From Phycisphaeraceae bacterium (GTDB lineage: Bacteria > Planctomycetota > Phycisphaerae > Phycisphaerales > Phycisphaeraceae), in contig OY771506.1 in the NCBI GenBank assembly GCA_963674705.1, positions 5,216,001-5,280,000 on the forward strand: a DNA stretch of 64,000 nt. Reading direction: 5' to 3'. Under the pieces are notes generated by a model, which was not told the origin of the DNA, searched no databases, and worked only from the letters and a program-made list of their open reading frames with translations. A program made the position numbers and the translations under genes. Position 1 is the first letter of the stretch; each line of letters begins with the position of its first letter. Positions 1 through 64,000 of this stretch are shown in pieces.

Positions 1-1
1 G

Positions 2-616
2 ATCACGGCACTTGTCGAACCCGGTGATCCCCTGCCTGGTAGCAGCGAAACCATTGTCTATACAGGTGTCGTCGCTGTAAACGACCAGGGGCAGGTTCTT
101 TTCACCGCAGACTTATCTGATGGAGACTACGGCCTTTTCTTTTACGATGACACGTTAGGCATCATCAAGGTCGTCAGCGAGAATGACGCGTTACTCGGTA
201 GCAACATTCTGGATTTGACGTATGGGTGGACCACCATTGGCGGTGACGAGCATAGCGGATTCAATAACCTCGGGCAGTTCAGTTATCAGTTTAAACTCGA
301 AGACGGGCGCACCGGCATCGCGATCTGGTCGCCACCGATCCCCGGTGACCTGGATGGCGATGGATTCGTCGGGCTGGATGACCTGGATATCGTGCTGAAC
401 AACTGGAACCAGAACGTCACTGCGGGTGACGCATCACTGGGCGATATCAACGGCGACGGCTTCGTCGGGCTGGATGATCTGGATATCGTGCTGAACAACT
501 GGAACACCGGCACGCCGCCGAGTGGCAGCGCGATCCCAGAGCCGGGTAGTCTTGCGCTGTTGTTGCCGTCTTTGTGGTTCTTAGTTCAGCGCAAATATTC
601 CATGAATAAACAGTGA
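2..616 (+). CDS. Secreted protein, 5'-truncated by the window: NxxGxxxF-type repeats, dockerin-like double EF-hand, PEP-CTERM
   Basis: Frame open from base 2 (VNDQGQVLF, FNNLGQFSY repeats); GDLDGDGFVGLDDLDIVLNNWN motif twice; IPEP + hydrophobic stretch + RK tail. Confidence 0.8.
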   Translation: MTALVEPGDPLPGSSETIVYTGVVAVNDQGQVLFTADLSDGDYGLFFYDDTLGIIKVVSENDALLGSNILDLTYGWTTIGGDEHSGFNNLGQFSYQFKLEDGRTGIAIWSPPIPGDLDGDGFVGLDDLDIVLNNWNQNVTAGDASLGDINGDGFVGLDDLDIVLNNWNTGTPPSGSAIPEPGSLALLLPSLWFLVQRKYSMNKQ

Positions 617-731
617 TAAATCATTTGATCTAGCGTTTTCCCCTTTTTTTGCTATACTGGGCGATCGTTGTTAATTGTCTATATAAAAATCACTTACGTC
701 GCATATATTGTCAATAATAGGGAGAATTCTT

Positions 732-1955
732 GTGAAGTCTAAACGCTGTCGGAGGGGACGTTTTGTTCACAGATCAGCCTTGGTTTTGTTGGCCACATTG
801 GGATTATCTCAATCCTTGAATGCGGGTGTCACGTTTAGCTTCAATTTTCTGGACGATCCAGGAGTGGGCTTCAATGCGTACGGCTCAACCGGCGATGACC
901 GCAGAGCGGGGCTGGCTGAGGCCGCCGATTACTTCTCCATCTTGTTTGCCAACTATGACGCCACGATTGAAATCGATGTCATTGGCAGTGAAACCAGAGA
1001 TACTGCACTGGCAAGCGCCAGTTCAAATTACACCTCGGCCTACCCCGGTGTTGGTTTTGGCGACGCGGGTGATGTGATGCTGAAGATACTTGGCGGTGAC
1101 AGCGCGGATCCCAGCCCGGGTGTCGCCGACGGCGAGATTTACTGGAACTTTGAGGATTTTTTGTGGGAGCCTTTTAGCGACTTCCAACCCGGCGAACTAG
1201 ACCTGATTTCGACTGCCAGGCATGAACTGATGCATGCCATCGGTTTCATCTCCAGCATCGGCGAAGATGGCGCAAGTGCTTTTCATGATGCAGGCCAAGC
1301 GACCGCATGGTCACCATTCGATGAGTTTGTCGCCGATTCTTATGGCGCACTTATTGACGATCAAACTTTTGAGATCTACCTGGAAGATTGGCTTGTCTCT
1401 TCGGTCGGAGGAACCGGACCGGATGACGGTTTGTTGTTCATCGGCCCTAACGCGATGGCTGCAAACGGTGGTGAACCCGTCCCGTTGTATTCACCGACGA
1501 CCTGGTCCCCCGGCAGCTCCGGATCTCATACAGATACCGACTACTTCACCGGTTCAGACTTCATGATGATGAACAGCGAAGCATCCGTCAGCGAAGGTTT
1601 GGACATCCGAGAATTGAGTGATATAGAGCTGGGTATCTTGATGGACATCGGTTATGTGGATCTCATCATCCCAACAGTCCTGGAAGGCGACCTGAACGGT
1701 GATGGCTTCGTCGGCCTGGATGATCTGGATATCGTGCTCGCGAACTGGAACCAAAACGTCACCGCGGGTGATGAGTCTCTCGGCGATATCAACGGCGACG
1801 GCTTCGTCGGGCTGGATGACCTGGATGTGATACTGAACAACTGGAACGCGGGTACACCGCCGAGCGGCAGCGCCATCCCGGAACCGGGGACAACACTGAC
1901 GTTAAGCGGGCTGGGTTTAGTGATGCTGAACCGTCGGCTGCGCGGTGTTTGTTAG
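732..1955 (+). CDS. Secreted zinc metallopeptidase-like protein with dockerin-like domain and PEP-CTERM
   Basis: Signal peptide; HELMHAIGF (HEXXH) and downstream SGSH; dockerin-like repeat; IPEP-TM-RRLR. GTG start at 732 chosen from GGAG RBS. Confidence 0.8.
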   Translation: MKSKRCRRGRFVHRSALVLLATLGLSQSLNAGVTFSFNFLDDPGVGFNAYGSTGDDRRAGLAEAADYFSILFANYDATIEIDVIGSETRDTALASASSNYTSAYPGVGFGDAGDVMLKILGGDSADPSPGVADGEIYWNFEDFLWEPFSDFQPGELDLISTARHELMHAIGFISSIGEDGASAFHDAGQATAWSPFDEFVADSYGALIDDQTFEIYLEDWLVSSVGGTGPDDGLLFIGPNAMAANGGEPVPLYSPTTWSPGSSGSHTDTDYFTGSDFMMMNSEASVSEGLDIRELSDIELGILMDIGYVDLIIPTVLEGDLNGDGFVGLDDLDIVLANWNQNVTAGDESLGDINGDGFVGLDDLDVILNNWNAGTPPSGSAIPEPGTTLTLSGLGLVMLNRRLRGVC

Positions 1956-2094
1956 TCTAGGCAAAGATCTGCGAATAACGCGACAGAATCCTACCTTTTT
2001 CTACGCCCTTTTTGGCGGGGTGTGTTATTATTTCGGGATTGTGGATCGTCCACATTGAGATGTAGAACATTCTCAATCCAGATGTATTGTTTTG

Positions 2095-2175
2095 GGGTGA
2101 CACACTTTGACTGCGCAGCAGCAAAGTATGCGTTGAGAGAGCACACTTTGCCCTGCGGGTCAAAGTATGGCACCC
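2095..2175. repeat. REP-doublet (REPIN-like) intergenic inverted repeat
   Basis: GGGTGACACACTTTGAC..GCAAAGTATGC / GCACACTTTGC..GTCAAAGTATGGCACCC; each half is itself a hairpin. Confidence 0.55.
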
Positions 2176-2231
2176 GTTACAGTTGGATTGAAGTTTTCAA
2201 TGTGGAGATTTACTGAAGCAGGAGAAGCCCG

Positions 2232-3455
2232 TTGGTTGAGCGTTTATTTTTAATGGGTGCTGGTGGTGTGCGTACGGCCGCGATGGCGGCGGCGTGCTTG
2301 CTTGTGCTGGGTGTGGGGTGTCAGGTACGGGCGGGGGTGACTTTTAACTTCAACTTCCTGGATGATCCGGGTGTTGGGTTTAATGCGTATGGCTCGACCG
2401 GCGATGATCGTCGGGCGGGATTGACGCTGGCGGGCGATTACATCGCGCAGTTTTTTGTGAACTATGATGCGACGATCGAACTGGATGTGATCGGCAGCGA
2501 GACGGATGACTACGTGCTCGCCGGCGCGGCTTCGAATTACAACTCTGATTATCCGGGCATCGGGTTCGTCGATATCGGGGATGTGATGCACAAGATCCTC
2601 GGCGGGGACAGCGCCGATCCGGCCCCGAATGCTGCGGACGGCGAAATCGTCTGGAACTTCCAGGACTTTGATTGGGAGCCTTTGAGTGATTTCCAGGCAG
2701 GCGAACTCGATCTGATTTCAACCGCGATCCATGAGATGACGCACGTCATCGGTTTTGTCAGCAGCATCTGGGAAGATGGATCAAGCTATTACCATTACGC
2801 GGGTGAGGCGACCGCGTGGGAGCCTTTCGATGCTTATGTTGCGGATGTGGACGGGTTTCTGATCAACCACACAACGTACAAGATGCGGCTGGCGCGCTGG
2901 CTGGAAGCGTCGGTCGGCGGGACGGGGCCTGATGCGGGGTTGTTCTTCAACGGCCCGAACGCAAGGGCAGCCAACGATGGGAACCCCGTGCCGTTGTACT
3001 CGCCTAGAACGTGGGAAGACGGCAGCTCGGGCTCGCACCTGGATACCAACTACTTCACCGACGAAAACGCGAAGATGATGAACAGCGAAGCCTCGGTCTA
3101 CGACGGGCTGGACATCCGCACGTACAGCGACATCGAGCTGGGCATCCTGCAGGACATCGGTTACACCGACTTGTTCATCCCGCTTGCGGGTGATGTGAAC
3201 GGTGACGGCTTTGTGGGGCTGGATGATCTTGACATCGTTCTCAGTCACTGGAACCAGACCGTCGCGACGGGCGATCAGTCGGTCGGCGACATCACGTATG
3301 ACGGGTATGTCGGGCTGGATGACCTGGACATCATCCTCAGCAACTGGAACGCTAGTACCGCGCCCGGCCTGGTTGTACCTGAACCGCTTGCGACAATAAT
3401 CTGGTTGCCGATGTCCGTCGTTCTGACAATTCGTACAAAGCGAGTTAAAGCCTGA
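2232..3455 (+). CDS. Paralog of 732-1955: HEXXH metallopeptidase-like, dockerin-like, PEP-CTERM
   Basis: AGVTFNFNFLDDPGVGFNAYGSTGDDRRAGL nearly identical to the upstream gene; HEMTHVIGF; VPEP tail; AGGAG RBS before TTG. Confidence 0.8.
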   Translation: MVERLFLMGAGGVRTAAMAAACLLVLGVGCQVRAGVTFNFNFLDDPGVGFNAYGSTGDDRRAGLTLAGDYIAQFFVNYDATIELDVIGSETDDYVLAGAASNYNSDYPGIGFVDIGDVMHKILGGDSADPAPNAADGEIVWNFQDFDWEPLSDFQAGELDLISTAIHEMTHVIGFVSSIWEDGSSYYHYAGEATAWEPFDAYVADVDGFLINHTTYKMRLARWLEASVGGTGPDAGLFFNGPNARAANDGNPVPLYSPRTWEDGSSGSHLDTNYFTDENAKMMNSEASVYDGLDIRTYSDIELGILQDIGYTDLFIPLAGDVNGDGFVGLDDLDIVLSHWNQTVATGDQSVGDITYDGYVGLDDLDIILSNWNASTAPGLVVPEPLATIIWLPMSVVLTIRTKRVKA

Positions 3456-3875
3456 GCACACCATGAACTGAATGCTCGGCCAGCCCGTCGTTGTCGCAAG
3501 AATTAGAAACAATTAACACACTAAACATTTACATGAGTTTGGCCGTGGTTATAATCGCGGTTCCGGTTTCATTTTTCCGTAACACCGTCCGTTTAGTGCC
3601 CGAGTCATTGGCGGTGTGTTAGTTGTCAGTCAACTTAGTAGGCCAGAACACCAAACCCCGCGCCTTGAGTACTTAGGGTGCCGCGATCGAGGGGGGTGCT
3701 GTGATGTGGCGTACAGCGAGCAGCCGGCAACCATCAGGAGCACTCGACCTGATTGCCCCGTTCCTATCTCACGATCGATTCGATCGAGTCAACGATATTG
3801 AAACACCTATTCAAATCCCCCACCGCCTTGTCGCGGCGTGGTGGTTTGTCTCAATAACTTTTCAGGGAGCTTGCC

Positions 3876-6299
3876 ATGAACCGATTAGTCACTTCGAGCA
3901 TACCAGCCATCCTGTCGGTCGCCTCCATGATTCTCGCAATATCGATCCCTGCTGGCGCAGTTACGATCGACAACTTTGAAGAAGCCACATTCATCCTCGA
4001 CGCCACAGCGGGTAATGATTTGTTCTACACACAAACGGATCTACTCGAAAGCAACGTCATCGGCACGCAACGCAATATATTCATGTACAACTATGAAGGG
4101 GATCACGACCTCGGTGCGGTGGCAGGCAGCGGATCCGTCGCGCTGTACTTCGAGAATGGATCGGATGACACCTGGGTCGACTTTTACTACAACGGCGGCA
4201 CAAACGCGATGAGCCGGGACCTGACCGCCGGTTACCATAACGCGTTTAACATCAACGTCACCTCCAGCGATATCGGCGCCGACCTGGCTGTCAGCGTAGG
4301 CACACACGTCGGCGAAGCCGAAGCCAGCTACGTAGGTTTGTCGCAGACGATCAGCGGTGCGGGGATTTACCAGTTCCTCTACGAAGACTTCACCGGCACC
4401 GGTACGCCCGACTTCAGCGATGTGGACCAGATCACGGTCTCCGTGACCAAGACCGACAACGATATCCGTCACTACTACATCTCCGATATCAGTACAGCCA
4501 CGACCTATCAGCCGCATACCTGGGCAAGCACGCAGACGTATGCATTTTGGAGCCAGATGGCCTCGTGGTCGCCCCCTACCGGCACGCCTGACAGCGACTG
4601 GGTCGCCTATGTCTCTGTACCCATGGGTGGCCAACCTATTGAACAATCATTTGTGGACCAGGACTACACGGTCCACGGGCTGAATGTATCTGCAGGTTAT
4701 GGCACGATGATCCTGGATGTAGTGACCGGCCGAACACTGACCGTTGAAGATGAACTGAATATCAACGGCGGGATCGTCCGCCTGCAAGCCGACGACGTCA
4801 CGCTGGAAGCGGGAGAAGTGTATGTCCATTCCGGGACGCTGTATCTGGACAATCCCGACGCCGAGATCCATGCAGGTATATTCGAACACTTCGGGCCCGG
4901 CGCCTTTATTCATTACGATGGGACGCTGACCGTCGATGGCGGGTACTTCTCTGCCGTCGATAGTGGATCTGGTTTTGATTACACCATTGACGGCAATGAT
5001 GCATCTGACACGCCCATCGTCAAACTGGTCAACGGGGCACACTTTCAGGGTGGCGGTGACGCCAGTGGACACCTGCTAATCGGAAAAACCCAGGCCGGCG
5101 TCATGGAAGCCCGAGACCCGGGTACCTTTGTGGGTGTCGACGGATTCATCCAGGTTGGCGGTTATTACGACAACAGCAACAACGGCACCGGCCATCTGCT
5201 GATCACCGATGGTGCTACTTCCATGTGCCTCTACACACTGATCGGTGATGCCGGCGAATCAAGCGGCAGTGTGCTTATCAGCGGTGAAGGCTCCATGTTA
5301 ACAGTCAACGGCTTTCTTTCAGTCGGTCACAAGGATCAGTCCAGCGGTCAACTGACGATCCTGCAGCAAGCCCATGTCATCAGTGCAACCAGCTATGTTG
5401 GCGAACTCGACGAAGCCAGTGGGAGCGTGGTAGTCGCAGCGGATTGGACCGTGACGGACAGCCTGTATATCGGTTGCAACCAATCCTCACTTGGCGGGCA
5501 GGGATATGTCAGTGTCTTGAGTGATGGTGAAGTGAACGTCACCAACCTCCTCAGACTCTGGGGCGCAGCGACGCTGGATATGCAAGGCGGAACACTGACC
5601 GCACATGAAGTCGATAACCGCGGTGTGATTGAGGGCGAGGGAACGATCAGCGTGGATATCGACCTGAACAATCACGGCACTGTCTCGCCGGGTGGATTCG
5701 GCGCGGGCTGGCTCACAATAGATGGTGAATACGAGCAGGAAACAGATGGTGAGTTGTGGATCGGGATCGGCGGCACCAGCGATGAACAATACGATCACCT
5801 GGTCACTGGTGGGGAACAGGCTATCCTCCGCGGCGAGCTTGAAGTCAGGCTGATCAACAGCTATCTGCCCAGCGTGGGTGAATCATTCACCATCATCACC
5901 GCCAGCAACATCATCGGGACGTTTGCCGTGGAAGACCTGCCCGACCTGGGTGCGTCGCTTGCTTTCGACGTTGTTTACAACGCCGACAACGTCACGCTAC
6001 AAGTCATCAGCCTGCCGATCCCGGGTGACCTGAACGGCGACGGCTTTGTCGGGTTGATCGACCTGGACATCATCCTCAACAACTGGAATCAAACCGTCCC
6101 CCCCGCCGATCCTTTTGCGGATCCGTCGGGTGACGGCTACGTCGGTCTGGATGATCTGGACATCGTGCTGAATAACTGGAACGTCGGCACACCGCCTGTG
6201 AATGAATCCACTATCCCCGAACCCGTGGCCGGATTGTCCTTGTGCGCGTTGGGTATGACCGTGCTGTCACGCCGAGGAAACAGTGACTTCCACATTTAA
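3876..6299 (+). CDS. Large secreted beta-rich protein with T5SS/PEP-CTERM-associated repeats, dockerin-like domain, PEP-CTERM
   Basis: Signal peptide; repeats like GSVLISGEGSMLTVNGFLSVG; GTVSPG / DHLVTGG beta-helix motifs; dockerin-like repeat; IPEP tail. Confidence 0.75.
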   Translation: MNRLVTSSIPAILSVASMILAISIPAGAVTIDNFEEATFILDATAGNDLFYTQTDLLESNVIGTQRNIFMYNYEGDHDLGAVAGSGSVALYFENGSDDTWVDFYYNGGTNAMSRDLTAGYHNAFNINVTSSDIGADLAVSVGTHVGEAEASYVGLSQTISGAGIYQFLYEDFTGTGTPDFSDVDQITVSVTKTDNDIRHYYISDISTATTYQPHTWASTQTYAFWSQMASWSPPTGTPDSDWVAYVSVPMGGQPIEQSFVDQDYTVHGLNVSAGYGTMILDVVTGRTLTVEDELNINGGIVRLQADDVTLEAGEVYVHSGTLYLDNPDAEIHAGIFEHFGPGAFIHYDGTLTVDGGYFSAVDSGSGFDYTIDGNDASDTPIVKLVNGAHFQGGGDASGHLLIGKTQAGVMEARDPGTFVGVDGFIQVGGYYDNSNNGTGHLLITDGATSMCLYTLIGDAGESSGSVLISGEGSMLTVNGFLSVGHKDQSSGQLTILQQAHVISATSYVGELDEASGSVVVAADWTVTDSLYIGCNQSSLGGQGYVSVLSDGEVNVTNLLRLWGAATLDMQGGTLTAHEVDNRGVIEGEGTISVDIDLNNHGTVSPGGFGAGWLTIDGEYEQETDGELWIGIGGTSDEQYDHLVTGGEQAILRGELEVRLINSYLPSVGESFTIITASNIIGTFAVEDLPDLGASLAFDVVYNADNVTLQVISLPIPGDLNGDGFVGLIDLDIILNNWNQTVPPADPFADPSGDGYVGLDDLDIVLNNWNVGTPPVNESTIPEPVAGLSLCALGMTVLSRRGNSDFHI

Positions 6300-6316
6300 A
6301 ACAAAGGGATCATGCC

Positions 6317-8668
6317 ATGAACCGTTCATCGACCACGAGCTTTCTTGCCGTGTTTGTTGTATGGATTGCGGTGGTTGGCTTCTCGACCCATCCGACGATG
6401 GCCGTCATTACCATCGATAACTTCGAAGAGGGATTTTTCGTAACCATCGCGTTGCCGGGAACCAACACCTCTAATCTTCAGACGAACCTTTCCAACAGCA
6501 ACGTCATAGGAACGCAACGATATTCAACTTTGTACAATATCCCCGGACAGCATAATATCGCCTTGGCAGCGGGTCCGCCGGATGATTATTCGATCCTGGT
6601 ATTTGGCGAAGGCTGTAACAACACGGAATCCGGATTCACTTACAACGGATCTTCGGGACAACTCAACCGCGACCTGACCGTCGACAATCAGAACGCGTTC
6701 GCCGTCAATGTCACGTCAACTGTTAGTGGCGCCGACCTGGTTGTGACGGTTGGGACACGACTGGGAGAGCCCGAATCGGTCTTTGCCCAACTCATCCAAC
6801 CGATCACCGGCGCCGGTGTGTACAAGTTTCGATACAACGACTTCACCGGCTTCGGTGCGCCGGACTTCACCGATGTAGACAATATCAATGTGAAGATCCA
6901 AAAGACGGATAACACCGATCGCACTTTCACCATCGATGACATCACCACCACCAATACGATCACGCCGCATAACTGGGCAAGCACGCAGCTTATTGACAAC
7001 TGGAGTAATGTCTATGCTTGGACACCAGCCAGCGGCGTGCCCAATCGCGACTGGATCGCCAATATCTATGTGCCACCGGGGGGTCAGCCCGTCGAGTTTT
7101 CGAGCGTGGATCAGGACTACACCGTGCATGAATTAAACATGCTGCCCGGGTATGGCGCGATCAACCTTCAAGTCTTAGCGGGCCAAACGCTGACTGTCGA
7201 GGATGAAGCGTATATCGGGAATGGCATCCTCCGGTTTGCTGACAACGCAGCGTTTAGTGCAGACACAGTAACCGTCAGCACCGGCGTAATCCTGCTCGAT
7301 CACGCGGGAGCCGACCTGGATGCCGGTACATTGCGCATCGACGGCGGGCTACTCTCCCTCGACCATCCCGAGGCAAATATCCATGTCGGTGATTTTGCCC
7401 AATCCGATCTTGGGAACTTCGATCATCACTGCGGTACACTCACCATCGATGGGGGCCACTTCGATCCGCAAACGCCATTTGACCAATACACCATCGATGG
7501 CAACCAGCCTAACGAGACCGCAACACTTCGGCTGGTCCATGGAGCGTGGGCCTTTCTCGGCGGAGATTACACCGAAATGGACCTTTTGATCGGTCCTGAT
7601 AATAACGGCGTCCTGGAACTGAGCGATCCGGGCACGTTCCTGCGCACGAGCGACGCCCCTTGGTTGTACGACGGCGCCGTTCATGTGGGGGGTTCCGCGA
7701 TAGGCTCATTCCCCAGCATTGGGTCTGGGCGCATGACTATCGAGAACGGCGCTACGCTCACTTGCGGAGAAGGCTTCGTAGCCGAAACCGACGACTCGGA
7801 AGGGATCGTCACCGTGTCGGGCCCCGGGTCTACCTGGTATATCGATGGCAGCTTGTTCGTAGGAGGAACGGCTTACGGTCCCAGTGTTCCGAGCATAGCC
7901 GAACTGATTGTCAGCAACGCTAGTGTCGTGGACTGCCATGTATTGAACGTATGGCACTACGCAACAATTGACTTGGATGAAGCCACGATCGAATCCGAAC
8001 AAATCAACAACTACGGACGGATCAATGCGGATGGACTCATCACCGTCAGTAACGTATTCGATAATCTGGGCGTACTTGCACCGGGCGGATATGGGCCGGG
8101 CTTTCTTGCGGTGCAAGGTGAGTTGGACCTGACGGATAGCGGCACGGTCGAGATCGAACTCGGCGGGTCGAATTCCGGGCAGTTCGATCAGTTGTGGATT
8201 ACGGGTGATACATATACGACAGTGGATGGAATTCTGGATGTCGGTCTGATTGGTGGCTTCGATCCCGCAGCGGGTATAGCGTTCGAGATCCTCAACTCGC
8301 AGTTGCCGCTTCAAGGGCAGTTCAGTCAATGCAACTTTCCCACGTCAAACGGGATCGCGCTTGGCGTCAGGTATGACTCACATTTGATCTGGCTTGTCAC
8401 CGGGATGGTCGGCGACCTCAACGCCGATGGCTTCGTCGGGCTGGATGATCTGGACATCGTATTGACTCATTGGAACACCAGGGTCACGGCCGGCATCTGG
8501 ATGCAAGGTGATCCTTCAGGCGACGGCTACGTCGGGCTCGACGACCTGGACATCGTGCTGGGTAATTGGAACGCGGGGACGCCGCCGATGGTGGTGCCGG
8601 AGCCGGGGAGTCTGGTGTTGCTGGGGGTTGGGGGTTTGGGATTGATGCGACGGCGGGTGTGTGATTGA
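6317..8668 (+). CDS. Paralog of 3876-6299 (secreted beta-rich protein, dockerin-like, PEP-CTERM)
   Basis: Colinear similarity (TIDNFEE, SNVIGTQR, PDFxDVD, VDQDYTVH); VPEPGSLVLLGVGGLGLMRRR tail. Confidence 0.75.
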   Translation: MNRSSTTSFLAVFVVWIAVVGFSTHPTMAVITIDNFEEGFFVTIALPGTNTSNLQTNLSNSNVIGTQRYSTLYNIPGQHNIALAAGPPDDYSILVFGEGCNNTESGFTYNGSSGQLNRDLTVDNQNAFAVNVTSTVSGADLVVTVGTRLGEPESVFAQLIQPITGAGVYKFRYNDFTGFGAPDFTDVDNINVKIQKTDNTDRTFTIDDITTTNTITPHNWASTQLIDNWSNVYAWTPASGVPNRDWIANIYVPPGGQPVEFSSVDQDYTVHELNMLPGYGAINLQVLAGQTLTVEDEAYIGNGILRFADNAAFSADTVTVSTGVILLDHAGADLDAGTLRIDGGLLSLDHPEANIHVGDFAQSDLGNFDHHCGTLTIDGGHFDPQTPFDQYTIDGNQPNETATLRLVHGAWAFLGGDYTEMDLLIGPDNNGVLELSDPGTFLRTSDAPWLYDGAVHVGGSAIGSFPSIGSGRMTIENGATLTCGEGFVAETDDSEGIVTVSGPGSTWYIDGSLFVGGTAYGPSVPSIAELIVSNASVVDCHVLNVWHYATIDLDEATIESEQINNYGRINADGLITVSNVFDNLGVLAPGGYGPGFLAVQGELDLTDSGTVEIELGGSNSGQFDQLWITGDTYTTVDGILDVGLIGGFDPAAGIAFEILNSQLPLQGQFSQCNFPTSNGIALGVRYDSHLIWLVTGMVGDLNADGFVGLDDLDIVLTHWNTRVTAGIWMQGDPSGDGYVGLDDLDIVLGNWNAGTPPMVVPEPGSLVLLGVGGLGLMRRRVCD

Positions 8669-8699
8669 GGGTGAATGGTTGTATGTGTGGTTAACGATA

Positions 8700-8733
8700 A
8701 AGCCCACGTTCGATGAACGTGGGCTTCGTTTTT
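8700..8733. terminator. Perfect hairpin between convergent genes, probable bidirectional terminator
   Basis: AAGCCCACGTTC-GAT-GAACGTGGGCTT followed by CGTTTTT. Confidence 0.6.
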
Positions 8734-8757
8734 ATGGTGGGTTGTTGGTGAGGTGGT

Positions 8758-9948
8758 TTACAGCACTTTCACGATGGCGTCACAGAGGTAGTCCATGTTG
8801 GACTCGGTCATGCCGGCGACGTTGATGCGGCCGGAGCCGACGATGTAGATGCCGTAGTGTTCGCGTAGCTTGCCGACCTGTTCCTTGTTCAAGCCGGAGT
8901 AGCTGAACATGCCGTTCTGCTTTGTGATGAACGAGAAGTCGCGGTTCGCGCCTTTGTCAGCAAGTGTCTTGACGAATAGCTTGCGCATGCCGTTGATGCG
9001 GTCGCGCATCTCGGCGAGTTCGGCGTGCCATTGCTTGGTCAAACCCGCGTCCTGCAGGATCGTCGAGACGATCGCCCCGCCGTGCGATGGTGGGTTGGAA
9101 TAGTTACGTCGGATGCAGGTCTTGACCTGGCTCTGCACAGTCTTGGCTGCTTCTGCCGAAGCAGCGACCATGGTCAGCGAGCCGACACGTTCGTTGTACA
9201 GGCCGAAGTTCTTGGAGAAGCTGGCGCAGATGATCAACTCGGGCACCTTGCTGATCAGCGTACGCAGACCGACGGCGTCTTCTTCGATGCCGGTGGCTAA
9301 TCCCTGATACGCAAAGTCCACCAGTGGCAGCAAGTTCTTCTGAGCACACACATCCGCGATCTTCGCCCACTGCCCGGCATCCGGGTCGACGCCGGTCGGG
9401 TTGTGGCAGCAGCCGTGCAGCAAGACGACGTCGCCCTCTTTGGCTTCGGCGAGGCCTTTGAGCATCGCGTCGATGTCAAGCGTGTTCTTCGCGGCGTCGA
9501 AGTAGGGATAACGTTTCATAGGTACGCCGGCGGCGCCGAAGACGGCCGGGTGGTTTGGCCAGGTTTCATCACTCATCCAGAGCGTTGCCCCCGGAAGCTG
9601 GGAACCAATAAAGTCGCCTGCAACGCGCAGCGCGCCGGTGCCGCCGGGGCAATGGCTGGTCGCGGCGCGTTTGCCGGAGATGATGTCGCTGCCTGCGCCG
9701 AAGAGCATAGCCTGGACGCAAGCACCATAAGCTGGGTCGCCGTCGATAGGTTTGTAGCTCTTGGTGACCTCGGCGTCGATGAGGCGGCGCTCGGCTTCTT
9801 TGACGGTCGCCAGCACCGGGGTCTTGCCGGTAGCATCCTTGTAGACACCCACGCCCAGGTTGATCTTGTTGGGCCGGGTGTCCTCCTTAAACGCCTCAGT
9901 CAAACCAAGGATCGCGTCGGGTGGAGCGGGCTGGATCTTGTCAAACAT
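8758..9948 (-). CDS. aspC: Aspartate/aromatic amino acid aminotransferase (class I)
   Basis: PPDAILGL, KINLGVGVYKD, HGCCHNPTG, SFSKNFGLYNERVG (PLP lysine), GRINVAG; start set at MFDKIQ after GAGGAAGG. Confidence 0.93.
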   Translation of the reverse strand: MFDKIQPAPPDAILGLTEAFKEDTRPNKINLGVGVYKDATGKTPVLATVKEAERRLIDAEVTKSYKPIDGDPAYGACVQAMLFGAGSDIISGKRAATSHCPGGTGALRVAGDFIGSQLPGATLWMSDETWPNHPAVFGAAGVPMKRYPYFDAAKNTLDIDAMLKGLAEAKEGDVVLLHGCCHNPTGVDPDAGQWAKIADVCAQKNLLPLVDFAYQGLATGIEEDAVGLRTLISKVPELIICASFSKNFGLYNERVGSLTMVAASAEAAKTVQSQVKTCIRRNYSNPPSHGGAIVSTILQDAGLTKQWHAELAEMRDRINGMRKLFVKTLADKGANRDFSFITKQNGMFSYSGLNKEQVGKLREHYGIYIVGSGRINVAGMTESNMDYLCDAIVKVL

Positions 9949-10067
9949 TTTCTGCATCCTTCCTCTCAAGGGGCGTGAACTATCTGGGCCAACAGCAGGC
10001 CGTCGGGTAAGGTAACGCGGGGCGAGCGTGGGGGCAAAAATGGCGAATTTAGAGCGGGTTTTATTTA

Positions 10068-10310
10068 GCCACAGATGAACACGGATAAACACAGATGGGA
10101 TTTGTCCCCTCTCCCCGCGGGAGAGGGTTAGGGTGAGGGCCGGATGGATTGTGTATGCAGATTAAGATTCGTTATGAGAGTTGAAGCTTGAACGTCTCTT
10201 AAACTCGGTTCGTTTACTCACTACGGCACTCACCCCGGCCCTATCCCAGGAGCAGAGGGAGTGAATACATGCAAACATTGACCCGGATTTAATCCGTGTT
10301 TATCTGTGGC
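10068..10310. repeat. Nested pair of REP-like inverted repeats
   Basis: Outer: GCCACAGATGAACACGGAT (10068) vs ATCCGTGTTTATCTGTGGC (10292), 18/19 complementary. Inner: CCCCTCTCCCCGCGGGAGAGGGTTAGGGTGAGGG vs CACTCACCCCGGCCCTATCCCAGGAGCAGAGGGAG. Confidence 0.7.
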
Positions 10311-10340
10311 CATTTTTTTTCCAACATGAGATCGGCAAGA

Positions 10341-11516
10341 TCACCGCAATCCCAAAAACACGCGTCGCGTGATCTTGTGGCGTTCGAGGATAAGGTGGCC
10401 GAGGATGGGTAGTGCGAGGCCGAGTGTCAGGCAGATGATAAACAAGGCTTCGGTGTTGGTGATGCCGAGGATGTTTTTGCTGAGGATGCGTGCGCCGGTG
10501 ACGCCGAAGGCGTGCAGGAGGTAGATGGTGAAGGCGTAGCCACCGAGCCAGGCGATGGGTTTGAAAGTAAAGCGAAGTCGGACGAGCAGGAAGGTCGCGC
10601 CAAGGCCGCAGCCGAGGACGATCCAGGGCAGTGCGCTGCCGGGGTCGAGTTTGTCGAAGAGATAGAGTTGATGCAACGTCGCGGCTATTGCGAGCAAGGC
10701 CGCCGCCGCGATGAACGGGCCGCGCCCTTTGGATAGGACGTCGAAGCGGTACAGGCCTAACCCGAGGATGAAGAAGACGAGCAGCTTGCACCAGCCGTCG
10801 ATCGAGAAGAAGGCCGTTTCGGTTGGGCCGAAGAGGAAGATCAGCGAGCCGATCGCCATGCACGTCACCCAGCCCCGGCGTTTTTCGAGCATGCCGAGGA
10901 TCTCCATCGCGTAGACGGTGACGAAGACCAGCGCGATCGACTGGAGGAACCAGAACTGATCGAAGGGGAAAAGGTAGATGCGCCAGATGCCGGTGATGGG
11001 CTGGGGATTGGTGACGCCGGGGGATAAAGCGGTGAACAGGTACTGTATGGTCGCGACGCTCGCCATCGGCAGCAGCAATCGGCGGGCCTTACCGGTCAGG
11101 AATATCTTTGAGGATTCCCACTGCACGGGACGCATCGCGTAGACGTAGCCGGAGATCACCGTGAACAACGGCATCCGCATCGGACTGAACGTGAGATAGA
11201 AGTAGCGCCACCACGAATCATCCGAGACCTGAAGCCCCCCGTCCGGCCGGGCACTGATAACGTGGCCCATGACCATCAGGATGATGGCGATGCCGCGCAG
11301 CGTCTCGATGGACAAATCCTTGGCGCGCTTGGTCTGCGGCGGAAGCGTATCGGGTAGTTCGGTCTTTCCGAGTCTGCGCGGTGGATCGACAAGGTCCGGC
11401 GCGGGTTTGCGATACTCAGGCGGCAGCGTGCGTCGATCGGGCTTGATGCCGGTCGAGTCGCGCCAAGAGATCGGCAAGCCAGAATGGGAGGGACCGTGGG
11501 TACTCATGCTAGACAA
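10341..11516 (-). CDS. Acyltransferase-3 family membrane O-acyltransferase
   Basis: IETLRGIAIILMVMGH, RMPLFTVISGY, QFWFL, FTIYLLH motifs; many TM segments. Confidence 0.85.
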   Translation of the reverse strand: MSSMSTHGPSHSGLPISWRDSTGIKPDRRTLPPEYRKPAPDLVDPPRRLGKTELPDTLPPQTKRAKDLSIETLRGIAIILMVMGHVISARPDGGLQVSDDSWWRYFYLTFSPMRMPLFTVISGYVYAMRPVQWESSKIFLTGKARRLLLPMASVATIQYLFTALSPGVTNPQPITGIWRIYLFPFDQFWFLQSIALVFVTVYAMEILGMLEKRRGWVTCMAIGSLIFLFGPTETAFFSIDGWCKLLVFFILGLGLYRFDVLSKGRGPFIAAAALLAIAATLHQLYLFDKLDPGSALPWIVLGCGLGATFLLVRLRFTFKPIAWLGGYAFTIYLLHAFGVTGARILSKNILGITNTEALFIICLTLGLALPILGHLILERHKITRRVFLGLR

Positions 11517-11743
11517 GGCCCCTATCGGTTAATCATAAGGCAAGCGGACAGATATCCGTCCGAAGTTATGCAAAATCACACAGTTAGCGATTAACCAAGT
11601 GGATTATCGAACCCTGCGATTTGGCTGACATGGTGTCGTTGATTACCGCTGGTTCGTGCTTGTGATTACCTGTTTACTAAAAGACACCAATTAAAAGTAC
11701 AGGGCAGTATTTTAATTGTAAGGGGCAGGATTTGCACGTCTAT

Positions 11744-11974
11744 CTACTCAGTATTTTCGCTTTCCATACTGAAAACCTCTTCCAACGGCTTGCCGAACAC
11801 CTCAGCGATCTTGAAGGCGGCCTCCAGCGTGGGTGAATACTTGCCGCCTTCGATGGCATTGATGGTCTGGCGTGTCACGCCGATACGCTGGGCAAGCTCC
11901 TGCTGGGTCATTTCATTGTGCTCGAACCGCAGAGCCCGGATGCGGTTCTGAATACGGGTCTTGTCCTTACTCAC
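11744..11974 (-). CDS. XRE-family helix-turn-helix transcriptional regulator
   Basis: NRIRALR..MTQQELAQRIGVTRQTINAIEGGKYSPTLEAAFKIAEVF. Confidence 0.92.
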   Translation of the reverse strand: MSKDKTRIQNRIRALRFEHNEMTQQELAQRIGVTRQTINAIEGGKYSPTLEAAFKIAEVFGKPLEEVFSMESENTE

Positions 11975-11975
11975 T

Positions 11976-12395
11976 TCACACCCCCCGCCTGTAGTAGATG
12001 AGCTGCATGGTGAGTTTGAGCAGGGCCGAGAGCAGCAGGGACAGCAGGAGCCCGTGGGCGATCCAGATGCTGCCGACCTCGTAGATAAGCCCGCCGATCG
12101 CGGCCATCGCCCCGGCCCCGAGGACCCACGAGGCGTTGCTCTCCGCCCGCCAGACGATGAGCTTATCCCGCTCGTCTTTTTCCCCCGCCCCGCCGAAGAA
12201 TGTCGCCACGATGTGCCCGATCACCATCAGGATGATCAGCAGCACGACCGCCCCGGCAAAGAGCGGCAGGTACGACATCAGCGTCGCCTCCTCCCGCCCG
12301 GCAATCCCCCAAGCCCCAATCACATACCCGCCCATGATCAAAAGCAGCGTCACAAGCTGCACCCAGGCACTACGTTCTTCAAATGATGCGTTCAT
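11976..12395 (-). CDS. Small 4-TM membrane protein co-transcribed with the XRE regulator
   Basis: Four hydrophobic segments with a central DERDKLI motif; stop codon 1 bp before the XRE start. Confidence 0.75.
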   Translation of the reverse strand: MNASFEERSAWVQLVTLLLIMGGYVIGAWGIAGREEATLMSYLPLFAGAVVLLIILMVIGHIVATFFGGAGEKDERDKLIVWRAESNASWVLGAGAMAAIGGLIYEVGSIWIAHGLLLSLLLSALLKLTMQLIYYRRGV

Positions 12396-12421
12396 AATCG
12401 ATACCTTTCCGCCCTTGGCAA

Positions 12422-12487
12422 TGGTTAATATACTTGACTTGGTGTAAAGTATAGTAGACATCGTCGGCGTGTCAAGTTTACTTTACA
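12422..12487. promoter_or_regulatory. Three 18-bp pseudo-palindromic operators (consensus about TGTMAAGTWTACTTKACA)
   Basis: TGGTTAATATACTTGACT (12422), TGTAAAGTATAGTAGACA (12443), TGTCAAGTTTACTTTACA (12470), directly upstream of the membrane protein-XRE operon. Confidence 0.6.
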
Positions 12488-12596
12488 TCTCAGGTGAAAT
12501 AATTTTTTCCACCCCCTGCTGCCACCCTCTTAGCAGCCACAGGCAGGATTCCGTATCATCGGTGGCTGAACGCTTACCCAGCTTCACGGAGTACCG

Positions 12597-15500
12597 ATGA
12601 ATACCGCCCCGATCGCGCCGCAAACCGAGTTGATGACCGAAGAAACCGCCCAAAACCGCATGTTTCGTGTGGAGGTCAGGCCCAAGCCGGGTGAGGCCGA
12701 CCCGCATGGGGCTGGGCTGCTCAGCCAGGCGAAACAGGCCTTGGGCGACATCCTGGCGGTCCACTCGACGCATGTGTACCTGATCGAGGCGCCGTTGAAT
12801 GATGAGCAGGCCCAGAGGATTGCCCGGGAGTTGCTGGCCGATCCGGTGAACCAGGTGAGTACGCTCGGCGCCGAGCCGGTCGCGGAAGGCCGATCGATGC
12901 TGGAGGTGCACTATCAGCCGGGCGTGATGGACCCGGTCGCCCAGTCGGCACAGTCGGCGATCCTCGAGATGTTCACGTTCTTGGCCAGCGACAGCGTCGA
13001 GGTGCGGACGGGTGTGCGTTACGACTTTGAACATGCCGGCGAGGGTGAGAAACCGAGCGATGAAGCGCTACAGCGTTTTGCCAATGGGACGGTAGCGAAC
13101 ACCGTGATCCAGGATATTCACACGCAGCCGTTCCACCCGGACGCGTTCCCGCAAGGCCACGCCTATGACCTGCACATCACACACGTGCCGATCCGTGAAC
13201 TGGATGATGAAGCACTGGTGAAACTGTCGCGCGAGGGGCATCTGTTCCTGAGCCTGGCGGAGATGCACGCGATCCGCGAACACTACCGCAAGATCGACCG
13301 CGACCCGACGGATATCGAACTGGAAACCTTCGCGCAGACGTGGAGCGAGCACTGCGTGCATAAGACGTTGAAGTCGAAGATACGGTATCGCGAAGGATCG
13401 GGCGTCGCTGCGAAGGATTCAGGGATCAACTGGGCCGGGCGCGCGGGGCACACGATCAATGAAGACGGTAGCGTCACGATTGACAACCTGCTGAAGTACA
13501 CGGTGGCGGCGGCAACGAAGCAGTTGATGCAAGAGCAACCTTGCAAAGACTGGTGCGTCAGCGTGTTTGAAGACAACTCGGGCGTTGTGAAGTTCGATGA
13601 TGTGGATGGCATCAGCATCAAGGTTGAAACGCACAACCACCCCTCCGCGATCGAACCCTACGGCGGCGCAGCAACAGGCATCGGCGGGTGCATCCGCGAC
13701 GTGATCGGGACGGGCCTCGCTGCAAAGCCGATCGCGAATACGGATACATTCTGCGTGAGTTTCCCGGATGTGGAGGATGTGCCGGAGGGCGTGATCAAAC
13801 CGAGACGGATCCTGAAGCAGGTCGTCGCGGGCGTGCGTGATTATGGCAACCGCATGGGTATCCCGACCGTGAACGGCGCGGTGTACTTCGATGAAGATTA
13901 TGTGGCGAACCCGCTGGTGTTTGCCGGGTGCATCGGGTTGATCCCGCTGGATCGCTGCTTCGGCAAGGCGATGCCGGGCGATCGGATCGTCGCGATCGGC
14001 GGCTCGACCGGTCGGGACGGCATCCACGGCGCGACGTTCAGCAGCGCCGAGCTGACGGACACCCATGCCGACGAATTCTCACACGCGGTGCAGATCGGCA
14101 ACGCGATCACGGAAAAACAGACACTTGATGTCATCCTCAAAGCGCGCGACCAGGAAGACGGGCCTTTGTATTCAGGACTCACCGATTGCGGCGCAGGGGG
14201 CTTCTCCAGCGCGATCGGCGAACTGGGCGAAAAGACCGGCGCTTGCGTGACGCTGGAAAACGCGCCGCTTAAGTACCAGGGATTGAACCACACGGAGATC
14301 TGGATCAGCGAGGCCCAGGAGCGGATGGTGCTGTCAGTTCCGCCGGACAAGCTGGAACGGCTGCGCATGATCTGTGAGGCTGAGGATGTCGATCTGTGCG
14401 ACATGGGCCACTTCGGCGAACTGTCACACATCGACAACGAGCCGCAGCTTGTGCTGACGTATCACAGCGAAGAGGTCGGCCGCTTGCCGATGCAGATGCT
14501 GCACGAAGGCATCCCGACCCCGATGCGCGAAGCCACCTGGCCGCCTGAGGCGAAGCAGGCTGGGGGTTACCGCGTTGGTGGCAACGCGGCTCGCGGGGCG
14601 GGCGCAACTCGCGGCGTGGGGAGTTTATCGTTATCTGAATCGCTGACGATACTGCTTGCGCATCCGAACATCGCCAGCAAGCACTGGATCGTTCGGCAAT
14701 ACGACCACGAGGTGCAGGCCGGGTCGGTGGTGAAGCCTTTGGTCGGGCCGGAGCAGGACGGGCCTTCGGACGCGTCGGTGCTCAGGCCGAAGCTGGACAG
14801 CTACAAGGGGATCAACCTGAGCGTCGGCGGCGCGCCGTTCTATTCGGAAAAAGCAACGCAGCGCGGTTACGCCAGCGATGGCGACTCGTACTGGGCGACG
14901 CTCGCGGCGATCGATGAAGCGGTGCGCAACGCGGTGTGCGTCGGGGCCGATCCGGATCATATTGCGATCCTGGATAACTTCTGCTGGCCGAACTGCGATC
15001 CGCCGGAGGTACTTGGCACACTCGTGCGTGCCGCTGAAGCGTGCTACGACGGCGCGATGGCGTACCGCACGCCTTTCGTTTCAGGCAAAGATTCACTGAG
15101 CAACCAGTTCACAACACAGGATGGCAAGCTCATCACGATCCCGCAGACGTTGCTCATCACCGCAGTGGGCATGGTCGACGACGTGCGTAAGTCGCGCACG
15201 ATGGACGCGAAAGCCTCGGGCAATTTACTGTTGATGATCGGCGAGACGTCGGGCAACATGGGCGGTTCACATTACGTCCATATCGGCGGCGAAGCGATCG
15301 ATAAGCGCGTGCCGCGCACTTGTTTGAAACAGGGCCCGGCCAGTGCACGTGCGGTGGCGACGCTGATCAAGGAAGGCCTGGTCAGTTCTGCGCACGACTG
15401 CAGCGAAGGTGGGTTGCTTGTCGCCGCGGCGGAGATGGCGTTTGCTGGGCGGATCGGGTTGGACCTTGATCTGGGTGCATTGCCGGGCGGACAGACGCTT

Positions 15501-15734
15501 GATACGCCTGTTGCGTGTTTCGCGGAATCACCGAGCCGGTACCTGTTGGAAGTGAAGCCGGAGAAGCTCGATGCGGTGATCAACGCGCTGCGTAAAACCA
15601 AGACACCCTTCGGCCAGATCGGCACGTTCGCGGATCACGATCGGTTAACACTGCGTACCCCCCAGGCCGGCCGCGTGCTGGATGTATCGCTGGATGAACT
15701 ACGAAGCGCATGGCTGGGGACGCTGGATTGGTGA
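12597..15734 (+). CDS. purL: Phosphoribosylformylglycinamidine synthase subunit PurL with N-terminal PurS-like region, no fused glutaminase
   Basis: QTWSEHCVHK, KVETHNHPSAIEPYGGAATGIGG, TGRDGIHGAT, DCGAGG, SEAQERM, QYDHEV, SGKDSL, HDCSEGG. Confidence 0.95.
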   Translation: MNTAPIAPQTELMTEETAQNRMFRVEVRPKPGEADPHGAGLLSQAKQALGDILAVHSTHVYLIEAPLNDEQAQRIARELLADPVNQVSTLGAEPVAEGRSMLEVHYQPGVMDPVAQSAQSAILEMFTFLASDSVEVRTGVRYDFEHAGEGEKPSDEALQRFANGTVANTVIQDIHTQPFHPDAFPQGHAYDLHITHVPIRELDDEALVKLSREGHLFLSLAEMHAIREHYRKIDRDPTDIELETFAQTWSEHCVHKTLKSKIRYREGSGVAAKDSGINWAGRAGHTINEDGSVTIDNLLKYTVAAATKQLMQEQPCKDWCVSVFEDNSGVVKFDDVDGISIKVETHNHPSAIEPYGGAATGIGGCIRDVIGTGLAAKPIANTDTFCVSFPDVEDVPEGVIKPRRILKQVVAGVRDYGNRMGIPTVNGAVYFDEDYVANPLVFAGCIGLIPLDRCFGKAMPGDRIVAIGGSTGRDGIHGATFSSAELTDTHADEFSHAVQIGNAITEKQTLDVILKARDQEDGPLYSGLTDCGAGGFSSAIGELGEKTGACVTLENAPLKYQGLNHTEIWISEAQERMVLSVPPDKLERLRMICEAEDVDLCDMGHFGELSHIDNEPQLVLTYHSEEVGRLPMQMLHEGIPTPMREATWPPEAKQAGGYRVGGNAARGAGATRGVGSLSLSESLTILLAHPNIASKHWIVRQYDHEVQAGSVVKPLVGPEQDGPSDASVLRPKLDSYKGINLSVGGAPFYSEKATQRGYASDGDSYWATLAAIDEAVRNAVCVGADPDHIAILDNFCWPNCDPPEVLGTLVRAAEACYDGAMAYRTPFVSGKDSLSNQFTTQDGKLITIPQTLLITAVGMVDDVRKSRTMDAKASGNLLLMIGETSGNMGGSHYVHIGGEAIDKRVPRTCLKQGPASARAVATLIKEGLVSSAHDCSEGGLLVAAAEMAFAGRIGLDLDLGALPGGQTLDTPVACFAESPSRYLLEVKPEKLDAVINALRKTKTPFGQIGTFADHDRLTLRTPQAGRVLDVSLDELRSAWLGTLDW

Positions 15735-15751
15735 TTGGAAACATAGTGAGT

Positions 15752-15850
15752 TGGAACAGGGATGGACACAGATGAACACGGATAAGAGGTAAGACACAAA
15801 ATTATGTGTTTTTGTCTTATCTGTGTGTATCCGTGTTCATCCCTGTTTCA
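15752..15850. repeat. Intergenic inverted repeat with 36-bp arms built from ~9-bp units; same family as the 10068 outer repeat
   Basis: TGGAACAGGGATGGACACAGATGAACACGGATAAGA vs TCTTATCTGTGTGTATCCGTGTTCATCCCTGTTTCA. Confidence 0.7.
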
Positions 15851-15919
15851 TAAATTGCCTTTCCCTGTGTCTCTGTGCCTCTGTAGTTCAACCCCTTCGT
15901 TTCACACTATAATCCACGC

Positions 15920-18796
15920 ATGTCTAAACCTGATCCCGGCAAGATGTTGTATTTGATCGACGGCCACGCGCAGATGTTTCGTGCGTTTTATGCGATCCGT
16001 GGCGGGATGACGAGTCCGGTGACGGGGGAGCCGACCAACGCGCTGTTTGCGTTTACGGGGCTCTTGATCAAGTTGTTCAAGGAATGTCGGCCGGCGTATG
16101 CGGCGATGGTCGTGGACCCGAAGGGTAAGACGTTCCGTGATGCGTTTTACCCGGAGTACAAAGCCAATCGTGACGAGGCGCCGGAAGAATTCGTTGCGCA
16201 GATCCCGCGGATGTTTGAGTTGGCGAAGCTGTTTGGTCTGCCGATCCTTGAAGTGCCGGAGTTCGAGGCGGACGATGTGATGGCAACGCTGGCGGACCGC
16301 GTTTCAGCCGGTGCATTTGATAATGATGAACCGGGGCTGCACCTTCGACTGGTCGCGAAAGATAAAGATCTGGAGCAGGTGCTCGGCGAGCGCGTCACGA
16401 TGTATGACGTGCAGACCGATCAGGAACTCGATGCGGATGGCTTGATTGAAAAACGTGGGATAACGGCTGCACAGGTGATCGACTACCAGACACTTATCGG
16501 CGACAGCACGGACAACATTCCGGGTGTGAAAGGCATCGGCCCGAAGACCGCGCAGAAACTGCTCGAACAGTTCGGCAGCGTTGAGAGTCTGCTAGCGAAT
16601 CTCGATCAACTCAAGGGCAAGCAGAAGGAAAATCTGGAGCAGGCGCGTGATAATGGGATCATCGAATTAACACGTAAACTCGTGACGCTAAGGCGCGACA
16701 CGCCGATCGACTTTGCGCTTGGCGATACCGAAACAAAGGGGCTGGCAAAGATCGACGGCGCCGCCCTGCTTTCGCTTTTCCGTGAGCTAGGTTTTAATCG
16801 CCATGTCACCGATCTGCAGAAACTGTTGGACATTGATACCTCGGCTGCCGCACCAAATAAGAAGCCAGCGAAAAAGAAAGGCGGTGCGCCCGCGATGGGC
16901 GGACTCTTCGGCTCGATCGAATCGAGTGACGATGAAACGGAAGAGGACGACGACCGCCCCACCATCTCGGCGACGGATGGCGAATACACCGCGATCACGA
17001 CAAAAGAAGAGCTGGCCGACCTCGTTAAAACGCTGAAGAAGCAGAAACTGATCGCAGTCGATACGGAGACGGTCGGGCTGGGGCATTACGCGGACCTTTG
17101 CGGGGTATGTCTTGCGTGGCAGGCGGGTGAAGGTGTGTATGTGCCGGTGCGTTCGCCGAAGCCGGAGGAACACCTCGATGAAGCGACGGTGCTCGAAGCG
17201 CTCAAGCCTGTTTTAGAAGATGCGAAGATCGGCAAGACCGGACACAATCTGAAGTATGACTATCTGGTGCTCAAGCATTCGGGTGTTGAAATGCGCAGTA
17301 TTGTGTTCGACACGATGGTCGCTGGGCATCTGCTTGGTTTACCGGGCATCGGGATGGACGACATGGCGTTGTCGCTGTTGAATTACCACACGATCCCGAT
17401 CAGCGAGTTGATCGGCGAACGCGGGCGCGGCAAGACGCAGAAGACGATGGATCAGGTGCCGCTTGATCAGGCGACGCCCTACTCGGCGGAGGATGCGGAC
17501 ATCAGCTTGCGTTTGTATGAAAAGCTCAGACCCGAGATTGATGACGCCGAGATGGCGAAGCTGATGAACGAGGTGGAGACGCCGCTGATCGAAGTGCTGG
17601 CTGTGATGGAGGATCACGGGATCAAGGTTGATCCGGATATCCTTGATGAACAGAAAGCCGTGTTGAATCAGCGCATCGATGAACTGCGCGACCAGATTCA
17701 TGAAGCGGCAGGTGGCGCGTTTAATATCGATTCGCCGAAGCAACTGGCGGAGGTGCTATTTACGAATCTCGGTTTGCCGGTGGTTAAGCGGCGCAAGACC
17801 GGGCCCTCGACGGATGTGGAGGTATTGCAGAAGCTGGCGGAGATGGAGGATATCGATCCGCAGGTGCAGAAGGTGCCGGTGCTGATGCTGGAGTACCGCC
17901 AGCTCGCCAAACTCGTCGGGACGTATCTTGGCAACCTTAAAGACAGCATCCATCAGGACGATGGGCGTGTGCATGCACGATTCCATCAGACGGGAACCGC
18001 GACGGGTCGTTTATCGTCGAGCGATCCGAACCTGCAGAATATCCCGATCCGCACGGAGATCGGCAAGCAGATACGCAAAGCATTCGTCGCTGAGCCGGGG
18101 CATGTATTGATCAGCGCGGACTATTCGCAGATCGAATTACGTATGCTCGCGCATCTGAGCGAAGACCCGAGGCTGACCGAAGCGTTCAAGAACGATCAGG
18201 ACATTCACGCGGCGGTAGCGGCGCAGGTTTTCAACGTCCCGCTTGATGAGGTGAGTTCCGACCAGCGCGCGCATGCGAAGGTGATCAACTTCGGGATCGT
18301 CTACGGCATCACGGCGTTCGGTCTGGCAAGACGCGTCGAAGGGCTCGACAACGAATCGGCACGCGAGTTGATCAACGGCTATCGTAAACGCTTTGCGGGG
18401 ATCGATACGTTCCTTGCCGATTGCGTGTTGCAGGCACAAAACAACGGCTACGTTACGACGATCCTCGGCAGACGCCGCAACATCGAGCAGATCCATTCAT
18501 CGAACGGCCAGACGCGGCAACTCGGTGAACGGCTAGCCATCAACAGCGTCGTGCAAGGTTCCGCTGCCGACCTGATCAAGCTGGCGATGGTCAATCTGCA
18601 TCGGAAGATTCTGGATGAAAAGCTGCCGATGAAGATGCTGCTTCAGATCCATGACGAACTGGTGTTCGAGACGCCCGAAGATAACGCGGACGCGGCGACG
18701 GAAGTGATCCGCCAGCAGATGGAGCACGCGATGGAATTGAGCGTACCGCTGAAGGTGGATGTAGGCGCGGGGACGGATTGGTTCGCGTCGAAGTAG
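15920..18796 (+). CDS. polA: DNA polymerase I
   Basis: 5'-3' exo (LIDG, YKANR, EADD, GDSTDNIPGV), 3'-5' exo (AVDTET), polymerase motifs TGRLSSSDPNLQNIP, ADYSQIELR, KVINFGIVYG, QIHDEL. Confidence 0.98.
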   Translation: MSKPDPGKMLYLIDGHAQMFRAFYAIRGGMTSPVTGEPTNALFAFTGLLIKLFKECRPAYAAMVVDPKGKTFRDAFYPEYKANRDEAPEEFVAQIPRMFELAKLFGLPILEVPEFEADDVMATLADRVSAGAFDNDEPGLHLRLVAKDKDLEQVLGERVTMYDVQTDQELDADGLIEKRGITAAQVIDYQTLIGDSTDNIPGVKGIGPKTAQKLLEQFGSVESLLANLDQLKGKQKENLEQARDNGIIELTRKLVTLRRDTPIDFALGDTETKGLAKIDGAALLSLFRELGFNRHVTDLQKLLDIDTSAAAPNKKPAKKKGGAPAMGGLFGSIESSDDETEEDDDRPTISATDGEYTAITTKEELADLVKTLKKQKLIAVDTETVGLGHYADLCGVCLAWQAGEGVYVPVRSPKPEEHLDEATVLEALKPVLEDAKIGKTGHNLKYDYLVLKHSGVEMRSIVFDTMVAGHLLGLPGIGMDDMALSLLNYHTIPISELIGERGRGKTQKTMDQVPLDQATPYSAEDADISLRLYEKLRPEIDDAEMAKLMNEVETPLIEVLAVMEDHGIKVDPDILDEQKAVLNQRIDELRDQIHEAAGGAFNIDSPKQLAEVLFTNLGLPVVKRRKTGPSTDVEVLQKLAEMEDIDPQVQKVPVLMLEYRQLAKLVGTYLGNLKDSIHQDDGRVHARFHQTGTATGRLSSSDPNLQNIPIRTEIGKQIRKAFVAEPGHVLISADYSQIELRMLAHLSEDPRLTEAFKNDQDIHAAVAAQVFNVPLDEVSSDQRAHAKVINFGIVYGITAFGLARRVEGLDNESARELINGYRKRFAGIDTFLADCVLQAQNNGYVTTILGRRRNIEQIHSSNGQTRQLGERLAINSVVQGSAADLIKLAMVNLHRKILDEKLPMKMLLQIHDELVFETPEDNADAATEVIRQQMEHAMELSVPLKVDVGAGTDWFASK

Positions 18797-18835
18797 ATCG
18801 AAATTCAATTTAATTTTCGTTCATGCATCTTTCAT

Positions 18836-18860
18836 AGCCGCATTGCGACGCAATGCGGGC
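18836..18860. repeat. REP-like palindrome between convergent genes
   Basis: AGCCGCATTGCG-A-CGCAATGCGG. Confidence 0.5.
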
Positions 18861-18937
18861 GGTGTAGATTTGATGCACAATGAAGCAAAGAGAATTTACC
18901 CCGGGCAAGTTCGGGGCTAAATAGCGGTCAAAACAAT

Positions 18938-20590
18938 CTACTCTTCGAGTTTAGCGAGGATGTTCTGGGTGAGGTCCCAGAAGTTGTTTTCGCGGAAGGC
19001 GGTAGCTGCGCCGGGCAGTGAGCCGAAGCGTTGGGCGTGGTGGTTCCAGTGGTCCTGGGCGGAGAAGAGTTTTTGTTTCACGACGCCGGCGAGTGCCGCG
19101 TCGCTGTTGCGTTGGAACCGTCGGTAGTTTGCCAGGCCGACAAGCAGATCGCGCAAGGCTTCGAAGAGTGATTCGCCGTAGAGCATGGTGTTGACCATGG
19201 GGGTCAGATCATGAGGCCTGCGGTCGCCAACGGCCTGGTGCAGCGCGGCGCGGTGTCGGCTGATGACTTCGGCGGCGGCTTCTTTTTCCTGAATCAGTTC
19301 ATCGAGCTGCGCATCGCTGAGCTTCTGGATGATGCGCCAGGCGGCCTGTGCATCGAGCAGATCGTCCTGGATCCAGTCTGCGTTGGGATGCCACGGACTC
19401 GGCCGCGACTTGGCGAACGGGCCGATGTAAAATGCCTGGCGGATGAATTCCGGTGAGTCTTCGAGAAGATCAACGAGAGATTGGGCGTATTTGGCGTCTG
19501 CGCCGAGGCGGTCCTGCGCCCATTGCTGTGCAAGCTTGTGCGTGTCTGCTCGTGGATCGTCTGCAAGCAAAGGCACGGCGTAGACGTTGGCGTCGATCCA
19601 CTGTTCGTTCTTTACGAACGGCCCACCCCAGCCGCCGCCACGCACCCACGCCCAGAGGCCCGCGAAGTTAACGCGATCGACCGCCTCTGCCAGGCCGTGG
19701 ACTTCACCTTCCTCATGCGCCACTTCCGGATAGCCGTTACGCCAGAGCGGGGCTTGCCAGTTGGGGATGCCGCCTTTGCCTTCGAACTCGCGCTGGCATT
19801 GCAGTTCGTAGATGATCGGGCGTTTGCCGCAGACCAGGCTGGAGGGGTTCCAGCGTTGGTAGCGCCAGAAGTCGGTCTGTGTGAATTTGAATGACAGGAC
19901 GAGTCGATCGTCTTCCGGATCACCAGGCAGTCCTGCGGCGATGCGGCCAGCGAGTTCCGGCGCGTCGTGCATGCCGTTGGGCCTGACGTTCCACGCGCGG
20001 ACGATCAGGCGTTTGTTCGCCTGCTCGACGACGACACGGTGTATCTGCTTGATGAATTCGATCGCCCGATCGGCGCGGCCGAACCGACTGCAACGCGAGC
20101 AGTGCGGCGTGTAGATATCGTTGCCAATAAGGTGTGGCAGGCGCTGTGCGTCGGTGTCGCCGAAGCGGAACACGATGCCGTCGACCTGGGGCCAACGGTT
20201 GAGCATGGTTTCGACCGCAGCGGCGGAAAGCTCCTGCGCCTGTTCGCTGGCCGGGCAAAGCGTCTGCGGTCGGCCTTTGCAGCAGAGCCCGGTGACGTTG
20301 CGTTCGACGATGTGCACCGGCAGGACCAAGGCGTCATAGAACAGGTAGACCGCCAGCCCTGCAGACTGGGCGCGGTGGATGGTTTGGGCGATGTGCTCGG
20401 AATGAGCGTTGACCCAGCGGCGCACTTCATCGGAGGAGATGAGGTCGAGGTTGCGCAGGCCGGACAGGGCCGTGCTTTCGTAGATAACCAGGCCGTTGTA
20501 CCCGAGGGCCTTCAATTCGGCCGGGTCCTGGTACCGCGTGTCGACCTCCGGCTCGCCGGGGTTCTCGATAAGTGTCGCCAGCTTCAGCAT
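18938..20590 (-). CDS. Hypothetical protein, possibly a glycoside-hydrolase-like TIM barrel
   Basis: 550-aa ORF with host-like codon use; VDGIVFRFGD, YELQCQREFEGKG, WVRGGGWGGP; function not recognised. Confidence 0.65.
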   Translation of the reverse strand: MLKLATLIENPGEPEVDTRYQDPAELKALGYNGLVIYESTALSGLRNLDLISSDEVRRWVNAHSEHIAQTIHRAQSAGLAVYLFYDALVLPVHIVERNVTGLCCKGRPQTLCPASEQAQELSAAAVETMLNRWPQVDGIVFRFGDTDAQRLPHLIGNDIYTPHCSRCSRFGRADRAIEFIKQIHRVVVEQANKRLIVRAWNVRPNGMHDAPELAGRIAAGLPGDPEDDRLVLSFKFTQTDFWRYQRWNPSSLVCGKRPIIYELQCQREFEGKGGIPNWQAPLWRNGYPEVAHEEGEVHGLAEAVDRVNFAGLWAWVRGGGWGGPFVKNEQWIDANVYAVPLLADDPRADTHKLAQQWAQDRLGADAKYAQSLVDLLEDSPEFIRQAFYIGPFAKSRPSPWHPNADWIQDDLLDAQAAWRIIQKLSDAQLDELIQEKEAAAEVISRHRAALHQAVGDRRPHDLTPMVNTMLYGESLFEALRDLLVGLANYRRFQRNSDAALAGVVKQKLFSAQDHWNHHAQRFGSLPGAATAFRENNFWDLTQNILAKLEE

Positions 20591-20626
20591 GAATAAGGAT
20601 GATAGCGGATGGCCCCCCTATCGTCA

Positions 20627-21034
20627 TCAGCCGTATCCCAAAGCATCAAGATCCTCTTCTTCGAGCCCGAAGTGGTGGCCGATTTCGTGCAGCAGCGTGA
20701 TGCGGATCTGCTTGCGCAGTTCGGTTAGCGCCCGGTTGCCGGAGCCTGAACCGGGGTAGCCGGCCAGCCGCATGATCGGGCCACGGAAGAGCATCATGCG
20801 GTCGGGAAAGTCGATAGCGGTCTCGGTACCCCGCTCGGTTATGGGTGTACCCCAATGCAGGCCACAGAGGTCGTCGTCCGCATCCATCTCCATGTCCGCG
20901 AGCAAAGCCGGGCTGGGCTCGTCCTCCACGATCAGGGGCACTTCCTCCAGCAAATCGTGCAACTGCTGAGGCAGACGGTCGATCGTCTGGTCGAGGATGT
21001 CATCAAAGACCTGTCTGTCGCGGGTGCAGAGCAT
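20627..21034 (-). CDS. Zincin-like metallopeptidase (DUF1025-type)
   Basis: LIVEDEP, LCGLHWG, PDRMMLFRGPI, ITLLHEIGHHFGL. Confidence 0.85.
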   Translation of the reverse strand: MLCTRDRQVFDDILDQTIDRLPQQLHDLLEEVPLIVEDEPSPALLADMEMDADDDLCGLHWGTPITERGTETAIDFPDRMMLFRGPIMRLAGYPGSGSGNRALTELRKQIRITLLHEIGHHFGLEEEDLDALGYG

Positions 21035-22373
21035 GAAACATAGTATACGAGCGGCCTAGCCTGCGGGCCGACCTGCACATCATAGCAAGCCCTCCCACCA
21101 TGATGCACAAACTGCCCGGCTCGGGGACGTCGCGGTAGAGATGTATATACCCGATCTGTTGTTCGGAATCGTTGTACTCTAATCCGTTCACGACGGTGTA
21201 TCCATTTTCAAGGGCGACGCTGATTCCGAAAACTTCGAGTCTACCTTGATATTCAGTTCCCCTGACTATGTCGACAAGTTCGCCGGATTCCAGATTAAAG
21301 TAGTGAAGTGCCCCTTTCCCTACGCCATTGAGGCTTTCGCCTGGAGAACTAACGATCGCGGTCTGTCCATCCAAAGCCACGGCATAGCCGAAGTTGTCGA
21401 TTTGCTCATCACTTTCCGAGTCGAATCGGCCCAACCATTGTCCTGTTTCTACGTCGTAATAATCCGCAAAACCGACCGGACTCATGCTGTTATCATACCG
21501 CCACTCAGGTGCTCCAATCAGAGCAATGCTATTCGATAAGGCAACCGATCGTGCAAACCATACGCCTTGACGCTCGACCGAAGGAGCGAGTTTGTAGAGT
21601 TCTTCGCCGGTTGTGATATCAAATACATAGGCTGAGCCGGCATAGTTATCCGAGACCGTCTCTTCTAATGTGCCGATTACCGCCAGATTCCCTTCGACTG
21701 CAAGCGATATTCCGAACTGTTGTTGCTCGTGTGCATCCGAAGGGATGATCTTTCGTAGCTGCTGGCCCGTGGTCAGATCAAACACATAGGCAGCGCCGGC
21801 GTCTTCTCCAGCGTAATCGTTCTGAAAAGCAGTAACCACCGCGAGGTTGCCACTGATCGCGACTCTTCCACCAAAGTAATCCAGCGAGGAGGAATCATCC
21901 GGGGTAAGCCGATAAAGCTCCTGGCCGGTCTGCACATCGAAGATGTACGCAGACCCCGGATCATCAACCTCTTCGAAGATATCAGTGCCCAGCATCGCCC
22001 CCTGCACCGGGGCTCCGACCAGTGCCCGATTCCCTTCGATGGCTACTTTGATCCCAAAAATGCCCTGCAAGGTTGATTGTGAGGGCGATAGCCGATGCTT
22101 GATCTGGCCCGTCGCGACATCGATCAGATAAGCTGCGCCACCATAAGGAAACACTTCTCCATCCGCCGGTGCCCCGGCGATGATTGTCTGCCCGCTGATA
22201 TCCAGCGCCCAGCCCAAACCGGTCGCAACGCCGGTATCTCCGGGGCTGATCCGCCACACCTGCTGCACCGCAGCCGACAGTGGCGAAACGAAGCTGAGCA
22301 AGGTGATGAGGACGGACCATCTCATAAGAGATAGCTTCCGCGTCGCGAGATAATGGTGGTGGAACCCCGTCAT
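21003..22373 (-). CDS. FG-GAP repeat beta-propeller protein with PEP-CTERM
   Basis: Repeated FGxxVAIxGNxAxVGAP / AGxAYVFD; VPEPGSL-TM-basic tail. Confidence 0.82.
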   Translation of the reverse strand: MTGFHHHYLATRKLSLMRWSVLITLLSFVSPLSAAVQQVWRISPGDTGVATGLGWALDISGQTIIAGAPADGEVFPYGGAAYLIDVATGQIKHRLSPSQSTLQGIFGIKVAIEGNRALVGAPVQGAMLGTDIFEEVDDPGSAYIFDVQTGQELYRLTPDDSSSLDYFGGRVAISGNLAVVTAFQNDYAGEDAGAAYVFDLTTGQQLRKIIPSDAHEQQQFGISLAVEGNLAVIGTLEETVSDNYAGSAYVFDITTGEELYKLAPSVERQGVWFARSVALSNSIALIGAPEWRYDNSMSPVGFADYYDVETGQWLGRFDSESDEQIDNFGYAVALDGQTAIVSSPGESLNGVGKGALHYFNLESGELVDIVRGTEYQGRLEVFGISVALENGYTVVNGLEYNDSEQQIGYIHLYRDVPEPGSLCIMVGGLAMMCRSARRLGRSYTMFHALHPRQTGL

Positions 22374-22531
22374 GTCAGTATCCCTCCGGTTAGCGGATGA
22401 ATGCGGTGAAGCCTCGCCTCGGTGTGAGGGGGACTGTTAAGCCTATCTATCGGCAACAACTGATCGGAAGCCACAGAATGTAGCTATCACGCGTTACTAT
22501 CCCGTTATCAGGAAACCGCTACAATCTTCGG

Positions 22532-23629
22532 ATGCAATCGCGCCCCTACTTTTTTGATCTCACACCCGACACGCTTGCGGAGCAGCTTGCGGGCTACGGT
22601 ATGCCCGCGTACCGGGCGAAGCAGGTCTTGGAGTGGGTGTACAAGCATGGCGTGACCGATCCAGTGAAAATGACGAATCTGGGCAAAAAGGATCAGCAGC
22701 TATTGGTGGAGAACCTCACGTTCGTGCGTGGGCGGGTGTTGGGGCATCAGCTTGCGACGGACGGGACGCAGAAGCTGTTGATCGACTGGTCGCTTGAGGC
22801 GGCAGATGACGGGGGCTTGAATGTTTTGAACGTGCAGGGGGACCGAGCTTCACAGACCGAGTGCGTGATGATCCCGGCGGATGAAAACAAGCCACGCCGC
22901 ACGGCGTGCATCTCCAGCCAGGTCGGGTGCCCGGTCGGTTGCAAGTTCTGTGCATCGGGATTGGGCGGGTTGGATGGCAACCTGAGCGCGGGACAGATCG
23001 TGCAGCAGGTCTGGCAGCTTGGGCAGCTCGAAGGTGTCGAGCGGATCAGCCATGTTGTATTTATGGGGATGGGTGAACCGTTGTCGAACTTCAATGCGGT
23101 GACGGCTGCGGTGAAAACTTTGACCGCTGATTGGGGATTAGGCATATCGGGCCGGCGCATAACGATCAGCACGGTCGGATTACCGGCACAGATGCGCCGG
23201 CTTGCCGAGATCGACATGCCGATCACGCTGGCGATCAGTTTGCATGCACCGAATGATGAATTGCGTCGGCAACTGATCCCTTGGGCGGAGTCGGTGAGTA
23301 TCGAGCAGTTGATTGAGGCGGGCCGGTATTATTTTGACAAGAGCGGCCGCGAGGTCACGCTGGAATACATCCTGCTGGGCGGGGTCAATGACCAGGCGGA
23401 GCATGCGAGGGAGTTATCGCACGTTGCCAGGCGGTTGCGGAGTAATATCAACCTGATCCGCTACAACGAGGTAGCCGGTTTGCCGTACAAACGTCCGACC
23501 GATCAGGATGTTCATCGGTTTCAGCAGACGCTTCGTTCGGCGGGGATCAACTGTCATATCCGTGCCAGCCGAGGCCGGGACATTGCAGCGGCCTGCGGGC
23601 AGTTGCGTCATGAGCACAAGCAGACATGA
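22532..23629 (+). CDS. rlmN: 23S rRNA (adenine-C2)-methyltransferase, radical SAM
   Basis: CISSQVGCPVGCKFCAS, VFMGMGEP, SLHAPN, EYILL, IAAACGQL. Confidence 0.95.
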   Translation: MQSRPYFFDLTPDTLAEQLAGYGMPAYRAKQVLEWVYKHGVTDPVKMTNLGKKDQQLLVENLTFVRGRVLGHQLATDGTQKLLIDWSLEAADDGGLNVLNVQGDRASQTECVMIPADENKPRRTACISSQVGCPVGCKFCASGLGGLDGNLSAGQIVQQVWQLGQLEGVERISHVVFMGMGEPLSNFNAVTAAVKTLTADWGLGISGRRITISTVGLPAQMRRLAEIDMPITLAISLHAPNDELRRQLIPWAESVSIEQLIEAGRYYFDKSGREVTLEYILLGGVNDQAEHARELSHVARRLRSNINLIRYNEVAGLPYKRPTDQDVHRFQQTLRSAGINCHIRASRGRDIAAACGQLRHEHKQT

Positions 23630-23833
23630 TGTAAAATGCCGATAGCCCGATAGTATCGGGTTTCAGATGTAAGCATGTCATCAGCCATAGGCAATTTCCC
23701 GGCTAGCCATCAACGGCTCTTTGTTTTTAGACGATAGCAACCCTTGTATACCCGCGCGGTTGGGCTGTGGTTATGGGTCTATCCCAAGGTGGCCGAACCG
23801 TCACAAAAATGGGCCCAAAACTCGTTTTCGTAT

Positions 23834-26800
23834 ATGACGACAAACGATGACATCACGGCTACGAAGTCAACGCGACGTCCTTGCTGGCGGCTTGTCTACT
23901 TCCTGCTGGCGGCACTGACTCTGTTTGCCGTGCTGTTATGCCTCGGGCTTAACCACCACATCACCGAGTTGTATCGAGAATCGGTCACGGTCAATAACAG
24001 GTGGTCTTCAAAGCTCAAGCTGGTGAACAAGCTCGAAGCCCTGACGACATCCGCCAAGAAAGATGTCGAGCAAGTTCTGTTGAATGGGCATGACAATGAC
24101 AAGGTCGAGAAGTTCGAAAATAAGATCGATCAATTCGATGTACTGCTGGCTTCGCTCGTGGATCAACTGAATAATACCGAAACGACCGATCCAAATGAAT
24201 CTAAAGCCATTATCGATCTGTTGCATGAAGCACAGGCATCGATACAGGGCATGAAGTCTCATTCCATCGACCTGATGTATACCTCGGGTGATGCAACGCT
24301 ATCAACATCCAGTGCGATGCTTGTCGAAATCGACCGGTCCTTCGCGCAGACTTTGCTGGCCTTGGCGCAGATCAGGGAGCAGATTTCAACCAGCAAAGAT
24401 AGCCTGCTGGTCAAGCAGAGTTATACCGCCAACTTTATCCGCAACCTTGAGATTGCTTTCGGTTCGCTTGTCGTGTGCCTGGTTATTATTGCCTCATATT
24501 ACGGGTATCGGCTATCGATCACGATGAAGCGGATCGACGTCGATCGCGAGCTCGCACTTGTCGAACTGAACAATCAGCGGTTGGCTCTCGATCAGCATTC
24601 CATCGTCAGCAGCACGGATATCTGGGGCAATATCATCTACGCCAACGATAAGCTCTGTGAGTTAAGCGGATATACACGGGAAGAACTGCTAAGCCAGAAC
24701 CATCGGGTCCTTAAGAGCGGCGAACATCCAGAGGCGTTCTATAAAGACATGTGGGACACGGTTAAGTCTGGCAAGACCTGGCGTGGTGAAGTCAAAAACC
24801 GTGCCAAGGACGGCAGCTACTACTGGGTAGATGCGACGATTGTGCCTTTCAAGGATGAGCGTGGGCGGGTCACCAGTTATACCGCAATCCGCACGGACAT
24901 CACGGTCCTGAAAGAAGCGGAAGAGCGTAACCGTAAACAGGCCGCCCGTTTGGAGACTGCCACGAAGGGCGCGCAGGTAGGAATATGGGAATATGACATC
25001 GCCCGTGATATTGCTATCTGGGACGATACAACACACAAGATCTATGGATACACCAATAGCCGGGTCGCCCCGGAAGATACTCTCGCAGCCTGGAAGCATG
25101 TCGTCCATCCCGACGATCTTGAGGAAAGCATCAGTAAATTCAATCATTCGCTTCAGACTGGAAGTATGTTCGAGCACGCGCTGAGAATCGTTCGCGCTGA
25201 CAACGGACAGGTACGCCACATCAGAACCACAGCATCGTTTGAATACGATACCGAGGGAAAACCCGTTCGCGTCATCGGCATCATCTGGGATGAAACCAAT
25301 ACATTCAAAGCATCTGAAGAAATCGAGCGCCGTGAAGAGGAAATCCGCGCTATCCTGGATGCTATTCCGTCCTATGTCTATTACAAAGACAACAACAACA
25401 AAATACTAAGGCTTAACCGCGCCGCGGCGGAATCGATCGGCAAGCCTATCAAAGATATAGAAAATCATCAGACCGAAGAATTTTTCCCAAAAGAAGACGC
25501 CAGGAACTATATTGAAGACGACAGGGAGGTTCTTGACAGCAAGCAACCTAAATTAGGTATCGTTGAATCATACAGCACCGGCAATAACGAGCAGATGATT
25601 ATCCGCACGGATAAGATCCCGCTCAAGAATGCCGAGGGTGTGTACGACAGGCTTGTCGCTATCTCGACTGATATCACCGATCATATCAAGAACGAGCAGC
25701 GCCTCAAAGAAAGCGAAGAACGTTACAAGCTGGCGGTTCAGGGCTCGCGCGACGGCTTGTGGGATTGGGACCTGACCAATGACTGTGTTTACTACGCGCC
25801 ACGCTGGAAGCAGATGCTTGGCCTGGAAAGTATCAGTATCAGCGATTCGCCCGATGAGTGGATAAGCCGTATCGATCCCCGGGACCTGGGATCATTTATG
25901 CAGGAGTTCGACCAGCATCTTCGGGGTGAGGATGATGTATTCGAGGTCGAACTGCGGATGCGTCATTACACGGGTAGGATCATCTGGATGCTCTGCCGCG
26001 GCGCCGTTGTGCGTAATGAGGATGGCCGGGCGGTGCGTGTCGCCGGCTCATTGGCGGATATCCACGAGATCAAGCAGGTCCAGGATGAATTACGGCAGAT
26101 CGCAGAGCACGATCGTCTGACCGGGATGCCCAACCGCGAACTCTTCCAGCGTCGTCTTGAGGAAGCAATCGGCCGCAGCCACGAAGACCCGGACTTCAAG
26201 TTCGCCATCCTGTTCTTCGACTTCGACCGGTTCAAGGTCATCAACGACAGCCTCGGACATGGCGTCGGGGATGCGCTGCTGATCGATATCGCGCAACACT
26301 TCAAGAAAGTACTCCGGGCGAACGATATCGCCTCGCGCTTCGGCGGGGATGAATTCGTCGTCTTGTTGAATGACCTGAAGAACTACGATGAAGCCCTGCT
26401 GGCAGGCAATCGGCTGTTAGAGGCTTTCTCAAGCCCACACCTGCTGATGGGCCACGAAGTATTCTCAACCACAAGCATCGGACTGGTGACCAATGAATCC
26501 CGGTACGAACGGGCCGAGGACATGATCCGAGACGCCGACGTCGCGATGTATCAGGCAAAAGAAGCGGGCAGAGCGCAGATCGTCGTCTTCGATCAGCAGA
26601 TGCACGAAGAAGCACTGGATCGTCTTCAGCTTGAAGCGGACCTGCGCGAGGCCCTGGAGAACGACGAGTTTCACCTGGTGTATCAGCCGATCATCAGCCT
26701 GGAAGCCGGGGAGATTCACGGCTTCGAAGCACTACTTCGTTGGGAACATTCCTCACGCGGGCTCGTTTCACCCGATGACTTCATCCCGATCGCCGAGGAT

Positions 26801-27412
26801 ACCGGCCTGATCGCGCCGATCGGTGAATGGGTGTTGCGCAAAGCATGCCAACAGCTTTATCTTTGGAACCACGTGGAGCGCCCGGAGTTGCCGATCTCGC
26901 TCAATGTCAACCTTTCCATGCGCCAGGTTTGCCACCCCGGCATCCTCGACATCATCAAGAGCGCGATCATCGACTCGGGCATCAACGCCAAACACCTTAA
27001 GCTGGAAGTCACTGAATCGACAATCGTCGATGATCGGCACAACATGATCCCGGTGTTGAATCAGATCAAGGAACTGGGAATCAGCCTGGCGATGGACGAC
27101 TTCGGCACGGGGCACTCTTCACTGGGCAATCTGCACAAACTGCCTGTGGATGTGCTGAAGATCGACCGCAGCTTCATCCAGAGCATGAGCGCGAACCGCG
27201 AGCTGGCGGCGGTGATGCACGCGATCATCACACTCGCCCACGAGCTAGGTATGCAGACCGTGGCGGAAGGCATCGAGACCCCCGAACAACTGGTGATGCT
27301 CCAGAGCCTGGACTGCAACTTCGGGCAAGGGTATTACTTCAAGAGGCCAATGAACGCCCGTGCCGCCACCCGCTACCTGCTGGGCCTGGAAGACGAAGCG
27401 GCCTCCGCCTGA
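23834..27412 (+). CDS. Membrane-anchored multi-PAS diguanylate cyclase/phosphodiesterase (GGDEF-EAL)
   Basis: Two TM segments, four PAS/PAC-like repeats, RFGGDEF, EALLRW, DDFGTGHSS, KIDRSF; start uncertain (23744 or 23834). Confidence 0.92.
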   Translation: MTTNDDITATKSTRRPCWRLVYFLLAALTLFAVLLCLGLNHHITELYRESVTVNNRWSSKLKLVNKLEALTTSAKKDVEQVLLNGHDNDKVEKFENKIDQFDVLLASLVDQLNNTETTDPNESKAIIDLLHEAQASIQGMKSHSIDLMYTSGDATLSTSSAMLVEIDRSFAQTLLALAQIREQISTSKDSLLVKQSYTANFIRNLEIAFGSLVVCLVIIASYYGYRLSITMKRIDVDRELALVELNNQRLALDQHSIVSSTDIWGNIIYANDKLCELSGYTREELLSQNHRVLKSGEHPEAFYKDMWDTVKSGKTWRGEVKNRAKDGSYYWVDATIVPFKDERGRVTSYTAIRTDITVLKEAEERNRKQAARLETATKGAQVGIWEYDIARDIAIWDDTTHKIYGYTNSRVAPEDTLAAWKHVVHPDDLEESISKFNHSLQTGSMFEHALRIVRADNGQVRHIRTTASFEYDTEGKPVRVIGIIWDETNTFKASEEIERREEEIRAILDAIPSYVYYKDNNNKILRLNRAAAESIGKPIKDIENHQTEEFFPKEDARNYIEDDREVLDSKQPKLGIVESYSTGNNEQMIIRTDKIPLKNAEGVYDRLVAISTDITDHIKNEQRLKESEERYKLAVQGSRDGLWDWDLTNDCVYYAPRWKQMLGLESISISDSPDEWISRIDPRDLGSFMQEFDQHLRGEDDVFEVELRMRHYTGRIIWMLCRGAVVRNEDGRAVRVAGSLADIHEIKQVQDELRQIAEHDRLTGMPNRELFQRRLEEAIGRSHEDPDFKFAILFFDFDRFKVINDSLGHGVGDALLIDIAQHFKKVLRANDIASRFGGDEFVVLLNDLKNYDEALLAGNRLLEAFSSPHLLMGHEVFSTTSIGLVTNESRYERAEDMIRDADVAMYQAKEAGRAQIVVFDQQMHEEALDRLQLEADLREALENDEFHLVYQPIISLEAGEIHGFEALLRWEHSSRGLVSPDDFIPIAEDTGLIAPIGEWVLRKACQQLYLWNHVERPELPISLNVNLSMRQVCHPGILDIIKSAIIDSGINAKHLKLEVTESTIVDDRHNMIPVLNQIKELGISLAMDDFGTGHSSLGNLHKLPVDVLKIDRSFIQSMSANRELAAVMHAIITLAHELGMQTVAEGIETPEQLVMLQSLDCNFGQGYYFKRPMNARAATRYLLGLEDEAASA

Positions 27413-27440
27413 ACCGAGGCACCTCGAATACAATCTGTGC

Positions 27441-28826
27441 TCAATCAACAAGCGCTTTACCCCCCGCTGAAATCCGCGTAGAATTAGTATCAACGTGGGC
27501 CGTGTAGCTCAGCTGGATAGAGCGGCTGCCTCCGGAGCAGCAGGTCAGAGGTTCGAATCCTCTCACGGTCATTAGCCCACCGGTGAAACAATCTGCAATA
27601 ACCGGAATACCCCTGAAATCCTCGGAAGATTTTGAGCAACCGACTAACTCTCGGCGGCTTGATTTCTGGTCGTTTCCGGTGGTTTCGGACATCTTCTGCG
27701 CCGCATTATGCGCCGCTCTTGATTCGAGCCCTGCCGCCCGGTCAAAGTGGGCGTCGGTCAGTTGCAGGTAATGAGCCGCGGCGACGGCTTCACTGTTGCC
27801 AAGCCACTTGCAGACAACGTGGATGGGATACGCTTCGGCCAGCTCTGTCTCCCGTGTGCTGCGGAGGTTTTGGTACAGCTTGGGCCAAGGCGCCAGGCCT
27901 GCCCGCTTGATGATCCGGTGCAGTTGTGTTCGCAGGTTGGTCCGACTGTCTAGGTATCGCGTGACCACGTGGACATCACCAGGCTCGGCCTGCTCGAATG
28001 CTTCCATCAGGATCGGACGCAGTTCGGGAAACAGCGGGATCATCCTGCTCTCACCACCGGGATGATGCTCAGTCTTCGGGCTCGTGACATGTATTCGGTT
28101 GTGTTCCCAGTTGATGTCCTCCCAGGTCAAGGCCAGCACTTCAGACGGGCAGCGCAGGCCACCAAATCGGGCAAGCGCAAAGATCAATTGCCACTGTACA
28201 TCAGGACAGTGATCCAACACCTTCCGAGCATCTTCACGTGACACGAAGTGATAACGTTTCGGATTGGCCCTCACGTTAGCGGCTAAACCTTCGAACGGGT
28301 TGGAGACGATCAGCCCCCCTTTCATCGCAGACTTGAAAAACTGCCTCGCCCTACCGATCGTGCGGCGTGCTGTGTTTTCAGCCATGCCCTGTGTAGCCAG
28401 GTGCAAGCGGAATGCTTCGGCATCAGCCGGCGTGATGTCTCTCATCGACCGCGGCGTCGTGAAGTATCCGAGCAGGTGATCCCGGGTGATTTCGAGATTG
28501 CGGCGCGTGCCCGGTTTGATGTCCTGCCGTCTTTCGATGTACGTGTTAATGAACACTTCAAGAGTGGACGTGTCACGAGCTTTGCACAGTCCCACTTTAG
28601 CAAGTTTCTTGTGCAGCACGTCATCAAGCGACGCGAGCCAGCGTGAAGTATCATCACGTGGAGCGTGCTTATGAATGGCGGAGGCGACCAGATCCTCAAC
28701 CTTGACCTTGACCGATTCGGCATGCCGAAGCGATAGCTTCCCGAGCCGGATCGTCCGACGTCGACCATCGGCGCCGAAGAACACAAGGCGCTTACGTCCA
28801 CCAGGATCATTGCATATACTCGCCAT
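27441..28826 (-). CDS. int: Tyrosine recombinase (phage-type integrase), 461 aa; ORF reads through attL and antisense across the tRNA
   Basis: GGLRCPSEVLAL, PKT, YQNLR, WLGNS, AHY catalytic-region motifs; ATG 28826 follows the xis stop. Confidence 0.92.
   Translation of the reverse strand: MASICNDPGGRKRLVFFGADGRRRTIRLGKLSLRHAESVKVKVEDLVASAIHKHAPRDDTSRWLASLDDVLHKKLAKVGLCKARDTSTLEVFINTYIERRQDIKPGTRRNLEITRDHLLGYFTTPRSMRDITPADAEAFRLHLATQGMAENTARRTIGRARQFFKSAMKGGLIVSNPFEGLAANVRANPKRYHFVSREDARKVLDHCPDVQWQLIFALARFGGLRCPSEVLALTWEDINWEHNRIHVTSPKTEHHPGGESRMIPLFPELRPILMEAFEQAEPGDVHVVTRYLDSRTNLRTQLHRIIKRAGLAPWPKLYQNLRSTRETELAEAYPIHVVCKWLGNSEAVAAAHYLQLTDAHFDRAAGLESRAAHNAAQKMSETTGNDQKSSRRELVGCSKSSEDFRGIPVIADCFTGGLMTVRGFEPLTCCSGGSRSIQLSYTAHVDTNSTRISAGGKALVD
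27498..27571 (+). tRNA. tRNA-Arg(CCG), CCA not encoded
   Basis: Acceptor GGCCGTG/CACGGTC, D arm GCTC/GAGC, anticodon arm GCTGC-CTCCGGA-GCAGC, T arm AGAGG-TTCGAAT-CCTCT. Confidence 0.96.
27559..27573 (+). repeat. attL core CCTCTCACGGTCATT (tRNA 3' end)
   Basis: Exact copy at 48293-48307. Confidence 0.9.
27697..27716 (+). promoter_or_regulatory. Putative integrase arm-type site pair (left arm)
   Basis: TGCGCCGCATTATGCGCCGC; 19/20 identical to 48223-48242. Confidence 0.7.
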
Positions 28827-28827
28827 A

Positions 28828-29046
28828 TCACTCACCTGCTTCACGGATTGTATCAACACGCTTGGACTTGTCGATGAATTCTCGGAGGTCGGCGGGATCG
28901 ATGCGCACACTCCGGCCGAACCTGACTGCGGGCAACTCACCCGACTTCACCAGGCTGTACACCGTGCGCCCTGTCACGCCGAGCATCTTGCCGGCGTCAT
29001 CGTAGGACAACAAACACTCTGTCGGGTTATGGATTGCAGCGGTCAT
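28828..29046 (-). CDS. xis: Excisionase-like HTH DNA-binding protein
   Basis: LLSYDDAGKMLGVTGRTVYSLVKSGELPAVRFGRSVRIDPADLREFI; directly upstream of int. Confidence 0.85.
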   Translation of the reverse strand: MTAAIHNPTECLLSYDDAGKMLGVTGRTVYSLVKSGELPAVRFGRSVRIDPADLREFIDKSKRVDTIREAGE

Positions 29047-29059
29047 ACTTCATCTCCAA

Positions 29060-29266
29060 TTACGTTGCTTTCCCAGTCTGAATATCTTGGCGATTGCCCT
29101 GCATGTCGTGATTGATTGGCTGAACCGATACACACCGCAGCCCGTGGCTTCGCAATAGCCTCTTGAGCACGCTTCGCAGCCTGTCCACCGGCATACGTTG
29201 ATACATATCACGGACGGCCAGCTCGGTTTTGATGTGGAGAACAAACTCAGTCGGACGCTGATTCAT
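29060..29266 (-). CDS. Small basic hypothetical protein of the rep-xis-int operon
   Basis: 4-bp overlap with the rep stop; RLRSVLKRLLRSHGLRCVSV. Confidence 0.6.
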   Translation of the reverse strand: MNQRPTEFVLHIKTELAVRDMYQRMPVDRLRSVLKRLLRSHGLRCVSVQPINHDMQGNRQDIQTGKAT

Positions 29267-30147
29267 GTAAACACCGCCTCACTAATTCGGCCCACAGGCA
29301 GTGTGTGCCCATCGATCACAACGCCCTGGCTGTTAGCCCCTGCGTTCATCCCGGGTGTAATGACGAGTGTCTTTTCGTCTAGTGTGATGCTTGCGATGTA
29401 ACCGTCACGACAGGCAGTTGCGATGTCCCCGGGCGTAGGCTGTTTGGTAGGCCCATCACCGTCACGCAATCGCCCAATCATCACGCCGACCCGGTTTTTC
29501 GGATTACCCGTGATTGTGAGCCAATGGCGGATAACGGTATCAGCGGTGGTAATCTCGGCGAGTTCCGCGGCTTTCGATTTCGTTACCCCAATTCGGACCA
29601 TCGCAGCAGAAGCCGCGTTGTTGCTGGTTTGTTCCGGTGCCTTCTTAATACATTCGTCTGGCCGCCGGGCCAGTGTTTCCGCGCCGCCGGGCCAGTGTTT
29701 ATGCGCCGTGTGACCAGTGTTTATTGCGCCGTCGGGACAGTGTTTCCCAGTATTATCACTTGCCGTCGGGACAGTGTTTCCATCCACCAAGATGCCGCCC
29801 AATACACTGGCCGGACGGACAGGGTTTAACAGATGGTATCTGTTCGACCTCGAGCGTCCACCCTTGCCCCGACCTGACCCGGTTCGGTCGCCACGGTCGA
29901 CGGCGATCAAGCAACAGTCCTCCAAATTTTTAATGCATTTAACTGTGTTGCTCTCAGACATTCGTGCCAGCTCTGCAAGTAGTTTTAGCCCGGGCCAGAC
30001 AACACGGTCGCTCGAACACTTACCACTCGCGAATCGTGTTAATTGTGTGTAAACATCACGAGCACCGCCACGTACATCACGCCACTCTTGAGAGTCAAGC
30101 ACGTTGGCAGGTATCATGGAAAAACCTGGGCGATGTTCACCCATCAC
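29263..30147 (-). CDS. Phage-type replication initiator with N-terminal winged HTH
   Basis: FSMIP..ARDVYTQL..WPGLKLLAELARMSESNTVKCIKNLEDCCLI..SNRYHL pattern; internal iteron array. Confidence 0.72.
   Translation of the reverse strand: MMGEHRPGFSMIPANVLDSQEWRDVRGGARDVYTQLTRFASGKCSSDRVVWPGLKLLAELARMSESNTVKCIKNLEDCCLIAVDRGDRTGSGRGKGGRSRSNRYHLLNPVRPASVLGGILVDGNTVPTASDNTGKHCPDGAINTGHTAHKHWPGGAETLARRPDECIKKAPEQTSNNAASAAMVRIGVTKSKAAELAEITTADTVIRHWLTITGNPKNRVGVMIGRLRDGDGPTKQPTPGDIATACRDGYIASITLDEKTLVITPGMNAGANSQGVVIDGHTLPVGRISEAVFT
29661..29779. repeat. Five iteron-like direct repeats inside the initiator gene (putative origin)
   Basis: GCCG-N6-CAGTGTTT at 29661, 29683, 29705, 29728, 29762 (spacing 22, 22, 23, 34). 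Confidence 0.75.
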
Positions 30148-30334
30148 TCCGCCCCTTCAAGTTGTAAGAGGAAAAGTGCATCCCTAATATGGAATTGTGA
30201 GTGAACCGAGTGAAATGTGAGGGTAAGATATTCATAGATCGCCTCGCCGCTTGGCGCTCGCCCTTCAAATTTCGAGCGTTATGCGACGCTTTTCATACGT
30301 TGAATATGAAGTTGCCTAGCACGATCAGCATGCA

Positions 30335-30562
30335 TCAGGTCGAAGGAGCAACCGCGGGACACCCAGCATCAATCCATTGGCGGACTTCATCCGAGCGCCA
30401 ACGAACGAGGTTGTAGCCGAGTCTGATCGGTTGAGGCGTTTGATTACGCTTGGCCATTCTCATCACGGTACACGCGGACACGTTTAGCAACTTTGCAACG
30501 TCGCCAACCGTGAGCAGCTCAGATTTTTTACGATCGGGTTTGGTAGCTTGGGGCTGGGTCAT
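30335..30562 (-). CDS. AlpA-family phage transcriptional regulator
   Basis: LLTVGDVAKLLNVSACTVMRM..PQPIRLGYNLVRWRSDEVRQWIDAGCP; GGAGG RBS. Confidence 0.85.
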   Translation of the reverse strand: MTQPQATKPDRKKSELLTVGDVAKLLNVSACTVMRMAKRNQTPQPIRLGYNLVRWRSDEVRQWIDAGCPAVAPST

Positions 30563-30772
30563 AGCGAAAAACCTCCACTCAGCGCGTCACCCGCCATCGA
30601 CGGCATGCTCGCTCGGGAGGTCATTAGCCTGGAAATGCGAAAATGTGCCGCTCGCGGTTCCGGCAAATCCGCAAAAATGTGGATTAGCAACCAGTAGAAA
30701 TGATAAAACAACAACTATAGCAATGGGTTATGAATTAAAAGAAAACCCAAACCACTTCGCCGCTCTACATAC

Positions 30773-31050
30773 TTGTTGTCATACGACCTGCCCGACCGCG
30801 ATGCGGCCAAGGTATGGATCATCCGTAACCAGCTTGGGCGCCGCAATCTCAACCACTTCCAGCGTGGGCGTCTGGCGCTCGAGCTTGAAGATCTGATTAT
30901 GGGGCGTGCAAAAGACAAGCAACGTGCAGCCGGTGGAGCGGTTCCGCAGAAATCTGCAGAAGCGCCTATCAAGACAGACAAAGAACTCGCGGTAATCGCC
31001 GGCGTCTCGCACGACACCATCCACAAAATCAAGCGCATTGAAAAGTCGAA
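30773..31050 (+). pseudogene. Internal fragment of a ParB-like protein
   Basis: DRDAAKVWIIRNQLGRRNL..ELAVIAGVSHDTI HTH; N-terminal domain absent, 3' end runs antisense into the next ORF. Confidence 0.55.
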
Positions 31051-31069
31051 TGACACTGAACATGGCGCA

Positions 31070-31651
31070 CTATTCAGCTCGATCAAGTCCCACTCTGCCG
31101 ATGACACTTGTACCTTCACCCTCTGGCGATGCTTTCAGATTGACTGCAGACACCGCATCTTCGATCTTCGGGATCCTGCCGCGGTTCCAGAAACTGCGAT
31201 CACTTCTTGGATCATTGATTAGTTGGACCAGCTTGGCGGGATCACCAGCCATCACGATCAAGACCTTGGCTCTTTCATGAATCATTTGCAGATATTCCAC
31301 CATGCCCGGCTTCGGTAGGTCTATGCGATCAAGAAAAAGTGGCCGTGGATTGGAAACGAGTGAAGCATTGATCTTGTCAATAACGTCGCTTCGGGTTCTG
31401 GCTATTGGTGCACCTACCGCAGTAGCAATGGCCTTGAGGAACTGCATATCTCTCTTCCACGAATCACACTCCAAGTAAATACCGCCACGGTTTACGGCCT
31501 GTTCCTGTAGCAACTCGCTTCGCATCGCATCATCGGTAAGTGTGAGACAACCATTCGCCGAAACTTCACGCCAAGCTTGATGGCTTCGGTAACGTGTCCG
31601 GCCGGCGTCGGGAACTTCATTGGGTCCAGGAATAGTGGTTCCATGCTTCAC
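31070..31651 (-). CDS. Degenerate AAA-family (MuB-like) ATPase-fold protein
   Basis: FLKAIATAVG..PRPLFLDRID..EYLQMIHERAKVLIVMAG resembles the MuB-type core; no Walker A, Walker B Glu replaced. Confidence 0.45.
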   Translation of the reverse strand: MKHGTTIPGPNEVPDAGRTRYRSHQAWREVSANGCLTLTDDAMRSELLQEQAVNRGGIYLECDSWKRDMQFLKAIATAVGAPIARTRSDVIDKINASLVSNPRPLFLDRIDLPKPGMVEYLQMIHERAKVLIVMAGDPAKLVQLINDPRSDRSFWNRGRIPKIEDAVSAVNLKASPEGEGTSVIGRVGLDRAE

Positions 31652-31952
31652 CTGCTTTTGTTGGATTCGGCCCGAGCATCGATAGATCTGCAGGTGATTG
31701 ACCGATCGATGCCCAGGCCCCAGGCGGTAGCGAGCCGCTGGCCCAACGTGTTGATTATAACCCGGTTTACCTAAATCGGTTAGTACTGAGGCACATCATA
31801 CGATGTTGTTACACATTGTGTCAGCAATATTACAGGATTAAGTGTGGATTCAACGACTGGTGCTTAGTGCTACTATGCGATAATGAGTTCGGAACATGAT
31901 AGTTCTACGAGCTTTGAAATGTGCACAAGTGTGTCTTTGCTATGAAAAATGA

Positions 31953-32600
31953 CTAGATGTCATTGATTGAGACTATTTGTTCGAGGTTGATAGACATCTT
32001 ACGACCACTTGGTTCAGCTTCACCATTCACATAGTAACCATCGTCCTGAAGATGCAATTCCTGCGGGACAAAGTTAAATGAAGTGGTATTCTCGATGGGC
32101 GCTTCGGTAAGATTTATTCTGCATAGACCATTGTCATTGATCATACGCATCATAGTCAGAAAGTGTTTTTTAGTGTTTGATGTCATCTGCGGTATGCGAT
32201 CAGAATCAACGGTGATAACATCTACAATCTCTTTACAAGCATCGCGTACTGTAGGTGTCACCTGATTCAGTAACTTGTTTATGGCATCAACACCACGATC
32301 AAAAAGCGGATGCCCCGTGCACTTGAGAGCATATTTATGGACCATCAGCAATCCGAGTATCTCGCTTGTGCTTAAATCCGTTGTCGGAATTGTCATGTTA
32401 GTGTCCATACGATATTCGCCCCGATTTGAGCATATTGGTTTGAGACCAATATCTGACAAGCATTTCATGTCCCGGAACAGAGTTCTGCGGCTGATTTGCA
32501 GCTGATGGATTAGATCCTGGATGGTGAGGCCATTGCTGTTTTGTATCAGCATTGCTAACCGCAACAGGCGAGTGATCCGGGATGCGCGAGTGGAATCCAT
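31953..32600 (-). CDS. HTH + shortened WYL-like transcriptional regulator
   Basis: RITRLLRL..TIQDLIHQLQISRRTLFRDMKCLSDIG, LSTSEILGL, C-terminal SH3-like segment; 215 aa. Confidence 0.7.
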   Translation of the reverse strand: MDSTRASRITRLLRLAMLIQNSNGLTIQDLIHQLQISRRTLFRDMKCLSDIGLKPICSNRGEYRMDTNMTIPTTDLSTSEILGLLMVHKYALKCTGHPLFDRGVDAINKLLNQVTPTVRDACKEIVDVITVDSDRIPQMTSNTKKHFLTMMRMINDNGLCRINLTEAPIENTTSFNFVPQELHLQDDGYYVNGEAEPSGRKMSINLEQIVSINDI

Positions 32601-32708
32601 AATCTAACTTTTGGTATGACGAAAGACATGAACTAAATGAAAATGGGGGGCACCTGAGGCTGGGCGAAGGGGGATAAGCCCATCTGATCCTGCAGGGCCC
32701 CCCGGTGG

Positions 32709-33071
32709 CTATGTTGTGGATACGATTGCTTGTCCCGAGCTGCAGTCCTTTGAACTTCCATTCCAAAGGCAGTACGTCCCGGTCGGATCATCAGAAGGTT
32801 CTCCGAGCCGGAAGTTAGTAATGCCTTGGCAACCGGATGGTGTAGAACCGTAATTAATGATTTGTAGTGCCCAAGATTGGTCCCCCCCTTCACTGATTGA
32901 GTACAGATTAACTAATGTAAAGTCACCACTGCTTCCGCTATAAACTGAATCGCTGACTTTGCTTAATGTCTGTTGTCCCTGACACGGAGAAATAACAGAT
33001 AAGAGCAGCGTGTCCGGAAGCGCTCCCAATCCCTCTCGATTACGCAAAATGGTACTCTCTAAGACATCCAT
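32709..33071 (-). CDS. Hypothetical Cys/Ser-rich protein
   Basis: 120-aa ORF co-oriented with the WYL-like gene; no recognised family. Confidence 0.4.
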   Translation of the reverse strand: MDVLESTILRNREGLGALPDTLLLSVISPCQGQQTLSKVSDSVYSGSSGDFTLVNLYSISEGGDQSWALQIINYGSTPSGCQGITNFRLGEPSDDPTGTYCLWNGSSKDCSSGQAIVSTT

Positions 33072-33287
33072 AGGTACTAACCCTTAAAAATATTAATATG
33101 TTGATGTGAAGCCAGTTATAACCATTTATAACCATCTGCCCCTTTACACAGGGCAGATATTTCGCTAGTATCCCCCTTCGCGAAATAGCCGTGTCCATAA
33201 GTGAATACGCATGCATTTACGGCATCTTGCGCAGGTAGGGAGAAATGGGCTTGTGTTTCTTCTTTTCTCTTATCTGCGAGGTGGAAC

Positions 33288-33950
33288 ATGTCGTGTCGGA
33301 TTGCTCATATCCCACTGATCCTGCTACTTCTAGTGATTACTCTTCAATCTACGCAAGGTGCGATTATCACCGAGTTGTCCGCGATGCGCGGGCCTGTTCA
33401 GGATGGTGTTGCACTACCCCTGGCAATACCGACAACTTATGTCGGTAATGACGAGGTTGAGTTCAATGTGAACTTTTCTCAACCGTTTGTGGTTTTGGGA
33501 ATTACAGCAAGCATTCCCAAAGTGCAGTTTCTGTTCTATGTTGATGTTTCCGAAGCCGGTGGTACGACAGAGTATTTTTTCAACTTTGCATATCAGAACC
33601 ACACAGGTATTACATGGACCGATCTGTATTACACTATTTCTGCAGAATCATTAACAGGTACTCCAATAGTCGTACCGGGTTTAGACTTTGACTGGCCGGA
33701 CAAAACGGCGCTTGGGATGTCATCCCTCAATTTTGCCTATGTGGACCATCAAGAGACAATACTGCATTGGTATGGAGGTCAAGTAGTCGATCCGACAATT
33801 GATACGACGCTTGTACCTGTCGATGTACCGGATTTCTCTGAAGATTACTACATGGTCATCACGCTTGAAGTACCCGAACCATCAGCATTCACTGCCTTAA
33901 TGGTCATGGCGGGGGCTTGTGTGTACAGAAGGCAGATCCGGCTGAGCTAA
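33288..33950 (+). CDS. PEP-CTERM secreted protein
   Basis: Signal peptide; [25 protein letters not shown] tail; GAGG RBS before ATG 33288. Confidence 0.75.
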
Positions 33951-34666
33951 TGGTTGGCAAACCACGAGTAGTCTTGATCAGCATCAGATATGTTGTCCGA
34001 GAGTTCACTTAGGGTAAGTCGTACAACAGAACTGTCGGCGTAGACAATATTCGCGGCTTCCCGGCCATTGTGGTGCATGCCCACACCCCACGTGACACTC
34101 CTTGCATAGGATGTGATTGGCATATACTGGAAGGTCATAGCTGTTCTACCAAAATAGAACAGCTCGGGGTCTGCAAACCATGGATAGTCTGAGGGTTTCT
34201 GTATCTCGTATCGGCTTTTACCTTCATTTAACACGGTCGCGGTTGAGTTCCATATCGAGTTGATTGAATACCCCCAGGTAATGCCCGCAAATAGAACGGT
34301 GTCGTTCTGGTCAATTATCGATGGGCAGGCATTGAACGTAGGAGGTTCTTCCTCCGAAAGTACCGGTGCATCCCCATAAACATTATTCATCAAATGAATC
34401 CATGTAGGATTGTTGATGGGGTCTGATGAGGCGTGCCGCGTAAGTGGGATACGGTCTTTATTGTTGTCCAGTGCGATTTCCCAGAAGGTCTGTATTTGGC
34501 GCAGGTTTGACATACACAGCGTGGCACGTGCTGACTTCCTGGCCGCGCCCAGAGCAGGCAGAAGCAAGCTAAATAGAATCGCAATGATCGCTATCACCAC
34601 AAGTAATTCGATTAGCGTAAAACCGCCCACGATCGAATCGGATTGCCGTCTGTTAACACCCCTCAT
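33947..34666 (-). CDS. Prepilin-type N-terminal cleavage/methylation protein (planctomycete DUF1559-like)
   Basis: [42 protein letters not shown]-terminal [17 protein letters not shown] (H-X9-DG-like). Confidence 0.85.
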
Positions 34667-37596
34667 CGTGTACTCCAGCGGTAATAGCGATTCAATCCCA
34701 AGCCTATGACTTCCTCTCCGCTTTCAGTGAACTGTATTGTGGTAACAAGTCCTTCGATTTTGTCCTCAATGACATCCAGGACAAAGCCATGCTCCACTGA
34801 CCACACAGCAATTCGCTCGCCGGCTGTTATAAGGCGCTTCCCGTCAGGGGATAGTGCGAGTGATAGTATTGCACCAAGATCGCCCGCGCCCTCCATCCGC
34901 TTTTGCTCACCTGACACAACATCGATAACCGTCACTTCGTATTTACTGTCAACCGTTGCCACAATCGGAGATCGTCCGGCAACTGCCAGATAAATAATCG
35001 GATTACTGCCAAGCAGGTTGTTATACACCTGCCGTTTTAATTGAATATCTCTGACCTCAAGATAGTACTTCCCATCGGCATGCCTGATCATCACGATTTG
35101 TGGGTTGCTGGTACGAAGCCATTTTGCCGGCCCACGTCGATCAAACCAATGTACCGGATCGCCCCCGGCCTTTGGCCAGACAAGCACCTCTTGAGTGTTT
35201 GAGGCAACTATGAATGTACTGTGAGGCGAATAATCCAGCCAGAGTGCGGGCTGTAATGCCATCCGAATGGACTCAGAAGATAGTCTGTCTGCAAGAATAC
35301 TTACAAGCGAGTCGTTGTCAGCTACAGCAATTTGATGTGTGCGGTTATCCACCGCAATCGCCGATGTCATGCTGGGAAATTCGAATTGATCTAGCAACTT
35401 GCCATCTGATCTTTCACACCCAGAATCGAGCACATAAATATCGTTGCCTTCATTTGCACACGCAATATGCATGCCGTCGCTACTGACCGCAGATACCAGT
35501 GCGTGGCCGGATGGCCACATGTTCATTTCATGGATACCCCAATTTGTTTCCCACTTTTTCAGGATTCCGTTCGTGTCGAGGGAGTAGAGCCTCTCGCCGC
35601 TAAGATCAAACTTCGTCTTTACTATTGGATCAGCATGCCCGTATACAGGGCGATATGAGTTATTGCGCAGATCGACAAGGTAAATCGTACCGCTACTTGT
35701 GCCAGCAGAAAGCATCCCGGCATTATTGCTTGATGAGAGTGACCCCGCTTCCACAGGAAGTTCCACAATGATGGTTCTGTCTGTAGGTGACGACAAATCA
35801 TAATCCATCACATATCCCCCGGTATAACCAACGAAAAGGTGGCCGCCAAGAGATGTCAATGACAATGGCGATTCCCTCTCGAACTCCGAATTGAACTCTG
35901 TAACTGACAGCTTGTGAAGATCAAGCACATTAAAAGAAGTGTCATACCAGATAAGTCTGTTTGCTTCGTGGTCGAAAGTGACTGGCCCCCAAACCGACAT
36001 GGCTTGCTGTGAATAGATAACAGAATTAACCGCCATGTCGTATATAAACATTTCATCCGAATTCTTCAGCAGGATATAGCGACCGTTGTCACTCACGCGT
36101 AATAACAGAGCACCAGTTTCTGCCAAAATACTCGGGGGGGTATTAAGTGACGTTTCACGGTTCACAAATACATAGCGCCCTGAGCCATCAATTCCTATGA
36201 TGTAGTTTGCGCTGGGGCTGATGAATACGGGAGACAAAGTATGTTCTAACGGCGTGTTAAGTACTGAATCGGTCTTGTCCGAAGTAACCTTGCCAACCCG
36301 GCCTGAGGTCAGGATATAAAAGACATCTCCCGTTGGACCAATATTGAAGTCACGGATCCGACTCGGACTAAACTTCCAGGTATTAACTGATTGATCGGTC
36401 AGTTGTGACAAATACTTCCATTCCCATTGCCTGTGCTGTGGTTCAGTTTCTTCCAGCAGGTGCCTGGCTAGCTGTAACTCATCAGATGTAATTCTTTCGT
36501 GGGCGGAACGCATTGTATCCCTGTATGACTCAGCGCCGCTGCGCGATAATCGGGCTTGATTTACGACCTCTCTCTGATAAAACGCATATGAAAATACAGC
36601 CACCAGAAGAGTAATGGTCGCCACCACAGTCGCGCATTGGCGTAGCAGTATTCGATTTCGTTTAGCCCACAATAGTGTACGGCGCGTGTAGGTGTATGAG
36701 CGTGCTGAAATGGGTCGAAGGTCTAGCCAGAGACGCAACTCCCGGGCTAAGGCGCCCCCATCAGAGTACCGAGCCGATGTAATATTTGAAGTAGCCTTCT
36801 CGATGATCTTAAGCAGATCCAAATATTGATACGTGTCGCAATCTCGATCTGCTCCCGTGATCAGCATCTGGAGCAATCTGCCTAAAGCATAAACGTCTGC
36901 GCGAGAGCCAATGCTGACATTGGTCCCAAACTGCTCTGGCGCTGCGTATCCACTTGTCCCCCCGATATATGCTTGGCATGAATTTAATTCACGAGAGCCT
37001 TCTATTGCACGGGCTAAGCCAAAATCGACGATGTGAGGTAGACCATCTTCGCTAATCAATACATTAGTCGGTTTTATGTCAAGATGAACGACACTGTTGT
37101 CGTGAGCGTAGCCGATAGCATCGCTAACTCGTGCCACAAGATCTACGACCTGGGTTAACTTAAGGTGCTTTGCATGGACAAAGGTGTCAATTGGACATCC
37201 TTCGATCAACTCCATGACGTAAAAATACTCAAGACGATCAAGCCCACTATCGAACACACGAACTATAGCCGGATGCCTGAGCTTTGCTGCTAATAGCACT
37301 TCTATATGGAACAGCGATGCCGCACTTGGTTTATTTAGTAATTCATGCTTGAGAGACTTTAAGGCGACGATTTGTCCAGTCCCTAATTGCTTAGCTTTCC
37401 ATACTGTCCCCATGCCCCCTTGGCCGATCTTGCTGAGAATGCTGTAACCCTCTTTGGCGGCGGGCTGTTGAATGGAGATGTATTCCGGCCCGACATCATC
37501 CAACGCTGACTCATCTGTGACAGCAAGAGCCATTCCCAGCAACTCACGTGCTGCCATATCAGATACGAGTTCAGATGGATCGTTGTATCTACTCAT
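34663..37596 (-). CDS. Ser/Thr protein kinase with TM segment and WD40-like propellers
   Basis: [59 protein letters not shown] repeats. Confidence 0.9.
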
Positions 37597-37644
37597 ATCG
37601 AATATCTAAGAACGCTATGGCTGGATAACAAAGCAAATAATCCA

Positions 37645-38370
37645 TTAACCGGTTGTAGGCCCTGAAAGTGCGATGAATAAGTCTTTGATTTCGTCCTCAA
37701 CTTCTCGTCCAGTAAAAACATACTCACTCAACACGTCTCGTACTACGCGGCCGAACATTCTCTTGCTGGTTACAAGCAAGTTGCTGACCTGTGAATTGGA
37801 TGATGAGCCAAACTCACGCACGATCTGACTGATCGGGACTGGTTTCTCATTGTTGAAGATTGGTTTCAGAAGCCTTGCATCAAACACTTCCCACAGATCA
37901 GGCCGATCCACTTGTATGCATTCAAGTTCCATTTGCTTGATAGCTAAAGACACTACCTGCTTCCCCCAGTCGCGATCAAAATCTCGGTCTGGGGTGTTTG
38001 TGTTTTCCGTAGCATCTTCTGCGATCGTACTCAGTGAAGCTATTGACTCTGGAGATCGATGAGAAGCATTACTACGTCTGATTCGGTCTCTTGCATAATT
38101 ACTTAAAACTGTTCTGATTAAGTTACGGAACCGACCCTGTGACTTATCGGCACGTTCAAGAAGATTGGAATCAAGTATTCGATCAGCCAAAAAATCATTC
38201 AGCAGATCATCTGCATCACTAGTTGCAGCAAGTCGATGCCGGACAATGTGACGCTTTAGTGCAGGACTATAGCGCGTGATGATCAGTTCAAGCGCGGCTC
38301 GTTTTTTGAGAGGATCGCCGGTTTCGACAGCCTCAAAGAGAGACCAGCGTGTTGTTGGAAACGGATCCAT
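37645..38370 (-). CDS. ECF sigma factor of the planctomycete kinase-associated type
   Basis: FPTTRWSL, DADDLLNDFL, GRFRNLIRTVLSNY, FDRDW; directly upstream of the kinase. Confidence 0.8.
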   Translation of the reverse strand: MDPFPTTRWSLFEAVETGDPLKKRAALELIITRYSPALKRHIVRHRLAATSDADDLLNDFLADRILDSNLLERADKSQGRFRNLIRTVLSNYARDRIRRSNASHRSPESIASLSTIAEDATENTNTPDRDFDRDWGKQVVSLAIKQMELECIQVDRPDLWEVFDARLLKPIFNNEKPVPISQIVREFGSSSNSQVSNLLVTSKRMFGRVVRDVLSEYVFTGREVEDEIKDLFIALSGPTTG

Positions 38371-38508
38371 TAATCTCCCAGCTGATGAAAATGTCTAAAC
38401 CTGCCAGAGCCAGAACAGCTTATTTTTGGCATTGGATAGCAATATCTATCACAAGCACTATAAAGACATTAGGGATTATTGCATAAGGGTTAACCCGGAG
38501 TCAAGAAG

Positions 38509-38545
38509 AAAAAACGCCCCGACCAGCACAAGGCCAGTCGGAGCG
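38509..38545 (-). terminator. Rho-independent terminator after the 38712-39455 gene
   Basis: Minus strand CGCTCCGACTGGC-CTTGT-GCTGGTCGGGGCG-TTTTTT. Confidence 0.6.
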
Positions 38546-38711
38546 CTTCCGGGGGCAAGATATTTCGAACACAGTCTAGGCAAGTTCGAGGTTAAGTCAA
38601 TTATTCTCTGAGTGATTATGAAGAAATATAGATAGTGTCATCAGCAACTTGTGTAAAAAACTATTGGCACATCACTCAAGCAATGGGTACAAGATCATCA
38701 CCTACTTACAC

Positions 38712-39455
38712 TTATGTCGAATCATTTAGCATCATCGCGGCATCGATCATCAGGCCGGCGATCGTGTCGGCGGGAGCAAATCGGAAGGCATAGAACGCCG
38801 GCGAGAAGTCGCAGCCCGCAAGGAAACGGCCGGAGTTTGCCTCTTGTGCGCGTGTCGTGCTTTGATCCATCATGCGACGTGCTGCCGGCGGCAGGGTTAC
38901 GTGGACTTTCTCACAGTCGACACCCATGAACCAACCGGCCGGGCCGACATAGCTCATCACTTCATTAGTCTTCGCCTCGGTCATCGCACGCTGTGTCTCA
39001 TAGTCGAGGCCACACCAGAACAAGATCGCCGCCAAGCGTGCGGTGTTGTGGTCGTAGCCTTCGGCTGCTTCTTCGAATAGCTCGAGCGCCACACGGTGCA
39101 CTTCATACCATTGCTCCACCCAGTCATCAGGCCCGGGCTTCGGTGTCGGTGGCACGGCCCACGGCGATGTGTCGGGCTTTGGCGCCTGCTGATCCACCGG
39201 CAATGACTTGGGCACGTGCACCCGCACATCGTCATAGGCTCGATTCACAGCCTGCCTGAACCGGTCACGGTCAATCTCAGTGTCGATGTAGACGATGCGG
39301 TCCTGATGATCGATGGTGTAGTCGATCGGCTCGCCCATTGATTCGAGGTTCTTTGTCGGCTTGAGGGTGTACCCGTGGAGGGTGATGTCGATCGCCAGGT
39401 CTTCGGGGTCCCAATCCAGCGATGCGATGGGGATGTATTTGGGGTTGGGTTTCAT
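38712..39455 (-). CDS. Hypothetical protein
   Basis: 247-aa ORF with GC3-rich codons and GGAG RBS. Confidence 0.6.
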   Translation of the reverse strand: MKPNPKYIPIASLDWDPEDLAIDITLHGYTLKPTKNLESMGEPIDYTIDHQDRIVYIDTEIDRDRFRQAVNRAYDDVRVHVPKSLPVDQQAPKPDTSPWAVPPTPKPGPDDWVEQWYEVHRVALELFEEAAEGYDHNTARLAAILFWCGLDYETQRAMTEAKTNEVMSYVGPAGWFMGVDCEKVHVTLPPAARRMMDQSTTRAQEANSGRFLAGCDFSPAFYAFRFAPADTIAGLMIDAAMMLNDST

Positions 39456-39545
39456 CCGTGTGCTCCGTTTCCAGTTCGGGTGTGGCGTGTGTTTAAAGAC
39501 CCCCGAGCCCCGGGGGAAGCTCCGGAGCCGGGGGCAATCAAAGAT

Positions 39546-40091
39546 TCAGTGGGTCAGGCGGTAGGTTTGTCCGTTCATCCTGATGGACACGATGCTGTCG
39601 ATGGCGATGGTGCGTTCGATCACTTCCCGGTCGATGCCCTGCCGACTGCCGGCCTTAGCGGGCATGAAGGGGTCGAGTTCTGCCGGGTCGATCAACTCGG
39701 CGGTGTCGATCGTCTCGAAACGCCGCCACAAGCAACGCTCAACCTTGACGCTCAAGTACGTCTTGCCCTTGTGCTCAACGATGGGCGTGCCGGGGATGCG
39801 TTCGCCCCACTGGCGGCTGCATGCCTGGAAGTCGCCGGCCTTCTCTTCACGGCCACGCTGGCGGTTCACCGCGGCTTCGTAGTCGTAGTTCAGCACGCCG
39901 TTCAGGGCCTGCACCTTGACGACGTTGCCGGCGTAGGGGTTGCCGGTCTTGCGGAGCCGGGGGTCGGTCCTGGTGGTGATGGTGACGATCCGCGTGCCGG
40001 TATTCACGGCCAGTTCTGCGAGAAGTTCATCGGCGGTCAGGGCCGGGGTTTCGGTCGCGGGCATCGTGATTGGGCTGGTCAGGGTTGTCAT
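39546..40091 (-). CDS. Phage-type hypothetical protein
   Basis: 181 aa; RKTGNPY..NYDYEAAVNRQR..WGERI pattern recalled from phage hypotheticals; first gene after the leftward promoter. Confidence 0.6.
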   Translation of the reverse strand: MTTLTSPITMPATETPALTADELLAELAVNTGTRIVTITTRTDPRLRKTGNPYAGNVVKVQALNGVLNYDYEAAVNRQRGREEKAGDFQACSRQWGERIPGTPIVEHKGKTYLSVKVERCLWRRFETIDTAELIDPAELDPFMPAKAGSRQGIDREVIERTIAIDSIVSIRMNGQTYRLTH

Positions 40092-40135
40092 TTTCAGGCC
40101 TCTCGTATCAAGAGGTGATTCTTAACTCTACATAG

Positions 40136-40164
40136 AGTGTATCGGATACGATACACAATGTCAA
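40136..40164 (-). promoter_or_regulatory. Leftward sigma70 promoter overlapped by a palindromic operator
   Basis: TTGACA-17 bp-TACACT; operator GTGTATCG-GATA-CGATACAC at 40137-40156. Confidence 0.7.
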
Positions 40165-40211
40165 GGGTAAATATGTATGATTTTCGTATAATTTAACTAT
40201 TAATACGGCCG

Positions 40212-40240
40212 TTGCCGTATCGTATGCGATGCGGTACACT
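40212..40240 (+). promoter_or_regulatory. Rightward sigma70 promoter overlapped by a second operator
   Basis: TTGCCG-17 bp-TACACT; operator CCGTATCG-TATG-CGATGCGG at 40215-40234. Confidence 0.65.
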
Positions 40241-40271
40241 TATTGTGTGTATGGGGCCTGGAGAATCTCAG

Positions 40272-40499
40272 GTGAGTAGCGACATCCGACAGGCAATCCG
40301 CGACCGAATCGAAGCCAGGGGTTTCAACATCAGTGAGTTGGCCGATCGTGCCGGCTTTTCCCGCGTCACACTCAGCCGTTATCTGTCCGGCCAACAAGAC
40401 CTCACCACGGCCAAGCTGCAACCCTTGATTGATGTGCTGGGCCTTGAGCTACGCGCATCACGCGGCAGGCCATCTAAAAAATCAGGATCTGGAGGTTAA
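40272..40499 (+). CDS. XRE/Cro-like HTH regulator
   Basis: FNISELADRAGFSRVTLSRYLSGQQDLTTAKLQPLIDVLGLEL; GTG start after GGAG. Confidence 0.8.
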   Translation: MSSDIRQAIRDRIEARGFNISELADRAGFSRVTLSRYLSGQQDLTTAKLQPLIDVLGLELRASRGRPSKKSGSGG

Positions 40500-40501
40500 T
40501 T

Positions 40502-40720
40502 TTGCCAAGAGAATCAGATGAACCTGATCCTAAACCGTGGGCCTTGTTTGATGGATATCGCATTGGCCACGATGTCACAAAGCGCAGATTGGATGGCCAG
40601 GTTGATCGTCGTGCCAACAACACATACATCATTGTCGCCCAAGTCCTGCTGAAGGGTTCAGATGGCCAGCAGATGGCCAAAGAAATGGTTGATAAACTGA
40701 ATCGCGCCGATGGATTTTAG
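40502..40720 (+). CDS. Small hypothetical protein
   Basis: 72-aa ORF 2 bp after the XRE stop, GGAGG RBS. Confidence 0.5.
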   Translation: MPRESDEPDPKPWALFDGYRIGHDVTKRRLDGQVDRRANNTYIIVAQVLLKGSDGQQMAKEMVDKLNRADGF

Positions 40721-40859
40721 CTGTTAATCAACGAATGCTGCAGTTTGCATGAAGTACGCTTACTAAAGACGGTCGAGGAACGGACACCAGGACGCCCGCC
40801 AAAAGAGGAAGCATGAGCCTCGCCCCTCCAGCCAAGGCTTGCATGACCGACAGGATGAC

Positions 40860-41075
40860 ATGATGAGTGAGAGCAAGACTGTAGATCCGGCAAAGCGCAA
40901 ATACCTCAGGCCCGAAGAGGTCGCGGATTACTATCGCATCAGTGTCAAGACATTGAAACGTCGTCAGGGAAAAGACTTACCCCGTGGGCTAAAGGTGGGT
41001 GGTCAGTGGCGTTGGTGGGGACCGGCCATCCTTGAGTTTGACCGCCAGTTGCGGGAGAAAGCGGAACAGCGGTAA
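40860..41075 (+). CDS. Xis/AlpA-like HTH protein
   Basis: YLRPEEVADYYRISVKTLKR..LPRGLKVGGQWRW. Confidence 0.75.
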   Translation: MMSESKTVDPAKRKYLRPEEVADYYRISVKTLKRRQGKDLPRGLKVGGQWRWWGPAILEFDRQLREKAEQR

Positions 41076-41422
41076 CACCTCCACGGCCCCACATTAGCCG
41101 CCTAACGGCTCAGGCTCGCCGGCGGTTCATGGCCGGGATTGCTTGGGACGCGAGATTCTGGCAAGTAATCCATCCGATCACAGGCAATACAGGGAGGTGG
41201 GCCACCGACTTCTTGGCAGAGCCCGCCCCATTCACTTTTCCTTGCCCTTACCCCGCCCCATCGGTATCCTCAAGACTCACTTCTCCGGCTGATGTCTTCC
41301 CGGGGATCGCAGTAAACACTTGATTCGTATGGGGGCGATGTGTTGCGCCATGACGCACGAACACAATTCGGGTTCATTCATAGCTTTCTGACGAGGTCAC
41401 ATTCAACTTGATGAGGTGACGG

Positions 41423-42571
41423 ATGTTCCAATTCATCCTGGTCGTCCTGCTGGCGGTTTTCATATCTGCGACAGTTGTATTGGCGATCTTTGTGGCCGAG
41501 TTCTACGGCCGCGGCGGCAGGACCATCATCAGGCAGTGGCGTATCGCCCTATCAAAGCGTCGCCAGGTTAACGATGCTCTGAAACGCGCCAGCGCCGGCG
41601 AGGCTTATGCAGCCAGAACCATCCAAGAAAAACGTGTCATAGAACAAAAGATGGAGATGCTGGAGAAGAAAACAGAAGGTCGGCTTTCATGCATGGGCAG
41701 CTACATCATCTCAGAGCAATGTGGCGATCACATCAAGGGGATACGGGCAAACAACTATCACGCGAAAGAGAAGAAGATCCTTCGATCAATCGAGGTCGCC
41801 GCCAAGAACGGCTACCACCTGCCGAAGACTGAGCGCGAACAACTGAGCCGCATGCTCAAGCAAGCACACGATGAGGCGATACGGGCGGAGAAGGAAAAGG
41901 AACGCCAGGCGGAGATACGTGCACAGATGCGTGAGGAAGAGAAGCGGGAGCGTGAGTTCCAGCGTGCCATCAAAGAAGCTGAGAAGGAAAAGAATCTCAA
42001 GAAAGCAGCTCTTGAAGAAGCCATCCGGTTGCTCGGTGATCAGCACAGCGAAGAGGTTGACCGATTGAAAGCCGAACTCGCCGAAGCGGAGGCCAAGGCA
42101 GAACGAACCATCAGCATGGCGCAACAGACACGCGCCGGCCACATCTACATCATCAGCAACATCGGGAGCTTTGGAAAGAACGTGTTCAAGGTCGGCATGA
42201 CCAGACGGCTTGAGCCGATGGAGCGGGTCAAAGAACTTGGTGACGCATCCGTCCCCTTCTCATTCGACGTCCATGCCATGATCAGCTCGGACGACGCCCC
42301 TGCCTTGGAAACCCAATTACATCAGGACCTGGACAAGCACCGCGTGAACCGTGTGAATTATCGAAAAGAATTCTTCAGGGTCGACTTGAACACGATCATC
42401 CAGTGTGTTCGCAAAAGGCATGGCGAGGTTGAATATCAGGCCGACCCCGAAGCATTGGAGTATCTTGAGACACTGGCCCTGCTCGAAGGGGATGAGGATG
42501 TCGAGCAATTGATCGATCGTGATGCAGATTTGGTTGAAGAGGATATGCAGACTGACACAACAAAACGGTAA
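41423..42571 (+). CDS. Membrane-anchored DUF4041 + T5orf172 (GIY-YIG) nuclease; candidate anti-phage protein
   Basis: N-terminal TM; coiled coil (IRAQMREEEK); AGHIYIISNIGSFGKNVFKVGMTRRLEPMERVKELGDASVPF..RKEFF. Confidence 0.85.
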   Translation: MFQFILVVLLAVFISATVVLAIFVAEFYGRGGRTIIRQWRIALSKRRQVNDALKRASAGEAYAARTIQEKRVIEQKMEMLEKKTEGRLSCMGSYIISEQCGDHIKGIRANNYHAKEKKILRSIEVAAKNGYHLPKTEREQLSRMLKQAHDEAIRAEKEKERQAEIRAQMREEEKREREFQRAIKEAEKEKNLKKAALEEAIRLLGDQHSEEVDRLKAELAEAEAKAERTISMAQQTRAGHIYIISNIGSFGKNVFKVGMTRRLEPMERVKELGDASVPFSFDVHAMISSDDAPALETQLHQDLDKHRVNRVNYRKEFFRVDLNTIIQCVRKRHGEVEYQADPEALEYLETLALLEGDEDVEQLIDRDADLVEEDMQTDTTKR

Positions 42572-42589
42572 TATGCCTGGAGATTTGTT

Positions 42590-43000
42590 ATGCCCAAATA
42601 CACGGTTAGCGGGATCGATAGGGAGGATGGCGGGGTCCGCTTCACCACGGTCACAGCAAACAACTCAGACGATGCAGCCAAGATGGTCGGTTTCCAGGTT
42701 GAGAAAGTCGAGCAGGTTCATGACCAACCATCGCCGCCGGCAAAGCCGCCTTCATCAAGGACACCCAGCTATCCCGTGATGGCGATCTACATCGTTCTGC
42801 TGCTGGTGATCGGCTACCTGCTGGTTATCATTGGCTGCCTGACCTTTTTGATTTCACTGCTGCCTGCTGATGGCCATGAGGGGGCACAAATAGGTGGCGG
42901 GTTGTTCGCACTCTACGCCGTCCCTACCGGCCTTGGCCTCGCGTTGATGGGTGAGGTGTTACGAGCCTTCCGCGACATCGCACGCAATAGCTTCAGGTGA
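42590..43000 (+). CDS. Small 2-TM membrane protein
   Basis: Soluble N-terminus, Pro-rich linker, two TM helices, GEVLRAFRDIARN. Confidence 0.65.
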   Translation: MPKYTVSGIDREDGGVRFTTVTANNSDDAAKMVGFQVEKVEQVHDQPSPPAKPPSSRTPSYPVMAIYIVLLLVIGYLLVIIGCLTFLISLLPADGHEGAQIGGGLFALYAVPTGLGLALMGEVLRAFRDIARNSFR

Positions 43001-43073
43001 ACCGAGCGAATCGTTGGGTCCGCTCACACGGGCTATGGGTAACATATGACTGACTCAACACGGACGGTAAGCG

Positions 43074-43313
43074 ATGCATCAACTGCCAGATCTACCGGAT
43101 AAGAAGTGGCTCAAGCCTTGTGACCTCATGGAATACTTCGGGGTATCTAGGTCAACACTAGGCCGAATGGTGAAGGATGGCTGGCTCCGAAAACCTGACA
43201 CGAGTTTAGGTGAACGCAATCCCCGTTGGTGGGCGCCAATGGTTGATGAGTATGCCCGCCGGCAGATTGAGGCAATAGAGTCAGCACGAAAGCAGCAATT
43301 CAACCAAACCTGA
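43074..43313 (+). CDS. AlpA-like HTH protein
   Basis: WLKPCDLMEYFGVSRSTLGRMVKDGWLRKP..PRWW. Confidence 0.72.
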   Translation: MHQLPDLPDKKWLKPCDLMEYFGVSRSTLGRMVKDGWLRKPDTSLGERNPRWWAPMVDEYARRQIEAIESARKQQFNQT

Positions 43314-43393
43314 AGGTGGGATTGCCAACCAAAGTTAAAATGCAAAGGCATGACTTGCCTAGGACTTCACCGAGGCATTGAATTTACACCAGC

Positions 43394-43813
43394 TTACGCA
43401 TTTCTTTCTAATTCGACCGTTTCACCCAGGAATGAATACTGTGCGTGAATATGAAAAATACCTTCAAGCAGTGTGACGCAATTACGAACCATGATCGGTA
43501 TCAAGCAGGGCTTTCCAACTAGTTTTTCGAAGCTGATATAGATCATGTCATCTGTTTGCATTTCCTGTTTGGTAATACAGCTAATCCCTCCGATAGACAG
43601 GTCAACAGCATAGGCTTCACATAGATCCTCATATTCGCCCTCACCAACTTGGTGCAACAAGGAGACCTTGGCGCCAAAGTAAAATCGATGGTGGCGCCGT
43701 CGCTCCCTTTGTTCTTGATCACGCTTCTCCAGTCCACGTACAAGTTTACCAATGGCTCTTCGAAGTTGCTCATTCGAAGTAAGTAAATTCAACTGTGTCA
43801 TTTGCTTCCCCAA
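43394..43813 (-). CDS. PilZ domain protein (c-di-GMP receptor)
   Basis: ERRRHHR (RxxxR) and DLSIGG (DxSxGG). Confidence 0.78.
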   Translation of the reverse strand: MGKQMTQLNLLTSNEQLRRAIGKLVRGLEKRDQEQRERRRHHRFYFGAKVSLLHQVGEGEYEDLCEAYAVDLSIGGISCITKQEMQTDDMIYISFEKLVGKPCLIPIMVRNCVTLLEGIFHIHAQYSFLGETVELERNA

Positions 43814-44193
43814 AATGATCGCATGGTTAATAACTGACTCAAGTCACGTGAAAATACCAATCTGATAATCATGTGAATACTTGTACGCATACAGACACAC
43901 CACGCTAGCATTGTCGGCTAACCATTGGGCCAGTCTCAAATTGCGAGTGCCAACACCGTGTCACTGATTTACTATTTAAGTTCTATGGCAATGTAAATTG
44001 TTGCAGCATAACTTTAGTTAGGCTCTACCATTGGTAGGTATCAATGGTTGATGAGCATTCCCCGTCGGTGCTATGTGAAGTCGACCGATCCCACCGTGGT
44101 TGCCGCACTCGCAGAGGTACGTATCAACGTCAACCAAGCGTACCGCATGGTGGTAGGACCGAAGCCAGCTTACAGTGAATTATGATTCGCGAC

Positions 44194-44583
44194 TCAAGCG
44201 GTAGATTCAACCACCTCGCCACTCGCCTGCTCGCCCACGGTGACGTCCAGCATCCGCCGGCCGCTACCAGCCAGCCCGTGCCCATCGGTCCAGGCGACGC
44301 ACCACACGGGCGTCAGGGCCGGCGTGGGCGCCTCGGTGTCGTGGTCCCACACGACCAGCACGGCCCCGGTACCGCGGTCGCGTACACGCCACATTACGCG
44401 GCTGTGCTTAGGATCGCCGGGGAAGCCGGGATCATCACGCCAATGGGGTTGGCCTAACGCTTCAGCGATGCGGTCGTAGGGTGTGCGCAGTGTACCCGTG
44501 TGCTGGTATTTGATCCGCTCGGTAGTGGGAATGGGTTGAAGCTCAATCATGAGTAGTCGGCGATCCTGCTGGGTGTGGGGCAT
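44194..44583 (-). CDS. Hypothetical protein, last gene of the tail operon
   Basis: Starts 17 bp after the upstream stop; GTLRTPYDRIAEALGQP..W motifs. Confidence 0.55.
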   Translation of the reverse strand: MPHTQQDRRLLMIELQPIPTTERIKYQHTGTLRTPYDRIAEALGQPHWRDDPGFPGDPKHSRVMWRVRDRGTGAVLVVWDHDTEAPTPALTPVWCVAWTDGHGLAGSGRRMLDVTVGEQASGEVVESTA

Positions 44584-44600
44584 CTCAATCGGTCACCAGT

Positions 44601-44879
44601 CTACCGCACGTCGCGGCGTAGGTTGTAGATGTACTGAACCAATTCGGCCGATCGCCCATCTTCCTCAATCAGCTTGCGGCACATCTGCGAGTCGCCCAGT
44701 GCCCCAAATCCGCATAGCCTCTCGCCGAGTTCCGCCGCTGCGTCATGTGCTACAGGATCGGTGAGGATCCACCCCATCATGGCGTGTATCTCTTCCGTGC
44801 TAACGCCGTTGGCCATGCGGCCGACTGATTCACGGACCCGCTTCTCAAGCTGTTGAATGCGGTTTCTTACAGTGCTCAT
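44601..44879 (-). CDS. Hypothetical helical protein
   Basis: 4-bp overlap with the upstream gene; MSTVRNRIQQLEKR. Confidence 0.6.
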   Translation of the reverse strand: MSTVRNRIQQLEKRVRESVGRMANGVSTEEIHAMMGWILTDPVAHDAAAELGERLCGFGALGDSQMCRKLIEEDGRSAELVQYIYNLRRDVR

Positions 44880-45214
44880 AATGAATCTATCCCCATCTGC
44901 TGTTCAAGCTGGTCGAGGCGTTCGATCAGGTCGGCTTCGATTGGCTTACCGAGGCACCGGTCGAGTACTTCCTTGGCAGCCTGCACGTTGCCTTCAAGTG
45001 CCAGCTCCACCAGTTTCTTGACGATGTCGGTCAGTTCATCCTCGGTGACTGCGGTGAGCATAGTTGCTCGCAGCCTGTTCACTTGTTTGGCGTGTGGATT
45101 ACCCTTGCCACCCTTCCATCCAGGCAGAAAACGGCCCGTGTCGGGGTCTCGCCCATTTCCATTGGACCCATTAAGTGATGGATTCTCATTGTCGCTTTTA
45201 TTTGCCATGGTCAT
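44876..45214 (-). CDS. DUF5681-like / small terminase subunit-like protein
   Basis: GRDPDTGRFLPGWKGGKGNP followed by IVKKLVELALEGNVQAAKEVLDRCLGKP. Confidence 0.62.
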   Translation of the reverse strand: MTMANKSDNENPSLNGSNGNGRDPDTGRFLPGWKGGKGNPHAKQVNRLRATMLTAVTEDELTDIVKKLVELALEGNVQAAKEVLDRCLGKPIEADLIERLDQLEQQMGIDSL

Positions 45215-45222
45215 ATCCCTTT

Positions 45223-47400
45223 TTACGTTGCTAGCGATGTCGCCGCTTGTTCAATCAACGCACTTAACGCGTCAAGATTTTCACTGACCCGGTTCATCGT
45301 GCCGGCGTTTTGCTGGGCGTTCTTTTCTTGCTTTTGCATGAATTCACGCTGTTGTTTGAGGAACTCTCGTCCGATCGCGTCGAACAAACCGGGTAACTCA
45401 TTGATCGTGTTGCCCAGGCCCTCTACTGACTGTTTGAGTTCGCCACCGGATACAACATCGGCCGCGTTGTAGGCTACATCATCGCTCGGCTTCGCCATCC
45501 GCCGCACAGCCGTCTCAAATCCACCCGGTCGGTCTGCCCCGCCTGATCCACCGACCATCACGTCAAACATGCTTCTGTTCGCCATGTCGTCCGATCCACC
45601 GGGCTGGCCAACGGTGTGTTGATTCGTCTGCATGCCGGAGTCTGACAGTTTCAGCCCATAGAGTGAGCCGATGATGCTTTTGAATGTCGCGTCTTCGGGT
45701 AATCCTAACTGGCTCTTGATGATGCCGATGGGGTCAAACTTCGGGTCTGACTGGCTGGCACGTTCGTTGTACTTATCCAAGAAACGGCGTTGCGCCTCTG
45801 TCAGTGTTGACAGCAGGTATTTTTCAAGGGAATCTTGAATCAGCCCCGCATTCTTCGGATTCTGAGCGGCCGCTTCATTTGCATCCTTAATCCGCTTCAG
45901 CGTTGCAGGCGATCCGAAGCCGGCCAGTATCTTGTCGGCCTCCAGTTCCGTGTTGGCTTTGTCCTGTGCGATCTTCCTGATGCGCTTGCGTGCGCCGGGG
46001 TCGCTCTCGTACCGGTCCGCAACCTCCGGATCACTGAGCATGCCTTCAAGTATCCGGTTAAACCGATCAGCAAACGGGGCTTTCAGCCGCCTCTTAGCAT
46101 CGTTGATCTGCTCGGGTGTGACCTTCCCCAACTCGATCGCATTGACACCCACACCGTACAGGTCGCCCTGACGCCCGGGCTCGGTGGGTGCGAACCTTGT
46201 GGCGATGTCGCCTATCAGGTCGCGGATGGGCTTGAGTGCATCGATCTGGCCGGCAGACTCACGAAGCGCAGCCGCGCCACGTTGTAAGACACCACCAGAC
46301 GATTTCTCAGCCGCTGCCAGTGACTTCTCATCGATGCCGAGGAATTTGGCCAGGCGTGGGGCGATGGTCTGGATTCCCCGACCGATAGCAGCAGCTACCT
46401 GCTTACCCATGGCCGCATAATCGAGCGAGCCCAGAATATCGAGCAGCGCAGCCGCACCGAGTTTGAAAGCTTTCTCCAACAGCCCGCCCAGTGTCTTAAA
46501 CAGGGCCGGTCCAAGCTGGATAATGCTTACCAAGATGCCCTTGGCAATGTCTTTGCCCTGATCGCCTTGTAGGCCGGCCAGAATGTCGCCGGTAAGTTCA
46601 GCAACATACTGGATCGCATCACGCACGAAACCGATTTTGACCACCCACCGCCCTACCTCACCAACGATGTCTTTGATGTTGCCGAAAATCGCGTTGTAGG
46701 TCAGATACAACTCATCACCCTGAAGGCCAAGCCGATGAGCACGCTTTTCCAATTCTTCAACGGTGCGATTCAGGGTTTTCGCTTGCTTGGCGGCGAGTTT
46801 GAGCCCTTGAAGTTCCTCCGCGCCAACGAAGATGCCGAAACGTTTGGGCGGTTCACCGCGGGCGATCGAATTCAGCAACTCTTCGATGTCGGGCCCGATG
46901 CTGTCTTGACGACCACGCGCTACGGCCAGGACCGTGAACGCCGAAATCAATCTTTCGATCTTCTCAACAGGGACATCGAGAATGCCCGCCTGGTTTGCCA
47001 ACTCTGAAGCGCGTGCGAAATCGAGCATGCCGGCCGATGCTGCGTTGATGCGACTGATATATCGGCCCGCCACCTTCTCAGTGACATCCAGTTGTTTGGC
47101 CAGTGCCTTGGTGCGCAACTCTAACGCTGAGGCGTTGCGGATAAGCCGGTCAGTCCCCAGCCCACCCAGCCCGATACCAATGATCGCTTGGATACTGGTA
47201 AGCACTCTGAAGGGTGCCATTAGCGCCTTAGCAAGAATGCTGCCGGCGACACCGATGCCCTTGAAGGATGCCGATGCAATCCTCCCCACGGACCTGAATG
47301 CACCACCGAGGCGATTCTCGACCATGCCGGCATCACGCCGAAGCTGTTTTTCAAGCTCTCTGCCGTCTGTCTGGATTTCCGCACCAATCACGATTGCCAT
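45223..47400 (-). CDS. Tape-measure-like protein (725 aa)
   Basis: Long Ala/Gly/Leu-rich amphipathic helical protein; GAGG RBS; directly downstream of a frameshifted chaperone gene. Confidence 0.78.
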   Translation of the reverse strand: MAIVIGAEIQTDGRELEKQLRRDAGMVENRLGGAFRSVGRIASASFKGIGVAGSILAKALMAPFRVLTSIQAIIGIGLGGLGTDRLIRNASALELRTKALAKQLDVTEKVAGRYISRINAASAGMLDFARASELANQAGILDVPVEKIERLISAFTVLAVARGRQDSIGPDIEELLNSIARGEPPKRFGIFVGAEELQGLKLAAKQAKTLNRTVEELEKRAHRLGLQGDELYLTYNAIFGNIKDIVGEVGRWVVKIGFVRDAIQYVAELTGDILAGLQGDQGKDIAKGILVSIIQLGPALFKTLGGLLEKAFKLGAAALLDILGSLDYAAMGKQVAAAIGRGIQTIAPRLAKFLGIDEKSLAAAEKSSGGVLQRGAAALRESAGQIDALKPIRDLIGDIATRFAPTEPGRQGDLYGVGVNAIELGKVTPEQINDAKRRLKAPFADRFNRILEGMLSDPEVADRYESDPGARKRIRKIAQDKANTELEADKILAGFGSPATLKRIKDANEAAAQNPKNAGLIQDSLEKYLLSTLTEAQRRFLDKYNERASQSDPKFDPIGIIKSQLGLPEDATFKSIIGSLYGLKLSDSGMQTNQHTVGQPGGSDDMANRSMFDVMVGGSGGADRPGGFETAVRRMAKPSDDVAYNAADVVSGGELKQSVEGLGNTINELPGLFDAIGREFLKQQREFMQKQEKNAQQNAGTMNRVSENLDALSALIEQAATSLAT

Positions 47401-47412
47401 GATGTACCTCGA

Positions 47413-47987
47413 TTATCTGGTTGCCCTCTCCGCTTCTTGTTCACGCTTGCGGAGGATGGCGGCGCAAAACGGATAGATTCTTGTTATGTAATCGCCGTAG
47501 TTCCGTTCGATGAAACTCGCATCGACGCCCGTTACCTCTTTAATCGCACCGAGCATTGACAGCCGGTGCATGATCACACACGCACCGACGTCGGGGCATT
47601 CGGCCCCGTTCAGGAATTGCTCGGTGCCTCGGATTTTCCCTCGATAGCGTCCGCCGATTCGTCATCACCACCGGACAGGTCGAAGCCGTTGGCCTTCAGC
47701 AGTTCGTCGTTAAACCACGGACCGAACGCCGGCTCCTGATGAACCACCGCATCAAGGGCACGAACCGAGTACGGCGCGGCGTTGCCGTCTGGGGTCTCGA
47801 CGCCTTCCCACTTGAGGACGCCAACGCCCTGCTGGGCCAGCTCTACGAACACGCCACCCATGCCGCCGTTACTGTTGGCCAGCAGCTTTGTTCGTTGCGT
47901 GTGGCCCAGCCGTTTGAAGGTGACAGTGATCCCCGTTGGCTCATGGGTCAGGGTGGTGGTCTGCTTGTGTTCAGCATTCAGTTTCAT
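47413..47987 (-). CDS. Tail assembly chaperone, frameshifted long form (gpGT-like)
   Basis: -1 slip at G GGA AAA (47640-47634) opens 73 further codons ending at TAA 47413, 12 bp before the tape-measure ATG. Confidence 0.72.
47610..47987 (-). CDS. Tail assembly chaperone, short form (gpG-like, 125 aa)
   Basis: VLKWEGVETPDGNAAPYS motif; ends EGKSEAPSNS; AAGGA RBS before ATG 47987. Confidence 0.75.
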   Translation of the reverse strand: MKLNAEHKQTTTLTHEPTGITVTFKRLGHTQRTKLLANSNGGMGGVFVELAQQGVGVLKWEGVETPDGNAAPYSVRALDAVVHQEPAFGPWFNDELLKANGFDLSGGDDESADAIEGKSEAPSNS

Positions 47988-48054
47988 GTTCAGTGTTCCT
48001 TGCCGGCTTGTGTGACACCCAGCGGCCACCGGCGGGCCGTGGGCTGGTGAGTGT

Positions 48055-48306
48055 TCATGTCTCGCGTGTCAGCGTCAGGATGGCCGCACGCCGGCCGGGG
48101 GACATCCGGGCCAGGGCGTTGATGTGATCAACCACCGCCGCCCTCTCGGCCTCGGGTATGGCGTTGAGCGCGTCGGCCAAGCCATCCAGATCAGGATTGT
48201 GAATTGTGGAAAACGCAGGCAGTGCGCCGCATTCTGCGCCGCCTACATACGAAAAGTCGATATTTCCCGGGAAATCGTAGGGGTGTTCACACCCTCTCAC
48301 GGTCAT
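48055..48306 (-). CDS. 83-codon ORF starting in the attR core; alternative integrase C-terminus in the excised circle
   Basis: Begins MTVRG, the same codons and frame in which int crosses attL. Confidence 0.55.
   Translation of the reverse strand: MTVRGCEHPYDFPGNIDFSYVGGAECGALPAFSTIHNPDLDGLADALNAIPEAERAAVVDHINALARMSPGRRAAILTLTRET
48223..48242 (+). promoter_or_regulatory. Putative integrase arm-type site pair (right arm)
   Basis: TGCGCCGCATTCTGCGCCGC, 50 bp inside attR. Confidence 0.7.
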
Positions 48307-48307
48307 T
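48293..48307 (+). repeat. attR core CCTCTCACGGTCATT
   Basis: Exact duplicate of the tRNA 3' end at 27559-27573. Confidence 0.9.
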
Positions 48308-48358
48308 CGGGATCACATTTGCTTAGCTATCGTTTCACTTCCAGATCGGTAACGCATA

Positions 48359-49018
48359 TCAAGATTGCTCTATAGAGCAATTGCAGAGATTGCGTTGTTT
48401 ATATTTGATTGTGACACCGCCAAATCCAACGAGCAGGCCGGTGGCTGCGCCGACTGCGTGTGCTAAGGGGACGGGCACGAAGCCGCCGGCAGTGTGGTCG
48501 GCGAAGAGGGTGGCGGCGGTGATGCTTTCGTAGGCCACTTTCGCACCGAACAGCAGTAGCAATAGCAGGTATGAGGCAACCGCTTGCCAGCGTTTCTCGG
48601 CAATGGCGGGACGAATCAACATTGATATCAGCAGTGTAAACAAGGCTGAGTCGAGGCCGGACAACCCGCGGTAGGAAGTGAGTTCGGGGGCAAACATCCA
48701 GACCGTGATAGTGATCAAGAGCGTAGAAGCTGCCAAGCACGCAAGCGTGCGAGTTCGGCTGATGCGTTCACAGATCGCGCCGAGCAGCGCGAACATGGTC
48801 AGGTCCCAGAAGAGGTGGTCGGTGGAAAAGTGCGTCCAGTGGCACGTGATCAGTCGCCACCACTGGCCTTGCTCGAATAACGATCGCTGGAACTGCAGTG
48901 TGGTGGTCAGTGATGGAATCGCGTAGATCACAAGCGCGCATAACGACAAGAGCAGCGCGGCGCCCGGAAAACGCCGCGCTGCTGATTGATCGGATTGGGT
49001 TGCGAACGTACGCATCAC
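48359..49018 (-). CDS. rrtA: Rhombosortase (rhomboid-family GlyGly-CTERM processing protease)
   Basis: GQWWRLITCHWTHFSTDHLFWD, YRGLSG (catalytic Ser), AHAVGA (catalytic His); adjacent GlyGly-CTERM gene. Confidence 0.82.
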   Translation of the reverse strand: MMRTFATQSDQSAARRFPGAALLLSLCALVIYAIPSLTTTLQFQRSLFEQGQWWRLITCHWTHFSTDHLFWDLTMFALLGAICERISRTRTLACLAASTLLITITVWMFAPELTSYRGLSGLDSALFTLLISMLIRPAIAEKRWQAVASYLLLLLLFGAKVAYESITAATLFADHTAGGFVPVPLAHAVGAATGLLVGFGGVTIKYKQRNLCNCSIEQS

Positions 49019-49052
49019 GTCACCTTCCTCAAAGAATCCGATCGTTGAAGAC

Positions 49053-51155
49053 TTACTTGGAAGACTTACGCCTTGACGCCACGGCCAGGCCGCCTAATCC
49101 GAGCGCGAGTGCCACGGTGATCGGGTCGATCGCCCCACCGCCGCCGCCGCCGAAGTCAAGGTCGGTCTTGCGTCGCGGACGATCAGGGGTTTGAGCCTGT
49201 CGGGGTTGAGTCACGTTGTTATTGTCGGCCTGCTTCTGCGGTTCACCTGCACTGGCCAGCTCGGTCGGTGCTGCGGGACCTAACTCATCCGTGGCCTTGC
49301 GGCGAAGTTCAGTCAGTTGATCCTTCACCTTGTCCCGGCCCCTACGGTCACGCTCGATCCGCAGCGCGTTGCGTTGATCGATCTTCCAGCGTTTGTATTC
49401 CGCGTCGTTTTCAAGCACGATGAAGGAGGTGTACTCACTTGCGATCGAGTAGGCCTCGCCCAGTCTGATCACTTCGTCCTTGATCGAGTCACGCGAGCCC
49501 TTGCGGTCGGCATCTTTCAACAGTCGATCGATGCGTTGCCACGCCCACATGCGCTCGACTTCGCTATTACCGGATTCAGCTTTGGGGAAGTCCAGCTTGG
49601 CATTGGTGGCGATCGCCTGCCCGCGCACTTCACCGGTCACCTTCACATCGATGGGCGTACCCTTGCGGTATCGGCCGTACACGCGGATCGGTGCACCGTG
49701 ATACAGGTTAGGCAGCTTGGTCGGCTCGATGTCGTACACATCGGCGCCTTGAAAATCGATCGCGAGGTTTGTTGCAACGGGATGCATCAGCTTGCGACGG
49801 AAGGCCTGTGCCTGACGTTCGAAGTCATCACCTTGCGAGATAAAAGCCGCCAGCCCGCCTGCATCTTCGGCGATCTGCTCAAGCAGTGGGCGATTCACTT
49901 CGTTGCCGATGCCGATGCAGAACACACGGGCGTTGCTCGGGCGCTGCATGATCAATTCGCTCAGTTCGCGGCGTTCGCGTTGCTCTGTCATGCCATCGGA
50001 GAGAATCACGACGTTGAGTTCGCGGTCCGGGTCGCCGTACTTGTAAGCGGTGGTGATAGCCGGATGAAGCGAGGTGCCGCCGCGAGCCTGCTGCGAATCG
50101 AGGTAGGCTTCCGCCTTGCTTTTAGCGTTTTCATCGGCCGTCGCGAGTTGCGAGAACAGCGTGGCCGGCTTGACGTTGAACGTCACCAGCTCGAACCGGT
50201 CGTCCTTGCCGAGTTGATCGATGAAAGCCTTGATCGAACCGCTGCTGAGCCGGAGCTTGCCGTCGTGCGCCATGCTGCCGGACACGTCGAGGATAAACAC
50301 GTAGTCTGCCCCGCTGCCGTCGGCCTTGGCGAGTTCTTCGCCGGCTGTCAGCGTCAGCAGGAAGTAACCGTCTTCGCCCTTCTGCTTGGAAGCAACCAGG
50401 TCTAAGCCTGTGTTGGGCCGGGACGTGTCGTAGTTGATCACGACATCACGAGCGAGACTACCGCCGTCGGTTTCCAGGCTCGCCTGCCAGTACTCATCGG
50501 TGTGCTTGGCGGTCACGACCATGTCACCATGGCTGGGGCTACTCATCGATGTAATGGGCACGGCACTACGGATGTCCATCGTCAGTGCAAACTTACCGGT
50601 TGTGCGCTGATCGATGTTGTTGCGCGTCACCGTTGCCAGTGGGTAAACATACGTCCCCTGGTTGTGGTCGTAATCCAACTGCTGATAGTACGTCACGCGC
50701 ACATGCTGCTCTGCTTCGGCTGCGATCGGGAAGATACGCATCTCGAAGGTTTTGTAATCGGTCTGTTCGAGCAGGCCCGGATCGCGCTTGACACGTTTGT
50801 AGCTATTGTAGATTTCGCGAGCGCGTTCTTTTTCGACGACCTCGCCGATCATTTCTTTGCCGTTGATCCACATGCTGAAGTTAGCGACGGAAGCGCCCTT
50901 TGGCACGGGGAAGGTGTAGAGCGCTTCGACCTGGCGTTTTTCGGTATTCTGAAAAACCTGGTCGATCTCAGTGACGGCGATGCCGTTGTTGATCGTGACC
51001 TTGACATCTTGTTCCTTGATTTCGAGCACGCCGCCGAAGCCGCCATCGGCGATAAGCAGACCCGCGGCGTTTGTTTTCATAGGTAATGCACACAGGCATG
51101 CGGCCGCCAGTGCGATGGCTGTGAATAGTCTGCCTTTCCTGATCCTGTTCCACAT
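49053..51155 (-). CDS. Secreted VIT + vWA domain protein with GlyGly-CTERM sorting signal
   Basis: Signal peptide; VIT (EALYTFPVP, ERAREIY, DPGLLE); MIDAS DVSGSM and LSDG; GGGGGGAIDP-TM-RRKSSK. Confidence 0.9.
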   Translation of the reverse strand: MWNRIRKGRLFTAIALAAACLCALPMKTNAAGLLIADGGFGGVLEIKEQDVKVTINNGIAVTEIDQVFQNTEKRQVEALYTFPVPKGASVANFSMWINGKEMIGEVVEKERAREIYNSYKRVKRDPGLLEQTDYKTFEMRIFPIAAEAEQHVRVTYYQQLDYDHNQGTYVYPLATVTRNNIDQRTTGKFALTMDIRSAVPITSMSSPSHGDMVVTAKHTDEYWQASLETDGGSLARDVVINYDTSRPNTGLDLVASKQKGEDGYFLLTLTAGEELAKADGSGADYVFILDVSGSMAHDGKLRLSSGSIKAFIDQLGKDDRFELVTFNVKPATLFSQLATADENAKSKAEAYLDSQQARGGTSLHPAITTAYKYGDPDRELNVVILSDGMTEQRERRELSELIMQRPSNARVFCIGIGNEVNRPLLEQIAEDAGGLAAFISQGDDFERQAQAFRRKLMHPVATNLAIDFQGADVYDIEPTKLPNLYHGAPIRVYGRYRKGTPIDVKVTGEVRGQAIATNAKLDFPKAESGNSEVERMWAWQRIDRLLKDADRKGSRDSIKDEVIRLGEAYSIASEYTSFIVLENDAEYKRWKIDQRNALRIERDRRGRDKVKDQLTELRRKATDELGPAAPTELASAGEPQKQADNNNVTQPRQAQTPDRPRRKTDLDFGGGGGGAIDPITVALALGLGGLAVASRRKSSK

Positions 51156-51228
51156 GGTTTGTTCTCCTTGAGTTCGCGTTAGTCAGGCCACCCGGAGCGG
51201 ACCGGGTGTGATGCGTCGACATGTATGT

Positions 51229-51244
51229 TTCAAGGGGCGTACCA
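51229..51244 (-). promoter_or_regulatory. Sigma-54 (-24/-12) promoter candidate for the VIT-rhombosortase operon
   Basis: TGGTACG-CCCC-TTGAA vs consensus TGGCACG-N4-TTGCW. Confidence 0.55.
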
Positions 51245-51328
51245 GAGAGGATTTGTACACGAAAGACGCGTATGCGTTTTATTTACATATATTTACGGCC
51301 AGGCAAAAACATACGGATTGCATGGCCG

Positions 51329-51368
51329 ATATACATTCTATGTATATTTATGTACATTATTTGTATAT
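51329..51368. promoter_or_regulatory. Tandem palindromes, candidate upstream activator sites
   Basis: ATATACATTCTATGTATAT and ATGTACATTATTTGTATAT, 21 bp apart. Confidence 0.5.
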
Positions 51369-51379
51369 GTGAGGATCCC

Positions 51380-52930
51380 ATGGCACTAGCAACTTCTGAA
51401 GAACGCGACTTCCTCAAAGCCATCTCCGAGTTGACGTATTGCAACCCCTTTACGCCGCAGCGGCTGGCTTGCGAGCGAAAGGCGCTGGGCAACTACTTTG
51501 TCGAAAGTGATTCGGTGTGGAGCTTTCGGCCTGATGCGGCGGGCGAACGCGAAAACATCCGCCGACTGATAGAGCGAGGCGAACCGATCGCCCAGCGCAT
51601 GCGAGAGAAACTGGTTGACGGCAATAAACCTGTGCGAGATGAACTGGAGTTGTACCAGGACCTCGTGCTCTACCTGCTATACGATCGGTATCGGCTGAAG
51701 CTGGATGAGTTGATCTCGCACCTCTCACCCGCTCATGGTCAGCGATCCAGGCGCGTGTCCGGCTACGCCGCCTTTGCCAAGGAATATGCACACTACCTCG
51801 AACCGTTACAGGCATACGATGAAGTTTGCCTTGATGAACCCTCGCACGTGTTTGCGTTGTTCTACCAGATCAGGCGGGCGTTCAAGCATATCTTCGATTA
51901 CATCATCGGGGGTTCGGCACCAATCGCACGGCTGCGTGCGGAAGTCTGGCAATCCGTATTCACACACGACCTGCGCCGATTCCGAACAACGCTGTATGAC
52001 AAGATGGGGCAAGTCACGACGCTGATAACCGGACCATCAGGGACGGGTAAGGAATTAGTTGCGAGGGCGGTCGGTTTGTCGCGTTACTTCCCTTTCGATC
52101 CGAAGTCGTCGAAGTTTGTCGGGGATGACGATCAATCATTCCATGCATTGAATCTCACAGCACTTTCACCGACGTTGATCGAATCGGAGTTGTTCGGACA
52201 CAAGCGTGGTGCGTTTACGGGGGCGCTACAGGATCATAAGGGTTGGCTGGAACTATGCGGGCCTGCTGGGACGGTATTTCTCGATGAGATCGGGGAACTG
52301 GACCCGTTGATCCAGGTGAAACTGCTACGGCTATTGCAGGAGCGGACGTATCAGAGCCTTGGCGATACTGAGACAAAGCACTTTTCAGGCAAGATCATTG
52401 CGGCGACCAACCGCGACCTGGCCCGAGAAATACAAGCGGGCCGATTCCGGGAGGATTTTTACTACCGGTTGTGCAGCGACATGATCACCACGCCGTCACT
52501 GCACGAGCAGATCGCGGATTCGCCGGCGGAGTTGCGCCAGCTTGTGCAGTTCCTGGTTAAACGTATGGCAGGCGAAACAGGCGCAGAAGACCTGACGGGG
52601 ATGGTCCTATCGTGGATCGAGAAGAATCTGAATAATGAATATCACTGGCCCGGCAACTTCAGGGAACTGGAGCAGAGCGTTTGGAATATCCTGATCCGTA
52701 ACGAGTATCACCCGATGTCGCGTGCAGGCGAGCGAACTGGTGTTGCGGGGAGCATCGTTGGCGTGGTATCAAGTTTAGCTGAGATGAAAGTCAGCGCGGA
52801 TGATTTGCTTAATGCGTACTGCGCCATCGTGTATAAGCAATCGGGCAGTTACGAAGAGGCGGCGAGACTGCTGAAGCTGGATCGACGGACGGTCAAGAAA
52901 CGGGTTGAACAGCAACTGCTGGAAACGTAA
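51380..52930 (+). CDS. Sigma-54-dependent transcriptional activator
   Basis: GPSGTGKE, ESELFGHKRGAFTGA, FLDEIGE, AATNRDL, FREDFYYRL, WPGNFREL, C-terminal HTH; no receiver domain. Confidence 0.92.
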   Translation: MALATSEERDFLKAISELTYCNPFTPQRLACERKALGNYFVESDSVWSFRPDAAGERENIRRLIERGEPIAQRMREKLVDGNKPVRDELELYQDLVLYLLYDRYRLKLDELISHLSPAHGQRSRRVSGYAAFAKEYAHYLEPLQAYDEVCLDEPSHVFALFYQIRRAFKHIFDYIIGGSAPIARLRAEVWQSVFTHDLRRFRTTLYDKMGQVTTLITGPSGTGKELVARAVGLSRYFPFDPKSSKFVGDDDQSFHALNLTALSPTLIESELFGHKRGAFTGALQDHKGWLELCGPAGTVFLDEIGELDPLIQVKLLRLLQERTYQSLGDTETKHFSGKIIAATNRDLAREIQAGRFREDFYYRLCSDMITTPSLHEQIADSPAELRQLVQFLVKRMAGETGAEDLTGMVLSWIEKNLNNEYHWPGNFRELEQSVWNILIRNEYHPMSRAGERTGVAGSIVGVVSSLAEMKVSADDLLNAYCAIVYKQSGSYEEAARLLKLDRRTVKKRVEQQLLET

Positions 52931-52951
52931 TCGCTGATTCAATTGCAGGTG

Positions 52952-54580
52952 TCACTGACGCTGCGGATTGTCGATTACGAAGCCGCGGCGATCGAGCAAG
53001 GACCCCTCGGCCACGTACAGGTCGATCAGCGCCAACCGATAAGCGACAATGGCTTGCACTTCGTTGATCTGGGCTTGAAGCAGATCGCGTTGCGCCTGGG
53101 CGACAAGCAGCGCGGTGCTGGCGCCGACATCGTAACGTTCGCGTTCAGCACGGACGGTGTCTTCCTGCAATTCGCGTGTGGTGCGTGATGCGTGGATCTG
53201 CTGGCGCGCGCGTTCGAGTTCGTTGGCTGCAAGTCGCACATCCAACTCGATCAGTTGCTGGAGATTATCGACGGCGGCGGCAGATTGCCTGCGCGAGGTG
53301 CGTGCGGCTTCGTCGCGAGCTTCGGCTGCGTCGTTACCGAGTAGTTGACTGAAACGGACGCCGGCGGCGAGGTCGTAGGTGTCCTCATCCAGTTGTTTGA
53401 ATGAGCCGTCGAAGGTGTTGTCGAAGCCGGTCTTGCCAAGCGCAATGAAGACTTCCAGACGGGGCAGGATGCCGTTGCGTGTGACGATGGTTTCAAGCCG
53501 GTCTTTTTCAAGACGCAGGCGTGCTTCTGCCAGGTCTGGACGTTTCAGGCTGGCTAATTGCAGGCGGTCATCAAGATCATTCAGCGGTTGCGCATCAATC
53601 TCGGGGCGCGTGCTGACAATCAATTCACGGTCGAACGTCTGGCTCGGGCTGATCAATTGCAGCAGGCGCAATCGCTGAGCTTCCAGATCACTGCGTGCAT
53701 CGATCAAGGCCTGCTCGCGTATCGCCACTTCCGTGCGAGCGACCGCAGCATCGGCCTCCGCCAATGCACCAACTTCAATGCGCTGCTCCACCTCATCACG
53801 CTGCCGACGCGCAACTTCAAGCGATTGCTCGAAGATCGCGATACGCTCGTGGGACAAGGTGTATTGCCAGTACGTGCTCTCAACCTCCGCCAGCAAAGCT
53901 TCAGCAAATCCGCGGAATTCAAACAATGATGCTTGTGTGTCTAATTCAGCCTGGCGCACACGGGCGAGATTAACTGTTGGTCGGTTGCCGCGCAGCAATT
54001 GTTGCGTGACGGTTAAGCCTAAACGCGCATCCTGCTGCTCAGGAGATCGATTGGATGTATCGCGGTTCTGCGAGACGGATAATTCGACATCGGTCCCGCT
54101 AGGCAGCGTCTGGCGGATGCCGGCCTCGGCGGAGGCGTCTTTACTATCAACGGAGAACTGCTGGCTCGTCGCGCGATCGGTCTGGCTGGCGGTTTCTTCG
54201 TTGTATTCGAACTCGCCGTAGAGTTCGGGATCGAAGTCGCTACGCTCGATCCGCTCGAAGGTGCCGACGATCACGGGCGAAAGTTGCTGGACGGCGAGGT
54301 CACGGTTATTACTCATCGCCAGAACGGTTGCTTCTTCGATGGATACTTCCAGCGGGCCGTCCGCGTTGAAAGTCACACTGATCTGGTCATCGGGTTGCGT
54401 CCGCTTGATCGAAGGCGGGTCCGGCGTCGGCTTTTCATTTTCTTTGGCCCGAGCGAGTTCCTTGTCCCAGTCGGGTTGATAGAAAGACGCATCTTCGGGG
54501 CTGGTGCATGCTGTTATACACAGACCAATCATAGTGATTGCTGTCAGGCAATAGCAGCGGAGTGAATGCTTCGTATTCAT
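52952..54580 (-). CDS. TolC-family outer membrane efflux lipoprotein
   Basis: Lipobox-like ITAC; duplicated OEP helical repeats; last gene of the RND operon. Confidence 0.88.
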
Positions 54581-57500
54581 GCCGACTCCCCCACTACCGG
54601 TTGCTTCAGGTGCTCCGGGTGTATCAATGTGTATGCGACGGGCACGAGCACGAGTGTGATGAGCATCGAAGCAAACAGGCCGCCGATCACCGCACGGGCG
54701 AGCGGCGCCTGAGCATCGGCGCCTTCACCGATGCCCAGCGCAAGGGGCAGCAGGCCGAGAATCGTCGTCGCGGAGGTCATGAGGATCGGACGTAACCTGC
54801 GCTTGCCTGCGATGACGACCGCCTCACGTGTGCCGTGCCCTTCTTCGACACGGAGCTTCCCCGCCTGATCGACCAGCAGGATCGCGTTGTTGACGACGAT
54901 ACCGCCGAGCATGATGCAACCGATGTAGCTCTGGACATTGAGTGTTGTGCCCGTGAGGAACAACGTAAGCAGTACGCCGATCGCCGCCATCGGCACGGAG
55001 AGCATGACGACGAAGGGGTCTCGCAACGATTCGTACTGGCTAGCCAGCACCATGTATACCAGCAGCAAAGCAAGACCGATGCTGATCAACAGTTCGCGGA
55101 AGGATTCCTGCTGTTCTTCATAACTGCCGGCCACGGCCAGGTCGTAACCGACCGGGCGTGGGATTTCATCGAGCCGCGATTTGATTTCCGCAGCGACGGA
55201 GCCAAGGTCGCGCTCGCCGACGGTGACATCGACGCTGATGGTGCGCTGCCGCTCCTTGCGGTCGATCACAACAGGCCCTCTGCCAGGCTCGACCGTAATT
55301 AAATTGCGTAATGCGACGTCTTGACCGCCGGGCGTGCTGAGTGTGAGGTTCAGGATTTCTTCGAGTGGTAGTTGTCGTGCGTTTTTAAGTTGTACGCGGA
55401 TTGGGTAGCTGTAGCCTTCAGCGCGGTATTCACCTGCAAGCCGCCCCGATACGGAGGTCTCGAGCGCTTCGGCGATCTGCCTGATGGATAAGCCGACGTC
55501 GGCTGCTTTGTCGCGATCGATCGTGATATGCTCCTGCGGGATGCCGGTGCGCCGGCCCGGATCGACATCGGTGACGCCGGGCACATCGGCGATACGTAGC
55601 GCAGCTTGCTTGGCGAGGGCATCGAGTGTATCTAATTCGTAGCCGCGGATTTCAACGTTTAATCCGCCACCGTCCGGCAAAATACGGTCCAGAAGGTTTT
55701 GGCCTTCCGGCGCATAAGTACGGATCGTCATGCCGGGGATCGTGCCGTCGAGTTGCTTTCGCAGGTCTTCGGCGATCTGTTTGTTAGAACGTTCTCGCTC
55801 ATCAGACGGCGTGAGTGTGATTGCAATCGATCCACGAGCGCCGGAATCCGGCCGCCAACCCGAGCTGCCGATGTTTACGATCTTGGCGATCGCTTCGGGA
55901 ACGGTTTCGTTGACGATCTTCTCCATCTTTTGCGTCTGGCGGTCGACCAGGTCGAGACGCATGCCGATTTCCATTTCGCCGGTGACACTTACTTCACCTT
56001 CATCACTGGGTGGGAGAAATTCGGAACCGATGTAAGGTACAAGTAGCAGGCACAAACCCAGAACAACGAATCCCGCAAGCACACTCGTGATTCTGTGGCG
56101 GAGCCCGAGGTTCAACAGGTCTGCATAGATATCTGCCAAGGTAGTGAACAGCTTCTCCGAACTTGCCGCCATACGCCGGAAGATGGATGGCTTCGTATGT
56201 CGCCGCTCCTGCTCAGCCCGTCGTTTAAGCAAACGTGACGACAGCATCGGCACCATCGTCAGCGCAACCAGCAACGAGCACGCCAGCGAGATAACGACGA
56301 CATAGGCGAATTCCTTAAAGAGCATGCCGGTGACGCCACGGATAAAAATGATCGGCAGGAAAATAACCAGTGTCGTAATCGTGCTGGCGATGATCGCGCC
56401 GCCGACCTCTTCGGTCCCTTTGACGGATGCCGTGATCGGCTCGTCGTGTTCTTCCTGCCGTCGGCGGTAGATGTTTTCAAGCACGACGATCGAGCTGTCG
56501 ACCATCATGCCGACGCCCAGCGCCAATCCGCCGAGCGTCATCAGGTTGATCGTCAAACCGGTGATATAGATGATCGCGAGCGTAGCGAGGATCGAGATCG
56601 GGATCGAAATGGCGATCACCAGTGTGCTGCGGATGTTTCGCAGGAAGAACAACAGGATCATGACCGCAAGCGCCCCGCCGTAGAGTACGGATCGTGCGAC
56701 GTTGGCGATCGATCGTTCGATGAAGTTGCCCTGATTGCTGACCGCAACGATATGCACCTGCGGGAAGTCGCGGTTGATCGCTTCGATTTCTTCGAGGATC
56801 GCGCTGGAAACCTGCACGGTATTGGCGTTGGATTCTTTGCGGACAGCGAGTCGCAGGCCGCGCTTGCCGTTGACGCGAACGATACGTGTCAGTTCCTCGT
56901 AAGTGTCTTTCACCTCAGCGACCTGCGCGAGCGTGACCGGCGCATCGTTGCGCACAGCGACAACCAGGCCGCGCAGTGTATCGAGGTCCTGGAACTCAGC
57001 CGGGGCGCGCAGGGTAACTTCGTAGCGTCCCTGTTCGATCGTGCCGGTGGGCAGGTCGATATTTGCGCTACGTATTGTCGTCAACAAGTCATTTAACGGA
57101 AGCCCAAGCGCGCGAACCTTGTCCGGGTCCAGCTCGATCCGAACTTCTCGGTTGTATCCACCCCACGGGTCGACCTGCGCGACACCCGGGACTCGGCCGA
57201 ATCGGTAACGGATCTGGTTTTCTACCAATTCGGTCAGTTCTACAGGATCGAGATCGCTGGAGATACCGACGATGACGACGGGGAAACTGGCGATGTCGAA
57301 TTTACTGACGCGAGGCCGATCGATATCGTCGGGGAATTCATTGAGTTCATCTTCAAGCCGGGCCTGCACGTCGATCGCCGCGGTGTCGATGTCCGTCCCC
57401 GGTGCGAAGCTGACGCGAACCCGGCTGTTGCCTTCGCTGCTGGTGGAAGTCATTTCTTCCACGCCGGGCACGGTCGCGACGATCTCCTCGACGATCTGCG

Positions 57501-57690
57501 TGACCAGCCGTTCCATCACTTCCGGGCTCGCGCCTTCGTAACCCGTGCGTATACTCAGACGCGGCACTTCCACCGCAGGCAACAGATCGATCTGCAACCG
57601 CCCCAGCGCAACCGCGCCCAGCACGACGACGATCAGCGTGACCATCGACGTGAAGACCGGACGGCGAACACTCATGCGCGGCAGGTTCAT
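54577..57690 (-). CDS. RND efflux transporter permease (AcrB family)
   Basis: 1037 aa; [40 protein letters not shown]. Confidence 0.95.
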
Positions 57691-58877
57691 CCGGCATCAG
57701 CCTCCGGTTGTGAACCATTCTGATCCGGCACATCGATTTTTGAACCGTCATCAAGTAATTGCTGACCAAGCGTAACGACGCGGCCGATCAGGCCTTCACC
57801 GCTGACCTGTGTGCGGCCCGCATGCGTGATGCCTACATCAACGGGCAATAACTTCACCGTCATCGATTGTTCATCGATCACGAATACAACCGGCCGATCC
57901 GCACGCATCACGACCGCTTCCTCGGGGACAATTGTTGCATCTTCAACCGTGTCGAGTATCGCTTCGGCACGGACGAACATGCCCGGTTTAAGTAGATGCT
58001 GCGGATTGGGAACGGTCAATTCCACGCGCGCCTGACGCGATGAAGATTCAAAGACGGGCGAGACACGGGCGACTTTTGCCTGGAAGGTCTGGCCGGCAAA
58101 CGCATCGGTGGTAAGCAACACAGACTGTCCCGCTTTCAGACGTGCATAATCACGCTCGGCGACGAACAACACGGCCTGGATCGGATCGAGTTCGACGATA
58201 CTCATCATGGGTGTGTTGGCTGCGACGGTGTCGCCTTCATCGACCATACGCTGAGCAACGACGCGCTTGCCGTCCCCATCGCTCCATGTGGCACGAACCT
58301 GTGTATACCCCAGGCGGATGCGTGCGGATTCGAGCGACGACTTGGCACGCGTGACCTGCGCGTTGGCGACCTCGACCCGTGCCGCGGCCGCGAGCTGCTC
58401 CGCCTTGGCAGCATCATATTGAGCATCCGACGCTACACCGCGTTCACGCAAGGTCGATTGCCGTTGCATGGCGCGGTCGGCGATTTCCCTTGCATTCCTG
58501 GCTTCCGTCAGGTTCGCCTCGGTGACAGCCAAGTCTGCCTCGGCCTGCGAGACCGCCTGCTCGAATTCATCACTATCCAGCGTCGCGACGACCTGTCCGT
58601 TTTCGACCTCGTCCGCCAGGTCCACCGCCAGGTGTTCGATCCGGCCGCCTACCTTAGGCGCGACCTGGAAGCGGGCCATGGACTCAAGCGTACCGCTGAA
58701 CAGTCGGTGCAGCTCGATCCGGCCGTGCTCGATCTGTACCACCTCGACAGGCACAGCCCGGCCTGATTTGTCTGGAGCTTCTGTTTCACCGGACATCAGG
58801 CTCCAGAGGCGCCAGCCAACCGCCGCAATGATCAACAGGACGAAACAGACGCTGAATGTAGCCAATATGCGTTTCAC
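57687..58877 (-). CDS. RND periplasmic adaptor (membrane fusion protein)
   Basis: N-terminal [11 protein letters not shown], helical hairpin, LKPGMFV. Confidence 0.93.
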
Positions 58878-59226
58878 AGGACCTCACGAAAAGCGTTTCG
58901 CTGATACCGTGGGATATCTGCCATGAGCTAATAGCTTAGGCTTATAGAATAGGGATATTCAACTAACTTGCCGGGCCCTACCCCAATGGATCGTTAGATT
59001 GACACCTCCCACCCTGTGGAATCTCTAAATCAAGGCCGATAACTTGAGGTGTGGCAGTGCGGCTGATTGCCCCCCAAGTTAGGTCAAAACGGACTATGAC
59101 TGAAGTCCGGAACCGGACAGGCTAATCCATTGACATATCAATTCGCCAATAGCCAACCGCGATATGGACCGGGCCATTGAGCATGACGATGAAGATGAAT
59201 ACTGGGTATACCCCTGATCCATCGGA

Positions 59227-60858
59227 GTGGATATGGCTGAACCGACTCCCGAGAGAAACGGACCAAAATTCAGCAGTCGGCTGACGCGTCGTCTGTCCCA
59301 GGAGGCGGATAACATCTTCATTGGCGGGAAGATGGATGGGGTATCACTGGATGAGCAGTTTGAACAACTGCGTAAGGAAGTCCAGGAAGCGACGGAGTGC
59401 GATGAAGCGTTCAAGAAAGATCTGGCGAATCTCGCCTCTCTGATCGACGCCAGCGGTGAGCAGATCGGGGTCAACGGCACGTTCAAATTGAACCTCTCAG
59501 AAGACCGGATGACGATGACCCTCCAGGTCACGCCTGCGTTCGGCAATGGCGAACCGGTCACCGTCAAAGATGTCGTCGACGAACTGAAAAAACGCAAGAT
59601 CACACGCGGGGTGTTGCTTAAAGCCATCAACGAGATGGTCACGGAAGTCGACCAGAACAAAGAACCATCCGAGCGTGTTGTGGTGCGTGGAGCGCCACCG
59701 ATCCCGGGTCTGGCGCCATGGATCGCGTACTTCGGTCGCAGCCCCGGCGGTGAACTGGAAGAGGTGAAGCCGGAGTCGTTACTACCCGGCGCGGATGAAG
59801 CGATCCTCTGCGAGCAGGGAGACACGATCGCGTATATCCGTCAGGGCGATCCGGGTCGTGTTGGCTACACAGCCGACGGTGAGGAACTACCACCCACCGC
59901 CTCGAAAGATCTGACGAATCTGGAAGCCGGTCGTAACGTGCTTGTTATGAGTAACTGCTACGTCGCCGACGCGGAGGGCGCGGTCGTACTCAAGGACGGG
60001 TGTATCTCGGTTCAGCCGGCCTTGGTTTTCTATCACGACCTGGATTCACACGATAGCCCGGTGCAGTTTGACGGCTCGATCATCGTGCACGGCGGGGTGA
60101 AGAGTGATGTGGAAATCGTCGCGACCGAAGATATCACGATCGATCGCGTGGTCGAAGGAGCGAGTATCTTCTCGACCGGCGGCAACATCGTTCTGCATGC
60201 CGGTATCGCAGGCCGCAACCGTGGCAAGATTGTCGCCGCGAAGGATGTGATCTGTGGCTATGCGGAAAATGCCAAAGTAACCGCGGGCAACGACATCATC
60301 CTGGGGGTCGGATCGTTAAACAGTCAAATGACCGCCAACCGGGACGTGATCGCCGAGGCCGGACGGGGCAGTATCACCGGCGGTGTCATCATGGCCGGGC
60401 ATGCGATTAAAGCAAAGCGCATCGGCAGCTGCGGCACGCAGACCGTTGTCATGGCGGGGATCAGTTCCAAAGCGTTACCGGCGCTTGAAGAGATCAACAA
60501 GACATCGCTGCATCATCAAGAACGGCTAAAAGAAATCGAAGGATTGATCACGCAATTCGACCGGGCCGTGCGCGACCCACGTATGCTTTCTCACCAGGAA
60601 CAGCAGACGTACATCAACCTGCATAAGCTGCGACTGGTCACCAATAAAGAATTAGACAAGCTCAAGGACAATCGCCGTGAGATCTTGCAGGAATCGGATA
60701 ACGAGGTTCTCGGCAGTGTCATTATCTACCAGAAGCTCGAAGCAAATGTCACTTTCCATATAGGCGCGCTGTCTACGACGCACCGGATCGACAAGGGTCC
60801 GTTGACATTCACCTGCGATGCAAATCACAGCCGCATCATCCGCAAGGGGACGGCTTGA
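59227..60858 (+). CDS. FapA/DUF342 family protein
   Basis: LSEDRMTMTL, VVRGAPPIPG, FDGSIIVHGGV, GGNIVLHAGI beta-helix, C-terminal coiled coil. Confidence 0.8.
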   Translation: MDMAEPTPERNGPKFSSRLTRRLSQEADNIFIGGKMDGVSLDEQFEQLRKEVQEATECDEAFKKDLANLASLIDASGEQIGVNGTFKLNLSEDRMTMTLQVTPAFGNGEPVTVKDVVDELKKRKITRGVLLKAINEMVTEVDQNKEPSERVVVRGAPPIPGLAPWIAYFGRSPGGELEEVKPESLLPGADEAILCEQGDTIAYIRQGDPGRVGYTADGEELPPTASKDLTNLEAGRNVLVMSNCYVADAEGAVVLKDGCISVQPALVFYHDLDSHDSPVQFDGSIIVHGGVKSDVEIVATEDITIDRVVEGASIFSTGGNIVLHAGIAGRNRGKIVAAKDVICGYAENAKVTAGNDIILGVGSLNSQMTANRDVIAEAGRGSITGGVIMAGHAIKAKRIGSCGTQTVVMAGISSKALPALEEINKTSLHHQERLKEIEGLITQFDRAVRDPRMLSHQEQQTYINLHKLRLVTNKELDKLKDNRREILQESDNEVLGSVIIYQKLEANVTFHIGALSTTHRIDKGPLTFTCDANHSRIIRKGTA

Positions 60859-60912
60859 GTCTTGCGTGATGCGTTAAATCCAATCTATTAGAAGTCCGCG
60901 GTGCTATACAGA

Positions 60913-61935
60913 TCACGCCCAAGCGGTGCGATGATCGTCGTAGCCCGGGCGGTCCCACGGCGCGGTCTGGCCGACAAGCGCCATCTGAACCTGGTTGGTC
61001 ATGGTGGCCCGTGCCTGAGCATCCATCGGCTTGAATCCGCTAGCCATCTTCGCGTTTTCCTGCAGGTGTGCCAGCGTATCCAATCCAACGATCGCTGTAC
61101 AAACACCCTTCAGGGAAAGGGCGTACCGCACCAGGTCGCTGCCCCGCAAGTCACTTTCACGAGCGTGCCGGATTGTTTTCATGGCGATCACGCCCATCCT
61201 GCGTTCGCGCGCCAACGGCAACAATTCATCTTCGTAACGCCCCTCGTCGGGTCGATCGGCCGGGAAAGTAGTGAGGATCGCGTCCGGATCAAACGCCTTG
61301 ATCGCATCCATGAGGACCTGAGCGCCGCTGTGACCGGTGATACCGAAGTGGCCGACAACGCCCTGCTCTTTCAGTTCACGCACGGCTTTCACCGCGCCGC
61401 GTTCAACAGCAGCCAGGTCCGTGTCACGCTTCGGTTCAAAACTGTGCAGATGTAGCAGGTCAAGGTGATCGGTACGCAGGTTCTTCAAGGATGTCTCACA
61501 CTCGCGCATGAAGCCGTCATACGACCGATCGCCACTTTTTGAGACAAGGAAGATATCGTCGCGGTGCTTTTCGATGAACGGGCCGATGATTTCTTCGCTC
61601 TCGCCGTAACCACGTGCGGTGTCGAAGTAGTTGATGCCCATGTCCAGCGCGTTACCAAGCAACTGTTGCGCCGCGTCCCGATCATCTTTGTAAGGACGTG
61701 TAAATACGCTGCCCAGCCCCAGGCCGAGGATACTGACCTCTTTGCCGACTTTGCCAAGCACGCGCCGATCAACGGCGCCTACAGTTGTTGATTGGACCTC
61801 GGCTGAAGCTGCCGCTGTTTCACCCCGGGTGGTTGTGCCTAATCCAAATGCCGCAGCACCCGCGCCAAGTGCTGCCGAGCGTAAGACGTCACGACGGGTA
61901 GGTTGGGTCATCGCATACCTCCTTGATTTGCTCAT
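60913..61935 (-). CDS. Aldo/keto reductase with Tat-like signal
   Basis: TRRDVLRS; GINYFDTARGYGESE, SLKNLRTDHLDLLHLH, GITGH, IAMK. Confidence 0.9.
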   Translation of the reverse strand: MSKSRRYAMTQPTRRDVLRSAALGAGAAAFGLGTTTRGETAAASAEVQSTTVGAVDRRVLGKVGKEVSILGLGLGSVFTRPYKDDRDAAQQLLGNALDMGINYFDTARGYGESEEIIGPFIEKHRDDIFLVSKSGDRSYDGFMRECETSLKNLRTDHLDLLHLHSFEPKRDTDLAAVERGAVKAVRELKEQGVVGHFGITGHSGAQVLMDAIKAFDPDAILTTFPADRPDEGRYEDELLPLARERRMGVIAMKTIRHARESDLRGSDLVRYALSLKGVCTAIVGLDTLAHLQENAKMASGFKPMDAQARATMTNQVQMALVGQTAPWDRPGYDDHRTAWA

Positions 61936-62349
61936 AGATTTGCCCTGATCGAGCTATACCATATCAGGCGGAAACACATAGGACGATATTGATTGTCTGT
62001 TTTTTGCTTCATTGGGATGTAAGCAAAAGGGTCACATCTGACACCGTTCAGCTTTCTGGCCAGGAACAATTCACAACACAATAAGACGTAATTCTCTATA
62101 GCTAAGCAACTTATCCCACCCCCTGTTAATATGGGGGATTTCTGGTGCAATCGAAGACCCATCCTGTTATAGTTATCGGACTGAATCGCACCCATCGGTG
62201 CCACCCACGGCCACTCCCAGCCAGGCATTGAAGATTCGGCAACAAGAGGGCAAAACTCCCCGTAGTACCCCCCCACGGTTGACCACACCGAACAGAGGAA
62301 GACTAAAACGCAATAACACGAGTCCGGTGGATACCGGACCTGCCACAGG

Positions 62350-64000
62350 ATGCAGTTGATGCCAACGACTATACCGACTTCGGTGTCTATCAATCGCTTT
62401 GTTCAGTTGCTGCTGATGCTGTTGTTGATCGTGTCTCAGGCACAGATCTCGTCGGCAAGAGGCCCGTGGGATCCACCGGAGTCGGGGGCATGGATTGATC
62501 CGTGGATCATTAATGTCAGCGGGATTCAACAGGATCAGATTGTAACGGGCACAGTCTACATTCAAACACATGTCACCGGGCTCGATGATGCAGACTTCGA
62601 TATGCGGTACCAGGTCGATGGGCCTTCCGGTTTCATCTACACGGCATACGATGAGCCCTTCAAACTCGGTGGCGATAAAGGCTGGGACACCAGCAACGCG
62701 ATCCCGGGCCAATACGAACTGCATGCGTTCCTGATCCGCAACACCGTTGTATCGCGTTCCGCATCTTCGACTTCACAGTCGTTCACACCACAAAAATCAC
62801 AGCGATTCAAGGCATCGAGTCCGGCCAGGTGCTGACCGAACCGACTCGTGTCGAAGCGATCATCGAAGGGGTCACACCGACGCGCGTAACTTTCAGCGTA
62901 CAGGGCCGCTTGAATCTGAACCATACCGAACGGGATGAGCCATACTGCTTACTCGGAGATAACCAGTACTGGGTTGTTGAAAACTTCCCCAACGGTGCAT
63001 ACACATTGACCGTTAGAGCATACGTCGGCGACGACGTGGCAGACGTGCGAAGGGTGTCCTTTTATATTGGCGAAGCTGTCGAGGACATGCCCGGGGAATA
63101 CAACAACGACACATACAAGATGAACGGTGGCGATGGCTACCGATATCCGGACACCACCGACACATCGTCCAACAGCGATCAAAATCCTGACAGCGGGAAT
63201 ACCACGGGCACAGACGAGGATATTGATCACAACGATCTTGGCGATACCAATGAAACGGATGCGGGTGATGATTCAACGGATATGCCCGATGATTCCGGCC
63301 TGGCAGACGACGAAACCGCCGATGACGGCAATACCTCGGCCAACACAGACGACGCAACCGCCGATGCGGAAGCAGGCTCCACAACAGGAATGGACGACGC
63401 TGCCGACGCAGGCATGGATAATGAAGTCGCGGAAGGTTCTTCCGTAGACGATGCAACCGCACAACGTCCCGATGTTGGGCCGCTACCCGATGGATACGAT
63501 CGTGGATTCCTCGGGATGAATCTTGCGGAAGTCACATACTACTCGCGCGAGTGGGTATTTATTGATGTGATGAAGCAGGCACGTCCCTGGCTGCCGACCA
63601 CCCCCGGTAGTTCATCGCCTTGGAACTCAGGCGAAGAACTGAAACTCAACGAAAACGGCTACCCGCTGCTCGCGGCTGGCCAGGCTGCGCATACGCATAT
63701 GATGATTGCTACCGACGGCGCGTACCCGGCCGGTAAGTATGTCTGCACCTATGACGGGGATGGTGAAATCGAGTTTGCGTTTGATGCGAAGGTCACAAGG
63801 CGTGTTGACAACCGCATCGAACTGAGCGTCACACCCAGCGATAACGGCATCTACCTGCGCATCGACCGCTCCAACCCTTCCAATCCGGTGCGCAATATCA
63901 AGGTCTGGATGCCGGGCTTTGAAAATGCCGAATCCAGCTTCCACCCGCTGTACCTCGAAAGGCTAAAGCCGTTCAGCGTGATCCGTTTCATGGACTGGAT
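62350..64000 (+). pseudogene. Secreted protein (two Ig-like repeats, acidic linker, putative carbohydrate-active domain) split by a -1 frameshift near 62740-62757; 3'-truncated by the window
   Basis: Frame 1 encodes the signal peptide and first repeat; frame 3 from ~62742 is open to the end (second repeat, GMNLAEVTYYSREWVFIDVMKQARPW..FSVIRFMDW). Confidence 0.65.

Follow-up and report, generated by a model that had tools for sequence, protein, structure and literature searches.

A tRNA-integrated Phycisphaeraceae island without recognisable head genes carries its own tape measure protein and tail chaperones: a candidate phage satellite

Introduction

Gram-negative PICIs occupy tRNA att sites and carry a tyrosine integrase, xis/alpA genes, an initiator with repeats and swap-prone defence cargo. 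Vibrio cholerae PLEs encode a tape measure protein (TMP) and a tail assembly chaperone (TAC), with or without BhuB, and form chimeric tails; deletion of the PLE tmp gene lowers transduction by 96-99.9% (PMC12987554). Tail swapping by a satellite is so far proven in this one family, against a contractile-tailed phage. TMP genes are also reported in EPIPs of Mycolicibacterium, with tail length unlike the helper's, in a preprint that mentions a capsid protein in one sentence (PMC12822802), and two papers describe cf-PICIs with tmp (PMC12987554) and E. coli RepA_N satellites with a predicted TMP (PMC10055350). The TMP/TAC genes and chimeric tails of PLEs, together with the TMPs of cf-PICIs, EPIPs and E. 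coli satellites, do not support the premise of an earlier note on the DNA studied here, that known satellites act mainly on heads and packaging.

Here we analyse an island in a 64,000-nt stretch of a Phycisphaeraceae bacterium (GCA_963674705.1 OY771506.1:5216001-5280000; the whole stretch is referred to as the window), the island part being 27,441-48,307.

Results

The island spans 27559..48307 (20.7 kb) at a tRNA-Arg(CCG) gene (27498..27571, plus strand; ARAGORN), the integration target, which is intact at the left junction. It is flanked by exact 15-bp att cores (27559..27573 and 48293..48307, both plus strand) that occur exactly twice in the 5.5-Mb genome and extend to a 23-nt repeat at 87% identity. 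The flanks of a sister genome (G511) align up to 27571 (97.6%) and from 48351 (94.7%), so that the boundaries are independently supported and the attL/attR pair noted earlier is borne out. In the contigs of sequencing run X1, depth is flat over the island and flank and no loose end is listed at the right att, in data where contigs drop rare forms and a stretch that cannot span both att sites is silent on excision. A promoter and terminator scan gave chance-level results only.

The integration and regulation genes described in the earlier note were recovered as family matches. The tyrosine integrase (27441..28826, minus; phrog_1 5.7e-41, PF00589 9.2e-9) has a frame that continues through the att core and tRNA to 27441, as in its island homologues; those in islands L107-L109 match at E 1e-90 to 1e-99. 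Aligned on R, K, HxxR and Y, which we take to be the catalytic motif, the catalytic-type R, K, R and Y line up, and the H of HxxR is Q in the window and N in L109. It is followed by an excisionase-like HTH_17 gene (28828..29046, minus; PF12728 6.7e-13, phrog_66), a replication initiator (29263..30147, minus; phrog_270 2.7e-6) whose coding sequence contains four iteron-like repeats of 22 nt (29661-29783), and an AlpA regulator (30335..30562, minus; PF05930 4.2e-7). An XRE repressor (40212..40499, plus; PF01381 (HTH_3) 1.8e-9) is divergent from the 181-aa gene described below and precedes a 72-aa ORF and an HTH_17 gene (40839-41075; PF12728 4.1e-7). The island thus has the alpA/divergent regulators and own replication module of a PICI, and both it and a second island, in genome G401, have att repeats and a tyrosine integrase at a tRNA gene.

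The tail operon opens at its att side with a gpG-like TAC of 125 aa (47610..47987, minus; phrog_313 E 0.003), continued by a gpT-like -1 frame extension (47413..47642, minus) at a slippery G GGA AAA near 47636-47642. The slippery site is identical in G401, and the -1 frame is open for 75 codons in the window, 73 in G401 and 74 in phage G730, a siphophage of the same host family; the sequences therefore predict a gpG/gpGT-type chaperone pair made by -1 frameshifting before the TMP. The 725-aa TMP (45223..47400, minus), identified by homology and gene position, has no profile match by itself in Pfam, PHROG or NCBIfam; 5 of 14 members of its family match phrog_3779, with a best TMP match of 1.4e-9, and the ESM atlas links it at 0.96 to a TMP_3 cluster. 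Phage G730 (two contigs joined through protein P0013; genome 78% complete, 220 contigs) carries MCP, adaptor, neck, tube (PF18906 1.3e-16), TAC and TMP genes in standard order. The island TAC is 38% identical to the G730 TAC (E 2e-17), which itself matches phrog_313 at 2.5e-8, and the TMP is 33% identical over 298 aa of the N-terminal region to the phage TMP P0013 (E 1e-37). In the phage these relatives come after a tail-tube gene, and the -1 layout is common to both, which identifies the TAC and TMP as genuine. The TAC fold model is of low confidence (pLDDT 57); its fold search returned nothing at Z >=5 or E <=0.001, and weak matches to YqbN, Rbstp2171 and PLE ORF19 (Z 4.2-4.3, rmsd 4.0-5.1, 78-91 residues aligned).

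Both genes appear to be maintained. Between the window and G401, the TAC has dN 0.17 and dS 1.10 (dN/dS 0.16), and TMP codons 100-300 have dN 0.18-0.30 and dS 2.1-2.5; by these sequence comparisons, the TAC and the N-terminal half of the TMP are under purifying selection, with dN/dS about 0.1-0.2.

Downstream of the TMP lie a DUF5681 gene (44876..45214, minus) and, at the end of the operon, two small conserved ORFs of 129 and 92 aa (44194..44879, minus; 73% and 43% to G401). The operon had been read as encoding a chaperone, a 725-aa TMP and a small terminase; homology, gene position and the -1 frame uphold the first two, and the third label is unproven, since the PF18932 match is weak (E 0.0013, under the cut-off) and neither fold nor PDB search backs it. 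No TerS appeared among the PHROGs matches of 23 homologues or in PDB sequences, and the comparison with viral folds listed no terminase, with all E >0.1.

The DUF5681 family is present in 52 of the 401 genomes of the order, and no relative was found among GenBank phages. In five of the seven islands examined, DUF5681 sits close to one boundary and an integrase marks the opposite end; four have 21-45-bp repeats. TAC and TMP profiles matched none of these seven islands and none of 28 shorter DUF5681 loci. A small att-adjacent ORF of the window (48055..48306, minus) has homologues immediately before DUF5681 in tail-less islands (3 of 28 loci by profile), and the start of the 92-aa ORF resembles the ORF that follows DUF5681 there. 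By sequence, then, the window's island is built on an att-DUF5681-integrase backbone that is common in Phycisphaerales and in other islands has no tail genes; the TAC/TMP cassette was therefore probably captured, likely from a siphophage, into the gap that separates the att-side small ORF from DUF5681.

The second island lies in the same-genus Phycisphaeraceae genome G401 (also G445), spans 14.8 kb and is flanked by a 47-bp repeat of tRNA-Gly(GCC). It has the same head-less gene order with an integrase and rep unrelated to those of the window, and carries Upx-like defence cargo; six head/terminase family searches of the G445 genome found nothing inside it. The search of planctomycete genomes proposed in the earlier note thus yielded a second att-flanked island of this architecture. 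Complete copies number two among 144 family genomes. Class-wide, a single-protein TMP search found 2 of 401 genomes, the window's own included, and order-wide a TMP profile matched 5 of 401, including two marginal cases (E about 1e-3); the TAC search added one marginal match (G748, 3.2e-4). On a third contig (30,626 bp), TAC, DUF5681 and a 267-aa C-terminal piece of the TMP are called. Same-site remnants in G511 and in runs X4 and X7 lack the TAC, most of the TMP, DUF5681 and the right att. These decayed remnants share 93% identity with the window, so the island may have inserted long ago, and the window's own copy may likewise be an old one that has begun to decay.

A one-off deletion of a prophage was rejected, given the G401 island, which is also head-less and sits at a different tRNA, purifying selection on TAC and TMP, and the tail-less backbone. 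Closest relatives that are full prophages, with relaxed selection on TAC and TMP, had been named as what would speak against a satellite; the closest relative is instead the second head-less island.

As noted earlier, no capsid, portal, large terminase, tail tube, tail tip or lysis gene is recognisable: these families gave no match in the Pfam scan of 29 ORFs or the PHROGs scan of 25 ORFs. Nor, in contrast to PLE11, could a baseplate-hub or capsid-remodelling gene be recognised. The search for a co-resident long-tailed prophage in G000 with six Pfam families (PF06074, PF03864, PF03237, PF05876, PF05065 and PF18906) came back empty, and no tail-tube gene exceeded the cut-off in G000, G445 or G511. 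In viral-contig scans neither the TMP nor the 181-aa protein nor the tube of G730 had a relative, and metagenome contigs gave no TMP relative. In the TMP tree, where the context of most other rows is not known, the island TMPs form a 100/100 clade apart from the G730 TMP; G730 is therefore regarded as related to the donor rather than as an established helper. Its lambda-type gpG/gpGT/gpH tail module shares with the island a homologous TAC, the TMP N-terminal region and the -1 frame, whereas it differs in having heads, neck, tube and downstream genes, and a TMP of 909 aa compared with 655-725 aa for the island TMPs.

The remaining genes are cargo, regulators and conserved unknowns. A probable gene fragment (30773..31222, plus), with no family match above noise and not found in the G401 copy, presumably resembles the tail of a ParB-associated phage protein. 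A MuB-like AAA fragment (31070..31651, minus; phrog_296 1.8e-4) is frameshifted near codon 33, whereas G401 has one 191-aa frame (phrog_296 7.3e-9). Neither island's MuB-like gene has Walker motifs, the window fragment lacking Walker A and the Walker B DE, and a profile of the two, a tiny set, matches the G071 MuB weakly (E 0.006). The frameshifted MuB-like gene and the probable fragment at 30773-31222 mean that the island is not intact throughout. A low-GC, host-like block of ~6.4 kb (31953..38370) encodes a WYL-type regulator, a 120-aa ORF, PEP-CTERM-like and prepilin N-methyl proteins, a Ser/Thr kinase-WD40 protein and an ECF sigma factor; run X7 has a 94%-alike copy on a separate contig. 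Next come conserved unknowns of 247 aa (38712..39455, minus; 54% to the G401 copy) and 181 aa (39546..40091, minus), the latter being the most conserved gene (85% to G401, dN/dS 0.14), with relatives in uncultured phages, 36% identity to one jumbo-phage record and atlas leads of 0.80 only. Either may conceivably be a very divergent structural protein. The right part contains a PD-Lambda-1-like anti-phage defence protein with a T5orf172 domain (41423..42571, plus; PADLOC 3e-88, profile positions 165-481 of 491), a membrane protein shared with the G401 copy (42590..43000, plus; 54%), and, by family matches, an HTH_17-like gene (plus) and PilZ-domain cargo (minus) at 43074..43813.

Discussion

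The earlier description of a capsid-less, tRNA-integrated, satellite-like element stands, with a real TAC and TMP; its proposal that the TMP replaces a helper's is the best-supported mechanism, by analogy only. We consider it reasonably probable that the island is a PICI-like satellite that places its own TMP in tails built from the parts of a helper siphophage. Helper infection would lift repression; Int and Xis would excise the island, and Rep would copy it. Island DNA would enter helper heads, the weakest step, perhaps steered by the DUF5681 protein. As in the lambda model, in which gpG coats the TMP and the frameshifted gpGT recruits the tube protein, island gpG would coat the island TMP and gpGT would recruit helper tube protein. 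The resulting island particles would have tails of about 75-115 nm, on a scale of 95 aa for 10-15 nm taken from PMC12987554; a TMP of 909 aa, as in the related phage, would make them longer. The helper, for its part, would lose tail components.

The same proteins could instead act as a weapon, the island TMP and gpG/gpGT titrating helper tube or baseplate proteins into dead-end tails and so protecting the host population while the island rides ordinary helper particles or none. Interference with tail assembly is reportedly an anti-phage defence already (PMC11364771, PMC10884400), and both complete copies hold other anti-phage cargo (PD-Lambda-1-like and Upx-like). A full-length TMP and both chaperone forms kept under selection are nevertheless what productive assembly requires, and we regard the weapon as unlikely. 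Rta, the satellite tail inhibitor in PMC12987554, is moreover an 80-aa protein distinct from TMP. It seems improbable that the tail genes are functionless leftovers in a defective prophage or passenger-carrying genomic island: the same head-less junctions recur in two islands with different tRNAs and integrases and saturated synonymous divergence, the TAC and the N-terminal half of the TMP show a dN/dS of about 0.1-0.2, and the flanking genes come from a tail-less island family, not a phage tail region. Decay does mark this lineage, in the copies of relatives, the frameshifted MuB-like gene and the split TMP of the third contig, and 6.4 kb of host-like cargo and the X1 contigs, whose depth stays flat from island to flank, also fit leftovers.

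The identity of the helper allows two further readings. The nearest phage relative, G730, has a Mu gp36-type adaptor, and a sister TMP clade adjoins MuA and MuB in a head-less element of G071, which would fit a satellite of a Mu-like transposable siphophage that adds to its own TMP an ATPase-dead MuB fragment as a decoy, jamming helper transposition or shielding the island. No MuB or Mu portal was found in G730, 78% complete in 220 contigs. A literature search turned up no satellite of a transposable phage. We rate this version as rather unlikely. Alternatively, the host's own domesticated, GTA-like virion-gene cluster would be the helper, its heads hijacked by DUF5681 islands and this lineage adding a TMP. 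G000 and G445 share a syntenic portal-scaffold-capsid-adaptor-fibre cluster among core genes, 98 of 144 family genomes have its capsid gene, two of its tail-region genes recur in phage G730 (E 2e-21 and 2e-4), and G000 has a separate large-terminase gene; but a TMP with gpGT needs a tube, and no tail-tube gene was found in these genomes, which makes this reading very improbable.

The preferred reading, a satellite with its own TMP, has its closest precedent in PLEs, which are likewise integrated, encode part of the tail pathway with the TAC beside the TMP, lack a tube and have a TMP shorter than that of the related phage; the PLE ORF19 structure (5ir0) is weakly matched by the island TAC model (Z 4.2, rmsd 5.1, 90 aligned). 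The island belongs to another phylum, its same-genus relative being Phycisphaeraceae and not the Vibrio host in which PLEs parasitise ICP1, and it differs in its tyrosine integrase at tRNAs, alpA and DUF5681 backbone, with no hub or Rta recognised. Its chaperone pair is of the siphovirus -1 frameshift type; ICP1, the helper of PLEs, is contractile-tailed. Gram-negative PICIs resemble it in tRNA att site, tyrosine integrase, xis/alpA, initiator with repeats, defence cargo and lack of head and lysis genes; it differs from them in carrying TAC and TMP, in its size (15-21 kb for the two islands) and in having no recognised primase-helicase. EPIPs are also small satellites with a TMP and have a terminase small subunit as well; according to PMC12822802 they have a serine integrase, a head-tail adaptor and stopper, no listed TAC and tails longer than the helper's, whereas the island integrase is tyrosine-type and no adaptor matched. 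Like the island, tmp-bearing cf-PICIs and the E. coli RepA_N satellites are att-flanked, in many cases at tRNAs, and combine a predicted TMP with hardly any further tail genes; they encode capsid proteins, of which the island has none recognisable. The own capsid, portal and terminase genes of cf-PICIs were recognised neither in this island nor in that of G445.

The concept is thus known from Vibrio PLEs; what this island adds is a new phylum, a frameshift cassette of siphovirus type and the lack of recognisable head genes. In agreement with the earlier note, literature searches turned up no such satellite in Planctomycetota, though lists of tmp-bearing satellites in the cited papers could include a closer case. 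That a plain, head-less island of a different phylum has taken up a siphovirus-type TAC/TMP cassette, apparently independently, suggests that the strategy evolves repeatedly. More broadly, the widespread and apparently undescribed DUF5681 islands are candidate phage satellites in Planctomycetota, and the tail-less sisters offer a natural before/after comparison of what an own TMP may buy its carrier: a shorter tail, control over how DNA is injected, or evasion of defences that sense TMPs.

Gene content of the island

The island is bounded by an exact 15-bp att repeat (27559–27573 and 48293–48307), present in these two copies only genome-wide, the first of which lies at the tRNA-Arg(CCG) gene (27498–27571). 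Its 20.7-kb extent is independently fixed by a sister genome, G511, in which the flanking DNA is alike as far as 27571 and resumes at 48351. Just within both ends (27697–27716 and 48223–48242) lies a 20-nt direct repeat (95%), which provides candidate integrase arm-binding sites. The att repeats proposed in the earlier note are borne out by repeat search, and its integrase, xis, initiator, AlpA and repressor (of XRE type) by profile matches; four 22-nt repeats lie inside the initiator gene. As that note had also stated, no capsid, portal, large terminase, tube, tip or lysis family was matched when 29 ORFs were compared with Pfam and 25 with PHROGs. The biggest ORFs without assignment, 247 and 181 aa, were compared by sequence families only.

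Absent from that description are a PD-Lambda-1-like defence gene (3e-88) and a 6.4-kb stretch of host-like cargo with genes of kinase-WD40, ECF sigma, prepilin, PEP-CTERM-like and WYL-type regulator kinds. A 94% identical copy of the cargo block (31953–38561) occurs in X7, a sequencing run of a relative, on a contig other than that of the island remnant, so the cargo seems to be separately mobile or captured from the chromosome. Outside the island, several 70–87% repeats (near 340, 1690, 3190, 6020 and 8410) are shared by neighbouring genes at 330–8650, a tandem paralogue family at which G511 differs. Elsewhere in the genome, 30 tRNA genes occupy a single strand over ~12.5 kb (C1:622400–634800).

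The tail genes and their family

No profile matches the 725-aa protein directly. A profile built from it and two homologues matched 14 proteins among 1.8 billion; of 14 family members that were aligned, five match the tape measure protein (TMP) family phrog_3779 (best TMP match, 1.4e-9), and the ESM atlas relates the 725-aa protein to a TMP_3 cluster (0.96). It also shares 33% identity across 298 aa (E 1e-37) with P0013, the 909-aa TMP of a related siphophage in G730, a genome of the same family. Upstream of P0013 lie genes for a decoration protein, major capsid (3e-81), Mu gp36-type adaptor (1.4e-13), neck, tail tube (1.3e-16) and tail assembly chaperone (TAC; 2.5e-8), the last directly preceding P0013. 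In a tree of N-terminal regions (14 rows; fragments P0009, P0014 and P0019 excluded), the island TMPs stand apart from the G730 TMP.

The phage TAC is 38% identical to the island TAC (E 2e-17). The window and a second island, in the same-genus genome G401 (also designated G445), share the slippery sequence G GGA AAA, and the –1 frame is open for 75 codons in the window, 73 in G401 and 74 in the G730 phage, which we take to be the gpG/gpGT layout of the lambda model. A TAC model of low confidence weakly resembles PLE ORF19 and two TACs, YqbN and Rbstp2171 (Z 4.2–4.3). By homology and gene position, the island TAC and TMP are genuine tail genes, and the tape-measure-like protein and gpG/gpGT-like chaperone of the earlier note stand.

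A second island, selection and decay

The G401 island spans 14.8 kb between 47-bp repeats of tRNA-Gly(GCC) and keeps the window order of small ORF, TAC, –1 ORF, TMP (655 aa, 62%) and DUF5681 gene, and likewise of two small ORFs, cargo, membrane protein, 181-aa and 247-aa proteins, MuB-like gene and alpA. Its integrase barely matches that of the window (E 0.005), its rep differs, and its cargo includes a 1300-aa Upx-like defence gene scoring under the NCBIfam cut-off. Six head/terminase family searches of that genome matched nothing in the island. Recurrence of one gene order at another tRNA with another integrase rules out a one-off prophage deletion. Relaxed selection, the other half of that alternative, also fails: dN is 0.17 against a dS of 1.10 for TAC and, in TMP codons 100–300, 0.18–0.30 against 2.1–2.5; outside these codons dS is saturated, and past codon 500 conservation is poor. 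On a third contig (30,626 bp) are TAC, DUF5681 and a TMP piece of 267 aa, three proteins linked by equal contig size alone.

Complete copies number two among 144 family genomes. At the same tRNA, G511 holds a 4-kb island with a different integrase and only ~440 bp of the window element (93% identical). Runs X4 and X7 share two deletions (44834 to 45286 and 45445 to 48351) that take out DUF5681, most of TMP, TAC and the right att; they are not tallied as independent because either may be the source of G511. These remnants at one tRNA imply that the insertion may be older than the split from G511.

The island backbone

The DUF5681 family is widespread in the order (52 of 401 genomes). Within 1.5 kb of it, TAC and TMP profiles matched at none of 28 loci (the best 28 of 58 non-self matches); a homologue of the att-side small ORF lies just upstream at 3 of the 28, within 15 nt at two of these, and a tRNA-arm motif lies within 700 nt upstream at nine. 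Seven loci, picked for long contigs, were extended to 20 kb and scanned with both profiles, again without a TAC or TMP. In five of them an integrase lies at the opposite end (5–17.5 kb away), in four of these with 21–45-bp repeats, and three of the integrases match that of the window at E 1e-90 to 1e-99; one remaining locus is apparently truncated and one extends past the stretch. Judged from these gene arrangements, the backbone is a common island type, and the simplest reading, we infer, is that the TAC/TMP cassette went in between its small ORF and DUF5681. The proposed small-terminase identity of the DUF5681 protein found no backing in PHROGs, PDB sequences or viral folds; PMC8954984 reports a DUF5681 protein in the proteome of a phage particle. 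ORF inspection suggests two further PICI-like islands in the window's own genome: C1:1869000–1884200 combines a DUF5681 gene with a primase-like ORF and restriction-modification-like cargo, and C1:541800–551000, at tRNA-Gly, has an alpA gene along with genes resembling those for an integrase and a primase.

Candidate function and alternatives

PMC12987554 shows that PLEs encode TMP and TAC, that their own TMP enters chimeric tails and that transduction falls by 96–99.9% without it, and mentions tmp genes in cf-PICIs; other papers describe TMP-bearing EPIPs whose tails are altered (PMC12822802) and E. coli satellites that encode a capsid, a TMP and a hub (PMC10055350). On the features tested, the island does not qualify as a PLE, a cf-PICI or an EPIP. 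It has sequence-level features of PICIs, packaging redirection excepted (the DUF5681 role is putative), and its tail module may be comparable in working to that of PLEs. As the earlier note supposed, the open-access literature yielded no relevant planctomycete case.

We lean towards a satellite whose own gpG/gpGT and TMP would have helper tube protein assembled around the island TMP, heads and tips being supplied by the helper; beyond gene anatomy, we infer every step. That the cassette instead only interferes, poisoning helper tail assembly, is unlikely, because selection on a complete TMP together with both forms of the chaperone better fits productive assembly. An inert remnant seems somewhat less probable still. 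Against the satellite reading, no helper was found in viral-contig searches or in a tail-tube search of the window's own genome, G445 and G511; the scarcity of complete copies, the remnants at the shared tRNA, the frameshifted MuB-like gene of the window, the unsupported small-terminase identity and the split between island and G730 TMPs in the tree also weigh against it. That the island parasitises a capsid cluster of its own host is very improbable. This cluster (L051, C1:1737864–1750264; L052, C1:1769779–1774553) lies amid core genes and encodes portal (1.7e-26), scaffold, major capsid (3.6e-80), adaptor-like, fibre-like and lysis-like proteins, with no tube, TAC or TMP seen and a large-terminase gene 20 kb away. 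It is syntenic in G445 and broken here by an insertion-sequence-like ORF pair; its capsid gene recurs across the family (98 of 144 genomes), usually in single copy, at 59–99% identity. The make-up of the cluster suggests a domesticated, GTA-like system, of which we found no literature description. G445 also carries two 6.1-kb copies (99.5% identical) of another locus, L053 (C2:1782151–1788235 and C2:2463681–2469765), encoding a head protease, an HK97-type capsid and a 571-aa protein that is TMP-like by eye, without a family match; one copy ends at tRNA-Ser(CGA), and no integrase was seen adjoining the annotated copy.

A bolder variant of the satellite reading makes the helper a Mu-like phage. 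Both islands carry a MuB-like gene (phrog_296, 1.8e-4 in the window and 7.3e-9 in G401) lacking Walker A and the Walker B DE, and in another genome, G071, a sister TMP adjoins MuA and MuB; against this, MuB and Mu portal were not found in G730 (genome 78% complete), and the window MuB-like gene is damaged by a frameshift, the G401 copy being a single frame. The G071 stretch (L014 and L015, C21:29400–43100) encodes a repressor, MuA (1.7e-66), MuB (1.5e-26), a 665-aa TMP of the same family, a sigma factor and GemA, and has no head genes; a Mu-like cluster elsewhere in G071, at C9:57604–64200, has head genes only. The C21 element may represent either a transposable satellite or a Mu prophage that has been split. 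Should the island indeed build tails around its own TMP, these would measure ~75–115 nm for 725 aa, compared with 95–145 nm for tails set by the 909-aa phage TMP, on the scale of 95 aa per 10–15 nm given in PMC12987554.

Follow-up and report, generated by a model that had tools for sequence, protein, structure and literature searches.

Integrated and circular states of a planctomycete element appear to encode different forms of its integrase

The Myxococcus phage Mx8 carries its attP inside int. Integration swaps a C-terminus of 112 amino acids for one of 13, and the enzyme stays active (excerpts of PMC6070905, PMC4701971 and PMC4383910). Phage Mx9 is said to resemble Mx8. An excerpt of PMC4701971 reports the truncated Mx8 integrase as less active. 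A review, also seen as an excerpt, states that the swap alters specificity and does not simply reduce activity (PMC6070905). An att site within the integrase gene is described as rare among integrative elements in an excerpt of PMC4701971. The same excerpt mentions the integrases of streptococcal ICEs targeting rumA. Their att also lies in the integrase gene and changes the C-terminus; these are serine recombinases with a protein-gene target.

We analysed a window of 64,000 nucleotides from a Phycisphaeraceae bacterium. It contains an element of about 20.7 kb in a tRNA gene, where two 15-bp cores delimit a unit of 20,734 bp. Its features, by position in the window, are the following.

27559..48307, no strand: the element as integrated, made up of the 20,734-bp unit and the second core, with int, Xis-like and replication-initiator genes and cargo
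27498..27571, + strand: tRNA-Arg(CCG), into which the element integrates; the end of the integrated integrase is encoded antisense to it
27559..27573, + strand: left att core, 15 bp, inside the int frame (T-stem 3' strand, acceptor stem, discriminator, 2 nt more)
48293..48307, + strand: right att core, identical 15 bp, containing the ATG of the tail ORF
27441..28826, - strand: tyrosine integrase int, integrated form, 461 aa, read from 28826 to 27441
27768..27770, - strand: codon of the catalytic Tyr353, 65 codons before the core
48055..48306, - strand: tail ORF of 83 codons, starting inside the right core in the int frame; it would be the C-terminus of the circle form
28828..29046, - strand: Xis-like HTH_17 gene directly upstream of int (PF12728, E 6.7e-13; phrog_66)
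29263..30147, - strand: replication-initiator-like gene (phrog_270, E 2.7e-6)
28847..28874, - strand: sigma-70-like consensus match (10/12 with TG), ending 21 nt before the int ATG

The longest exact repeat shared by the two ends measures 15 bp, and the 5.54-Mb genome has just two copies of it (27559-27573 and 48293-48307). The element is satellite-like or defective-prophage-like. Its Xis-like gene is likely the directionality factor, and a replicating circular state is suggested because a replication-initiator-like gene is present. The sigma-70-like match is a possible int promoter, from a weak excess of two matches against 0.9 expected. A search of its own genome turned up no paralogue for either int or the tail. 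Among the contigs and loose ends listed for read runs X1-X3 there is no attP or empty-site junction; assembled contigs drop rare forms, X1 and X2 may derive from the window's own source, and this is no evidence either way.

The int frame has no stop before the core. It crosses the core at residue 419 and ends 57 nt past the tRNA 5' end, for a total of 461 aa. The reread frame and the computed junction agree here with an earlier, sequence-only reading of this DNA. That reading also proposed that the attR core opens an 83-codon ORF in the int frame, which is found from 48306 to 48055, and that the excised circle encodes an integrase of 501 aa, the length obtained from the computed circle. Residues 1-423 are common to both forms. 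The first residue that differs is 424, and 38 residues are swapped for 78. A 499-aa ORF starting from the GTG at 28940 was rejected as the int start because homologues begin at the Met at 28826.

The claim that all catalytic motifs are kept in both forms holds with one qualification. An alignment of nine sequences shows R225, K251, R322 and Y353 unchanged throughout, and all four precede the swap point. The two positions that are usually His in tyrosine integrases are Q319 and N344. PF00589 scored above cut-off. The predicted model has an arm-binding N-domain at about 1-51 (three strands and a helix over residues 3-51, block pLDDT 86-90). Core-binding and catalytic domains follow to about 364, and residues 363-461 are predicted as disordered. 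Foldseek matched the model to lambda Int and Tn1549 Int (E about 5e-10). Among cultured phages, no close relative was found (best identity 24-31%). That the integrated element and its circle encode two isoforms of the integrase around a common catalytic core is supported by frame conservation, by conservation of the far-side tail as protein and by natural fused and unfused forms in one 90% cluster, in agreement with this part of the earlier proposal.

The closest precedent is Mx8, not SSV1 or the mycobacteriophages that the sequence-only reading had named. As in Mx8, the core (residue 419) lies past the catalytic domain (Tyr 353), and 78 residues are exchanged with 38. A further likeness is a GLEP peptide, read antisense to the T-loop, which the Mx8 Int translation shares with the main planctomycete register. 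However, blastp between them gives only E 0.022 over 149 columns, and Mx8 Int scores below 0 bits with the hairpin profile described below. In a quick tree the two are set apart by a separate long branch; the window's integrase works in the manner of Mx8 Int and is not a member of its sequence family. Unlike in Mx8, the tail is a small conserved module in two distant clades, on many elements with tRNA or tmRNA targets.

The archaeal suicidal integrases (SSV1, pTN3, pT26-2) also have att in the integrase gene and tRNA targets, according to an excerpt of PMC8371274, which calls self-disrupting recombinases exclusively archaeal. The splitting in SSV1 parts inactive halves (same excerpt). Here, in contrast, the whole catalytic core stays in a single ORF, and the ordered domains and catalytic residues precede the core. 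Phage_integr_3 (PF16795) is absent from the integrase's Pfam matches at E 0.01. SSV1-type membership was rejected, since the catalytic part is not separated and PF16795 is absent. In BPs-type phages, integration also rewrites a C-terminus and can report the element state (excerpt of PMC3694055). Their attP sits in the repressor gene and integration removes a degradation tag, whereas here it lies in int and a folded hairpin is removed. BPs-type membership was also rejected, with the core in int and no terminal motif shared by the circle ends of 37 elements.

Three features are common to the enzyme and the lambda type (lambda Int, Tn1549 Int): its model has three domains, putative arm-type repeats flank the core and a Xis-like gene is adjacent. 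The attP of lambda lies outside the int coding sequence. In the window, by contrast, core and arms are all coding, and the state of the element determines how the enzyme ends. We found no paper describing the planctomycete att-in-int tail layout, and excerpts of PMC12884075 and PMC13626063 show nothing on it.

The frame is well preserved in relatives. From 15 codons past Tyr to the tDNA 3' end, 73 of 75 are open in the int frame, against 26/75 and 17/75 in the other frames. On the far side, an in-frame ORF of at least 40 codons is present in 36 of the 41 relatives with both ends found (9/41 and 17/41 in the other frames). Elements for these counts were picked by contig room, not by tail. In the remaining 5/41 there is no such tail in frame: the frame either stops before the core or stays open for 0-7 codons. 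The opposite pattern, of homologues stopping before att with no frame or amino-acid conservation, was looked for and not found. Relative to the tRNA T-loop, the int frame is distributed 54/12/9 across registers in the 75 relatives. Six hairpin-bearing elements of the minor registers (L009, L103, L119, L124, L135, L141) keep the frame. Among 25 elements, the distance from Tyr to the hairpin shows 19 different lengths between 97 and 134 codons.

Across 37 elements, the tRNA-antisense end can be as short as 9 or as long as 72 residues, and it is predicted to be disordered in the window's integrase. Counted from the core, the element-encoded end has 49-130 residues against 9-72 for the host-derived end, among 37 elements selected for an open tail. 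By sequence comparison, the swap is asymmetric: the circle-specific tail is conserved and the tRNA-antisense end is variable. The tRNA-derived end is not conserved; therefore, the event is a loss or gain of the tail. Att-in-int is the usual layout of this common planctomycete family, which has a match in 187 of 401 genomes of the class. Profile searches were required. Single-protein queries gave no viral loci, matched the tail only to itself and found 5 loci in genome contigs. The relatives' counts are not independent because the elements are related, and pS is near saturation.

Within the tail, one block stands out.

48106..48195, - strand: conserved hairpin of two helices, spanning residues 38-67 of the tail; block pLDDT is 93-97 for residues 41-70

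A third helix (tail residues 70-80) follows, which most relatives lack. In leave-one-out scoring, the window's hairpin reaches 18.1 bits against 0.3 for the best other frame. Scores of at least 10 bits were obtained in frame in 26/42 elements and in the other five frames in 0/42; 16/42 elements score under 10 bits. Codon-position identity in the hairpin is 0.42/0.50/0.35, with 58% synonymous codons, a pattern that is, as read from these codons, protein-level conservation. In 9/9 hand-picked related pairs pN is lower than pS, with pS near saturation. The window's own hairpin has diverged: the canonical profile gives it 8.8 bits, and its pN/pS is 0.85 against sister L002. An in-frame tail kept by selection is almost certain.

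Searches of the tail gave no match in NCBIfam and PHROGs and no Pfam family above cut-off. Across 30 tails, no Pfam family was common to two or more. At E 0.001 Foldseek gave no match, and the highest Z from VIA was 4.8. The top PDB sequence match was C.Csp231I residues 67-96 (E 0.083, below significance). That region supplies 75% of the dimer interface of C.Csp231I, according to an excerpt of PMC3115060. Against the TP901-1 CI dimerisation domain, Z was 3.8 (rmsd 2.0, 35 aligned), and small helical pairs often give a Z under 5. The XRE-type C-terminal dimerisation helices (helices 6-7 in C.Csp231I) have a similar two-helix pattern, with both matches weak and neither significant, and they sit on repressors and not on recombinases.

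The stretch around the core carries another kind of conservation.

27697..27716, + strand: doubled 8-mer TGCGCCGC-N4-TGCGCCGC, within the coding sequence of int; the genome has just two such sites, of which this is one
48223..48242, + strand: second doubled 8-mer TGCGCCGC-N4-TGCGCCGC, same orientation, inside the tail ORF

These are likely partner arm-type binding sites, to judge from their sequence. Left and right 20-mers match at 16 or more of 20 positions in 36/37 elements (1/370 when shuffled, 1/37 when inverted). The arm spans show a period of about 11 bp (R 0.78; 0/2000 null draws). In the arm block, codon-position identity is 0.61/0.74/0.69 with 24% synonymous codons, which on this pattern is DNA-level conservation. 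The GAxSGA block in the tail is also conserved at the DNA level. The attP would be a lambda-like site of about 230 bp, with both arm-type repeats within coding sequence, as far as sequence and model indicate. With the arm repeats there, the stretch would thus double as DNA site and flexible linker.

Some homologues carry both parts in one gene. One 90% cluster contains 534-aa fused forms (3 of its 4 members) and a 452-aa short form. The fusion is carried by 9 of 79 viral loci (6 distinct), and in viral locus L190 the hairpin is out of frame. Of 77 viral loci with the aligned Tyr, 39 stop within 53 codons of it. In a quick tree, such short forms recur at scattered points of the clade, so not all of the family needs the tail. 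The same hairpin is joined in frame in 11/15 loci of another integrase clade, which can hardly be aligned with the first. Where published accounts count an att site in the integrase gene as rare, this common family has it as its usual layout, with a conserved tail that a second clade employs too.

We find it reasonably probable that the tail state tunes the integrase and that the hairpin restored by excision favours integration. Because the crossover site sits inside int, 65 codons past the catalytic Tyr, the inserted gene ends in a 38-residue tRNA-antisense peptide, without the conserved two-helix tail. Excision would restore the 78-residue end with its hairpin. By analogy with Mx8 and the XRE-type C-terminal hooks, the hairpin might tether integrase subunits and raise attP x attB activity. 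The tail-less chromosomal enzyme would keep the full catalytic core, but be weaker and dependent on the adjacent Xis-like protein, and the element would stay stably inserted. A regulatory role of the tail favouring integration seems fairly likely, and self-association as its means is nearly as plausible as not.

A wider reading is tentative and rather unlikely. One portable dimerisation hook would lie just past attP in planctomycete tRNA-targeting elements of at least two deeply separate tyrosine-integrase clades, on the enzyme only in the free circle. Integration would switch oligomer state and direction, and the stranded hook may inhibit in trans. If true, it would explain more than 10,000 clusters of small 'hypothetical' proteins. 

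The tail profile matches 10,528 protein clusters, and this large family of small unnamed ORFs probably consists of stranded integrase tails. Chromosomal annotations of these integrases represent the tail-less isoform; thus, mining them as tools for planctomycetes may clone the wrong form. The natural isoform pairs allow a direct test of whether the direction of a tyrosine integrase can be set by rewriting its own end.

The C-termini might instead set half-life. The folded tail would shield the circle form, while C-terminal proteases would have access to the chromosomal form through its non-polar, tRNA-derived end, therefore leaving less enzyme after integration. The last residue is V, L, F or M in the integrated forms of 22/37 elements and in the circle forms of 3/37, and C-terminal tags govern BPs Rep and Int in an excerpt of PMC3694055. 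However, it is the tRNA sequence that dictates the integrated endings, their length is variable, and the circle forms have no common terminal motif. The conserved hydrophobic pattern inside the hairpin fits a binding surface better than a tag. This stability switch is improbable.

Distinctly improbable, too, is that the tail is an ordinary working part, and that its loss on integration simply comes along with a compact module that has att inside the gene, which makes the enzyme semi-suicidal. The chromosomal enzyme would then have almost no activity, and excision would depend on rare events or on an incoming relative that supplies a fused enzyme. Only the circle form's end is conserved, and archaeal suicidal integrases are rescued in trans (excerpt of PMC8371274). 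On the other hand, the catalytic residues and the whole ordered model precede the swap, half of the viral homologues (39/77) have no tail, and the Xis-like gene is retained beside int. Moreover, the truncated Mx8 form stays active (PMC6070905, in part).

It is very improbable that the stranded tail, translated alone from the core start codon, binds the hook of its own or incoming fused integrases as an inhibitor. SinI with SinR is an analogy. The window's core contains an in-frame ATG, and a rhombosortase gene of the same orientation lies 52 bp upstream of it. Of 37 elements, 18 have a start codon in frame within or at the core (4 and 3 for the other frames), and gene callers record thousands of stand-alone tail ORFs. 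Nevertheless, the other 19/37 lack one, such starts derive from the antisense of the tRNA 3' end, and the upstream DNA is host-derived and different at every site. No promoter-like site was found in 47500-48700.

Read-through plus a spurious ORF in GC-rich DNA, with conservation due to DNA binding sites, would fit the GAxSGA block and the off-frame ORFs of at least 40 codons in 26/82 frames, but this chance origin is hardly credible and appears largely refuted by the in-frame excess on both sides, the synonymous pattern in the hairpin, the frame kept despite tRNA-register changes, the natural fusions and the second clade with the same hairpin.

A related strain has a 32,642-bp contig with the same flanks as the element and about 4 kb between them.

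The only tRNA of the window is tRNA-Arg(CCG), at 27498-27571 (ARAGORN). An exact 15-bp repeat, the att core, is present at 27559-27573 and 48293-48307, with no further copy in the 5.54-Mb genome, and encloses a unit of 20,734 bp. The integrase gene int (minus strand) is stop-free from 28826 towards the tRNA. The reading frame passes through the core at residue 419 and stops after 461 amino acids. In the same frame, the right core opens an ORF of 83 codons. When the two ends are joined computationally, the circular form has 501 amino acids and is identical to the integrated form through residue 423. The exchange consists of 38 C-terminal residues (integrated) for 78 (circle). These are the lengths that the sequence-only reading had given for both forms. 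Likewise, the invariant catalytic residues R225, K251, R322 and Y353 all precede the limit of the shared sequence, in agreement with its claim that both forms keep them. The two usual histidine positions are occupied by Q319 and N344.

We searched for the integrase family in other genomes. A single query matches 37 of 401 genomes in the phylum, and a profile matches 187 of 401 in the class. This last tally takes in the unpublished genome G650, on which no other result rests. Four of the five relatives with named records belong to Phycisphaerae or Planctomycetia, which makes a planctomycete the likely host. From the listed matches, 81 relatives were taken by contig room and compared together with the window. 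A tRNA or tmRNA is called beyond the catalytic tyrosine in 77 of these 82 loci. Among the 75 relatives with the tRNA or tmRNA 3' end more than 150 nt away, the int frame is open in 73, versus 26 and 17 for the other two frames. The int frame falls in three registers relative to the tRNA (54/12/9), and the hairpin-bearing elements of the minor registers are still in frame.

The second core was located in 41 relatives, and in none of the rest within the 3-41 kb fetched. An in-frame far-side ORF of 40 or more codons is present in 36 of the 41, versus 9 and 17 in the other frames; L008, L015, L026, L029 and L159 are the exceptions. The frame conservation proposed earlier as a test of this ORF is found among homologues. 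Purifying selection, the other part of that test, agrees with pN < pS in nine of nine hand-picked related pairs, with pS close to saturation; between the window and its sister, pN/pS is only 0.85. Our verdict is that the read-through and the tail are real and selected.

The tail is predicted to form helices at residues 38-49, 52-67 and 70-80. With a leave-one-out profile, its conserved two-helix block (the hairpin, residues 38-67) reaches 10 bits or more in the int frame of 26 of 42 elements (18.1 in the window), and in 0 of 42 in the five other frames. Identity by codon position is 0.42/0.50/0.35 in the hairpin (synonymous use 58%) and 0.61/0.74/0.69 in the arm block, a conserved GAxSGA stretch (24%). 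The tRNA-derived end is unconserved, with 9-72 residues in 37 elements. In one subgroup (L013, L021, L023 and L160; far ends L039, L046, L054 and L160), the in-frame tail is shorter, and a single helix-like motif replaces the hairpin.

Integration takes away a tail that is conserved and folded; according to the computed join, the enzyme would regain it on excision. The tail probably favours integration, and may do so through integrase self-association; its loss on integration would help to hold the element in place. The top PDB sequence match of the tail is weak (C.Csp231I residues 67-96, E 0.083); these helices are reported to supply 75% of the dimer interface of that protein (PMC3115060). 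The dimerisation domain of TP901-1 CI also aligns weakly (Z 3.8). Both leads are weak but agree on dimerisation. The exchange could instead be a stability switch, or int a semi-suicidal enzyme. The far-side ORF could also act as a free inhibitory hook, as 18 of 37 cores carry an in-frame start codon.

The tail extends beyond this family. At 50% identity, 10,528 clusters match its profile, and 86 of the best 150 matches are ORFs of at most 90 amino acids. In the phylum, 105 of 401 genomes have a match. Fifteen of these matches, selected for contig room, were examined. In 11, a second core is present, and the joined ends give an enzyme of a different integrase clade (502-622 aa) that carries the hairpin in frame. 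For two of them (G389 and G033) the longest repeat was that of a neighbouring island, and the next repeat gave the join. In the other four, the fetched stretch holds no second core. This clade is barely alignable with the enzyme of the window (best E 3e-5). A quick tree, with two rows under half filled, places it on a separate branch (support 97). At L257, L259 and L272 a tRNA or tmRNA gene is closely followed, in sense orientation, by the hairpin ORF. In some elements the module may therefore be used in the opposite orientation to the target.

Natural fusions were also found. Three 534-aa integrases that carry the hairpin share a 90% cluster with one 452-aa member, whose sequence departs from theirs at the core. 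In IMG/VR, the hairpin is within the int ORF in 9 of 79 loci (6 distinct), and 4 of the 6 carry 14-21 nt of antisense tRNA end in the linker. Against universality, 39 of 77 viral loci with an aligned tyrosine stop within 53 codons of it. One viral locus has the hairpin out of frame. In L007, where no tRNA is near, the hairpin is fused via a short linker.

The predicted structure of the integrated form is ordered to about residue 364, with pLDDT below 50 over 363-461. Its N-domain is modelled as three strands and a helix, and the nearest solved structures are the Tn1549 and lambda integrases. A doubled 8-mer occurs at just two sites genome-wide, 27697 and 48223. More generally, among the 37 elements whose tail is open, 36 have a 20-mer (16 or more matches) in common between their own left and right coding stretches. 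At this threshold, the controls give 544 of 1332 cross-element pairs, 1 of 370 shuffled and 1 of 37 inverted. The arm spans have a period close to 11 bp (R 0.78, matched by 0 of 2000 null draws; R 0.6-0.66 on 13 distinct values). We read these repeats as candidate arm-type sites. As they lie within coding stretches, the whole attP would be coding DNA.

The Myxococcus phage Mx8 is reported to work alike: attP lies within int, and 13 residues take the place of 112, which leaves an enzyme that is weaker or altered (PMC4701971, PMC6070905, PMC4383910). However, Mx8 Int has no significant similarity to the enzyme of the window and lacks the hairpin; the planctomycete enzyme belongs to another family, which has a tail of its own. 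In archaeal SSV1-type integrases, integration splits the protein into inactive halves (PMC8371274), whereas here all four catalytic residues lie before the swap. The BPs-type attP sits in the repressor instead of int (PMC3694055). Among the listed matches of full-text searches, which covered few subscription journals, and in passages of two recent island surveys, we found no description of the planctomycete system. Island databases may map such elements without remarking on the swap.

In a related strain (read-data run X4), both flanks lie on a 32,642-bp contig with only about 4 kb between them, so the 20.7 kb are accessory. Those 4 kb are a different insert at the same tRNA-Arg site. With no capsid family matched among the 23 proteins compared with PHROGs, the element resembles a satellite or a defective prophage. 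Its other features are as follows.

Features of the element
Adjoining int: Xis-like HTH gene
Within the element: replication-initiator-like gene
Within the element: second HTH gene
29661-29783: a 22-nt direct repeat, present four times within the replication-initiator-like gene; possibly origin iterons
30773-31222 (+): ORF, neither Pfam nor PHROGs match
33201-33950 (+): 249-aa ORF with a C-terminal VPEP motif, hydrophobic stretch and basic residues; no NCBIfam match
33947-38370 (-): cargo cluster low in GC (46-50%), with an ECF-like sigma factor, a Ser/Thr kinase with WD40 repeats and a prepilin-type N-methylation protein
41423-42571 (+): protein with a T5orf172/MUG113 domain and a long coiled stretch
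44876-47400 (-): small DUF5681-like protein (weak match) and a 725-aa protein rich in Ala and Gly that matches no family and resembles, by eye only, a tape-measure protein

We take the VPEP-type end to resemble a PEP-CTERM sorting signal. The first half of the 30773-31222 ORF resembles a ParB-like fragment, which suggests some decay of the element. Finally, the host genome carries 30 tRNA genes in a single-strand array of about 12.4 kb (G000:C1:622407-634804). They are mostly duplicates of isoacceptors present elsewhere, including a second tRNA-Arg(CCG).
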